From: Centroscyllium fabricii
Taxonomy: Eukaryota
Assembly: GCA_051313645.2 (NCBI GenBank)
Contig: JBNRSN020000010.1
Location: 9,362,001-9,426,000 of the forward strand
DNA length: 64,000 nt
Direction: 5' to 3'
A model generated the notes under the pieces. It did not search any database and was not told where the DNA came from. It worked only from the letters and a program-made list of their open reading frames with translations. Of the stretch, positions 1 to 64,000 are shown in pieces. Each line of letters begins with the position of its first letter. Position 1 is the stretch's first letter. A program made the translations under genes and the position numbers.

Positions 1-236
1 TGGATGTTTTGAACGGAGAAGTCGTTCCACTGATTGGCTCGCTGCCAATCAGGTGGTCGCAAAAGCCATCTCGCACTAATTACGCCCTTCAGATTCTCAT
101 GAAGCTCACACGGAGCTCTGACAAGCTGGGCTAACTGCAATTTCTGAGTGCAAAAAAGAAAACCTGATTATGGGCAGTGCAAGTGTAATTAGCAGGGACT
201 GCACCCGACCGAAGGCTCCTCTGCAATTTCTGGTCC
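1..236. mobile_element. Right end of a PIF/Harbinger-type MITE (same family as 8552-9251)
   Basis: 60-236 is nearly identical to 9075-9251 and ends in the TIR ctgcaatttctggtcc followed by AAT. Confidence 0.75.
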
Positions 237-239
237 AAT

Positions 240-803
240 GGGTTTGAAAGTGACTTGTTTAAATCCGAAACTAGGGTCTTACGTCTAAACATTGCAAATA
301 GGTATGAGGGCTAGTTGGCTTAGATAGATTGGGAAAATTCATTATAACTTTGACAGAGATCTGTCAAAGTTATGAAATGCAAGAGATCCCACAACACACT
401 AAACAATAACATATTTTATTTTTAAAACATCACTTTTTTAACATTGCCATTACTAACATAAATTACCTATTTTAAACAAAAAATAAAAGTTTTGAAAATA
501 TATTTTATGTTTTTACCTGTGCTAAAAAACTACTTACCTTTGTTTAAATTATTTAAAAATAAAAAAACAGTGAAAGAAATACATCAATTGATTAAAATAG
601 AGACATACCTGCTAAAAATGGGTAGCAGGCCAATGCGCACCAGCTCTTGAGCAACCGCCCCCGCCCACAGACGGTATCAGAAACACTGCTTCTATGCGCA
701 AGCTCGGTGCACGCACATAAGCAGCACTTCCGAGGGCCGCCGGCGTGAGTACCCGTTCCGTACTCAGCCGTTTGGCCTGGGCGGCCATTGGAAAATCCGG
801 CCC
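240..803. mobile_element. Related Harbinger-type MITE abutting the previous one
   Basis: Right terminus ggaaaatccggccc|att; AT-rich core with cttacct motifs as in the other copies; left TIR poorly preserved. Confidence 0.5.
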
Positions 804-849
804 ATTATGTATGACAGTGGACGAGTAATGGCGAGCATTTAAAACATTG

Positions 850-2590
850 CTACATAATTCACACTAAATATACATTCCTTTAAGGCATATAAACCACACA
901 GATAAAAGTGGTACAACCATGGTTAACATGAACAGTTACAGATTGCATTCTGTCAAAGGAAGTTGTTGTTAATGCCGCAGATAGAGAAGTAAACCTGATT
1001 ATTGGGATGATTTTAGACTGCAGCAAAAGAGGACCAAGAATCTGACGAAGAAAGCGAAGACAGAATATGAAAGTAGACTGACGAGAGATATAACAAGTGT
1101 CTTTATAAGCTTCTATAGCTATATAAAAAATCAAAGGCTATCGAAAGTAAATATGGTTCCCTCACAGACTGCGACAAGATAAACTATAATGGGGTATAAG
1201 AAAATGACAGAGAATTTAAACAAATATGCTGTGCCTGTCGTCAGAGAACGAGAGACGAAATAATTCCCGGAAATAGTGGACAGCCAGGGGTGCAGCATCA
1301 TTAGCAGAGAAAGGGGTAGAATCTATTATTAAGAACGTGGTAACGGAATATATAAATAATATTAGGATTGCTCAGCTTCGACATGGATTTACGAAAGGGA
1401 AATCTAATTTGCTAAATCTTTTAGCGTTGTTTAGCTTGTAACTATCAGAAGAGATAAGGGGGAACAAGTGGACGTGTTGAATTTGGATTTTCAGACGGCA
1501 TTCGATAAAGTGCCAGACAAGATGGTATTCAAAAAAATTAGGGCTCATGGTTTTGGAGGCATTACACAATCATTGGATTGACGATTGGATAACGGACTGA
1601 AAATGGAGAGTAGGAATAATTTGGTCAATTTCGGGGTGGCAGGCTGTAAATATTGGAATACCGCAAGGATCAGTGCTTGGGCCGCAGGTATTTACAGTCC
1701 ACATCAATTATTTGGATGAGGGCACCAAATGTAATTTATCCAGATTACTGATGGTAAATTGAATATAATGTGGAGAAATATGAAGTTATCCACCTTGGTA
1801 GGAAAAACAAAAAAAATGTATTTTTTAAATGGCGTGAGATTGAGAAATGTTGGGCTTTCGAGGGAGCTCGGTATCCTTGTACACGAATCACTGAAATGTA
1901 ACATGCATTTAAACAAGCAATTAGGAAAGCAAATGGTAAGTTGGCCTTTTTTACAAGTGGATTTGAGTAGAAATATCAAGACGTCCTCCTGCAATTATAT
2001 CGAGTCCTGATGAAACATCCACTGGGCGATTGTCTACAATTTTGGTCTCCTTACCTAAGGAAGGATACACTTGCCAATGAGCGATTGCAATGAAGTTTAA
2101 GCAGAGTAATTTCTGGGACGGGTGAATTCTCAATTGAGGACAGATCGAGGAGAGTAGGCTTATATTTTCTAGAAGTTAGATGAATGAGAGTTGATCTCAT
2201 TGAAACATACACAATACTTACAGGGTTTGACAGGGTAGTTGCAGCGATGATGTATAACCTGGCTGCGCAGTCCAGAACCAGGTGTTACAGGCTCAGAATA
2301 AGGTGTCGGCCATTTACGAATGAGAAGAGGAGAGATTTCGTCACTCAGATGTTGATGAATATTTGTAATGTTCTACCCCAGTTAGCAGTGGAGCTTGTGT
2401 ATCTGATCATATTCAGACAGAGATCCATAGATTTTTGAAAATTAAGGGGATCAAGGGAGATGGGAATAGTTCAGGAAAGTGGGGATGAGGTAGAATATCA
2501 GATATGATCTTGTTGATCAACGGAGCAGTCTCGAAGGGCTAAATGGATTAATTCTGCTCCAATTTCTTGTGTTCTATAGTTCTTAGGAAT
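850..2590 (+). mobile_element. Degraded CR1 LINE (RT region and 3' UTR)
   Basis: Fragments resembling QHGF.KG, LDFQ.AFDKV, GIPQGSVLGP, RVDLIETY; CR1 3' tail gagcagtctcgaagggctaaatgg. Confidence 0.85.
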
Positions 2591-2899
2591 GCAACCTAAG
2601 GAAGCACTTCCATTATTTTCCGATTATCCGCCCACTATCCTGAGAGATTCCGTCCGGGGGTGGTATGGGAGGTCCCAGCGCTGCAGCAGACTAGCGGAAA
2701 ATTGTTAAGAAAGCATTGGTTGAGGTGGAATTTAAACTCGGTCATCCATTCAAAAGAGAACAGGAGACACCGTGGGTAGAGCTCATTATGTAGGGTGCAA
2801 TATTAATGATAAAATAAAAGCTTCTAAATTATCTAAGAATGTAAGGAATATCAAAGACATTTTGCTAAATATTCCGACTGGTTCACAAGTGAATCAATA

Positions 2900-3470
2900 A
2901 AGGAGGACATGTATGACAGGCAGTGAATAACGGATCATTAATTGCAATTATAGTAGTAAACCGAACTACATGGGAATCTGGAATCTAGGGACAAATTCAC
3001 CGCGAGATAAAGGAATTGGAACTGAGAGGAGTGATGTTTTACTGACACTTTTACACGTTTCCTCAATTAGAGAAGGTTGCTAAGGATCGGAGAGCGGCTG
3101 AAATAATTCCAGTATTCAAAACAAGGCCAGGAGAAATCCATTGGGTAAGCACGTGAGATCGGACCATTGTAAAGGGGACATATATTGTTTTAAGTGACGA
3201 TATGTCATCTATAACTAACCCACTGGAGGGTTTGACACACATCACTGGCCTGTAGGGCAGGGGAAATGCAGTTTGAATCATCCAGTCGCATTTTAATGAT
3301 GCAGCGGCCAAGGTTCCACATCTGCAAATGCGGAGCAATTATGGGATGTGCTTGGACACCAAGCAATGCATAGACAGCTCAATAAGAAATGTAAGTAGCT
3401 TAACGACAAATCGGAACCTGTAAAAGGTGGCTAACTATTGACCAACTGGTATTTTCGTTATTTAAAGTTG
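2900..3470 (+). mobile_element. Very old CR1 LINE fragment
   Basis: Residual similarity to the CR1 ORF2 DW..A.(V/I).P.FKKG region and AF.KVPH. Confidence 0.5.
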
Positions 3471-3789
3471 TTGTATAATCCATTGTTCCATAGAAGCTCA
3501 ACGGGCATGAGTGTATCGTACAACCAAATAAAAGTTAATGATACCAACAGAGGTGACACTGTTAATCCATAGATACCTAATGGGTGGGAGTAGGCAAACT
3601 GACCCATTCTATCTCTACTAGTTTCTTTGAAAAAGCAATCAACATTATCGACACTATTCTGCTCTCTTTCCCCGGACAATTGCTTTATCGTTTTGAAATA
3701 GTCACCTTATTATCCATTCACTAATCCCTCGTTTAAAACAATCCATGCTCAAGCAACCCTTTACGCAGTGCACTTCCGATTTTTATCAT

Positions 3790-4180
3790 AGTTTTGTATC
3801 GGGGAACGTTTTGAAGTTTTTACGCATAAAAATAAAAATGTAGATTTATTTTAAAGTTTTTAACTGGCCGAAAAGAATACTTACCTGACTTTAAACTTCA
3901 AAATAATCAAAAGCTGTTAAGAAAACAAATTCTATGAAATAAAGACTTACCTGCGTAAAATCTCCCATACTTACCACGACACAAAGATCGGAAGAAATTC
4001 AAAAATCCACTGCACACCTCCTGATGCACAGGCAAACCCGATCCAGCCGGCTGCAGCTCGCGATCCCCCGATGGATGTCATCGGAATTACAGGTAGCACG
4101 AGGAAACGGCTGCTACCTGCAAATAGGAGCTCGGGTTCGTGAGTACCTGGCTCAAAACCTCCCACCTAATTTATGGGCCA
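3790..4180. mobile_element. Partial Harbinger-type MITE
   Basis: Ends aatttatgggcc|aat; AT-rich segment with three cttacc motifs like the MITE at 240-803. Confidence 0.5.
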
Positions 4181-4961
4181 ATATCATTTTCATTTGACCT
4201 GGTTTCAGGCATTGTTTTAAACAAGTCAATTGCAACATTTTTAATAGTTAAGAACGTTGTGAATGCACATTAATTCATACATTCCTTAACATATGTGAAG
4301 GGAGAATGAATGTGACAGAATAGCAATAATATTACCAACGATACTTTTATGAACTGTACTGCTCAAGAGCAGACTCCAACATTGAGCTGAGTGAGAGACA
4401 CCAGTCAACGCAAAATCGAGATTCTAAGTCAATATCTGGAAAAAAATTGGTGAACGGTCACATCGATGAGCCGAGTTCCGGATCGCGATCCATTTGTCAA
4501 TGAGGAATGGAGTCTGCTAGAGAGTCCCGCTCCTATATTAATCACATCAAACTTTCATGAAAGTTACCAATATCGGCGATCCCAAGACCTTTGATTGTTT
4601 CGACAAAGAATGAAACTTTCTTGATGATCTTAAACTGGCGCGCCCAATCCCAGTTTCTGCAGTGTAAGGAGGAAACTCTGTTGCCAACCTGTCCGACACC
4701 ACTGCTGAAAATCAACATTGTTCGGTATGATCCCAGGAATTGAAATATGCTAAATTTTCCGAAATATGTTATGTTTGCTCAGTAGAAGCAGCGTAAAAAC
4801 TAAAGCAATGCAGTCATCAAAAGCATGCTGCAAAATGGAACAAATGTTTACAAGCGAACTCACCCATTTTGACATTTACAGAATGAAGGGCGTTCTACGG
4901 TGGAAAATACGCTGACATTGAGCTCCAGTTACAAAGAAGCTTTTGTGTAACCTAATTCTTC

Positions 4962-5872
4962 TTACTCTGATTTTCTAACTATTCTCAGAATTAGTGTCCA
5001 GGGCGATTTCACCACATGCTTCAGCTCTTCTCTGAATTTGCTCTGCGTCGCTGCATAAATACACGTGTTTTGAAAGCAACTCAAAAACTTCAGCAAGGCT
5101 CCTGTTTCAGTGGCGATGTATCCAGGATCCGTGTGGTCACCTCGGTAATTAGTCGTGCTTGTCAGCCTGGTAGTTACGAAAGTCACGGCATTGGTCAGCC
5201 AGAACAGTATAAAGCTGCCTGAAATAACGAACAATAAAATAATGGATTTTCTTCGGTTTTCCATCTCTTTATCGCTCTGTTTCTCAGTCCTGTGCCCCCG
5301 GAGTCCCCGGCGAGATCTGCTGGCCACTAAAATACGTCGAACAGTTAAATAATTAGATACGGCGATAACAGTAAAAGGAATCCAGAGAAGCCAGGAGCTG
5401 TGAAACCAGACATAAGCTATGCCTGGGGATGAGGTAAAAAAAGCTACACTTAACCCGCAGCCCCAATGCAGCTTGTTAATTATTTGCTCAGATTCAAAAG
5501 CAAACAAAACGGGAATGTCCTTTAAAAAGATGAGGACCGTGAACGCTGTTATAACCGTGATCGCAGTTCTCTCGGTGCAATATTTTGCCTTCAACCTATC
5601 GTAGCATATAACTACTAATCGGTCAAATGTGAAGGAGACGGTGAACCAAACAGACAGATCAAGTGTGACAACAGTCATGTACAGAATGAACTTACACACG
5701 GGAGTCCGGGAAAGGAATGGAAGGGGAAAGTGATAACTAAAAATATGATACACTATAATATTAATGATCATGACCATTAGATCTGCTGTTGCCATGGCTT
5801 CCATGTAGACAGAGATACACTTGGAAAGGCCGCAATTTCCTCGGGAGAGAATCGCGAGTGTCACAAGGTTCG
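4962..5872 (-). CDS. Orphan class-A GPCR, GPR139/GPR142-like, copy 1, exon 2 (TM1 C-half to C-terminus)
   Basis: Hydrophobic TM segments; FTFDRL (DRY equivalent), TM3 Cys and ECL2 Cys, NTCIY (NPxxY equivalent), SKFR helix 8; acceptor tcttacag|cg with polypyrimidine tract; spliced to exon 1 gives 326 aa. Confidence 0.93.
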
Positions 5873-6337
5873 CTGTAAGAAAGAGAGAGGAGAAAAATTA
5901 TGTTCCAGTGTCTGATCGAAATATATAGGTCGATACCTGCGGAGAGCATTTTACTCCATTCAGTGTGATTATCAATATGGAGCATTATGAGAACAGGATT
6001 AGCATTGTAACCATTACCTGGGACACGGACTTACATATTTTAATGAGTTTCTGCTGCGCTCAATCTGCACAGTGGTGTTGGAGGGTGGGGAGGCAGGGGC
6101 GCAAACACGCTCCGAAAAATCGTCCAAGTCCTTGTGTAGGTTCTTCAGAGAACATTGCAGCATTAGTGAGGATTTGGACTAAGGGATGCACGGTACGTGT
6201 GGATAGGTGATTTACGACCTGGTTCCATTCACTACCGATTATGTAATACTGATATTAATAAATACCTTACCTTGTCTAATATGCTGAACAGGTCCACAGT
6301 TAATCCTGAAAAACAATATAATGTTACAATGTCTCAC

Positions 6338-6407
6338 CGGGGACACCGATAGCTGCGAGAATCGGGTAATAAATCTCTGTTATCAGCAGCATAGGTAGTT
6401 GACCCAT
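6338..6407 (-). CDS. GPR139-like GPCR copy 1, exon 1
   Basis: ATG at 6407; MGQLPMLLITEIYYPILAAIGVP plus G|gtgag phase-1 donor joins exon 2 in frame (PANLVTLAILSR, typical TM1 of this family). Confidence 0.9.
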
Positions 6408-6485
6408 TTTCTATGCGAATTGATGAATTCTGTGTCGGAGATGAAAGACTCTGACTAGCGCACGGCTGAGTCAATGGAAGGGAAC

Positions 6486-6547
6486 CTATATTTATCCACA
6501 CATCAATCCTCCAGCGAGTCAATCAGGTTAATTGTTAATTAGCATTA
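6486..6547 (-). promoter_or_regulatory. Putative core promoter of GPCR copy 1: TATA-like GATAAATATAG, TGATTGAC and TAATGCTAATTA motifs
   Basis: Motifs lie 80-140 bp upstream of the ATG and are conserved at equivalent positions in the paralogues. Confidence 0.55.
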
Positions 6548-6717
6548 ATTGCAGTCATTGATCAAATAGAGACAGCTAAGATGTTTTCTACCTGATACGT
6601 CATATTAATGGAAACAGTTGAAATTTTTAAGGGAATGTTTAATAAAAATAAAATTAAATCATGCTTTACTATTACAGACTTCAATCTCACAGTACTGCTG
6701 CTGCCTCTCTTACTCCA

Positions 6718-7446
6718 TGATGTGTAATTGCCGGTGTTGGACTGTTTCCCGACTGGGAGGGAACACTCCTCCCAGTCGGGGAACATTTCAGCAGTCAAGG
6801 ACATTCAGCTTCCGATCTTCAGGTAAGCATTCTCCAAGGTGGGATTAGTGACACACGACAACGCAAAATCGTAGAGCAGAGGCTGATAGCCAAATTCCGC
6901 ACCCATGAGCACGGCCTCAACCGTGATATTGGATTTATGTCGCGCTACATGTGACCCCGCCTGACGTAGAGTCATCCAGACTCGAATCATCTTTGCCTTG
7001 TTCTGCGATTTTCAGTAAAAAAATCGTTGTTTTTTTAAAATCATTCTGTGGGATTTTCAAGGACAGCAGACTGTAATGTTTGACCCATTGTGACTGCCCC
7101 CTTTGATCTCAGGCTGACTGATATGTTAGAACACCTTTGATTGCTTTCATGTCCCTCAGCTGAGGTGTGATGTGAAACAACTGGAAAGACCACATTGTTC
7201 TCTCTCTATATATATGCTATGTCTAAATAAATCTCTTAAAATATGTTAATACGCCTTTGTGTGTTCTGTCTATCTCTGCTAAGGTGAGATGTGGGAGAGA
7301 TCGGATTTCTCCCTTCCTCCCATATGTGCGTTATTTATGTCAGTCTCTCTTACACCTGACGAAGCGGCAAAAGCTCCGAAAGGTTGTGATTTAAAATAAA
7401 ACTCTTGGACTATAATCTGGTGTTCTGTGACTTCTTTCATTTCTCT
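6718..7446 (+). mobile_element. 5'-truncated Penelope-like retroelement (GIY-YIG C-terminus, 3' region with degenerate hammerhead)
   Basis: 6769-6954 reads LPVGEHFSSQGHSASDLQVSILQGGISDTRQRKIVEQRLIAKFRTHEHGLNRDIGFMSRYM*; insertion absent at the paralogous sites; tactcca repeated on both sides. Confidence 0.8.
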
Positions 7447-7589
7447 TACTCCAGGAGCAGGGAAGGCATCCCCCTAGCACTACACGTCCTGAAACTATAT
7501 TTGCTTCATTTGTATTGCTCCAAGCCCTCCAGAAAATGCGGTGATCGAGGTTTGCGGTATTGATAGTGACCACATTCATGCAGTATTAA

Positions 7590-9560
7590 AGGTAACCGTG
7601 TTCTTCTGGTAGTTTTAGTATTCCTACACTTACAGTATAGGAGACAGTGTTCCCCTGGTACTAGTAGTATCCAAGCACTTACACTGGAGTAGACAGTGAT
7701 CTTTCCACTGAACCAGGTCGTGAACCGCCTATCCACACGTACCGTGCTACCCTTGCAGTAGAGGGGATATTGCTCCTTCAATACTAGTGGTGCCCCTACA
7801 CTTTCAAGAGAGGAGCAGCACTACTTCTGTACCAGTGGTACCCCTAAAATTACACTGGCGGAGAACGTGCGCCTCCAGTACTAGTGGTAACATTACACTT
7901 ATCATAGAGGAGTCGGTCCTCCTTCAGTACCAGTCCTGCCGCTACCCTTGCCGTAGAGTGGATATTGCTCCTTCCATACTAGTGGTGCCCCTACACTTAC
8001 AGTGACGGAGAACTTGCTCCACCAGTAGTAGTGGTAACACTACAATTACCATAGAGGAGTCGGTCCTCCTTCAGTACCAGTGGTGCCGCTACACTTGCAG
8101 TAAAGTGGATATCGCTCATTCAGCACATGTGCTGTCCCTACACTCACACTAGAAGAGAAAGTGCTGATTCCGTATTGTGGTACACTACACTGATACTCCA
8201 TTACCCTGCTCCTGCCGTGCTAGCTATATCCTTGCAGATAGACTAGTGCTGGACGTTATCGTCCTGTTAAAGTGGTTCCCCACACTTACACGAGCTGTGA
8301 TCCTGCATTTACGGAGCGAGTGGTAACTCTAGATATATACTAGTGGTGACCGTGCTTCACCACGTGCAGTCATAACAAGAAACTTACAATGTTAGAGATT
8401 GTGATGTTCTGTAATTAGGTCTATACTATAATTAATCACGAGCTGACAATCCCACACATGTGCTAGTGTTACCCCTACACATATATTAGAGCCATGATCC
8501 TGTACTATTGCTCAAACTATGCTTATATTAGAGCTGAGCACGCAACTCATTGGGCCAGAAATTGCAGTCTGCCCATATCGGGTTTAAGCTCTGGTGTGAG
8601 CGCAGCAGAGCGTAAACCCACAGGAAGCAGCCGGTTGCGCTGCTTCGGGTTTTCCTATGCCTGCCAGCGGAGGGGGAGGGGGGGTTGGAGTTCCTGCAAG
8701 GTCCTGCGCAGGAAGCAGCGAACTAGGGGTGCATCCAGACATTTTTTTTTTTTTACTTTTTCCACGGACCAAGACCAGGATATTCTAGGCTGGGAAAAAG
8801 CAGTCATAAGTATACGTTTTTATCTGGTAAGTGTGTATTTTATTGATTTGAATTGTTGTTTTTTTATGTTTTTAATTGTTGATAACTTTAAAGACAGGTA
8901 CGTATTTTTTTTTAGAGCTGCTGGAAGTTGAAAAATGTTTCTGTAATTGTTAATTTTTTCTTTAAAATAGTTGGGGTAATATTAAAAAAATGTGGTGTTT
9001 GTAAAATTTTATTTTTGTGTTTAGATGTCTTTTGGGCAATCTCTCCTTTCAGAACATGCACAAATTTCCCTGCTCAAAAACCATCTCGCACTAATTACGC
9101 CCTTCAGATGCCCATGAAACTCGCACGGAGCTCTGACAAGCTGGGCTAACTGCAATTTCAGAGTGCAAAAAAGCAATCATGATAATGGGCAGTTCAAGTG
9201 TAACCAGCAGGTGCTGGACCCGCACGAAGGCTCCACTGCAATTTCTGGGCCAATGTCTGCTTGTACCCTACAATTATAGTAGGTGTGTACATGTTCCCAG
9301 GTACTAGCGGTATCCTTCCTGCTACACTGATACGGACAATGTTCTTAGTGTATTAATGGCAGCATACATTTACACAACAGATAACCATCATCCTTCTGAG
9401 GTAGCAACACCCCTAAACTTACATTAATGGTGCTCAATTCCCCGCACTTAAACCAGCGGTGCGCCTGCTTCTAAGATACTAGAGGTACCCCCTAAACATA
9501 CACCAGATGTGATCGTGCTCGTCTGGCAATCGGGTGTCTACAGCTACAGCAAATATGATA
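7590..9560. repeat. Degenerate ~49-bp tandem array (cagtactagtggtacccctacacttac...), split by a MITE
   Basis: agtggt...tacac recurs at ~49-bp spacing, with 147- and 196-bp higher-order matches (7891/8038; 7750/7946). Confidence 0.75.
8552..9251. mobile_element. Complete PIF/Harbinger-type MITE
   Basis: TIRs gggccagaaattgcagt / actgcaatttctgggcc (1 mismatch); flanks ATT / AAT. Confidence 0.85.
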
Positions 9561-9719
9561 CTGTTTTTCCCCTACTATAGCTAATTCTATTCCTAATCGC
9601 GGCTCCACTTTTGTTGAACCCACAGCGACGCATCTATTGCTCTACTGGCGCTGAATCTGCGCTTGCAGCACCAGTGATATATCTACCGCTGGGACACAGG
9701 AAATAATACAAGAACATAA

Positions 9720-10075
9720 TACATTCTAAGGGTTCTAGATATAAAGGATAGGAAGGGCGTATTTCATTTAGCATAGAGGCCAATAACAAGAAGGCATAGT
9801 TTGAAAATAAGTTGTAGAAAGATTAAACGGGAGAGGATGATAGAGGGAGGTGGGGGTCTGGAACTCACTGTCTGAAATGGTAGAAGAGAAACAAAATCTC
9901 ATCACTTTAAAAATGTTTTTGGATATGGACTTGAAATGCAGTAACCTGCAGGGCTACGGACCAACAGCTGACACGTGGGATTAGGCAGGCAAACTATTTC
10001 TCAGCCGGCACAGACACGATAGTCTTATGGCCTCCATCTGTGGCGTAAATTTTCTGTCGTACATTTCTATGATTC
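9720..10075 (+). mobile_element. Old CR1 3' end
   Basis: CR1 3' ORF and UTR remnants; the same insertion is present in the duplicated unit at ~57510-57855. Confidence 0.65.
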
Positions 10076-10189
10076 TGTTCGGTCCATCCAGCCTGCTCCA
10101 CAATTGGTAGTTAGGATCAGATCAGCCTTGAATTTATTGAATGGCGGAGCAGGTTCGATGACCGGTTTGCCTACTCCTGCTCCTATTCC

Positions 10190-12325
10190 TCACGTTCTTA
10201 TTCAATAAAATCATGGACGATCTTCTGCCCAAATACAGCTTTAGCAGTAACCTCATATCCCTTTGTTCCCTGAGCATGCAAAAATCTATCTGTGTTGAAA
10301 ATAGACAAGGACTGAGGATCGACAGAGTTCTGGGGTAGAGGATTCCAAAGTTTCAGAACCCTTTGAGTAAAGAAATATCTCCAAAAATCAGTCCTAAATT
10401 ACGGAATCTATATTCTGAGATTGTGACAGCGAGTTCTGGATTTCCCAGCTAGGAGAATCATCCTTGCAGCATCTACCCTGTCAAGCCCGTTACGAATGTT
10501 ATACGTTGCACTGAGTTCACCTCTCATTCTTCTAATGTCTAACGATTATTGGCGTAATTTACTCAGTCTCTCCTCAAAGGATAACACCTCAACCTCGGAA
10601 TTAGTCGAAACAGCCTGTAAGGCAAGTTTATCGTTCTTTAGGTAAGGAGACGATAATTGTAAACAGTACTCCAGGTGTTGTCCCGCCAAGGGTCCGTAGA
10701 ATTACACTAAGACTTATCGAACCTTATACTACAATCCTTTTGTAATTACATAGAAACATAGAAACATAGAAACTAGGAGCAGGAGCAGGCCATTCGGCCC
10801 TTCGAGCCTGCTCCGACATTCAATGAGATCATGGCTGATCATCCAAACCCAGTACACCGCCCCTGCCCTCTCCACGCATCCCTATCGAGCCTCCATCAAC
10901 ACATATCCCACCCAATCCCCGTATCCCCACCTATTTAATCCCCCTAACACTAAGGGTCATTTACCATGGCCAATCAACCTAACCCCGCACATCTTTGGAC
11001 TGTGAGAGGAAACCGGAGCACCCGGAGGAAACCCACGCAGACACGGGGAGAATGTGCAAACTCCACACAGATAGGACCCGAGACTGGATTTGAACCCGGG
11101 TCTCCAGTGCTGTGAGACAGCAGTGCTATCCACTGCGCCACCGTGCCGCCCCGTGAAGGCAAAAATCAAATTTCACTTCCTAACTATTTGCACCACATGC
11201 ATGTTAACTTTCCTTGATTTGTTTGCAATGACATCCAGGTACCTCTGAATAACAACATTTCCAAATCTCTCAAAAATTAAAAAATATTCTGCTTTTACTT
11301 TTTTTCCCGCTGAAGTGGATAACTTCACATTTTCCCACATTGGAGTTCATCTGTCATGCTCTAACCCTTTCACTTCACCATTCTATACCAATTTGCATCT
11401 TATTTGCATGCTTGTCACAGCTTAGCAACCCACTTAACTTTGTATCAACAGCAAATTTGGATATATTACACTGAGCCCCTCGTCGAAATCATTGAAATAG
11501 TTTGTAAATAGCGGCAGCCCATGCACTGATCCTTGAAATACACAACTAGTTACAGCTTGCCGACCTCAAATCGCCCATTTATTCTTAATCTGCTTTAAGT
11601 TCGATAACCAATCCTCAGTCCATGCTATTATATAACCCCGAGTCCCATGAGCCCTTATGTTACTTAGCAGCCTTTAATTTGGCAACCTATAGAATCACTT
11701 CTGGAAATCCAAATATATTACGCCCGTTGTTTCCCCCTTATCTACTCCGCTAGTTACAGCTTGAGGACATTTTATTACATGTGTCAAATATGATTTATCT
11801 TTCATACATCTGTGTTGACTATGCCCAATCATATTTAGATTGTCCAAGTGTTTTGTTACCAAGTCCGTATTACTCGATTTTTTGCTTACTATTTTTTCTA
11901 CTATTGGCGTCAGGCTAACTGACCTGTGGTGCTGAAAGCTATTTTTTCCTATTTCTTGAATAGCGGGGTTACTATTCAAACTCTCAAATCGAGAAAGGGC
12001 GGTGCGGCATTATTCAATCTAGGAAATTTTGAAAGACGAAAACCAAGGCATTCACTCTCTCTGTAGGTACCTCTTTTAAAACCCGAGGGTGTTGGCCTTC
12101 AAGTTACGAGAATTGGTTGGCATTTGGTCCCATTAATTTCTCCAGTCTATTGCTTTACTGATACTCATTTTTTTAAGTTTCCCATTCCCACGAGATGCGT
12201 GGTTCCCCACTATTTCCAGATTGTTCCTTAAGGATTCTTCTGTGTGGACAGATATAAAGTATTTACTTAAAGAACAACGATTTGCGTATTCCTCATTAAA
12301 ATGTCTCCTCTCTATCTGCAATGGT
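10190..12325 (-). mobile_element. Degraded CR1 LINE interrupted by a SINE
   Basis: ORF 11695-11979 resembles CR1 RT (SVSLT..., GVIYLDFQK); paralogous copy at 57865-61208. Confidence 0.8.
10748..11152 (-). mobile_element. HE1-type tRNA-derived SINE, full length
   Basis: A box TGGCGCAGTGG, B box GGTTCAAATCC, V-SINE-like core, CR1-derived 3' tail with (TTTCTATG)n. Confidence 0.9.
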
Positions 12326-12799
12326 GATTAAATGGCACATGAAGGTTTCCAGGAAATGTATCTGAATCAGATTTGGATTGTTATGTTGATGCAGAAATAT
12401 GACATGGTCTCACTTTCTTAACTTTTGTCTTCCTCTGTTCCTCAGGGGTTGGCTCGCTGACGGTGCCAGAGGAATTTTCCTGTGACTCGACCACCGAGCG
12501 TATCGGATGACTGGCATCAGAAGCTCGCAGACTTTAAGCAGAGACAGCAGGAAGCCCAATTGTCAGCGAGATTTACTCTCAGGTTTTTGAGCGCATGTTC
12601 AACTTGTGCAACACATTTGGCATTGCTTCCCAACACCAGACCAAGTTCGCCGCCAGCGGATAGATTTACAGCGAAACTCTGGGGGGATCAAAAGAAAGAC
12701 GGCTTGTCCACATTGTCATCAACAACATCTTGCATTTTATAGCGCATAATATTGCAGTACACTTGTCCAAGGCGCTTCAAAGGAGCGATCATCAAATGC

Positions 12800-13632
12800 A
12801 ATTCAGATGGGCAGAACAGCGGCAAATGGAATTTAGATCTTCAGAACAGGGAAATGGAATGTAATCCTGAATAGTGTGTGGTGATGCATTTTGTGACTTA
12901 CAAGGCAAGTGTATACACAATGAATGGTAGGATCAGAGGGACCTTCGTGTGCACGTGTATATATCCCTGAAGGCAGCAGGACAGGGACATAAGGTATTTA
13001 GAAATGCATATAAGATACTTGCCTTCATTCGCCGAGGCATAGAGTATAAGAGCAGGGAGGTTATGATATAGCTGTACAAAATGCATATTAGGAAACAGCT
13101 GGAACATTGTGTGTGCAGTTATAAGCGCCTCACAAGGATAGGGGTGCGATTGCATTGCAGAGGGTGCATAGGAGCTTCACCAGATTGTTACCTGTGGTGG
13201 AGAGCTTCAGCTATGAAGTGAGTCTGGAAAGGCTGCGGTTGTTTTCCTCAGAGAAGAGAAGGCTGAGGCTGCACAAACTTATGAAAGGCACAGATAGGGT
13301 AGATAGAAAGGAACGTTTCCCCTTAGTAGAGGGGTCAATAACAAGGGGGCATAGATGCAAGGTAAGGCCAGGAGGTTTAGAGGAGATGTGAGGAAAAACA
13401 TTTTCTGCCAGAGGGCTCTTGCAATCTGGAAATAATTTCCTGAAAGGGTGGTGGAGGCAGGAACACTCACAACATTCAAGAAGCATTTAGATGAGCACTT
13501 AAAACGCTATAGCATACAAGGCTATGGAGCAAGTGCTGGAAAATGAGATTAGAGTATTTAGGAGGTAATGGCCGGCGCGGACATCATGGGCCAAAAGTCC
13601 ACATTCTGTGCTGTATAACCCTTTGACACTAT
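12800..13632 (+). mobile_element. CR1 LINE 3' fragment
   Basis: ORF 13155-13391 (QRVHRSFTRLLP...SYEVSLERLRLFSSEKRRL) is a CR1 RT C-terminus. Confidence 0.85.
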
Positions 13633-13633
13633 G

Positions 13634-14608
13634 GGGAAAGATCGGTTGGATGCGCCTCCTGTTAGCGCCTTACCTGGGCTCTAATGGGGCCTAAAGCAAC
13701 TAAAGCCCAGGAGCAGCGAGTTTAGCGCCACTCGAGAAATTGTCTAGGCATTTTGTGGCGGTGCTAAGCACTGCTGCCATGATCTCCTACGCTAGTAGAC
13801 GGTGACGGCAATGGAGTGCAACATGCCCCAGTAACGCCCCGATCGGATATTAAGAGGTACCCCCTGCCTTAGCACCTTTCGATGGCAACAATAGGTTGAA
13901 GGGAGAGCTCTGCAGTCTAAATGGGACTGGGGAATGATTTTTAAAGGTGACTGCTTCTTTCCCTTTTTGTTGGTAACATTAATGCACCACGCATTCTCTG
14001 AGACAGAGAGACTTCTGGAGAGATTCATCATTCTGTGAATGAGTTTTGGGTACTGGGGCGTACTTTGCAGGTTCATTTTGATTTACCTTTCATTGTCTCG
14101 ATTTAGAGCTGAATGTGGAGGCTGCACACTCAGTTTTCCCTGTGGCTCTCCATTGTTCTTCCCAGTAGATTGGATGCACCAGGCTCTCCAGACCGATATT
14201 CAAGGATGCACTGAGCAAGATGTGCATGGCGAGCAAGATCAACCCTCCCCTTTAAGATAAAAACAGAAAATGCAGGAGAAACTCAGCAGGTCAATCAGCA
14301 TCTGTGAAGAGAGAAAAAGAGTTAAAGTTTCAGGTCGCTGACCTTTCATCAAAAATTTCCCTTGGGAATAGCACACTGCCAGTCAATCTGTGTTCAATTG
14401 GGGACTGACATCACATGAACTTTGCCAGCGCTCTGAGGTAACACCGGCGCCCTAACAGATGTATGTAGCAGCTGATTTAGCGCTCCAAACAGCTGTAGGG
14501 TCGAGAAAACACAAGTTTGTTGTCAGTGGCGCTAATTCGCGCCAGGCGCTACATATAGAGTTGCGCCGCATGTATTGCCACAAAAGTGGCGATACCTAAT
14601 TTTCCTCA
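13634..14608. mobile_element. Composite Harbinger-type MITE with a nested Penelope-derived segment (~14258-14356)
   Basis: Inverted homologue at 50414-51375; ends ggggaaagat / aattttcctc; repeated agcgcc subterminal motifs. Confidence 0.65.
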
Positions 14609-14624
14609 TTTGCATCTATGACTA

Positions 14625-15125
14625 ATTTGATACCGAGACACATATGCATATATTAGTTCAGTTGAACAAAAGCTTGTCCAATGTGACAGGTTTTAAATAG
14701 CGCCTTGGTTGAGGAGAGAGCGACAATAGTTCCGTTTTATGGATGTTTTACTCGGGTTTAGGGACATTGACGCTGACAACATGGCCGCCAAAGGTGGAGC
14801 GATACAAATCGAATATGCGCAACAGGGCAGAATTGGAGGAACTATCTCATGTGGGTTGTAGGGCTGGATCAGATTACAGAGATATAGAGGCCGTGGAGGG
14901 TTTTGAACACATGGATGAGAATTTAACATTGCTTCAAGCAGGATCGGGAGTCAATGCAGTTCACCAGGTTGAGGGGGTGATGTGTAAACGGGACTCCGTG
15001 CAAGTTTTGAAGCAGGCAGCTGAAGCTTGTATGAGCAGTAGTTTACCGGGGGTGCAAGGCGGAAGACGGGCCAGGTGCGCATTTTATCGACCGGACTTCA
15101 TGTAACAAAAGCATGGCTGAGTGTT
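14625..15125 (-). mobile_element. L2-like LINE remnant (its 3' end is at ~12715-12800)
   Basis: Homologous to the uninterrupted copy at 61595-62180; L2-type 3' end gcgctata..aatgca.g..gttg. Confidence 0.55.
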
Positions 15126-15378
15126 TCAAAACCTGTTTTAGACCCCTGCAGCAAGCTGAAACACTATTATTAATAAAGATAAATAATTGCCTGCTACTGA
15201 GTAATGTGATGTGAGTCTAGAAATCACTGTTTGCGATATTAGCAGATGAGTTCATAATATTTTAAATGGAATCCCACCGTACAATTATAATGGTGGTCTT
15301 GACCTTGTTATGCTAATTGACTGGCGGCTTGGAATGATTGGTCTAACGATTCCGTAAGCAATATTTTACAGCAAAACT

Positions 15379-16234
15379 TAGGGAGGAAAAACAGGGCTAA
15401 TCTTACCCCTATTGCAATGGAGCGTAAACACTGGCGGAGTTTAAAACGAGCGGGAGACCGGAATCCGCCCGTTTACCGTCCGAGGGGTTTGTTTAAAGTA
15501 ACGCCTCCTTTTGTCTTATAACATACTTTCATAATGAACGGGAGTGCCATGTTACTCCTTGTGAATAACGTTTTTTACTCGCTGGGAGATTCCTCCCAAA
15601 TTAACCAGCACCGTTCCTTTTCCAAACCATGTCTGAATGGCCCAAACATTTCCCTGTAGATTCCCGTGTCTCTGTGAGCTGGAAGTCACCGGATGTGATC
15701 TTAGAGGATGAATGCCACCTTTGAAACTCATTTTCTTTAGAGGCGGTGTCAACAAATTTAAAAACATTTCTCCAATCAGGCGTCTGCTGATTGCATGGAC
15801 TCTGCCCAGGCTTTCAGTGTGGAACCGTAAATCCGTTCCCAGCTTTATAACCCGTGACAGACCGCTGATATATAATATAGGAAATGCTTACAACACGTGT
15901 ACCAGCTAAGGTGTGTATTTTGTATTAAATTAATTAGTCGGTTTAGGTATGTAAGTCTCACAGAGCAGGAATGTCCCAGGTGCTACACTGGCTTAGAGTT
16001 CGTTGGGAATGCGAACGGCAACATTATTACAACTTTGTAGCCAAATTTAACTTAGCCCGTCATTCTGGAAATTGATGGAATCGGTCGAACGCGGGATTCC
16101 TCGCTGCAAAATTTTACTCTCGAGGAAGTCACCAGAGAGTAATATAGAAGGGGGAGTGGTGGGGATAATGTAAAACTGGCTTTCCACTCGATTCTTTCAG
16201 ATTACTGCGCGGCGTGTTATGTTAAAACCACCCC
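15379..16234. mobile_element. Old MITE-like element shared by the duplicated units
   Basis: Homologous to ~62440-63495; ends gttaaaa..acccc. Confidence 0.4.
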
Positions 16235-16789
16235 ACTGCGAGGGCTGTGTTTGTGTGTGGTGGGGGTGGGGGGGGGGGGGGGGGGGGTGGCGTGGGGCGG
16301 GGAGGGAAAGTCCAGCTTTTATGAGGGAACACTCTCCGGGCAGGATGAGAAATGTGGATTCACACCCGATTACCTGACGGATCTCCTGCCACCAACAAGT
16401 GATGAAGCTCATCAGAAGGGAAAGGTGAGGAGGAGTGCTGGCAGGAGGTGTAGGAAGCAAATACGATAACCTTGTGCCTAGAAGGTAATAGCGCATTAAT
16501 AATTTAGTGCAACCTTTTTGTCAGCACGTGCATTATTGCATTAAAGATAAACACAGATTAGCATTATGCAATGTCCAAAGAATCAAACCTGGTTCCTGTT
16601 GTATTCCAGGCTGATTTTTTTCTCCAATATAAAACCATTGCGACCCGTCTCAATTTTGTCTTTATTTTGTTTATTTATGAGTTGGTTTTTCAGGTATTGC
16701 TCTTAGCTTCACACGTGTTGTCCGATACAAAATGAACGTTATTCATTAACTGCATTTTGGCGCCACTGCACCAAGTAGTTTTCTTGCTG

Positions 16790-18415
16790 AATCATAGAAT
16801 CACAGATAAAATATGACACAGAAAGAGATAATTCCGCCGAACGTGCCTGAGCTCACTTTCTGAAAGGGCGATCCAATTACTCCCACTGCCAGTTCTTTTT
16901 AGACAACTCTGCATTTTTTTCTGTTTACATTATCTTCAACTTCCTTTTTGAAAGTCATCATTGAATCTGGGTGGCTCAGCTGTGTGTTGTTAAGAGCCAG
17001 CATGGAGGTGATCTCCTCTAGACAAAGGTAAATCGGCCGACATCCGTCTACGTGTAATGCCGGGAGGAGTCAGGCGTGGACTGTAGGATGAAGGGATAAG
17101 GGAAAGATAGAAAGATGGCCGGCGGAAGAGATCAGGGGAGCGGGGAGCGCAGTGGACTCGGGGAGCCGGTAAACCGCCGGACCGATTGCTGGGCCTCAGG
17201 CCTCCGGGCGCTGCTCCCGGAGTTCGGAGCTCGGCGGATTCGGGGGAAGCCGACAAGCCGCATAGGCCGCAAAGCAAGGGACCAAGGCATTTTGAAAGCG
17301 ACCGCCGGAGCCCAGGTTCCGTGAGGTTTCGGTGGGAGCCCGAGAGGCTGGTCACAGGCATCCGGGCGCTGGTCCCGCAGTTTCGGAGCTGGGTGAGCGT
17401 CATAGCGTCGGACCAGGGTAGGCCCAGGCCTTCGAATGCGGCCAACGAAGCCCAGATTTTTCGAGCAGATTCAGGGGGAGCGAGTGAAACAACAGAATAA
17501 GGTCGGCGAGTGAAACAACAGAAAGGACTTTAAGAACTATAAGAACCTTAAGAACTTCAAGAACTTTGCGAGCAGTAGAGGTCCTGGCGGTACGAGAACA
17601 TGACTTTGATTGATGGCGCTGGTGAGGTGGTTGAAATCTCAGGGGCTCCGGGCGTGTCGAGCAGCTAAGTGTTCTTTGTTGTGCGGTGCGTTCGAACCGT
17701 GAAAAACTTATTTCACTGTCTAGATTGCACTCGTTGTATTTTACTACATGTGATAAATAAAATTGAAATTGAATTGACATTTAATCTGCGTCCACCGCCC
17801 TGACAACAGTGCATTTCAGATCACAGCAACTCACTGCGTAAATCCATTTATCATCATCTCCCCTCGTGCTCTATTTCCAATTACATTAAATCTGTTTCCT
17901 TTGGTTATTGACTCTGGTACCAGTGGAAATAGCTTCTCCTTATTTATGCTATCAAGAAAGAGGACTACTAATTTCGAACCCCTCCAATTAATCGCCTCGT
18001 TTACTTCCCTCTCTAATGAGATTATTAACACGTAACTGAAACACAACATCCCTGCTGGGATCTCCTCTGGATCATCTCCAATGTCTTCATATCCTTCCTA
18101 AATTGTGGTATCAAAGACTGGACACAGTGTTCCAGATGAGGACTAATCAATGATTTGCAAAAAATTAGCATAACTTCCTTGCATTTCTACACTGTGCTCT
18201 AGGTACAAAGCAAATTATTCCGTATGTTTGTTGAAATATCTATCAGCTTGTCCTGCTAGCATGAAAATAGTTTGCCCTTGAACACCCAGATACCCCAGTT
18301 CCGGAACCGCCTTAAAATTTTGCTGCATAGTTTATAAATATTTTCCTAATTTTTCCTTCAAAAATGCAACATTTCACTCTTCTTCAAATTAAATGTCACC
18401 TCTACTGTGTCCCAT
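16790..18415 (-). mobile_element. Old CR1 3' portion interrupted by a younger insertion
   Basis: ORF 17831-18049 (KEKLFPLVPESITKGNRF...FTQ) is a CR1 C-terminus; tail starts atcatagaatcacaga. Confidence 0.75.
16970..17777 (+). mobile_element. Unclassified young non-autonomous retroposon (GC/CpG-rich body, LINE-like tail)
   Basis: 11-bp TSD cattgaatctg / catttaatctg; 3' end aataaa(attga)n; no TE protein ORF. Confidence 0.7.
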
Positions 18416-19489
18416 TGGGGGAACACCATATATACCGTTGAAAATCGTTCTATGATGTTGGTGACATGAGACTGTTGTAGGTTCGATTTTGCAGTTTAGG
18501 TTTTGGTGTTTAAAATCGGTTGTCCTGGTTAGTAGGCTCATGGGAAGGCTGAGAAAGTAAACGGAACTGCTGGAAAACAGTAAGTAAATAAACAAATAAA
18601 TATACACACAACAAACCTGAGATGATTTCCTCCACGTAATGTGTGAAATTCCTCGATAAATGAATATCGCTGCATACGTTATAATGGGCTAGAATTTACT
18701 GTCAAAGTAATGGTGAGGCTAATGGAACTCACTGTTATTTATTCACACATCGGACATCTACTTTCAGCCAGCACAGGTGTTCAGTACAACGCATATACCT
18801 AAAGTTACTGTCCGAGAACGAGAACGGTCCAAACTTTGCGTCGAAATATCCAAACCTTGCGCCATCAAGCTGCTCTAAAATGACATATCGCTATCTGGAT
18901 CCTCATTGAAAAGTACTGAGCTGCGTCAATTTCCTGCACTTGCATGCTAGAGAGGGATTAATCACACTACAGGATGCTAGGGATTGTCCACATCAGTCAA
19001 AGTAGCATTTTAAAAGCGTGATCGATATTAATTATTGACAAAATTATTACACAACACTGATAATTAGCGTTTACGAATGTAGAGTCTCATTTCTTCAGAT
19101 ATTCATTCGTGCTAGAGATTAATTTTCAAATTAAAAAATTAAAAGACATCGTTTACCTTTCATTCTTTTTTCTCTCTCCGAATCCAATCTATATTTCCGT
19201 TTCTCTAATTAGCTTTCCCTACTTGATTTGATATGAAATACATTATTCTAAGTTGCACTTCATATTTCAAAATCTGCAATGTTCAGAAGTCAAACATCCA
19301 GTATGATTGGTGGACGGGACACATAGTTGCTTGTCCCGTTCAGAAAAGTCACATATACACTATAGCGGGCGCCGCAACATATGGGTCTGTTGTTGCATCT
19401 CCATGGACATAGATATCAAACGGGCATCCCCTTCTGAAATCGTGGCGGAGCACAGCAGTCGAGTGCAAAAGACACGTCTGAAGCATTTG

Positions 19490-20995
19490 CAACCACCTTC
19501 AGCCTGAAAAGCCGAGTGGATGAATCATACCGGCCACTTACTGAGATCGCGACCATCACAGAAGCCAGTCTAGAACCAATTCAATTCACTCCAAGTAACA
19601 TCAAGAAAGGACTGAACGAGGTGGACACAGAAAGAGTTATGAGTCCCGACAGCACCCCAGCTATCATGCTGAAGTCTGGGAATCCAGAACTAGCCGCGCC
19701 TCGAACCAAGCTGATCCAAAGCATCTACAACACTGACATTTATCCGATAATTTGTAAAATTGCTCTCAATAAGCTTCATCAGTCTGCTCTCAATCATGAG
19801 TAAATTCATGGAAGCCGTTTGTTGAAATTTCTATCAAGCTGCATTTTCTAACCAATAAACTGCTCAAAGATGCTCAGCTTGCATTCTGCCAGGGCCAACG
19901 GACAAAAGATCTCATTGCAGCCGTATTTCAAACATGGCTAAATGTACTTAATTACGGATATGAGTGAGAGTGGCTTCCCTTGACACCAAGGCTGAATTTC
20001 ACCGAGTGCGATTTCAAGCAGCCAAGGGGAATTATAAGCCATGTGAATCAGGAAGGAAATCTCCTATGGCTGCAATCATACCTTACACAGAGGAAGTTCC
20101 ATGTGCTTGCTGGAGCTCAAGCATCTATGCCCGAATAGATCGCTACATTAGAACTTCAGAACCGTGTCCAAGGCCCAACCAACTCCACCTGGCTCATCAA
20201 TGAACTACCCTCCATCATACGGTAGGAAGTGGGTAAGTTTGTTGATGAGTACACAGTGTTCAGTTGCATTCACAACTCATCAGATAAAGAAAAACACCAT
20301 TCCAGCATGCAGCAACACCTGGACGACATTCAGACGTGTTTGGATAATTAGCAACGAATATTCGCGCCACAAAAACACCAATAATTGACTATCTCCAAAA
20401 AGCGAGAATCTGATCATCGCCTCTTGACATTAAATGGCATTACCATTGACGAAACTACCACCATCAACATCATTGACAAGAAAGTTAACTGGTCCAGCCA
20501 CAGAAATAATTTTGCAACAAGAAATGTTCAAAGACTGTGTATTCTGCAGCGAGTGAATCACCTCCTGACTCCCCAATGCCTTTCCACATTTACAATGCAC
20601 AAATGAACAGTGTGATGGCGTACTCTCCAATTGCCTGGAAAGGTGCCGCTCCAACCGCACTCAGGAAGCTCAACACCATCCAGAACAAAGCAGGCCTCGT
20701 GATTTGCAGCACATCCACCAACTTAAAAATGAATTCCCTCCACCACGGCTGCAGAGTCGCTGCAGTGTGTATAATCTACAAGATGCAATGCAGCAACTAC
20801 TCAACGATTCTTCGGCAGCATCTCCCCAAGCTGCGATCTCTACCACCTGGAAGGAGAACTGCTGCAGATACATTTGGAAAACCAGCAACTCCAAGTTCCC
20901 TTTCCAGTCACACAATATCCTGACTTGGAAATACAACACCTGTCCCTCACCGTCGCTGGTCAAAATCCAGGAACTCCCTATCTAACAGCACTCTG
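19490..20995 (+). mobile_element. Degraded CR1/L2-group LINE (Crack/Daphne-like) RT
   Basis: Fragments PELAAP.TKL, VASLDTKAEFHRV, MAYSPIAWKGAAPTALRKLNTIQNKA. Confidence 0.8.
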
Positions 20996-23900
20996 TGTAA
21001 TGAGTGTAGGTTGGGCCCAAAAGCAGTACACCGAAACAGCAGATGTAGAATAAACTACTTTATATATGAGCAGTAGAAGACACTGGTAACAGTGGGTCGA
21101 TATATAGGCAGAATGTTCAACGGAGGCAACAAGTCCAAAAGAGATGTCAGGCAGAAGAGAATCCAAAATTCCACGAAAGCGACAAATCCAAACGGGGTCA
21201 GGCAGAAGACAGTCTACGGTCCAGAAAGCTGGTCAGTATCTCGAACAGGCAGGATAAGAAAACTAAGAACAAAACACAGGTTACCTCAGACAGAAAGCAC
21301 AAAACGATCTGGCAATTACTGGGTAGAAAACATGGGTTTAAATGCAGCTCCTGATTGTCACTTGTGACTCTGGCCTGTTCAATCAGGTGCGAACGAAGGA
21401 GGTGGTTGCCAAGCAGAGCTAATGAGCTAGTTGCCAGTTAAAGAGGAAGAGCCAACATATGACAGAACACCCCCCCCCCACCCGCCATCAAGGCACGGCT
21501 CCCGACGTCCCAAACCCCAAATGCCGGAGTTGAGTGGGCGGAGGGGGTGCGGATGAGGGACTAATATTCCACGGAACACTCATCCACGTCCATTTCATCA
21601 GTCGAATGGAGGGAATTCTCCTCATCAGACGATTGCACCTCCTCGTACAGGGTTTCAGGAGAATGCACGGAACTGGTCACTTGACCAGACTCCCCAGGGG
21701 GCGCAGTCCTCCTATTCGACTGGTCGGGATGTCTTCTGTGGAAGTCGGTCAGAAGCTGAGGATCAACAATGTGTCGGGCAGGAACCCAGGAGCTCTCCTC
21801 TGGACCATAACCCTCCCAGTCCACCAGGTACTGATGTCCTCTCCCTCGGCGACGGGAGCGAAGCAGGCGCCGAACCGTGTAGACCAACCCCCCATCGAGC
21901 ATACGAGGAAGCGGTGGGGGCGTAGCAACAGGCACCAATGCACTCTCTCGTGCTGGTTTGACCAGCGACACATGAAAAGTGGGATGAACCCGCATATATC
22001 GAGGAAGCTTCAATCTCAATCCCGCTGGATTGATGACCTACTGGATCTCGAAGGGACCGATAAACCTGGGAGCTAGCTTCTTAGACTCCACCTGGAGGGC
22101 CAGCTCCTTAGTGGAGAGCCACGCCTTCTGACCAGCCTGATAGGTAGGAGCCTCCGAGCGACGACGGTTGGCTGCGGCAGAATAGCGGTCCGCTGAGCGA
22201 AGCAGCAAAGTCCGAGCCTGGTCCCAAGTCCGGAAACAATGACGAATAAACGACTGGATGGACGGACAGGAAACCTCCCTCTCCAGGTCTGGAAACAATT
22301 GAGCCTGGAACCCATAGGTGCACTGGAACGGAGAGAGTCCGGGGGCGGAACTGGGCAGGGTGTTGTGGGCGTACTCAACCCACAGGAGTAACTGGGACCA
22401 GGAAGAGGGATTCTGGGAGACCATGCATCGTATAGTCTTCTCCATCTCCTGATTCATACGTTCAGACTGCCCATTGGACTGTGGATGAAAACCTGAAGAC
22501 AGACTGACTGTGGCCCCGATCAGCATGCAGAACTCCCTCCAGAATACTGACGTAAACTGTGGACCTCGATCAGAGACTACGTCGACAGGAAGACCATGAA
22601 GGCGGAAGACATGTTGCAGCATAAGTTCAGCTGTCTCCTTCGCCGAGGGCAGTTTAGGCAGAGATACGAAATTTGCCATCTTGCTGAATCGGTCCACCAC
22701 TGTTAGGATAGTGGTTAGTCCCTTGGATGGAGGCAGGCCGGTAACAAAATCTAAGGATATGTGGGTCCAAGGATGATGAGGCACAGGAAGACGTTGCAGA
22801 CGACCAGCGGGAGCCCGATGAGATGGCTTGTGTTGATTGCAGACCGAGCAGGCGTTGACAAACTCCCGGGTGTCTTCTTCCAGAGTTTCCCACCAGAACC
22901 TCCGCAGTATAAGCTCCTTGGTCCTTTGAGCCCCCGGATGACAGGAAAGCTTGGAAGCGTGGGCCCACTGGAGAACCTCAGTTCTAAGATTCCTGGGAAT
23001 GAACAGACGGTCGGGAGGACAACCGCTGGGACCTGCCTGATTCTACACGGCTGATCTCACTCTCTCCTCGATTTCCACGTAATGGCAGCAATCAGACATG
23101 GAGCTGGAAGGATGAGGTCAGATCCAGGAGAGGAACTCAGCTCCTTCTGGAACTGGCGGGACAGAGCATCAGGTTTGATGCTGCGAGAACCAGGCCGGTA
23201 GGAGATGGAGAAGTTGAAATGGGTAAAGAAGAGGGACCACCTGGCCTGCCGAGAATTCAACCTCTTAACCGTTCGAATGTATTCGAGGTTGCTATGGTCT
23301 GTCCATACTAGGAACGGGAGCTTGGTCCCCTCTAGCCAATGGCGCCACTCCTCCAATGCCATCTTGACCGCCAGTAACTCCCGGTTCCTGATGTCGTAAT
23401 TCCTCTGTGCCAAGGACAGGCGCTTAGAAAAAAAGGCACAGGGATGTAGCCTTTCGTCGGAAGCAGCACGTTGGGACAGGATAGCTCCTACTCCCATATC
23501 TGATGTCTCCACCTCCACCACGAACTGCTGATCCGGATCATGCACCTGGAGAATTGCAGCAGAGGTGTACCGGGACCTGAGACCTCTAAAAGCCTCCACT
23601 GCTGCGGAAGACCACAGAAACGGACCTTAGATGAGGTAAGGACCGATAACGGGGCCGCTACCATGCTGTAGCCGCGAATGAACCTCCGCTATAAGCTAGC
23701 AAACCCCAGGAACCGCTGTAGCTGTTTACGTGTCTCCGGAATAGGCCAAGACGCAACAGCTGACACCTTCTCTGGTACCATCTGCACGCTCCCCTGCGCA
23801 ATGATGTTACCCAATAAAGATACGGTTGTGGCGTGAAATTCACACTTCTCTCCCTTCACGAATAAAGAGTTCTCGAGGAGCCATTGCAGGACAGTCTGGA

Positions 23901-24955
23901 CATGGTGAACATGCTCCTCACGAGACTGAGAAAAAATCAAAATATCGTCCATGTATACGAACACAAACCAGTTCATCATGTCCATTAACACGTCATTCAC
24001 CGGAGCGTTGGTTAGCCCGAACGGCATTACGAGGTATTCATAATGACCAGTGGGAGTGTTGAAAGCTGTCTTCCATTCATCGCCATCTCGGATCCGGACC
24101 AGATGATAGGCGTTACGATTGTCAAGCTTGGTAAAGATGATCGCCCCCTATAGCAACTCAAAGGCAGAAGAGATGAGTGGAAAGGGATACCGGTTCTTTC
24201 TGGTGGTGTAATTTAGGCACCTGTAGTCGATGCATTGTCGCAGCGACCCGTCCTTCTTACCAACAAAAAATAATCCAGCCCCAGCAGGTGATGAAGAGGG
24301 ACGGATGATCCCCGCCGCCATAGAGTCACTGATGTACGCTTCCATGGCCTCCCTCTCAGGTGCAGACAAGGAGTACAGGCGTCCCTTGGGTGGGGAAGAA
24401 CCTGGCTGCAGATCAATGGCACAGTCGTAGGGGCGATGTAGAGGCAGCGACGTGGTCTTAGCCTTACTGAATACCTCACTAAATACGTGGTACTCAGTGG
24501 GGACCACCGACAGATCTGGAGCGGGAAGAGATGTTAATGGCTGTCGGGAGACGGTGGCCTGATTCAGACAGACCTGGTGACAGGAGGAACTCCACCCCAG
24601 AATGGTGCCCGTGTTCCAGTCAATATGGGGGCTGTGGCGGCGAAGCCAGGTGTGTCCCAGAATCAAAGGCAGCCGAGGTGATTTCAGGATATGAAACTGA
24701 ATACTCTCATAATGATTGCCAGACATAAGCATGTGAACCGGTGAGGTCTGATGTGTCACCGTTCCCAGAAGGTGACCGTCGAGGGTGTTGGCAGGAACCG
24801 GCTGTGGCAGTGGAACACGGTCAATCCCCAGCTGCGTGACATTCTCCTCATCAATAATATTAGCGTCGGCTCCAGAGTAAATAAAGGTGGCGAAAGTCTG
24901 GGAACCACTGGGAAGCAGAAGTCTGGCGTGGCACAAGGGTCGTGGATTGGAAGAG
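20996..24955 (-). mobile_element. Chromoviral Ty3/Gypsy (sushi-like) LTR retrotransposon, 5'-truncated, frameshifted pol
   Basis: Protease ([12 protein letters not shown]), RT ([13 protein letters not shown]), RNase H ([11 protein letters not shown]), integrase (SDRGPQF, HPQSNGQSER), chromodomain ([15 protein letters not shown]), PPT at 21465-21480 and 3' LTR TG...CA 21464-20996. Confidence 0.95.
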
Positions 24956-26405
24956 AGTAGTCCCTCTCCCTCAGGGAGATATCTGTTCACTGACTGTGTC
25001 TCTCTCCCCCAGGGAGATATCTATACACTGACTGGTGTATCTCTCTCGCTAAGGGAGATATCTGTACTGTGACTGGTGTCTCTCAGTCCCTCTCGTTCAG
25101 GGAGGAAACTCTACATTGATTGGTGTCTCAGTCCCTCTCCCTCGCTGAGGACAGTGACTGAGCGAGATATCCGTACCCTGGCTGGTATCTCTCTGTCCCT
25201 CTCTCTCAGCGGGGTATCTGTACAATGAATGGCGTCTCACATTCCCTCTCCACAGGGAGATAGCTTTACACTGACTTGTAACTCTATCCATCGGAGTTAT
25301 CTGTACAATGATTGGTGTTCCTCTCCCTCAGTGTGATATCTGTACACTGACTGGTATCTCTCATTCCCTCTCCCTCAGTGAGATATCTGTACACTGACTG
25401 GGGTCTCTCAGTTCCTCTCTCTCAGGGATATACCAGAGCACAAACTTGTCTCACAGTCCATATCTCAGCGAAATATCTGCACAGAATCTGGTGTCTGAGT
25501 CCCTCTCTTTCCGCGAGATATCTGCACACTGACTGTTGTGTCTCAGTCCCACTCCCGCAGGGCAATATCTGTACACTGACTGGTTTCTCAGTCCCTCTAC
25601 CTCAGGGAGATATCTGTACACTGACTGGTGTCTCAGTACCTCTCTCTCAGGGAGATAGCTATGCACGGAGTGATGTCTCTCTCCTTCAGGGTGATATCGG
25701 TACACCTACTGGTGTCTATCCGTCTCTCTCCATCAGGGAGATATCTGTAAACTGACCGGTGTCTCTTAGTCCCTCTCTCTCAGCTAGATATATATACACT
25801 GACTGATGTCTGTCTCCCTCAGGGAGAAATCTGTACACTGACTGGTGTCACTCACCCTCAGGGAGATATCTGTAAACTGACTGGTGTCTCTCAGTCCGTC
25901 TCCCTCTGTGAGATATCTGTACACTGACGGATGTCTCTCCCTCAGGGAGATATCTGTAAACTGACTTGTGTGTCTCAGTCCCTCCTTCCCATGTAGATAT
26001 CTGAACACTGACTGGTGTCTCCCAGTCCCTCTCTCCCATGGATATTTGTGAACTGACTGATGTCTCTCAGTCCATCTCTCTCTCAGGGGGATATCCTTAC
26101 ACTTACTGGCGTCTCTCAGTCCCTCTCTCTCAGGGGGTAGCTGTACACTGAATGGTGTCTCTTAGTCCCTCTCTCAGGGGAATATGTGTACACTGGCTAG
26201 TGTATCTTAGTCACTATCTCTAAGCGAGATATCTGTAAACTGACTGGTGTTTCTCAGTCCCCTTCCCTCAGTGAGATATGTGTACACTGACTGTTGTCGC
26301 AGTCCCTCTCTCCCAGTGGATATATGTACACTGACTGGTGTCTCTCAGTACTTCTCTCTAGGCGGATATGTTTACTCTGACTTTTGTCTCTCAGTCACTC
26401 TCTGT
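24955..26405. repeat. Minisatellite, ~40-48-bp unit gggagatatctgtacactgactggtgtctctcagtccctctc(c)ctca
   Basis: Roughly 30 head-to-tail degenerate units. Confidence 0.92.
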
Positions 26406-26499
26406 CATCAGCAGAGATACAGTCAGCAACACAGGGCGCTGGGTGTAAGAGATTTACTGAGTGACAATGTGAGGGACGTTAATAACATGTTACTTGTAT

Positions 26500-27842
26500 A
26501 ATAGAACATACAACATAGAACATAGAACATACAGCACTTTACAGGCCCTTGGGCCCTCAATGTAGTGCCGCCCCTAGTCCGTCTCTGATTTTTCCTGTCC
26601 CCCCTACTGTTCCTTCCCCTCCATGTACCTGTCTATCATCCTTTTAAAAGCACCCAGACTGTCCGCATCCACTATTTCAGATGGTAGCCTATTCCATTCC
26701 CCGACCACTCTCTGTGTAAAGAACTTGCCCCTGCCATCCCTTCTGAATCTTCCTCCTTGAATATTGTGCTCGTGTCCTCTTGTTGTCGTTCTTCCCGCCC
26801 GGGGAAACAGTCTTTGCACGTTTACTCTATCGATCCCCTTCATCATTTTAAACATCTCTATCAAGTCCCCCCTCTTCCTTCTCCGTTCCAGGGAGAAGAG
26901 TCCCAGTTCCCTTAACTGTTCCTCGTATGACTTTCCCCCCATTCCCGGCAGCATCCTGGTGAATCTCCTCTGCACACTCTCCAGCGCCTCCACATCCCTC
27001 CTGTAGTACGGTGCCCAGAACTGCACACAGTACTCCACGTGTGGTCTCACCAGTGACCTGTACAGCTGCACCATGACCTCCCGGTTCTTAAACTCTATTC
27101 CCCTGTTGCTGAAGGCCAATACACCATAGGTCTTTTTTACTGCCTTGTCCACCTGGGTGGCAGCCTTCAGTGATCTGTGTACAATTACTCCCAGATCTCT
27201 TTGCTCCACTGCTTCACTCAGGACCCTGCCGTTGACCCTATATTCCCTCTTCCTATTTGCCCTACCGAAGTGCATCACCTCGCATTTCCCCGTGTTGAAC
27301 TCCATTTGCCATTCTTCAGCCCAGCTCTGCATCCTATCTATATCCCTCTGAATCTTTCTACTTCCTTCCTCCTCATCCACTTCTCCCCCAATCTTTGTGT
27401 CATCCGCAAATTTGCTGACCCACCCCTCAGTCCCCTCCTCCAAGTCATTGAAGAAGATTACAAACAGTAGTGGCCCCAACACCGACCCCTGTGGTACCCC
27501 ACTGGTGACCGGTCTCCAGCCCGAGTATTGGCCTTCTACCACTACCCTCTGCTTCCTCTGAGCCAGCCAGTTCTCAATCCATCCCACCACTTTGTTGCTT
27601 ACCCCGCAACTCCTTACTTTCTTCATGAGCCGACCGTGCGGGACCTTGTCGAACATCTTGCTGAAGTCCATATATATGACATCAACCGCCTTTCCCTCGT
27701 CCACACTCTTGGTCACCTCTTCAAAGAATTCTATCAGGTTGGTCAGGCACGATTTGCCCTTAACGAATCCGTGCTGACTGCTTCTGATGAATTCGCCCCT
27801 TTCTAGATGGTCGTAGATCCTGTCCCTCAGTATCCTCGACAG
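26500..27842 (-). mobile_element. Young 5'-truncated CR1 LINE with an uninterrupted RT domain
   Basis: ORF 26604-27857: QHGF, YMDFSK, GVPQGSVLGPLLF, FADD, YCVQFWAP; (GTTCTAT)n tail. Confidence 0.95.
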
Positions 27843-28299
27843 TGAAGACCGATGCACATTACTGCAATGTTTCTCAACTTATTAATATTTTAGTCATTCT
27901 TGGCTGTGTTTTATATGCTGTCCAAATTCTGAACGCCAAACATATTTGCACAATTATATGCTTTTTCTTTAAGTTAATAATATCTTTAACTTTTTTAGTT
28001 AAACACGGATGGTGGGTACCCCCTTGGAATTTGACTCTCGTTGGAATTTCTATTTTCGGTGTATTCTAAAATATCTCCGTAAATATCTGCCACACCGTCT
28101 CTATTGACATATCCCTTAACGTAACATCATAGAATAGAAATGGGATGTTTTTAAGACCATGATCAAAAATGTTGAAAACAAATATGAACCCAAAGTCAAA
28201 AAGAAGAAAATGTAATCAGAAAATGCCAAGGCGGCTGACTGGCTCACGGATTGTATACAACTGTGGAAGCAATGGGAAAAGCCTTTTCACTTGTGAAGA

Positions 28300-28742
28300 G
28301 TGGGAGAACTCTCAAACTCTGTATTGGGCCATTGAAGAGTGTTCAATGACTTATTGCAAAGGTCTCACTGGGTATGGCGGAACTGTGAAATGAGTACTTT
28401 TCATCGGTCCTCACCCTTGAAGATGATGCTCCACTATTAGATTTGATCAAGTTTACTAATAAAACCAGTATTAATATAGGTGAACAGATTGTTTTAGGAA
28501 GAATCAAGAACTTGAGAATAGATGGTGCAGCCGTGACGGACAATAGCCACTCGGCAGTCCACAGGGCGATGGGATATGTGTTGGCCAGCCCCTAGCCTGT
28601 ATTTCCAATAGCTCACTGCACGCTGGAATGGCTCCTCTAGACTGGAAGGAGGGTAATGTAGTCTCCATCATTAAAAAAGTTGACAAATCAGACCCGGGTA
28701 ATTATAGGCCCATTAGTTTAACATCAGTAATATGTAAAAGAA
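28300..28742 (+). mobile_element. CR1 fragment (pre-RT region)
   Basis: PLDWKEGNVVSIIKKVDKSDPGNYRPISLTSV. Confidence 0.8.
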
Positions 28743-29009
28743 CAAAAACCATGAAACCATCTGGTTCACTATCTGAAAGCAGGGAGATAAAAGCGTGGCT
28801 TCAGCATGAGGACAGCGGGGCAGAAAGAGAGAACGGACTGGAGACAGTTATTAAGTTGGATTGACTTGGCTTACAACGATCTAATGCACTCTCTCCTCCA
28901 AAATTGTGAGCTTGCGTAGATCAGCCCGTCCTCCTCACGTGCGTTGCCGCTGCCGCCTGTTATGAGAGGGCTTGGCCTGCTAGAGAAAGGACAGCGTCTT
29001 AGTGAATGT

Positions 29010-29240
29010 GAAGCCATTAGCCTCCCATAGTTGTATAGCCAATAATGCATTCAGCCATAAGCTGGGCTTGTCTGATGCGCCTCCCATAAATTAATAGCCC
29101 TTAATGTATGCAGTCATGCGCTTGCCTGATGTGTTTCCCATAGTTGAATAGCCCATAATAAATGCAGCCACATGCTTGCCTGATGTGCCTCCTGTAGTTG
29201 AATAGCCATTAATGTACACAGCCATGTTTGAGCTACATAG
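29010..29240. repeat. Short tandem repeat, about 4 units of ~55 bp
   Basis: Recurrent cctcccatagttgaatagcc...cagccat...gcttgcctgatg. Confidence 0.7.
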
Positions 29241-30419
29241 GTGTCACGGGTTATGGGGAACAGGCAAGTAAGTGGAGTTGAGGCAAAGATCAGTTCATTC
29301 ATGAATTTATTAAATGGGGGAGCAGGATCGACGGGGATAAATGGCCGACACCTGCTCCTATTACGAATGTCCTTGTGTAAATATATACCCGCACGCACTG
29401 AATTGCACACACGCTCACACACTGAAATATGCACACCCACAGACAATGCAATATACACCCGCACACACTGAAATGCAAACAGGATCGCTTTATAATTCAT
29501 ATTTCTTGAAATATCTACATCTCTCACTTTGAATTTCTCAGCTTTCTCGCAATCTCTCCCACTGCTCCATGCTCACTCTGAATCTCTCACAGGCTGATAA
29601 TTCCAGAGACACCGTTTAAATGCGAAATTTAGAAAACTAAACTTAAACACAACTTTCTCCAAATACACGAACGATTGAGAATTGACTGTACACATCCTCA
29701 TTCGCAGCCTTGATTTCTGTATATTGCCATGTATTATGTGTTTGCAAATTTGAAGAGACTGTCAGACACAGTTTCACTGCCCCAGGGGGGTTACAGTCAA
29801 GCAGAGAGAGAGAAGCATTCGCATCACCCACTGAATGAATCAATGAAACATGAATCCAGCCAGGTGAATTAAAAGGTGTCCCATATTATTCCAAAAGCTC
29901 CATATTAGATACAAATTCAATATTTCACAGATCGAGGGAAAACCAGACACTGATTTTATCTAAGTCCAGAAACTAAGCTCAATATTTTAATGTAAAGGGT
30001 GTCATCAGAACAAAGCCAGGTAAGGCACCGATCCCCTCAAATGCAGAACCATACAGCCATATGGGTTAGCTACAGAATAAAGTTGTAATGGATCGAATTG
30101 TCGCAATGTAACTGTACGGAACATTTGAAATGTAACGGGCATGAAACACACGAAGCTGAAATGCAATTTATTGCACCTGGACTGTACGATATGAACTATG
30201 ATCTGTATGTAATTTATTTGAATTGTACTGAATTTGAACAAAATTTTAAACCTGAATTCACTGGGCAGTGATCAGGAGAAAGACGGCTGGCTGATTTCCC
30301 CTCTCTCTCTGACCCAGGGGTCACTGGGCAGTCATCAGGAGCAGGAACCCTGGGTGATTTCAACTCAAACACAGGTGTCAGTGGATAGTGATCAGGAACA
30401 GGATTAGTTTGTGATTGAA

Positions 30420-31865
30420 CCAGGGCTATGGGGAGTGAGTGTGGCAGTGGGATAATGTTGTGATCGATAAAGGGCCATGCGGAGAAATGAGGGCAGTGGC
30501 ATTAGTTTGGGATTGATGCAGGGCTGTAGGGAGAAAACGGGGCAGTTGGCTTAGTTTAGGACTGAAACAGTATTATCGGTATAGTGCGGGTCAGCGGGCT
30601 TAGATTGGGATTGATACAGAGCTATGGGGAGAGACTGGGGCAGTGGCATTTGTTTGTGATTGATACAGGGCTATGGGGAGATAGCGGGACAGACGGCTTA
30701 GTTTGCGATTGATACAGGGCTATGGGTGAGAGCGGGGCAGTTGGGTTAGTTTGGGAATTTGGTACAATGCTAGGGAGAGTGAATGGGGCAGTGGAATTTG
30801 TTTGGGATTGATACAGGGCGATGGGGTGAGAGTGGAGCAGTGTAGTTAGTTTGTGATTGATACATATCTATGGCGAGAGGGCGGGACAATGTGATTAGTT
30901 TGGGAAGTGATACAGTGCTGTGGGGCGAGAGAGGGGCAGGTGGATTAGTTTGGGATTGTTACAGGGCTATAGGGAGAGAGCGGGGCTGTGGGATTAGTTT
31001 GGGACTGATAAAGAGGTACGATGTGAGAGCGGGGCATTGTGATTAGTTTGGGACTGATACAGGGCTATGGGGGGAGCGGGGAAGTGGGATTAGCTTGGGG
31101 TTGATACAGGCCGATGGGGGGGAGAGAGGGGCAGTGGGGTTTGGTTGGGATTGATTGAGGCCTCCGGGGAGAGAGCGTGGCAGTGAGATTAGTTTGGGTT
31201 TGATACAGGGCTGTAGACAGAAAGTGGGCAGTGGGATTAGTTTGAGATTGATAAAGGGTTTATGAGGAGAGCGGGGCCGTGGGATTAGTTTAGGATTGAT
31301 ACAGGGCTATGCTGCGAGCGGGGCAGTGGGCTTAGTTTGGAACTGATTCAGGGTTCTGGGGAGAGAGCCGGGCTATGTGATTTGTCTGCGCTTCACACAG
31401 GCCTATGGGCATAGAGAGTGGTAGTGAGATTAGTTAGCGATTGATACAGGGCTATGGGGAAATGGCGGGGCAGTGGGATTAGTTTGGGAATTGATGCAGG
31501 GCTATGAGGAGAGTGGGCAGTGGGATTATTTTGCGATTGATACAGGGCTATGGGGAGATAGCGGGAAGTGTTAATAGATTGGGTCTGATACAGGATTATT
31601 TGAAAAAAGCGGGGCAGTGGGATTATTCTGGGATTGATACAGGACAATGGGGAGAAAGCAGGGCAATGCGATTAGTTTGGGACTCATACAGTTCTATGGC
31701 GAGAAATCAGGTCAAAATGATTAGTTTGGGTTTGACACGGGGCTATTGGGAGAGAGCAGAGAATTTTGATTCGTTTGGGATTGATACAGGGCTATGGGGA
31801 GATACCAAGGCAGTGGGATTAGTTTGGGATGGATGCAGGGCTTTGGGGAAAGTGCGGGGCAGTTT
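30420..31865. repeat. 49-bp G-rich minisatellite gggctatggggagagagcggggcagtgggattagtttgggattgataca
   Basis: About 29 tandem units; tgatacag recurs every 49 bp. Confidence 0.95.
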
Positions 31866-32444
31866 GGTTTCCATACGGCGATGGTCAAGCGAATCCCAGA
31901 CGCTGATTTTATACAACTCCAGAAAGTAAACTCAATCTAGTTGGGAGGGAGAGAGGGAAACAGAGTGTGTGTGTGTGAGAGAGAGAGAGAGGGGAGAGAG
32001 AGTCAGAGAGAATTCCACTTGCTTCCCTTATGCCCAGCATATGAATATTTCAGGGGGGGCTTTCCGAAGTCAAGTTAAAAACAGTGTCCCACCATTTGAC
32101 AGCAAAACATGTGATGAACAAACACGGATTATCTAGGAGAAACATCAGAACTTCTAGAGTTAGCTGCAGAGTATGTGACAGCATGCCATGACGCAGGAGA
32201 ACACATGAACACTGTAACTCACTGTCCCAATCTGGAACTCACAGTCACAATCAGATTGCAGTTAAAGCACTGTGACAAACTATTTACACTATATATCTAT
32301 TGATATTATTACTGCTGCTGTTATATATATTTTGTTGGTATTGCTCTAATATTACATCTACTAACGTGTTATTTTTGTATATTACAATGCTTTGGCAACA
32401 ACGGTTGATTACCATTCATGCCAATACAGCTATTTGAATCAGAA

Positions 32445-33274
32445 CTTGAGAGAGAGACAGAGAGACAGAGAATGAGGTAGAGACAGACGTGAGAGAGACA
32501 GACGCGAGAGAGACAGACGCAAGAGAGCGTCCACAAGAGAGACAGATATGAGAGAGCGACCGCGGGAGGGCGACCGCGAGCGCGCGACCACGACCGTGCA
32601 ACTGCGACAGTGCAACCACGAGAGAGCGTCAGCGAGAGAGCAACAGCGAGAAAGAGAGGCAGCGAGAGAGAGAGACAGCGAGAGAGAGAAGAGACAGCGA
32701 GAGAGAGACAGAGAGAGAGACAGGGAGATAAATTGTGAGAGAGGGAGAAATAGAGAGAGAGAAACAGAGAGAGAGGGACAGCGAGAGAGGGACAGTGAGA
32801 GACGGACAGAGAGAGAGGGAGACAGAGNNNNNNNNNNNNNNNNNNNNNNNNNNNNNNNNNNNNNNNNNNNNNNNNNNNNNNNNNNNNNNNNNNNNNNNNN
32901 NNNNNNNNNNNNNNNNNNNNNNNNNNNNNNNNNNNNNNNNNNNNNNNNNNNNNNNNNNNNNNNNNNNNNNNNNNNNNNNNNNNNNNNNNNNNNNNNNNNN
33001 NNNTGACAGGAAGAGAGAGAGATAGGGATAAATATACAGAGGGAGAGACAGAGACAGTGATAGAGAGTAAGGCACACACGGAGAGGGTGAGAGACAAAGT
33101 GAGCGAGACAGATAGACAGACGGAAATAAATAGACAGGGAGAGAGAGATAGGCAGAGAGAGCGAGAGAGAGAGAGAGAGAGAGGGACAGACAGAGAGACG
33201 GACACAGATATAAATAGAGAGAGACAGAGAGACAGAGACACAGACAGACAGAGGGAGAGAGTCACAGAGACAGC

Positions 33275-33308
<34 letters not shown>

Positions 33309-33610
33309 CAGACGGAGAGAGCCAGAGAGCCACACACAGAGAGCGACACAGAAAGAGCCACACAGAGAGAGCCACACAGAAGGAGCCAGACAGAGCGAGC
33401 CACACAGAGCAATCCACACAGATAGAGTCAAACAGAGAGAGCCACACAGAGAGAGCCACAGAGATTGAGCCAAACAGAGCGAACCACACAGAGAGAGTCA
33501 CACATAGAGTGCTAGGCAGAGAGAGCGACACAGAGAGAGAGAAAAAAGAGAGGGACACAAACATAGCGAGAGACACAGAGTGAGAGACAGAGAGAGAGAC
33601 ACACACACAA
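32445..33610. repeat. (GA)/(GACA)-rich low-complexity tract spanning an assembly gap
   Basis: Visible dinucleotide/tetranucleotide repeats. Confidence 0.95.
32828..33003. other. Assembly gap (176 N)
   Basis: Run of N. Confidence 1.
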
Positions 33611-33734
33611 AGATCAAAAAACAATAGACGACAAAAAAAAATGTTAATACATTGAAACGTGGCTACACAAAATCAAATTAATAAACACATTGTAATGATA
33701 TCGATTATTAAATATAAATTATATATTGGCGATT

Positions 33735-35440
33735 TTCTCTTGGTGGTGCTTCCCCACACATAGCTGCAGGTGTTAATGATTAGGCGGATGCTACCGGTGC
33801 CCAACGGACTGCCATGAATGGCAGCAATTGTGGAAGGCTGTTCGAGTTCGATCGTTGGGATCTTGAGCTGTCTAGCGAAGTTGATATCCATGAAATTTAC
33901 CACCGCTCCAGAATCCACAAAAGAACAGAGAATGTGTTGCTGATTCACACAAGAGAGAGAAGATTAGAGACAGACACCGGAAGATGCAGGCTCGAGAGTT
34001 GTGTTTGGATTCATCACTGTTCTCTCTCTGCTGGACGAGTCCTTGGTTTTCCTGCCAGCTCGGGGCAGGTATCACAGAAGTGTTCAAATTCTCAGCAGTA
34101 AATGCAGCTTCTCCCGCGCATCTGATACTCCGATTCAAATTGAGACAGTCGAGTTCGGCCAAGCTTCATGGGCTCCTCCGCGGTGATAGGTGGCCTTGGG
34201 CTCGGAGATGCCACATTGGGTAAGTCCCAGAGGTGCCTGGAAGCCGTCGCCTAGGTGCTGGCTTTGAGATCCAGCGGTGTGAGGAACGGGCGGTGGCATT
34301 ATCTTTGTCGCCCGCGGACACGATTGTCAATCTGAATTGCCACATTCATAAGAGCCTCGAGATCAGGTATGGATTCATTGGAGCCCAGCTCATCTTTGTC
34401 GTTCCTTGAAAGACCGTGAGAAAAAGTGGCAATAATTGCCTCCATATTCGAAAGATTCGCAACGGCGAGAATACGGAATTTTATGGCGTAGTTTGAAACA
34501 CTATGATTCCACTGATGCAGGTGTAGCAGTCTATTGGCCGCATCTCTCCCGCAGACTAGTTGGACGAAGACTCGCCTCATCTCCTCGGAGAACATCCGAC
34601 AGTGGGAGCAGGCAGGGGTCTGTCTCTCGCAAATGGCAATGGCCCAAGTGAGGGCTCTCCCACTGAGCAGGGTGCTGATCTACGCGACGCTAGTATGATC
34701 GGAGGGGAATCTGAAATTCTGGAGCACGAATGCCAGAGAACACTGCGTGAGGAAGCCGCAACACTTGCCAGAGTGACCGTCATATCATTTGGGAGCTCGA
34801 AGGTTTGGATCATTAGTATGTCGAGGATTAGCTGCTGGAAATTGTGCAGAGACCGCCTGCTGGTTGTGCCCGAGAGCCTCGGTTACGGAATGCAGGCTAT
34901 CACGAAATTACCTGCAGTTGTTGGGCATGCCTCTCGACCATGGCTTCCTGGCTCCTCAGGGCAAAGCGTGGTTGATTTATCTCCTGCCTTGTTTAGCTGG
35001 TTTCTACTGGGTCCATGCTGATGGCTCGGTCTTGCTGTGACTGGTGTGGTGGTGGACCCAGGTTCAGAACAATCAGCCAGATACCCAGAATGCAGTAAAA
35101 CGCAGGAGATACTTTACTCAAGCGTTCTTCATAGAACAGATCAAGTAAACATTTCAAGAAGCAAGAGGACATGCACACATCTGTGACTTTCAGGCACGAG
35201 ACTTCATGACGAAGTGACTGGGGCTCGAAATAGTTGGCTTAAATACCAGGCCTGACTACTTCAACAAGATTATTACTTTAATGAGTCACAGGTGAGGAGA
35301 GAGTGACTGAGATTTGGCAGGATGGTACAGAAGCATCCCCAACTGCCCTCTGGTGGCTGCCAGGGAAACGAGTAGCTGGAATCCTGACACATTCCTTCTT
35401 GGAATTAGATTGTTGGCTTTCTGTTGCTGTTCATTCAAAC
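33735..35440 (-). mobile_element. Degraded Gypsy 5' portion (LTR, gag, zinc knuckle, protease)
   Basis: Gag (FSEEMRRVF...SVSNYAIKFRILA...AIQIDNR), broken CxxC knuckle, protease FVDSGAVVNFMD; LTR end ...tcaca at 35036 followed by the gag ATG. Confidence 0.85.
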
Positions 35441-36455
35441 GCTGCAGCTCCTTTCCATTGAGAGCCTCCAGCCATTCCATCATGTCTCTCAAAAATTGAG
35501 GCGAGATTACCGATGAACAATTTCTAACTGATTCTAAGTTGATAGGATGGTTCAATTATTATTTAGAACAAATAAAACGATAATTTCCAAAGAGCATTTC
35601 TGAATATCTGCAAATATTCAGCCAAAGACTACAATGCTTAACATCACCTTGATTTTAACTGATTTCAGCTATTGTATTTAACACGTCATTTGCAACTGCT
35701 GTAACAGTTAATAATGTTAGATTAAACATTAATTCTTACTTTCCTTAACATTTGTTTGGTAGCCTGATTGAGACAGAATAGCAATAATATTAACCATGTT
35801 AATTTTATCGACTGCACTGAGCAAGAGCAGATTAAATGTTGTGCTGAATGAGAGATACCAGTCAGCGCAACATCTAGATTTTAGTTCTGTATATGGGTCA
35901 AAAAAGTGAAAGGTCACATCGATGAGCCGAGTTCAGAAAGTTTCCTCCATTCGAACAGGTGAAAAGTTACCACTCCATTTGCCAATGAGGAGTGGAGCCT
36001 GATAGAGAGTCCTGCACCTACACTATCCACATGAAACCGCAAGGAAAGTTACCAATATCGGCGATCGCTAGACCTTTGACTGCTTCGACAAATAATTAAT
36101 CTGTATTGATGATTTTAAACTGGCGCGCCCACTCCCAGTGCCTGCAACGACCCTTGGAATAATCTGTTACCAACATTTCCGACTCCACTGCTGAACAATC
36201 AACATTGTTATCTATTATCCTTGACCTTGAAATGTGCTAAATTTTCAGGAATAGCTTATGTTTACACAGCAGAAGCACCGTAAAAACGAAAGCAATGCAG
36301 ACATCAAACGAATGCTGCCACAATGGGAAAAAAATTACAAAATAAGTCACCAATTTTTCACTATTCCAGAATGAAGGACGTTCTACGGTGGAAAATACAT
36401 TAATATTGAGTTACAGTTAAAAAGAAGCTGTCGCTGAAACTGATTCGTCTTACTC

Positions 36456-37360
36456 TCATTTTCTATCTATTCTCAGAATTAGTGTCCAGGGAGATTTCAT
36501 CAAATTCTTCAGCTCTGCTCTGAATTTGCTCTGCGTTGCTGCATAAATAAACGTGTTTTGAAAGCAACTCAAAAACTTCAACAAAGCTCCTGTTTCAGTG
36601 GCGATGTATCCAGGATTTGTGTGGTCGCCTCGGTAATTAATGGTGCTTGTCTGTCTCGTAGTGACCAAACTCACCGCATTTGTCAGCCAGAACAGTATAA
36701 AACTGCCTGAAATCATGAACAATAAAATGATGGATTTCCTTCGGTTCTCCATCTCGGTATCGCTGAGATTCTCACTCCTGTGACCGCGGAGTTCCCGGCG
36801 GGATCTGCTGGCCCCTAAAATACGTCGAACAGTTAAAGAATTAAACAAGGCGATAAAAGTAAAAGGAATCCAGAGAAGCCAGGCGCTGTGAAACCAGACA
36901 TACGCTATGCCTGGAGAAGAGGTAAAAAAAGCTACACTTGATCTGCAGCCCAAATGCACCTTATTAATTATTTGCTCAGATTCAAATGCAAACAAAACGG
37001 GAATGTCCTTAAAAAATATGAGGACCGTGAACGCTATTATAACCACGACCGCAGATCTCTCGGTGCAATACTTTGATTTTAACCTATCGCAGCAGATAAC
37101 TACAAATCGGTCAAATGTGAAGGAGACAGTAAACCAAACAGACAGATCAAGCGTGACAGCAGCCAAGTATAGGATTAACTTACACACGGGAGTATGGAAC
37201 AGGAAGGAAAGTGGAAAGTGATAACTAAAAATATGATACACTATTATGTTTATGATCATGACCATTAGATCTGCTGCTGCCATGGCCTCCATGTAGACGG
37301 AGATACACTTGGAAAGGCCGCAATTTCCTCGGGAGATAATCGCGATTGTCAACAGGTTCG
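36456..37360 (-). CDS. Orphan class-A GPCR, GPR139/GPR142-like, copy 2, exon 2
   Basis: Open frame with FTFDRF, NTFIY, SKFR; acceptor tcttacag|cg; spliced product 324 aa. Confidence 0.93.
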
Positions 37361-37824
37361 CTGTAAGAAAGAGAGAGGAGAAAAATAATGTTCCAGTGTC
37401 TGATTGAAATGTATAGGGCGATAACTGCGGAGAGCATTTGACTCCATTCAGTGTGATTATCAATATGGAGCAGTGTGATAACAGGATTAGCATTGTATCC
37501 ATTACCTGGGAAACGTAATCTCACATTGTAATTTGATACAGCAGCGCTCACTCTGCACGGTGGCGTGGGGGCAGGGAGGGTCGCAACGGCTGTCCGAAAA
37601 ACCGTCAAATTCTTTGCGTAGGTTCGTCAAAGAACACTTTAACATCAGCGAGATTTTTGGATGAAGGGAAGCACCGAAAGATTGTAAAGGCGATTCAAGA
37701 GTTGGTTACAATCATAACGGACTGTGCAATACTGAGATTTTGTAAACAACTTACCTTTTCTTTGGTAGGCTGAAATGGTGTACTGTTAATCCTGAATAAC
37801 AATAAAAATATTATAATATCTCAC

Positions 37825-37894
37825 CGGGGATTCCGACGGCTGCGAGTATCGGGTAAACAATCTCTGTTATCAGTAGCATAGTAGGTTGACACAT
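37825..37894 (-). CDS. GPR139-like GPCR copy 2, exon 1
   Basis: MCQPTMLLITEIVYPILAAVGIP plus G|gtgag; 70 bp like copy 1. Confidence 0.9.
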
Positions 37895-37969
37895 TTTCGA
37901 TGCATATGGTTGAATTCTGCGTCAGAGCTGAACGACTGACTAGCGCACGGCTGAGACCATGGAAGGCAA

Positions 37970-38032
37970 CCTATTTTCAACCGCATATCAATTCTCCAGA
38001 GAGTCAATCAGGTAAATTCATAATTAGCATTA
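37970..38032 (-). promoter_or_regulatory. Putative promoter of GPCR copy 2
   Basis: TAATGCTAATTA at 38021-38032 and TGATTGAC retained; TATA-like box altered. Confidence 0.5.
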
Positions 38033-38344
38033 GTTACAGTCATTTAACAAATAAACTCAGGTAAGATATTTTTATAGGACACGTCAGATTAGATGAAACT
38101 TTTGAAATGTTTAAGTGAATGTTTAATAAATTAAACAAAATTAAGACATTATTTACAATTAGAGACTTCAAGCTACCAGAACTGCTGCTGTCTATATTAC
38201 TACTGGAGCAGTGAAGGGATCCCCCCAAGCACTACACGTCCTGACACTACAGTTGACTCAGATTTATTGCTCCAACCCCTCCAGCATCGGCGGTGATCAA
38301 AACTTGCGGTATTTGTGCTGACCACAGTCATGCGTTATTAAAGG

Positions 38345-38548
38345 AAGGAACTCACACAACAACAGCTTACAGTCCAACAATTTTATTTAAAATAACAAAC
38401 TTTCGGAGCACTGCTCCTTCACCTGACGAAGGAGCTGCGCTCCGAAAGCTTGTGATTTCTAATAAAACTGTTGGAGAATAAACCTGATATTGTGTGACTA
38501 CTTACATTTGTCCACCCCAGTCTAACACAGGCACATCCACATCATGGT
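38345..38548 (+). mobile_element. Penelope-like terminal-repeat fragment in inverted (palindromic) arrangement
   Basis: Arms ~38350-38420 and 38424-38500 are imperfect reverse complements; gttatt.aagg duplicated at the ends; same family as 7350-7440. Confidence 0.75.
38419..38455 (+). ncRNA. Minimal type-I hammerhead ribozyme motif
   Basis: UCAC-CUGACGA-a-GGAGC(ugc)GCUCC-GAA-AGCU-U-GUGA: stem I, core, stem II, palindromic stem III. Confidence 0.75.
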
Positions 38549-38719
38549 TATTTAAGGTAACCCTGTTCCTCTTGTAGTTGTAGTAAACATAAGGTCATAA
38601 ACACATAAGCAATCGGAGCAGGAATAGGCCAATCGGCCCATCGAGCTTGCTCCGCCATTCAATAAGATCATGGCTGATCTGTTCCTAACATCCAATCGAC
38701 TATCAGAGAACCATCTCAG

Positions 38720-39135
38720 AATCTAACATAATTGGACACACAAAATAGAAGCAGGATCAGACTACACGGTCCTTGGGCCCACTCCACTACCCATAGGACC
38801 ATGGCCGATCTGAAGCTAGACTCATGTCCAAATTACTGCCCGCTCCCCGTAACCCTTAATACGTTGTACTTCTTGGAAAATGGCTATTTCTGTTTACAAT
38901 TTATGTAAGGATGTAGTTTCTACAGATTGTTGAGGCAACATGTTCCATGGACCTACTACCCTCTGAGTGAAATAGCTCCTCCTCATCTCAGTTTTGAAAG
39001 AGGAGCCCCTTTTTCTAAGATTGTGCCCCCAAGTTCTAGTTTTACACATCATTGGGAAGATCCTCCTCGCATTCACCGGATCCAAACGCTTCACAATCTT
39101 TTATGTTTCAGTAAGATCGCGCGTCATTCTTCAGT
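38720..39135 (-). mobile_element. CR1 3' fragment
   Basis: ORF 38894-39094 (GHNLRKRG..FKTEMRRSYFTQRVV.PWN.LP). Confidence 0.8.
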
Positions 39136-39357
39136 TTCAGTCATGCGTCCATTCTGGAAAATTATTACCAATGCATTCACAATAGCTACCTATCCAAGGA
39201 TGTGCAGGTTAGGTTGGTTGGCGATGATAAATTGACCCTTATTATTAGGGGGATTACATATGTGAGGGTTACTGGGATAGGGTGGGATATGTATATGTGC
39301 AGGATCGGTGGGCCGAAATGGCCTCTATCTGCACTGCAGAGATTCAATGATTCTATG

Positions 39358-42300
39358 TGTTGGGAAGCAATGTATTGCTCTGTTTGGCTCTGTACTGTAA
39401 ATAGTGACGTGTGATGAACCACGTTATTGCTCTTTAATGTATTTAGTGCACTGTGTGGTATACGTCACCTCTTGCCGACCAGACATCCACCTGAGATGAT
39501 TCAGCTGGCTCCACTACTTGCCTCCACCTGCAGACTGCCGTATATCGGTTGCAGCGCGGCTGACCTCATGACATTTCGGGCCCGGTTAGTGACGAGACCT
39601 GTACTCCAGTTCTTTAGGAAATAAAAGCCTCAGTTATATTCTTAACATCGACTTGAGTTTTATTGATCGTGCATCAATTTTATTACCAAACATTTTCGGC
39701 AATGGACAACATATTGATACCTGGGGCGGCACGGTGGCACAGTGGTTAGCACTGTTGCCTCACAGCACTGGAAACCCGGGTTCAAATCCAGCCTCGGTTA
39801 TTATCTGTGTGGAGTTTGCACATTCTCCCCGTGTCTGCATGGGTTTCCTCCGGGTGCTCCGGTTTCCTCCCACAGTCCAAAATGTGCGGGTTAGGTTGAT
39901 TGTCCATGATAAATTAACCCTTAGTGTTAGGGGGTTTGAATATGTGGGGTTACGGGAATAGGGTGGGACATGTGTCGATGGAGGCTCGGTAGGGATCGAA
40001 GGATATGGGGAGAGGGCAGGGGCAGGGTGCTGGGTTTCGATGATCAGCCATGATCTCATTGAATGGCAGAGCAAGCTCAAAGGGCCGAATGGCCTACTCC
40101 TTTTTCTAGTTTCTATGTTTCTATGTTTCTATGCTTGCCTGGAGTTGCAACCACATGCTCCGGGAAACTCCAGGAGATTCGCCCACTGGTTCAATCTGTT
40201 CAAGCTCTTCTTAGATGCCTCCAATGTGAAGGCACCACCGAAGACCAGAAATTGGCGGTCCTACTAGCCCATGTGAGCCGAAAAATCTACTCGCGAATCG
40301 AGAGCGAGTTGACTTGCGATAGCACCCATAAGATCCTCAAGCACCGGGTCACGGCCTGGACAAATGAAAACTACACGAGACACCTACTACTGTGCCACAA
40401 GCAGCAGACTGGTGAGCCTACTGTGGACTTTGTCACAGAACTGCAGACGCTCACGCAGGCTTGCAACTTCCAGGAGGTTACTGCCCAGGCCCACGAGGAT
40501 GCACTGGTCCACAATGCTCTGGTTGCGGGTATAAGATACAACTACAACCACCGGCGGCTGTTTGAGCAGAAGAACCCTGAACTATAAGGCGATATGGATC
40601 TCGCACACTCCCTGAAATTAGCGCATCGGAAAAAAAAATCCAACGAACATGCCGACGACCTCATGGGCAACACGGGCACAGCCCTTTCTGATGGTAGGAC
40701 CGACCCCCACCGCGCCTCCCTGCTAATGTCTGCAGCTGTATCCAGCGACCAGAAATGCTGCTTCTGTGGCCAAACAAAGTCCCCAGGCAGCGCTGCACGG
40801 CGAGATCGGCAACGTGCTCAAGCTGCAAGAAGATGGGACACTACGCCAGCGTCTGCAAGGCGAGACCATCCCACAACCCCAGCAGCACTGCGTGTGGTCC
40901 AGCAGAGAGGCCATCTTGGAGTGGCCAACTTACCCCGCCGCGTGGTAAGCAAGCGGGAGGCCGTTTTGAATCGGTTGGCCATTTTGTCTCTCCCCCGGCC
41001 GCGAGCGAACAGTGGGCCCCGGCAACTTTGATCCGAATGCCGGGCGGCCAGCTTGTATCTCCTCTGGTCGCGGGTGAGCACTGGACGCCGCCATCATTGA
41101 TCTGGATGACGCCATCTTGGAAGCTGCCGCCTGCGCCCGCCTCCCCCTATTCCCACGGGATGATTTCGACCGGCCTTTAGCTCAACTGGCCTCGATCACC
41201 CTCGACCAATCTCGACAACACCAGCCCGCCAGGTCCACAATGGACATCATGGAAACGGCCGCTCTACAAACTGCCATTTTGACTCGTCGATTACTGAAAG
41301 TGTTGTCCATCCGGATATGTTGTGGAAGCTTTCCCTCACGGTGCTCCCAGCGCGCCAGCGGAACTCCCTGGCCTCTAACACTAAAACAGCTGATGGCGGC
41401 AGCTGCTGCATCATTACGTTAACGGTGCGGGGCACCGTGTATGATAACTTGAAACTTTTCATTCTTTCCCACCTCTCCGCTGCCGTTCTGCTCAGGCTAG
41501 ATTTTCAGAGCCACCTGGACAGCGTCAGTATGAAATATGGTTGGCACCTCCCCCCTCTCACTGTATGTATCCAGCAGTTTTTAATGCACCAGCCACGCAC
41601 TGTCTGCAGCCTTTCGACAGTCAAGTTCGCCCCTCCTTCACATTTTGTTAACCTCACAACAAGACGGAAAGCCCATGAATACCAAGAGTAGGTGCTGCAG
41701 TATGTGGGATAGACAGTTTATCAAGTCTGAGGTTGAGCAACTACTGAAGGAGAGGGTCACCAATGCCAGCATGAGCCGCTGGAGAGCCCAGGTTGTAGTA
41801 ATCAAAACCGGAGCAAAGCACCGCCTGCTCATCGACTACAGGCATCCTGTCAACCACTTTACACAGCTAGATGCATACCCCCTGATGCGCATCTCTGGCA
41901 AGGTAATCCAGATTGTGCAGTACCGGTTATTCTCCATGATTGACTTTAAGTCAGCGTACCACCAGCTCCCCATCCATCCTGAAGACTGCTGATTCACCGT
42001 CTTTGAGGCGAACGCCCTTCTTTACCACTTCCTGAGTTTCCCGTTTTGCCTCACCAATGAAGTGTCCGCCTTCCAATGGGACATGGACAGTATGCTGGAC
42101 CAGAACGGGCTGCTGGCTACTTTCTCCTACCTCGGCAACGTCACTGTCTGCGGCCATGACTTCCAGGAATATGACGGCAACCTGGCCAAATTTCTCCAGA
42201 ACCCCCAAATCCTTACCCTCACTCATAATAAGGAGAAATGCGTTTTCCGCACCACCCGCCTCGCCATCTTGGGCTGTGCTGTAGAAAAAGGGGTAATCGG

Positions 42301-43830
42301 CCCTGAGCCTGTATGAATGTGCCCCTCCTGGAGTGTGCCCTTGCCCACAGTCCCAAATTCCTGAAAAGGTGGCTGTGATTTTTTTCGTACTACACCAAGT
42401 GGGTCCCCCAGTATGCTGACAAATCCCACCCCACATCAAATCCACCTTCATTCCCCTGGCGGACAAGGCTTGCGCAGCCTATAAGAGCATCCAATCACAT
42501 ATCGCCAAGGCGACCATGCACACCGTGGACGAATCAATCGCGTTTCAGGTGGAAAGCGATGCATCTGAATTCGACTTTGCCGTTACCCTTAATCAGGTCA
42601 GCAGACCAGTGGCCTTCTTCACCTGTACCCTCCAAGGCCCTGAAACCAGACACTCCTCGGTGGAAAAGGAAGCAAAGGCCATCGTGGAAGCAGTGCGGCA
42701 CTGGAGACATTACCAGGCTGGTAAAATATTTACCCTACTCACTGACCAGCAATCAGTGGACTTCATGTTTAATTAAAAAAAGGCGGGGTAAAATCAAAAA
42801 TGATTAAATATTGATGTGGAGAATTGAGCTGTCAACCTATAACTATGACATCTTGTACTGGCACGGTAAACAGAATGGGCCCTCAGATGCCCTATCACGC
42901 AAAATCTGTGCCAGCAAACAAGCGGATAGATTGCATTACATCAACGATGACCCCTGTCACCTGGGAATCACCCATCTCTTCCATTTAGTCACATCCCGCA
43001 ACCTGCACTACTCCATTTCGGACAACCGTTGCGATGCCAGGCACTGGCCGACCTGTGCTGCGAGCAAGCCACACTTCTATAGGCCAGATAGAGCTAACCC
43101 TATAAAAGCCACGTGCCTCTTTGAGCGCCTGAGCGTCGACTTGATAAGGTCCCTCACCTCTTCCGTCCGCAGCGTGCATATCCGCATGATCATTGATGAG
43201 TACTCAAGTTTCCCCTTCACCATCACTTGCCCTGACAAGACCGCAGCCACGGCCATCAGGTTTCACCACAGCTTCTTCACCATGTTCGGCCTCCCCAACT
43301 ACATCCACAGTCACCGGGGGTCGTCGTTCTTCAACGATGAGCTGTGCCAGTACCTGCCCTCCAAAGGTTTCGCAAATAGCAGGACCACCAGTTGCAACCC
43401 CCAGAGCAACGGATAGGTTGAGAGGGAGATTGGGACAGTCTGGAAGACCACCCTTCTAGCTCTTCGGTCCAGTGGCTTCCCAATCTCCCGCTGGCAGGAG
43501 GTCCTCCCTGATGTGCTCCATTCCATTAGTTTGCTGCTCCGCACTGCGACCAACGCTACCCCTCACTAGCGGATGTATTCCTTTCCCAGGTAGTACTCGC
43601 CGGGGACCTCGCTACAATCGTGGCTGACGTCCCCAGGGCCCGTCCTCCTTCGAAAACACGTGAGGGGCCTCAATCAGGACCCCCTGGTCGAAACGGTCCT
43701 GCTCCTCCACGCCAAACCCCAATATGCCTACCTGACGGGCGTGAGGACACCATCTCCATTAGAGACCTCGCAACTTCGGGTGCCCCTGTGACCACCACTC
43801 CACCCACCGTGGTCCTTTTGTTTAATTACA
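39358..43830 (+). mobile_element. Degraded Mag-like Ty3/Gypsy LTR retrotransposon (5' LTR 39358-39676; gag-PR-RT-RH-IN; no 3' LTR)
   Basis: Double Cys cluster in gag (C.FCG...C..RSATCSSCKKMGHYASVC), RT (IDFKSAYHQ), RNase H (VESDAS, SSVEKEA), integrase (HSHRGSSF, NPQSNG). Confidence 0.9.
39723..40132 (+). mobile_element. HE1-type SINE inserted in the Mag element gag
   Basis: A and B boxes, V-core and CR1-type tail; similar to 10748-11152. Confidence 0.9.
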
Positions 43831-44604
43831 TCGAGCTCAGGATCCACTCCATCTCTGCCTTCTGGTTGCATCTGCGATTCTTCCCCGAATTATTTGGTCG
43901 TGAGTAAAGAACTGTGTTTATCCAATACCCCTTTGAAAGTTATTATATAATCTGTTGTAATTGCCCTTTCAGACACTGCATTACAGATCAGAACAACTTA
44001 TTGCATAATCGTCGTCCTCACGCCACCACTGGTTAATTTTTTAATTAACCTAAATCTGTGTCTCTGGGTAGCGAACGCTCTACCAATGCAACCAGTTTCT
44101 CATTATTTTATCCATCTGATGACTTCATGATTCTGAAAAAATCAGCAAATTATATGCGCTAAGGAGAAAAACCCAAGTTTATCTGGTCTTTCCACGTGAC
44201 TGAAGTGTCCCGTCCAGCTAGCCTTCTATGAAATCTAATCTGCGCCCCCTCAATGGATTTGACATTCCGAAACTGTGGTGTCCATTATTGGCCAGAGTAA
44301 ACCAGCTGAAGCCTAAGCAATGTCTTATACAGGGTTAGGGAAGCGACGAGTGTACAGGAATAACCGTTTGAAAAATCTCTCCCTCTAGCCGTGTTATGAT
44401 TGATTCCAAAATTAAATAATTTCATACAAAAGCAATTGAGTTTTACCCTCAACAGTACTGCTTTGCATCACTATTAATTTCCCAGGCAAACGCAGGTGTA
44501 ATATATATTTTGTTCACCAGAATAACTTGAGAGAGAAGCAGGGAGAAATGCCATTTAAGAGTCGATGTGGCTTTCCATCTTGCGAAGTGTCACCAAAAGA
44601 CAAT

Positions 44605-46366
44605 GGGCCCTGTTTTCCTGTGCTCCAGAGGAGCTGCACACTCACGAAGGGGGTTGAGAAATGCCCCGTAGGTGTGCAGCACGGGGGATGCCCACGGACG
44701 TCAATTTGCTGTGCTGATGTGCAAGGACCTTCAGCTTCCAACGCAGGAAAACCTTGCACTGACGATTTCCTGTAAGAACTGGTCAATATGCTTGTGTCAT
44801 CACGTGGGCAAGTCTCTCTGCCGCTGCACATCTAAGAATCAGTCGTTGCTGGTGCTGTAGTGCGTTCAGAACGGGAGAAAAACTCTGAAAAGCTTTAAAA
44901 GGTAAGTTTTTTGTTGGTTCCTTTGGTGATGGGCAAGGACCTCCAGCTTCCAAATGTGAGGTCATCCACTTTGGGGGCAAAAACAGGAGGGCAGATTACT
45001 ACCTAAAGGGCAATAGATTGGGAGATGGGGAGGTGCAGAGAGACCTGGGTGTTCTTGTACACCAGTCGCTGAAGGCGAGCACGCAGGTGCAGCAGGCGGT
45101 TGGGAAGGCAAATGGTATGTTGGCCTTCATATCAAGAGGGTTCGAGTATCGGAATAGGGATACCTTACTGCAGCTGTACAAGGCACTGGTGAGACCACAC
45201 CTCGAGTATTGTGTACAGTTCTGGTCGCCTCGTCTGAGGAAGGATGTTCTTGCCATGGAAGGAGTGCAACGGCGTTTCACCAAGCTGATTCCAGGAATGG
45301 CAGGAATGACCTACGAGGAAAGATTGTGTGGCCTGGGCTTGTACTCATTGGAGTTTAAAAGATTGAGAGGCGATCTCATTGAGACGTATAACATTCTGAA
45401 AGGTCTGGACAGGCTAGATTCAGAGAGAATGTTTCCAATGTCGGGGGAGTCCAGAACCAGGGGCCACAGTCTAAGGATAAGGGGTAAACCATTTAGGACA
45501 GACATGAGGAAGAATTTCTTCACTCAGAGAGTGGTGGGCCTGTGGAATTCCCTGCCACAGAGGGCGGTGGAGACCAGTTCATTAAACATATTCAAGAGGG
45601 AATTGGATATATTCCTTCAAGCTAAAGGGATTAAAGGTTATGGAGAAAAGGCGGGGACGGGGTACTAGCTTGCTAAAGATCAGCCATGATCTCATTGAAT
45701 GGCGGAGCAGGCTCGAAGGGCTGAATGGCCTACTCCTGCTCCTATCTTCTATGATTCTATGATTCTATGATGTGTGTGTGGTGTTTCAACTTTTGAATTG
45801 AAGTGATTTTTGGGTTTTGAGCTGTTTGCTGCCTTTTCTTTTTTAAAGACCGTTTTCGTAAAAAATAAACTATCTGCTGCCTTCTAACTGTGTGTTGTTT
45901 GAACTGTTCAATTTGAGTGATTCTAAAGTTTTAAAAAAAATAAAAAACAACGGGTTTTTAACTGTTTTACAGCCTTTTCTTTTTTAAACACTGGTTTTTG
46001 ATTCCTAATATAAAATATAACTAGCAGCTGTCTTCTCAGATAAGTTTTTTAAAAAAATCACAGAAAACGATCAAAAGTAAGCAATCATACCTAGAGATCT
46101 TTTCAGCTGCTGAGCCTTTCCTTTCTGCAAGATTCTGTGCGTTCTGTGGGGGCGTGTTCAGAAAAATCGGACCTCAGTGGGCGTGGCTTGGTCATAGCCC
46201 AGGAAGAAAACTCAACGCAGCAGGAGAAGCCAGATGGCTATGCAACCCATGAAGACGGCAAATGTTACAGGAAATCGAAGAGAAAAAAATTAAATAACGT
46301 GCGCGTGCATCGCGGGTGTGCAGGAGCGCGCACCCACAGCAAATGTAGCACAGGAAAACAGGGTCC
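44605..46366. mobile_element. PIF/Harbinger-type MITE interrupted by a CR1
   Basis: TIRs gggccctgttttcctgtgct / agcacaggaaaacagggtcc; perfect 3-bp TSD AAT (44602-44604, 46367-46369). Confidence 0.85.
44952..45770 (+). mobile_element. Young 5'-truncated CR1 LINE
   Basis: Uninterrupted ORF 45018-45668 (RDLGV, RPHLEYCVQFWSP, FFTQRVV); (TTCTATGA)n tail. Confidence 0.95.
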
Positions 46367-47774
46367 AATGTCAACTCAGCTTTTCAATGGGATGAGGGGA
46401 CATCCTCTGAAGTCACGTGTACAGAAAACAAGCTTGAAGTTAATTGAAAGCTTTAAAGCGGCAACATAAACTTGCTTAAAGTCTACAAATAGCTAACAAT
46501 ATAAAATATTTCATAGGTCGTGGGAATTTTGTGTTTTAGAAAGTAAATAAGGAAAAGTTGATCACAGTGGCAGAGTGTCAGTAACACATTGAAGGAAAAG
46601 GGCGACTCGATATGATCTGGAAGGTATTGCTTGAACGGGTGGTGGAAGCCGATTGAATAATAACTTTCAAAAGGGGATTGGATAAAAACTTGAATGGAGG
46701 AAAATTGCGGGACTACGAAGAAAGGGCAGTCTGTCTAATTGGATATCTCTGTCAAGGTGCAAACACAGGCACGATAGTGTGAATGACCTCGTTCTATGAT
46801 GCTATGAATTGGTACTGCGGAGATTGAAGCAATCTTCGGCCTTTTTTACTTTTCTAATTACACAACCTGATATAACCTTTCAAATTATATTTACATCTGT
46901 TCCCGTTTGCAAAGATCAGATGTTATCCTGTAATTGTAACATTGGGCCTGCTGCCGCGCTGTAGCTCCTGTGTTTTGGGGGCTGCTCCCTCCTCAGCCTG
47001 GAGTGAAGAGAAGATTCAACGAAATTATCTTCTAGACTTCCAACATTGCTATCAGTGTAGTTATCTAATGGGAATATTCAGACTTGCATACGGGGGCTGA
47101 CTAACATCTCCCGCATACTGTAATATGCTTTCAGCTGAGGACAAGTTATTGACGCCCTCTGGGTGGTCGCCTAATATTGAGATAATGGGGATATATTAGT
47201 CTGCGTTACTTTCCACCCGACTTTAATTTCCATTTAATTTAACTGGAGATAAAATCGGGAGGAACGTAAAACGACCTTCCGAAGCCCGTTCAGACCAAAT
47301 AGCTGAGTTCAATTCCGCTCCCAATACTTTTCATTGGTCAAATATTGTTTAAAATCTAAGCGTCGATCTGAGATTCCCCTGCAAATGTGATGTCGCTGTA
47401 GTTACGAATGTTCTTTTTGCCTGAATTGGTCTTATTTCTGTTTGCCCTTAGCATATACTTGCAACTGATCCACAGATATACCGTTTCACTTTCGTACTCA
47501 TTCCCAACCTGCTAGTAATGTTGGTGCTGCTGATATAATATATTCGATTACATTTTTGTGAGCAAAAAATTGTGGAACCATTCCAAAATCATAGTCAATA
47601 AGGTCTGTCGTTATAAGATCATATTACAAAACAGTATTTACGGCGTTGCTGAATATTTACGCTAAAAATGCAGAATTTGGTATTTACCTCCCAAAGGTAT
47701 TGCATTGAGATATATTACGCCAGTTTAATGTATTCAGCAAAGGAACCGCGCCCAACTTTCGTTAGACTTATTTT

Positions 47775-49400
47775 GTTTGTTACTGAGATGCTGACGTCCC
47801 TGGCAAGTCCAGCGTTTATTGCTTGTCCCTAATTGCTCTGGCGAAGGGAATGGAGAGCTTCTTTCTTGAACCAATGCAATCTGAGTGGAGTTGTTGCACC
47901 CAGAGTGCTGCTGGATAGGGAGTTCCTGGATTTTCACCAGCGACGCTGAGGGACAGGTGGTGTATTTCCAAGTCAGGATGTTGTGTGACTGGGAAGGGAA
48001 CTTGGAGGTATTGGTTTTCCCATGTGTCTGCAGCACTTCTCCTTCTAGGTGGTAGAGATCGCTGCTTGGGGAGATGCTGCCGAAGAATCTTTGAGTAGTT
48101 GCTGCATTGCATCTTGTAGATTATACACACTGCAGCTACTGTGTAGCCGTGGTGGAGGGAATTCATTTTTAAGTTGGTGGATGTGCTGCAAATCACGAGG
48201 CCTGCTTTGTTCTGGATGGTATTGAGCTTCCTGAGTGCGGTTGGAGCGGCACCTTTCCAGACAATTGGAGAGTACGCCATCACACTGTTCACTTGTGCAT
48301 TGTAAATGTGGAAAGGAATTGGGAAGTCAGGAGGTGTCACACTCGCCGCAGAATACAGTCATTGACTTGTTCTTGTGGCAACAGTGTTTCTGTGGCTGGA
48401 TCAGTTATGTTTCTTGTCAATGGTGACCTCCATGATGTTGATGGTGGTAGTTTCGGCAAAGGTAATGCCATTGAATGTCAAGAGCCGATGATCAGATTCT
48501 CGCCTTTTGGAGATAGTCAATTAATGGTGTTTTTGTGGCGCGAATATTTGTTCCTAATTATCAAAACACGTCTGAATGTCGGCCAGGTGTTGCAGGATGC
48601 GGGCATGGTGTTTTTCTTTATCTGCTGAGTTGCGAATGCAACCGAACACTTTGCAATCATCAACAAACTTCTACACTTCCTACCGTATGATGGAGGCTAG
48701 TTCATTGATGAGCCAGCTGGAGTTGGTCGGGCGAAGGACACGGTCCTGAAGTTCTAATGTAGCGATCTATTCTGCCATAGATGCTTGAGCTCCAGCAACC
48801 ACACGCAACTTCCTCTGTTTAAGGTGTGATTGCAGCCAGAGCAGATTTCGTTCCCGAATCACATGGATTATAATTCACCTTGTCTCCTTGAAATCGCACT
48901 CGGTGAAATTCAGCCTCGGTGTCAAGGGAAGCCACTCTCAACTCATATCCGTAATTAAGTACATTTAGCCATGTTTGAAACACGGCTGCCATGAGATCTG
49001 TAGTCCGCTGGCCCTGGCAGAATGCAAGCTAAGCATCTTTGAGCAGGTGTTTGGTTAGAAAATGCAATTTGATAGAACTGTCAACAAACGGCTTCCATGA
49101 ATTTACTTACGATTGAGAGCAGAATGATTATGCTTTTTGAGAGCAGTTTTCCAAATTATCGGATAAATGTCAGTTTTGTAGCTGCTTTGGATCAGCTTGG
49201 TTCGATGCGCGGCTAGTTCTGGAGTCCCAGTCTTCAGAATTATAGCGGGGTGCTGTCGGGACTCATAACTCTTTCTGTGTTCACTGCGCTCATTCTTTTC
49301 TTGATATCACTTGGAGTGAATTCAATTGGTTCAAGACAGGCTTCTGTGATGGTCGGGATCTCAGTAAGAGGCCGGTATGATTCATCCACTCGGCTCTTCA
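47775..49400 (-). mobile_element. CR1/L2-group LINE, inverted duplicate of 19490-20995 retaining its 3' end
   Basis: ORF 47816-48340 nearly identical to 20537-20923. Confidence 0.85.
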
Positions 49401-49821
49401 GGCTGAAAGTGGTTGCAAGTGCATCAGACTTATCTTTTGCACTCGTCTGCTGGGCTCCGCCATGATTTCAGAAGGGGATGCCCGTTTGATATCTATGTCC
49501 ATGGAGATGGAACAACAGAACCAAATGTTCCGGCGCCCGCTACAGTGTATATGGGACTTGACTGAACGGAACAAGTAGCTGTGTGTCATGTTGTTGCCTG
49601 ATCTCCCTCCCATGGTTGAACATTCCTTCCAATACACAGTCGTGGTGTTGCCTGTTGTTGCAGAACAGACCATGCTGTATGCAAAGAGTGGAATGTGCGT
49701 GTATGTTTGATAAAAGGGCCATAGGTGTGCATGAGTGTGTTTCGTTTGGGTTTTAAGACCCTCTGGCCATTGAGTGAGTTTGAGATGGAGCGATGGAGAG
49801 ATGCTGAAAACGGTCACTCAC

Positions 49822-50059
49822 CCCGACGACCGTAGTGATGTCCTTGAAGTTTTTTCCACATTGTTCATAGGTCCTGGGCACCATGATCCTGGAGAAAACG
49901 AGCTGAGACACCTCCTTACAAAGACTTCTGTACTCGCGTGGGGAAGGTCTCCCGTCATTCACTGGAAACAGATTATGTTTTTTTACGCTACACTGCTCCA
50001 TCCAGAACTTCCAAGGCCCGCTCGGTGAAGCATTCTCCTCGCTCCCTGGCTCTCCCCAT
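49822..50059 (-). pseudogene. Harbinger-type Myb/SANT DNA-binding ORF remnant
   Basis: MGRARERGECFTERALEVLDGAV* then frameshift to KKHNLFP..DGRPSP...CKEVSQLV.SR..VPRTYEQCGKNFKDI, followed by a GTGAGT donor. Confidence 0.7.
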
Positions 50060-50413
50060 GGCTGGAAAATGTAGTTGCAGGTCTGTCGAGGCCGAAATGC
50101 AAGTCTCCAATCAGCAGCGTGTGGTTGGAGAGCGAGGCCGATCCCCCATTAAGACATTTCCAGAGTCAGTGCGTCTGTTCAGTCGGTAAATGTCAGCAGC
50201 TACGCTGCGCCCATGCTGTATGGTAACGCCTCACTCCTTGGCCACAGCACCGTAAGCGAGGTGTGTAGCGCCTGAATTAGCGTTCCAATCAGCCCCAGGG
50301 GCGAGAAAATCCAGCTTTATTTTTGGCAGCGCGAATTTCCACAAGGCGTTACATTTTGTGCTGCGCCGAGTATACCTCCCCCAAAAAGGTTGATATCGAT
50401 TTGTTCCCACATT

Positions 50414-51375
50414 AGGGTGAAAATCCACTATGGCCCCCTTTGGAGCGCCGTTGTGTGCGGTTCACGCAATTTAGCGCTTGCCACTAATTTTCGTCTCCAA
50501 CTGCAAACTTGGCTTTTAACGCACCTGGAGGTGATTGGAACGCTGAACCAGGCAGGACACAACTAGCTTAAGGCGCCAAGACCGAGGAGCACGGCTTTAC
50601 CTCAGAGCGCTGTGAAAGCTCACGTGATGTCAGTTATCAACAGACCACAGACACACTGGCACCGTCCAATTCTTTATGGAGTGTTCTGACGAACGTTCAT
50701 CGGCCTGAAACGTTAACACTGATTCTGTGTTCACAGATGTTGCTTGACCTGCTGAGTTTCTACTGCATTTTCTGTTTTTATCTTAAATCGGTAAGTTGAT
50801 CTTGCTCTCCATCCACATCCTGCTCATTGCAGCCTTGAATCTCGGCCTGGTGGGATAGGTACATCAGATCTGCTGGGAAGAACATAGTGGAGACCGAAGG
50901 GAAAGAGCAGGGAGTGCATTCCCCGCATTCTCTTCTAAATTGGTACAAGGAAGGACAAATCAAAATGAACCTGCAACGAACTGCTCAGTACCCAATACTT
51001 CTTTACACAGTGTTGAATTTCTTCAGATGTCTCTCTCTGACCCTCACAGAATGAGTGGTGCAAAAATGTCACCAAAATAAAACGGCAGGGAGTGCACCCC
51101 CAGACCCTTTAAAACTGCAACACGTTCCCCTAAACCTATCGTTGCTCGCAGTCGGTACGGCAGGGACCACCACTCAATCTCCTGTCCAGTGTGCAGCAGG
51201 GACAGTGACCACTCGAACGATATCACAATCTGCCAGCGCAGGGAATCGTGGAGGTCATGTTTAGCGCCGTCGCAAAATGTCTAAACTCGCTGGGCCTTGG
51301 CACCGCTTGCATAGCGCCCCCATTAGCGCCCTCCTACGGCGCTAACGGGAGGTGCAACTAACTGATTTTCCCCCC
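50414..51375. mobile_element. Composite Harbinger-type MITE, inverted homologue of 13634-14608
   Basis: Collinear reverse-complement similarity including the nested Penelope-derived piece (~50680-50778). Confidence 0.65.
50680..50720 (+). ncRNA. Hammerhead ribozyme motif with degraded stem II
   Basis: AGUGUU-CUGACGA-...-GAA-ACGU-U-AACACU: 6-bp stem I, core, palindromic stem III. Confidence 0.55.
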
Positions 51376-52429
51376 TCAGTGTCTGGATTTCAATCACGTT
51401 CGCAATCCAACCACTGGCAATTGTTCTTCTCCGCTGAGAACTTGTTCCCATTCCTTGCCATCCCTCGGAAATTGAGATGAGATCAGCGATGAACAATTTC
51501 TAACTGTTTCGAAGTTGCTGGCATTATTCAAATGTCATTTGGAACGATGTATAATCGCATAATAAGATGTTAATTACCAAAGTGTACTTCTGACCGTCTA
51601 CAAATGTTCAGACAAATAAAGGATACTGAATATCAGTTGTATTTTATCTGAATTTCGAGCAGTATCGTTACTGATAACTTGCAACAATTCTAATAGTCAA
51701 TAACTTTATGAAGCTTCACACACATGTTTACATACTTTTAATATTTTGTTTGGGAGAATAATTGAGACAGATTATCAACAATAGTACTCATGCTACTTTT
51801 ATTGACCGAAGAAACAAGCCCAGAGTCAATCATTGTCCTGAGAGAGAGACACCAATCAGTGTACAATTGCGATGTTAAGACAGTATCTTGGACAAAATAG
51901 GTCAACGTTCACATCGATGAGCCGACTTCCGTGTGCTTCCCACATTCGAACTCCAGTCACGTGACAAGAGCTTGCTTTATTTGCCAATGAGCAAAGTGTC
52001 CGAAAGAGAGACCCGCGCCTGCATCATTCACAGCAAACTTCAGTGAAAGTTACCAATATCGGCGATCGGAAGACCGTTGATTGTTTTGACACCGCATAAA
52101 TAGTTTTTCATGATTTTAAAGTGACGCCTCCGATACCAGTATCTGCAGTGTAAGGTGAATTCCTCTGTTGCCCATAAATCCGACTCTAATCCTGAACATG
52201 GTCATTGTTATATTTGATCCTTAAATTTGACATTATCTGAATTTTCAGTAATAGGTTATGTTTACTCAACGAAATACTAAAGCAAAAATGAAACTAAATG
52301 CATGAAATACACGTTAGACAAGAACTCACCCATTATTCAAATTTCCAGAAAGAAGGACGTTCTGCAATCGGAAAGGAATTGAAATTGGTCTTTCGTTGCA
52401 TAAAAGCTTTCGGTTGACGTGATTCTTTC

Positions 52430-53666
52430 AATTCAGAACAGAAACCGTGTCCAGGGAGATTTCAGCGCCCTCTTCGTCTCTTCTCTGAAGTTTCTCTGGG
52501 GCACTGGCTACATTAATGGCTGTTGAAGGACACTCAAAAACTTCAGCATTGCTACGGTTTCAGTGGCGATATGTCCATGATCTGTGCGGTCGCCCCGGTA
52601 ATAAGTGGGGTTTGTCAGTCTTGTCGTTCTCAAAGTCTAGTCAGCTGTCAGCCACAGCAATATAAAACTGCCCGACACAGTGAGGAGTAAAATAATGGAG
52701 TTCCTTCGGTCCTCTTTCTCTTTATCGCTCTGCTGCTCAATCCTTTGGTCCCGGAGTAACCCCCAGGTCCTGCTGGCCACTAAAACGCGTTTGACTAATA
52801 AATATTTTAATTCTTGAAAGGAAGCCACACTGCACTAAGTTAACGTTTTGTTCAGGTTTAAATGCAAAGCAAACAGGAAAGTTCTTCAAAAGGCTCAGGA
52901 CAGCAACGTTGTTATAACCGCGGAAGTGCTTTTCTACTTCTGGCTGCAGATATCCACAAACCGATCAAAGGTGAAGGAGACCGTGGACCAAACAGACAAA
53001 TCGAGTTTGACAACAGTGACATATTGAATTAACTTACAGACGGGAGTGTGATAAAGGAATGGAAGTGGAAATTGATTCCTGAAAATATAATACTCGATTA
53101 TATTGATGATCATGATCATTAGACCCTCTGTTGCCATGGCCACCATGTAGACAGAGATAAAGCTGAAAAGGCCGCAGTTACGTCTGGAGAGAATCAGCAT
53201 TGTCATCAAGTTCGCTGCAAGAATGGGAGAGGAGAGACATACTGTTCCATTGTCTGATTGAAATACATATTGAGCTAACTGTGGAGAGAATTCTACTCCA
53301 TTCAGTGTGATTATCAACACGGAGCACTGTGAGAACAGGATTAGTATAGCAGCCATTTCCAGGAAACCACCCACACATGTTAATGAGCTGCTGCAGCGCT
53401 CACTCTGCACGGGGGCACGTGACCCAGAAATCCGCTACAATTCTCGTGTTGGAGCTTCCAAGAACACTCGTTTCACGAGTTGCTTCCAGTCACGGCAGAC
53501 TGTTTAGTGCTGACATCTGGAAAACACTTGACATTATCCGAAACGCTGTATGTACATGAATACAGCTAATCCCGACGCAGAGGATACAATGACTCGCTGG
53601 GGACGCCGATGTCTGCGAGAATAGGGTAGTAAAACAATTTTATTAGCAGAATAGTTGTTGACCCAT
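52430..53666 (-). pseudogene. GPR139-like GPCR copy 3, pseudogene (exon 1 53598-53666, exon 2 from 53214)
   Basis: 1-nt deletion in exon 1 giving TAA at codon 8; donor changed to GC; in-frame TAG at 52934 and 52637; TM5 region deleted near 52830. Confidence 0.9.
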
Positions 53667-53742
53667 TCTCGGTGAGAACGGCATTAATTCTGTAGGAGGT
53701 GAAAGACTCTGACGGGCGCACAGCTGAGGCAATGGCGGGAAC

Positions 53743-53792
53743 CTATATTTATCCACACATCAGTTCGTCAGTTGAAATCATAATTAGCATTA
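53743..53792 (-). promoter_or_regulatory. Relict promoter of GPCR copy 3
   Basis: GATAAATATAG and TAATGCTAATTA retained; TGATTGAC segment deleted. Confidence 0.45.
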
Positions 53793-54784
53793 GTTACGGT
53801 CAGGTAACACATTTACTCAGGCAAATTAATCGTTTTCATGATTCATCAGATTAAAAGCAACAGTCGAAATTTATATTACAAAGAGTAATTTAAAAAATGC
53901 AGTATTAGACTTTCTTTACAAATAGAGAATTCAATCTGCCCTTCCTGCTGTCTCCCCTGTTACTCCAGCAGCTGTGGATGCAGCTCCCCTCGCAATACAC
54001 GCCCTGACCCTATCCATGACTCAGTCCTTTTGCTCCAACCTTCAACAAGAGGGGATAAAATAGGTTCACAGAAACACAGAAAATAAGAGCAGGAGTAGTC
54101 CATTCGGCCCCTCCAGCAGGCTCCTCCATTTGGATGAGATCATGGCTGATTCTCCAAACCTAAAATCACAATCCGATCTACTCCCCATATCCGCAAACAC
54201 CACCAACACTAAGTACAATATCTCACTGACATACCTGTGGGTAATTATTTTTTTGTAAATATCTAGTTCACCTAACCTGCATGTTGCTTTGGTCGTTGTA
54301 GAAGACCTACAATTACATTAAAGTGACAGTGCTTTTCATGTACTTGTGGAAGCCCTGCGCTTAAATTCGATGTGCCCTCGATTCTGCGTTACTTTTGGCA
54401 CCCAACACTTAAACTGAAGATGACAGTGGTCCTCCTGTACCAGCGGAAGCTATGCACTTAAAGTCGAGGTCACCGTGCTTCTCCATTAAATTTGGTATCC
54501 CTACACGTTCACTAGTGGTGAGCGTGCTCACCCTGTACTGGTGGACGTCTTTCACTTATACTCGAGTTGACCGTGCTTCTCCTGTAATAGTGGTAAGCCT
54601 ATACATATATTCGTGTTGACGTTACTGCTGCATGTCTAGTGGTACCGCTGTACTTACACTAGCGGTGACAGTGACCATTCGGGACCAGTGAAACACTGAA
54701 CTATTCTAGATCTGATAGTCTCACTCTCTCTGTCTCGCTTCGGCAGTCACTCGGAATCGAGGATGAAATGCTTCCACATTAAAA

Positions 54785-56830
54785 ATAGAAACATAGAAGA
54801 TAGGAGCTGGAGTAGTCCATTCGGCCCTTCGGCCCTTCGAGCATTCTCCGCCATTCAATTAGATCATGACTGATCGTTCAGCTTAATTACCATGTCCCTG
54901 TTGTCTCCCCATATCCCTTGATCCCCTTCAGCCTCAAAAAATATATCCAAATCCTTCTTGAATATATTAAATGAACCAGCCTCCAGCGCCCTCTATGGCA
55001 CAGAATTCCACAGGTTCACCACTCCCTGGGTGAAGAAATTCCCCCTCATCTCTGTCCTAAATTGCTTCCCCCTAATTATTAGACTATGGCCACAGCTTCT
55101 GGACAACCCGACCATCGGGAACATCCTTCCAGCCTCCAGTCTATCCATGCCTGACAGTATTTTATATGCTTCGGTGAGGTTCTCTATCTGTCGTTGTACT
55201 TCCATGGAAAGAACGTCCTTCCTAGCTGAGGGGAACAAAACTGCACACAATACTCGAGGTGTGGTCTGACCAAGGTCCTTTTCAGCTGCAGCAAGTCATC
55301 CTTGTTCTTATATTCGAACCCTCCTGCGACGAAGGCCAACATACAATTTGCCTTTTTCACCGCCTGTTGCACCTCCATGACTACCTTCAGTAATTGGTGC
55401 ACAAGAACACCCAGGTATCTTTGCACTTCCCCATCTCCCAGTGTATTGCAATTCAAATAATAATCTGCCCTCCTGTTTTTGTCACCAAAGTGGATAGCCT
55501 AGCATTTATCCACATTAGAGTGCATTTGCCATGTATCTGCCCAATCGCCCAACCTTTCCAAATCGCATTGTAGTTCCTCGACATCCTACTTTGCATACCC
55601 TTCTGCCCAGCTTTGTGTCGTCTGCAAATTTGGAGATATTATATCCAATTCCGTCGTCCAGATCATTTCTATATATTGTGAACAGCTGCGGTCCTAGGAT
55701 TAATCCTTGCGGTAACCCACGAGTCACTGCCTGCCACTCGGAAAACGATCCGTTTATTCCATCTCTGTTTTCTATCTGCCAACCAGTTCTCTATCCAAGT
55801 GAATACATTGCCCCCAATCACATGAGGCTTAATTTTGCACGTTAATCTTTTATGAGGGACATAGAAACATAGAAACATAGAAGATAGGAGCAGGAGTAGG
55901 ACATTCGGCCCTTCTTGCCTGCTCCGCCATTCAACGAGATCATAGCTGATCATCCAAACCCAGCACCCTGGCCCTGCCTTACCCCATATCCCTCGATCCC
56001 TATGGAGCGTGCACCGACACATATCTCACCCTATCCCTGGACCTTATTGAAAGCTTTCTGAAAGTCCAAATACACCACGTCTACTGGTTCTCCCCTATCT
56101 ATTTTAGCAGTTACATCCTCAAAAATTTCCAGTAGATTAATCAATCATGAATTACCTTTTGTAAATCCATGTTGACTGTGTCTGGTTCCGTCACAGTTTT
56201 ATAAGTGTACAGATATTAATATTTTAATAATGGAGTCTGGCATTTTTCCCACTATCGATGTCAGGCTTACTGGTCTATAATTCCCCGCTTGTTCTCTACC
56301 CGTTTTTTTGAATAATGGGGTAACGTTAGCCACCCTCTAATCTAAGGGTACTGTTGCAGAGTCTGTCGTGTTCTGCAAGATGATAAGCAGGGCATCTGCT
56401 ATCTCCAGAGCCACTTCCTTACGTTCCCTAGATGTTGATTATCGGGCCCTGAGGACTTGTCGGCCTTAAATCCCTTCAAAATCCCCAACACCTTATCCCT
56501 ACAAATATGAATTCTAAACGTTCCTCACTATCATTAGTCCCTATGTTTACCGACATCTCTGGGAGGTTATTTATGCCCTATTTTGTTAAGACAGAACCAA
56601 AATATGTATTTAATTGGTCTGCCATTGCCAAGTTACCCATGATCTATTCCCTTGATTCGGACTGCAACGGACCAACGTTTGATTTCACGAATCTTTTCCT
56701 CTTAATAATTCTATAAAAGATTTTGCAGTCAGTTTGTATGCTCGCTGCAAGCTTACTTTCATGATCCAGTTTCCCCAAATTATTACATTTTTGTCCTCCT
56801 TTGCTATATGTTAAACTGCCCCCAATACTC
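54785..56830 (-). mobile_element. CR1 LINE, moderately degraded
   Basis: ORFs 54993-55727 (GLPQGLILGP, FADD, RPHLEYCVQF). Confidence 0.9.
55858..56035 (-). mobile_element. 3' half of an HE1-type SINE inserted in the CR1
   Basis: Matches 10748-10925. Confidence 0.8.
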
Positions 56831-59121
56831 AGGTCAAAATTATTTCGCAGGTGACTGATGAGTACAATGTGGGCCCTGCAGTCTCTGTCTCAGGTGAGGC
56901 AGACAGTGCTTGAAGAGTTGGGTGGGTTCGGTGCTTGGGTTGCTGTGCACTCATTGCGGTACCTGCGCTTGGCTTCCACTTGCACCAGGCGAAGAGCATC
57001 GATGTGTCCGGCGCCTGCGACACTACTCTTTCTGTAACAGTGGTACCCTACACTTGCACTGATAATTACAGTGCTCTTCTGCTATTAGGGACATTCACAT
57101 TAGAGCAGACAGTCCTCCTCCATTACTAGAAGTAACCCAACACTTACACTACATGGGAACATGGTTCCCCAGTACTTGTGTGTCCCGTCACTTACACCAG
57201 CAATGAGCCTGCTTCAATGCCACTGGTAGTACCCCTACACATATACTGGATGTGACCGTGTTTCCTGTTACCAGTATTACTACAGTTTAAACAGAAGTGA
57301 AATTGGCTTTTCTCTGATTTATCTGATTCTATTCCTGTTCGAGAGCTCGCGCTTTTTGCCCTGTCGGAAAGCCATCTACAGCACTGCTGGCGACAACACC
57401 AATTTTTAAGTGCGGATTTTATACGTGTTTCTGGGACAGAATTTATGCGCTGTTTTGCAGCAACAGTGGTATAGGCACTGAGGAAAACAACAAAGAATAC
57501 AAGAACATACGCAATTATGATTGTCCTAGATAGAGTGGATAGGAAGGTCTTATATCAATTAACACAACGTTCAATACCCAGGGGGAATAGATTTACAGTC
57601 TGTAAAGGATTAGTGGGTAGCTGATGATAACCTTTTTCACCAAAACGAAATTGCGATTCTTGAACTCACTGTCTGAAATGATGTAAGCACACTTGTCACA
57701 TTCGAATGGTACTTGGAAACTTTAAGTGCCGTACTCTGCAACATTACAGGCCAGCAGCTGTACCGTGGTGGTAGGCAGGCTGGCTCTTTCTCGGCCGGTA
57801 CAGACACGATGCCTGGAATTGCCTCCTTCTGTGCCATAAACCTCTATGGTTCTAGAATTATATTCTGCCCTTCGAGCCTGCTCCGCCATTCAACAAGGTG
57901 AGGGTTGATCTTAGCCTTTAACTCCAGCTTCCCGCTCTATCAGCCAATGGCTTGGTCGCCTGAGTATCCAAAACATTATCACTGTCACCCTTGAATATAA
58001 TCAAATTCTGACCATCCACAGACTTCTAGGATATCAATTCCAAACATGCACATTGCTATTAGTGAAGACATTTCTCCTCATGTCAGTTCAAATGGCTGAC
58101 TCTATATCGTGTAATTATGACCACGTGTTCCAGTCACTCCAGCCAGGGGAAGCAACTCCAGCATTCACCATGTCAAGTCCCTTACGAATTGTATACGTTT
58201 CAATGAGAACTCATCTCATTCTTCCATATTCTAGAGATTATAGGTACATTCTAATCAGTCTCTCATGATAGGACCGTCCCCTCATCCCAGTAATCATTCT
58301 ATGGAACCTGCGTTGCACTGACTCTAAGTGAAGAGTATCCTTCCTTAGGTAAGTAGACACACACTTTGCACAGTTATCCAGGTGTGGTGTCGCCAAGACC
58401 CTGTAACATTGCAGTAAACTTCACTTATCCTTTTCTCCAATCCGTTTGTAATGTAGCTCAGAAACCAGTTGCTTTTCTAATTGCTTCCCTGACTTAAATG
58501 TTTACTTAAAGTGATGATTTTACAATAACACCCCTCTGAAGAACAACATTAACCAATCTCTCACCATTTATGAAAGTATTCTGCTTTTCTATTTTTATTA
58601 CCACATTGGATAACTTCACATTTCTACACAATGCTTTCCAGCTGCCATGATCTTTCACACTCATGTAACCTGTCAATATTTATTTGAAGCATCTTTGCTT
58701 CCTCCTCACGACTTACCTTCCCACCTAGCATTGTATCGTCAACAAACTTGGATATATCATGCTCCTCCCCTCATCTAAGCCTTCGATATAGATTGTAAAT
58801 AGCTGCAGCCCAAGCACTGATCCTTGCAGTATACAATAATGCATAGCTTGTCAAACTGAATATGACACATGAATTCCCACACCCTGCTTTATGTCTAATT
58901 AGCAATCCTCAACCAATGCTAATATATTACCCGCAAATCTTATCTTGCATAGAAAACTTTTATTTCACAATTTAGAGAATGCCTTTTGGAAATCCAAAAA
59001 TATACTACATGTAATGTTTCCCCCTCATATGCCTTGCTAGTTTCAAACACAAAAAGCTCTATTAGGTTTGTCAATCGTCTTCACTTTCATTAATCCGCGC
59101 TGACACTGCCCAATCATAATT

Positions 59122-59965
59122 GGGCCAGAAATTCGGGTACCTAAAGCAGATGCCCACGGCGCTGCCCACGAAAAATGCCCACGGATCCGAGATGCCCACG
59201 GATCCAAAACTTCCGATGCTGAGGGAAAAGGGCCCTCAGCATGATGCCCAGGAATGAGTTGCACCCAAAACTTCCGAATCAAAAAGGGTCAAAAAGGGGC
59301 ATTTTTTTCAGTGATACTGTGGGCAACGGAGCCCACAGATGCACTTGAAAAAAGCTGGAGTAACTCGTTGGTGAGGTAGAGAGAAACATTCTTAAGCAAG
59401 GTAAGTTATTTTTTTTACTTTAATTTAATTTTTTTACAGTTTTTTGGAGTAGTGTGGCCAGATCGGTAACGTAAAATTTTTAAGTTAAAGTTTTTTTTTT
59501 AAATTAACAAATCCGTTTTTAAGTTAATTTACCTGGTTGAAATCGATAATTTTTAAAGTAAAATTTGTGAAATTTTTAAATCTCTAGCTAATTTAAAAAT
59601 TTTAAAAATGTACTGGGAAAAAATGGCTTTTCTTACGTGCCGTTTCTTCCTCTGAGCTGCTGCTGTGCCCCGCGCTGCTCCCCGCGAGTTTGTTGTGCAG
59701 CTCCAGGCTTACCTGCTCTCACTAAGGTCCGACTCGGGATCTCGGCATTTAAATTAGAGATCTGATGGGCGTTTTCTATTTAAATTTGGGATCTGTGGGC
59801 GGGGCTTACACTTCGCACGTAACGTGGCTGGACTGCCACGTTGCGAACGAAGGGGGCGGAGCCAATCGCAAGTTTTGAGAAAAAAAACTCCGATGTTGCT
59901 GGGCTTCGTAAGTGCTCCGCATGGTCCTAGTTGCACACCAACCGGCAAACCCGAATTTCTGGCCC
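59122..59965. mobile_element. Complete PIF/Harbinger-type MITE
   Basis: Perfect TIRs gggccagaaattcgggt / acccgaatttctggccc; flanks ATT / AAT. Confidence 0.9.
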
Positions 59966-59968
59966 AAT

Positions 59969-60725
59969 GACCTGCAATTCATGACCTAACGAGTGAGTAC
60001 GCGCAGGTTAATCACCCGTAGGACAAACGAAAGTGCTGGTTTCGTGTATGCACTGCGGGTGCGCGGGAAACCGGAACTTCCGTTGCCCTAAAAGAAGGGG
60101 CTGATAGGTCGAATGCATGCGTGGAGAGGCAGCGCGTGCGCATCGAACTTACATTCTTTTTTGCAGCTTTCTCCTTGAGCGCAAGTCTCCAGGAGTTACA
60201 TATGAAAAATCAAGTGCAATGCTTGCTTCTCACAAGGTAAGCGGTGAATTTATTAAAAGTCACATATTTTTGCCAGTTATATTTTCTTCAAATATTCAAA
60301 ATAAAGGCAAATTTGTTGTTTAGCCCATTTAGAAGATGTAATTAATGTATTCAAAATTATATATTATTATTTAAAATAGTTATTTCATGTAATTTACAGT
60401 TATTTAAAATATTTGATTTAAAAATATATATTTGTAATTTTAATTACTTTTTGGGGCTTATAATATAGCTCGGTTTGATAGCTCTTCCTGTCAAACTTCA
60501 AGGTGAACCAGTCCCAGCTACCATTGTCTCTCCATTGTCCACATGATCCCAGGGATGAATCGAACTTACGGAGCCCCTTGCATATGTAAGCATATTGCAC
60601 CGGCATTTGGAGGCGGCCCAGGATCAGAATAGCACGCGGGCCCACAGCTCAATAGCCGGCGCACAATGTGAGTGCAGGTCACAGTCTAGCACCCGCGGGA
60701 AAGCTCCGGTCCGAATTCATGGGCC
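59969..60725. mobile_element. Older related MITE directly adjacent to the previous one
   Basis: Ends gaattcatgggcc|att; degenerate left TIR gacctgcaattc. Confidence 0.6.
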
Positions 60726-61594
60726 ATTATGATTTCCTGAGTGTCAAGTTACCATGTCCTAAATTAATAGATTAACTTTATTTGCATTACCTCTACTATT
60801 GATGTCAGTCTTGACTGGTCTGTACTGCCCAATTTTCCCTCTTCCTCCTTTCTGGAATATCGCGGTATTTTTGACACTTTCCAATGAGCAGTAAATCTAG
60901 GAATTTCTGGAAGACCAAACCCAATGCATCCACTATATCTTTAGGCAGCTCATTTAACGACGTAGGTTGTCGGCCAGCAATTTCAAGGGATTATTCAGCC
61001 TTTAATCGCACTAATTTCTCCACTATCCTTCATTACAAAAAATAATTTCTTTAAGTTTCTCAACCCAACTAGATCAGTATATCTCTACTATATCCAGAAT
61101 GTTTGTAATGTCCTCCTTGGTGAGGACAGACATACATTTTTGATTAATGCCACTGCGATTTGCTGATTCCCCGTTATAATTTATCCTCTCTCTGTCTGTA
61201 ATGGACCTTAATTGGATCTTGGAAAGGCCGCCAACGGAAGGCATGTAAAAAAAGTTTGTGATTGGCTGAAGTTGCAGTCAGCTGGTACAGGATTACGACC
61301 TGGGCTCACCTTGATTCCTTTGCATCCCTCCCTTCCCAAAGGTCTGTATCGCTGTCCACGCCAGCCCAATTTGCCTGTGGTTCGACCAATGAGCAGCATC
61401 AGACAATTGGCGTCTGAAGCTGGCAGTTTGTATGTGGAGAACGCGTGAAGCCCAATTTTCAGTGAGCTTCTGGCGGATGTCTTTGAGCGTATGTTCGGCT
61501 CGGCGATAATTTCCAGAATTAGACTTAATTCTCCTCCAGATTAGGCCAATTGTATGAAAGTCGGACATAGTATTGAAGGACGGATGACGCATTT

Positions 61595-62180
61595 ATCATC
61601 AACAACAACAACCTGCATTTATATAGCGCCTTTAACGCAGTAACATGATCTAAACCCCTAACCAGGAGAGATTGTCAAACACTATTTGATGCCGAGCAAC
61701 ATATGCGGATATTAGGATAGGCTTGGTCAATTGATTGATTTAAAGCAACGTTTTAGAGGAGGAGAGGGAGAGCGAGAGAAAAATTAATGTTTATTGACGT
61801 TTTACCAGGGCTAAGGGACTTTGCAGCTGAAGGCACGGCCACCAATGGTGCAGCGACAAAAATCGAGAATGCGCAAGAGGACAGATTTGTAGACAATGTA
61901 TGGGATTATTTTACTGCTGGAGCATTACAGAGATAGATAGGGTGATGCAGTGCATAGATTTGTGAACATTTGATCAGAATTTGAAAACGGTGGGTTTCAC
62001 GAACAGGAGTCAAAGTAATTGAACCGATTCAGGTGATGATGTGTTAACTGGACTTGGCGAGATTTAGGATGCAGGGAGCTGAAGTTTAGGGAGCAGAAGT
62101 TTACCGATGCTACAATGCGGAAGGCGGCCAGGAAAGCATTGGAATAGTCCAGACGTTATGTAACAAAAGCATGGCTGAGT
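61595..62180 (-). mobile_element. L2-like LINE 3' fragment
   Basis: caacaacaacctgcatttatatagcgcctttaac terminus typical of vertebrate L2 3' ends. Confidence 0.65.
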
Positions 62181-63014
62181 GGTTCAACTGCTGTTTGAGG
62201 CCCCTGCAGCAGGCTGAACAATTAGTCGAAATAATCAGAAATAACTGTGCTAAACTAAATTACATGTTGTGAGTCTAAAAATTACTGATGCGATTTTAGA
62301 AGATTCTATCGAAATATTTACAAATAAAACCCTCCGACACAATTCTAATGGTGATTTTGAAATTAACATCATGAATACCAGGCGACGTTCCTTGAAATGA
62401 GTGAAGTAAGCATTCCGATACCAACAATGTACAGCAAAGCATAGGAGAGAAAGGCTTGATTAATCTCTACCTTGTTTCAATGGAGAGTAAAATCGGGCGG
62501 ACTTTAATAGAGGCGGCAGACCAGAAACCGCCCGATTACTGCCCGAACGATCTGGTTAAATTACCCCTCCTGGTTTATTAACAAATACTTCCATACCAAA
62601 GTAGCGGCGCCATGGTGCTCCTTGTGAATACATTTGCAGAGTTGCTAGGAGTTTCCTACAAAATTCACCAGCACCATTCCATCTTCACAAACTGCGAGAA
62701 ACGCTCAATCATTTCCCTGAGATACATGTCTCTCAGTGAACTGGACATCACGTCATGTGATGTTAGAGGAAGAAGGTAACATGTGACATTCCCTTCTTCC
62801 GCGGATTTCTTCACCAGTTTGAAATGGAAATAACATTTTCGTATCATGCGTCTGCTGAGTGAAAGGCCTCCCCCCAGGCCTTCCACCGAGAACCAGAAAT
62901 CCACCCCAGTTCCTTACAACTCGTGACATACCCGTGATATCCGATACAGGAAATGCTCACAACACGTGTGACAGCTAATGTCTGCATTTCCTCTTCCATA
63001 GATTAGTCTGGGCC

Positions 63015-63192
63015 AAAATCCTGGAACTCCCTTCCTAAAAACATTGCGGGTGTACCTACCCCATATGGACTGCAGCTGTTCAGGAAGGTGGCTCACCACC
63101 ATCTTCTCAAGGGCAATTAGGGATGGGCACTAAATGCAGGCCTAGCCAGCCAGCGACGCCCACATCCCATCAATGAATAAAAAAATAAAAAA
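63015..63192 (+). mobile_element. Short 3' tail of the CR1/L2-group LINE family (or its partner SINE)
   Basis: Homologous to the reverse complement of 47775-47940; A-rich end; absent from the paralogous site near 15920. Confidence 0.7.
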
Positions 63193-64000
63193 AAGTCTGC
63201 TTCCGTAGCTTACTGCTAAGGCACACAGAGTAGGAATTTCTCATGTTCGCGACAGGCATAGAATTCGTTGGGAGGCCGAACGGGCGAATGAGTACAGCTC
63301 TTGAACCACTTTTAAAGTAACTCGGCAGATTGGCAACTCCTGGAATCGGGGGAACGCCGGATTTGCTCGCTGCGCACTTTTACTCCTGAGGAAGTCACCA
63401 GAGTGTATTAAGGGGCGGGATGCGGAAGATGTAAAACTGGGTTCTCACATGATATTTTCAGGTTAGTGCCCGGTCTGTTATGTTAAAATACCCCACTGCG
63501 AGCGCTGTGCGTGCGCGTGTGTGTTTGGTGGCCGGGTGTCAAGGTAATTCCCAGCTTGTATGAGAGAAATGTAGCTTCACACCACCTGATGTTCCGGCTG
63601 ATCTCCCGCCACCAACAAGTGATGAAGCTCAACAGAGGTGAAAGGTGAGGCGGAGGGAGCTGGTAGTAGGTGTTGGAAGAAAATATTATCGTTCTGGGTC
63701 AAGAAAGTTATAGCGTGTTAATATTTTATTTCCACCGTTTAATCAGCACGTGCATTACTTCACCAAAGATCAACATGGATCAACACTACAGTAAGTCCAC
63801 AGAATCAGACCAGGTTACTGTTGTATTCCAGGGTGATTCATTTTCCAATTGAAAGCGCTGTGAGACGTCGTAACTTTCGATTTTTTAAATTTATTTCTGA
63901 GCTGTTTGTTCAGGACATTCTCTTAGCTTCACACGTGTTGTGCCATAGAAAAATGACGTAATTCATGAACTTGATTTAGGCAACACTGCATCAAGTAGTC

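Follow-up and report, generated by a model that had tools for sequence, protein, structure and literature searches.

Introduction

The described receptors closest to the genes reported here are GPR139, GPR142 and their orphan neighbours. The ligand residues of GPR139 are F3.33, H5x43, W6.48, R6.51 and N7.39 (PMC5430874). Next to GPR139 and GPR142, the orphan subtypes GPR210A and GPR210B and a third, unnamed set have been described in coelacanth, gar and fishes by Rinne et al. (2019), who included no cartilaginous fish genome and reported no expansion (PMC6504862). Cartilaginous fishes are called GPCR-poor in the literature; their complete olfactory receptor genes number 20-62, and shark smell has been explained as sensitivity at the expense of discrimination. 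The olfactory neurons of the catshark have already been explained as microvillous V2R/TRPC2 cells, and no GPCR is found among the 50 genes most specific to brain and olfactory epithelium in a catshark study. This top-50 list would miss V2Rs as well.

Results

A locus of two intact receptor genes and one pseudogene

The window (the whole 64,000-nt stretch of Centroscyllium fabricii DNA analysed here) contains three class A GPCR genes, g1, g2 and g3, each with two exons and all co-oriented on the minus strand, at gene-to-gene distances of ~31.5 kb and ~15.8 kb. Its features are as follows.

4230..16779, no strand assigned: collinear segment with g1, pairing with 51679-63999 at an offset of ~47.3 kb and 66-76% identity
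4962..5872, minus strand: g1 exon 2, remaining TM1 through the stop codon
5873..6022, minus strand: g1 intron, conserved 3'-terminal 150 nt (93% to g2 vs 73% for other intron sequence)
6338..6407, minus strand: g1 exon 1, with start codon, short N-terminus and first half of TM1
6408..6715, minus strand: g1 upstream region, common to g2, g3 and other paralogues, with the TAATGCTAATTA motif and a TATA-like box
36456..37360, minus strand: g2 exon 2, intact
37825..37894, minus strand: g2 exon 1
51679..63999, no strand assigned: second copy of the block, with g3, continuing past the window end
52430..53214, minus strand: g3 exon 2, disrupted by frameshifts, stop codons and two deletions (21 and 89 nt); 3' end placed approximately (~52430)
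53598..53666, minus strand: g3 exon 1, frameshifted, with a GC donor

The spliced products of g1 (326 aa) and g2 (324 aa) are intact, contain no internal stops and share 84% protein identity. Their GT..AG intron (465 and 464 nt, respectively) is in phase 1 and lies inside TM1 at a P-A-N motif, where we take the human GPR139 intron to lie as well. By comparison, g3 is a pseudogene: its exon 1 has lost 1 nt, its donor site reads GC, and it has stops besides the 21-nt and 89-nt deletions. A previous sequence-only reading of this DNA had proposed three co-oriented two-exon 7TM genes, two intact and one dead, and the exon coordinates and reading frames bear this out. The short N-terminus that it described as lacking a glycosylation sequon was also confirmed for both g1 and g2; the single-copy bony-vertebrate relatives likewise have a short, sequon-free N-terminus. 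An alternative N-terminus generated by intron read-through, for which the frame is open in g2 and g3, was dropped because g1 has two stops in this frame and its exon 1 agrees with the N-termini of annotated relatives.

The TAATGCTAATTA motif has the same letters upstream of g1, g2 and g3; it is short, lies in AT-rich DNA and is presumably homeodomain-like. Read depth over the conserved 3' stretch of the g1 intron was raised by reads from paralogues. Four sequencing runs of unrecorded kind (two samples of one study) covered the intron, and the 15 joints listed, out of 62, included no splice joint. A search against Rfam returned 0 matches. LINE and Gypsy remnants abound in the window.

A block of at least 12.5 kb was duplicated, with g1 in one copy and g3 in the other, and the three genes originated by segmental duplication with the intron retained. 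The dN/dS ratio between g1 and g2 was 0.31 (bootstrap 0.20-0.47), which indicates, as judged from codon comparison, that purifying selection acts on both. Two other histories were rejected. Retroposition is ruled out because the intron and 12.5 kb of flank were duplicated along with the gene, and recent gene conversion across the whole gene is ruled out because dS between g1 and g2 (0.26) equals the divergence of intron and flank (0.22-0.24).

The locus belongs to a large elasmobranch family

A total of 1181 clusters, out of 2138 candidates, matched the g1/g2 family at E<=1e-3. The best 120 of these 1181 matches were elasmobranch without exception, including 33 from Pristiophorus (sawshark), 28 from Heterodontus (17 of them on one contig), 25 from Heptranchias and 11 from S. 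canicula, all sharing one contig; no chimaera appeared among the named matches listed. Database entries label the members as 'probable GPR139', and many of them are fragments. Species labels clump on the family tree, with 27 changes vs a shuffled mean of 71.5 and none of 200 shuffles as low. The genomic signature of chemosensory-type families, namely tandem clusters, pseudogenes and lineage-specific duplication, is present. These data indicate a large elasmobranch family that appears to have grown by tandem duplication until each species carried dozens of copies; a single subfamily already supplies each species with at least 25-33 distinct members. Cluster counts, species clumping, profile scores and the sister-group tree all uphold the earlier proposal of a lineage-expanded, tandem birth-and-death family that is no GPR139 orthologue. 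Our literature search found no published description of this family, and PMC12294341 and PMC3963977 contain nothing about it.

A single-copy gene of amphibians and sturgeon is the sister group

Pfam (E<=0.1) assigned g1 and g2 to 7tm_1 alone, with no Srw match and no domain of the OR, TAAR, V1R or T2R families, none of which occurred among the listed PDB matches. Class A marks present here comprise the 7tm_1 domain, seven helices, N1.50, D2.50, C3.25, R3.50, P5.50, N7.49 and Y7.53; in g1 and g2, Thr replaces Pro at 6.50 and 7.50. Searching the PDB with the g1 exon 2 sequence by itself gave 2 matches, GPR139 not among them; GPR139 was the best solved-structure match for the family profile, for the coelacanth relative and for the frog relative. 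GPR139 is on these searches the nearest characterised receptor, and the shark family falls within the wider GPR139/142/210 group. Human GPR139 scored only 65 bits against the family profile A1, compared with 170-204 bits for the amphibian gene, a median of 162 for clade B, 122-138 for an amphioxus group and 103-109 for mollusc-type receptors.

The chordate GPR139-like orphans and the shark family formed one clade with support of 100/100 against a protostome-type outgroup. The sister of the shark family, in trees that left out true GPR139 and GPR142, was an amphibian/sturgeon gene (support 97 in one tree, 100/98 in another), present in one copy per species in 20 amphibians and one sturgeon (XP_031757816.1 in X. 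tropicalis). This one-per-species sister group would be new here, judging from these trees. Clade B, comprising coelacanth P0215 and its kin, also occurs once per species. From taxa and accession order, we take clade B to be probably GPR210B, and the third unnamed GPR210 set to be perhaps the amphibian/sturgeon clade. The sequence-only reading had missed this bony-vertebrate kin, the one-per-species sister in amphibians and sturgeon.

The shark family shares W3.41, N5.58, W6.48 and an aligned TM5 His with GPR139. Unlike GPR139 and GPR142, it is multi-copy and lacks F3.33, R6.51 and N7.39, and it has a C3.25-ECL2 cysteine pair, whereas human GPR139 has no Cys at 3.25. Clade B and the amphibian/sturgeon genes differ from it in occurring once per species and in having a conserved pocket.

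A model built from exon 2 by itself was of low quality (pLDDT 61), and its fold matches are not used here. The model of P0004, the nearest full-length relative, reached pLDDT 90 and showed seven helices and an ECL2 hairpin, and its closest folds were peptide receptors. GPR139 ranked 8 among near ties in Foldseek, with a structural identity of ~20%, and was absent from the 50 VIA matches listed. Comparison with this predicted fold therefore does not discriminate between GPR139 and the other candidates.

The binding pocket is variable in the shark family and fixed in its single-copy relatives

At positions 3.33, 5x43, 6.48, 6.51 and 7.39, g1 and g2 have V/A, H, W, N and A, keeping 2 of the 5 GPR139 ligand residues, whereas the amphibian/sturgeon gene retains most of them (F3.33, W6.48, basic 6.51 and N7.39). 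A basic residue at 6.51 was found in 0 of 119 near shark relatives and 4 of 47 deep members, against 23 of 23 amphibian/sturgeon, 115 of 116 clade B and 3 of 3 amphioxus-group sequences. With positions taken as independent although the sequences are related, pocket entropy exceeded that of other outer TM positions among the 47 deep members (2.51 vs 1.97, p 0.004) and fell below it in the 23 amphibian/sturgeon (0.32 vs 0.69, p 0.003) and 116 clade B sequences (0.75 vs 1.14, p 0.03); in the near subfamily the excess was borderline by plain entropy (1.59 vs 1.26, p 0.11) and significant by residue class (p 0.008). At matched 60-80% TM identity, 48% of pocket positions differed within the shark family, and the two single-copy clades differed at 8% and 23%. 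Core residues stayed invariant even between subfamilies with as little as 34% TM identity, and acidic D3.37 and E7.36 and basic K7.42 were conserved in the near subfamily. The shark family combines a conserved intracellular half with a hypervariable pocket.

The substitutions between g1 and g2 quoted in the earlier reading are genuine and lie at 3.31-3.33, in ECL2 and at 6.54-6.55. Between these two genes alone, however, 3 of 26 pocket positions were substituted vs 20 of 147 other TM positions (Fisher p = 1.0); the expected excess at pocket residues emerges family-wide, with the opposite trend in single-copy clades. Because g1 and g2 show no pocket excess and single-copy relatives also have a short N-terminus, neither feature on its own marks a chemoreceptor. 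The family-wide excess supports ligand diversification, as had been suggested, but not the accompanying idea of GPR139-style amino-acid sensing, since three of the five residues on which GPR139 relies for Trp/Phe are replaced in g1 and g2. The same pocket pattern would arise in any group of paralogues that bind different ligands, even if those ligands are endogenous.

Discussion

We consider that g1 and g2 are probably working copies of a large elasmobranch family, grown from a single-gene lineage, that serves as a putative sensor repertoire for many outside ligands. The single-copy ancestor would have bound one conserved ligand through a GPR139-like pocket with an aromatic residue at 3.33, a basic residue at 6.51 and N7.39. 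In sharks and rays these anchors may have been released, so that each copy would be tuned to its own water-soluble ligand, while all copies would share one G protein for signalling. Peptides or amino-acid derivatives are our best guess for the ligands, because of the peptide-receptor fold with its ECL2 hairpin and disulfide. Expression would be expected in environment-facing cells, that is, olfactory, taste, skin, gut chemosensory or immune cells. Counting against this reading are the catshark top-50 list and the V2R/TRPC2 neurons described above, the missing pocket excess between g1 and g2, and the intron in the coding region.

A bolder version can be put forward only tentatively: an unrecognised putative chemosensory family of sharks and rays, unrelated to OR, TAAR, V1R or V2R, that would rival or exceed the whole known olfactory repertoire and would derive from a GPR139-like peptide receptor still single in frogs, which would make it a vertebrate counterpart of the Srw expansion in nematodes. 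The shark family resembles OR, TAAR, V1R, V2R and T2R in its tandem clusters, pseudogenes, species-specific blooms and variable pocket over a conserved signalling half, but differs in having no sequence membership in these families and an intron in the coding region. The coding regions of OR, TAAR, V1R and T2R genes are not known to have an intron, while that of g1 and g2 has one. As in nematode Srw and other invertebrate expansions, the repertoire comes from a peptide-receptor lineage; Srw/Srx Pfam matches occur in the atlas look-alikes and some relatives and not in g1 or g2, and the shark expansion is independent of theirs. MRGPR and FPR may be comparable vertebrate expansions from peptide-type rhodopsin receptors.

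One narrower possibility, which we regard as doubtful but worth keeping, would add a fifth family to the olfactory or gustatory receptors, with each neuron of the shark's nose or taste buds putatively expressing one member. Clustering, birth-and-death and pocket variability fit it, as do the many olfactory neurons of sharks set beside a known complement of just 20-62 complete olfactory receptor genes, the Srw-type nematode chemoreceptor clusters among the atlas look-alikes and, if we take its meaning correctly, the homeodomain-like motif upstream of all three genes. Against this, the family went unnoticed in catshark olfactory work, and Pfam gives 7tm_1 and nothing else. A role in immunity or in skin/somatosensory detection, in the style of the formyl-peptide receptors or MRGPRs and directed at microbial, parasite or venom peptides, is plausible but rather unlikely. 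The genomic signatures would also fit FPR/MRGPR-type families, the P0004 model has a peptide-receptor fold, and the conserved D3.37, E7.36 and K7.42 suggest charged ligands; moreover, MAS1 and its relatives are absent in cartilaginous fish according to the whale shark paper, leaving this role vacant. The neuronal nature of GPR139, the nearest relative and a receptor of the habenula, counts against it.

GPR139 is activated by Trp/Phe and dynorphin, and the single-copy sister retains a GPR139-like pocket, as would be expected if the shark copies responded to one family of endogenous neuropeptides or metabolites and had multiplied to serve dosage or the patterning of brain regions. We consider this improbable, as a hypervariable pocket that has lost its basic 6.51 anchor is not expected with one endogenous ligand. 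To our knowledge, there is also no matching peptide expansion. Still less probable is a mostly neutral expansion arising from a region rich in repeats and prone to duplication, with most copies redundant and decaying: one of three local copies is dead, LINE/Gypsy remnants are abundant and many database members are fragments, but the g1/g2 dN/dS has a confidence interval under 0.5, the core is invariant even at 34% TM identity, and variation gathers in the pocket rather than being evenly spread. Plain duplicated GPR139 orthologues for aromatic amino acids are hardly credible despite the database names, the best solved-structure match, W6.48 and the His aligned to H187, given 65 bits against 204 (amphibian gene), 122-138 (amphioxus) and ~105 (mollusc-type), Cys instead of the human Asp at 3.25, the replacement of F3.33, R6.51 and N7.39, and 3 genes in 64 kb with 33 sawshark clusters among the best 120 matches instead of a single copy.

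A family hidden under the automatic name 'GPR139' changes the receptor count of sharks, whichever tissue uses it. The frog gene, with its one copy per species, offers practical access to the ancestral ligand and tissue, and the contrast of its fixed pocket with the scrambled shark pockets makes the step from a hormone-type receptor to a repertoire open to direct testing.

Structure and history of the receptor cluster

By six-frame scan and tBLASTn the window contains exactly three copies of a 7TM gene, each encoded on the minus strand. Spliced across a GT..AG phase-1 intron, g1 and g2 encode intact proteins of 326 and 324 aa which differ at 52 of 324 positions (84% identity), and the predicted exon 1 agrees with the N-termini of annotated relatives. 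The third copy, g3, is a pseudogene: it has lost 1 nt from exon 1, its splice donor is GC, and deletions of 21 and 89 nt as well as stops interrupt it. Pfam returned 7tm_1 and nothing else for all three. The receptor gene cluster is real and not an artefact, and the sequence-only reading was right in describing co-oriented 7TM genes, two intact and one dead, as well as an N-terminus without a glycosylation sequon, since none was found in spliced g1 or g2. In TM2, position 2.44 (window about 5801 in g1 and 37289 in g2) is Glu in both, with differing codons; among 119 near sequences (the close elasmobranch subfamily of g1/g2) this charged residue mid-TM2 is limited to g1/g2, and the position is Val in g3 and 82% of near relatives.

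g1 and g2 are an old duplicate pair under purifying selection, because their dN/dS is 0.31 (0.20-0.47, 500 bootstraps) and their dS (0.26) matches the divergence of the intron (0.23) and of the sequences lying upstream (0.22) and downstream (0.24). Positions 4230-16779 are collinear with 51679-63999 at 66-76% identity, so that 12.5 kb or more must have been duplicated as one unit. The 3'-most 150 nt of the g1 intron (5873-6022; counterparts near 37361-37510 and 53215-53365) are 93% identical between g1 and g2 versus 73% elsewhere in the intron (p 2e-7). Segment 6002-5953 shows 92-94% identity in all three gene pairs, including g3, and is also common to other paralogues; in g2 and g3, though not in g1, the intron 3' end can be read through into exon 2 without a stop. 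This conserved end is a candidate regulatory element or conversion tract. The window also contains the following repeats:

21564-25020, minus strand: degenerate Gypsy LTR retrotransposon (protease, RT, RNase H, integrase and chromodomain pieces)
40063-43413, plus strand, and 34302-34679, minus strand: Gypsy-type remnants (integrase core; gag)
26607-27878, minus strand (containing a 424-codon open frame), and 44889-45665, plus strand: CR1-like LINE reverse transcriptase fragments
19318-20998 versus 49587-47898: inverted repeat pair (1.7 kb, 90% identity) that probably represents two young copies of a single LINE
24960-26400, 30400-31870 and 32400-33700: arrays of minisatellites with periods of about 40 and 49 nt, together with a GA-rich tract that includes the 176-N gap
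6716-7500: repeat of very high copy (summed depth about 1e6), probably a SINE, adjoining the g1 promoter region upstream

Expansion in elasmobranchs

Of 2138 candidates, 1181 clusters (90% identity) matched exon 2 of g1 with E<=1e-3. The best 120 of the 1181 are elasmobranch without exception (12 species, 56-77% identical), and nearly all carry the automatic name 'probable G-protein coupled receptor 139'. These 120 include 33 clusters from Pristiophorus, 28 from Heterodontus (17 on one contig), 25 from Heptranchias, 11 from S. canicula (every one on a single contig), 7 each from S. torazame and Rhincodon, 4 from Stegostoma and 5 single rows. When 50% representatives were searched with a profile, 133 matched at 1e-30; all 14 family-level representatives looked up were shark, skate or ray, those beyond the 14 being assigned by tree position only. 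In a FastTree of the 119 near members, g1 and g2 are mutual sisters, and species labels require 27 changes, compared with 71.5 on average after shuffling (0/200 as low), which indicates lineage-specific blooms. Four public runs containing g1 hold 14-32 contigs with other letters at the listed coding sites, and their summed depth at position 5800 is roughly 260-450x single-contig depth, which is not a copy number and was taken solely as a sign of many paralogues. On this reading Centroscyllium fabricii has many paralogues. The elasmobranch family is a birth-and-death receptor repertoire, and its lineage expansion, proposed earlier from the sequence, is borne out by the cluster matches, the elasmobranch origin of the best 120 and the species-clustered tree.

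No description of the expansion was found in the open literature searched, subscription papers lying mostly outside its scope, nor among papers pairing GPR139, 'receptor 139' or FMRFamide receptor with shark, as judged by listing. In the portions consulted, the main text of the catshark genome paper (PMC11979771) does not contain GPR139, a GPR139 review (PMC12208981) does not mention shark, a whale shark paper notes a 'relative paucity' of GPCRs (PMC8455134) and another gives 20-62 olfactory receptor genes (PMC10869828); PMC12287315 is a dynorphin paper and PMC10116579 a further paper on shark olfaction. As far as searched, the family is apparently undescribed in print.

Relationship to GPR139

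When the family profile was searched against PDB, human GPR139 ranked top of 222 sequences, yet with 65 bits only (next 50). Salamander rows of clade A, the amphibian/sturgeon sister gene (one row per species, 20 amphibians and a sturgeon), scored 170-204 bits. Clade B (coelacanth P0215 and kin), with members in sharks, ray-finned fishes, coelacanth, amphibians, turtles and squamates, had a median of 162 bits, and no mammal or bird occurred among the named rows of its best 120 of 145. Amphioxus genes scored 122-138 bits and mollusc-type FMRFamide-receptor-like proteins 103-109. Clade A and the elasmobranch family grouped with support of 97 in a quick tree (91 rows) and 100/98 in a mixture-model tree (37 of those 91 rows), and support was weaker for the elasmobranch rows as a monophyletic group excluding clade A (82 and 83/90, respectively). 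The scores and residues argue that the family is not a GPR139 orthologue set, as the sequence-only reading held: GPR139 reaches 65 bits versus 170-204 for the salamander rows of clade A, and g1/g2 keep only two of the GPR139 pocket residues. This conclusion is based on scores and residues because both trees were built without true GPR139 and GPR142.

Rinne et al. 2019 (PMC6504862), the only GPR210 paper in the open literature searched, names GPR210A, GPR210B and one further set alongside GPR139/142, with no cartilaginous fish in its genome set according to the sections consulted. Clade B represents another conserved orphan receptor, which occurs once per species in groups ranging from sharks to reptiles, is twice annotated as a TMEM183A isoform and carries Ser/Cys at 6.48. 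We take clades A and B to be probably two of Rinne's GPR210 sets, the P0215 clade presumably being GPR210B.

Binding pocket

The alignment comprised 119/122 near, 47 deep (more distant family members; 43 representatives past coverage and single-domain filters, plus 4 added), 23 clade A, 116/120 clade B, 3 amphioxus-group, 1 anchovy and 5 outgroup rows. Weighted entropy was compared between 26 cavity positions, which we take as a fixed list from the literature with TM1 positions excluded, and 52 other outer TM positions. The pocket had the higher entropy among deep members (2.51 vs 1.97, p 0.004), as it did by residue class among near members (0.98 vs 0.59, p 0.008; by residue 1.59 vs 1.26, p 0.11). 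The order was reversed, with the pocket less variable, for clade A (0.32 vs 0.69, p 0.003, or p 0.05 by residue class) as well as for clade B (0.75 vs 1.14, p 0.03, or p 0.26 by residue class). Among pairs with 60-80% TM identity, pocket differences amounted to 48% of positions in the family, 8% in clade A and 23% in clade B, and the 95 inner positions were the most conserved class in the elasmobranch family. The excess variation at pocket residues suggested earlier is thus family-wide but absent between g1 and g2 alone (3/26 pocket vs 20/147 other TM positions).

According to the sections consulted of PMC5430874, GPR139 needs F3.33, H5x43, W6.48 and N7.39 for Trp, Phe and surrogate agonists, and likewise R6.51 by model. 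The clade A pocket is GPR139-like, with F3.33, K6.51 and N7.39 kept in 23/23 and W6.48 in 96%. In contrast, g1/g2 lack F3.33, R6.51 and N7.39, having V/A, N and A there, and retain His and Trp alone. A basic 6.51 occurs in 0/119 near and 4/47 deep members, 23/23 clade A, 115/116 clade B and 3/3 amphioxus-group rows. Human GPR139 has Asp at 3.25, whereas the elasmobranch family has Cys, C3.25 and an ECL2 Cys being retained in 94-100% of the family. The structure model of P0004, the nearest full-length relative (77% to g1), reaches pLDDT 90 and shows seven helices with a hairpin in ECL2, and its closest folds are peptide receptors (tied Z 27-28).

The elasmobranch family thus combines duplication, selection, many copies, a conserved signalling half and a variable pocket, and its single-copy sister has a GPR139-like pocket. 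A single-copy ancestor may have bound one conserved ligand, and elasmobranch copies released from that ligand would be able to bind many. The family's proteins are already in RefSeq under a misleading name. Somewhat more likely than not, they would form a repertoire that detects ligands from outside the body in a cell type exposed to them; about half of that expectation falls on smell or taste, and immune or skin sensing takes up most of what is left.
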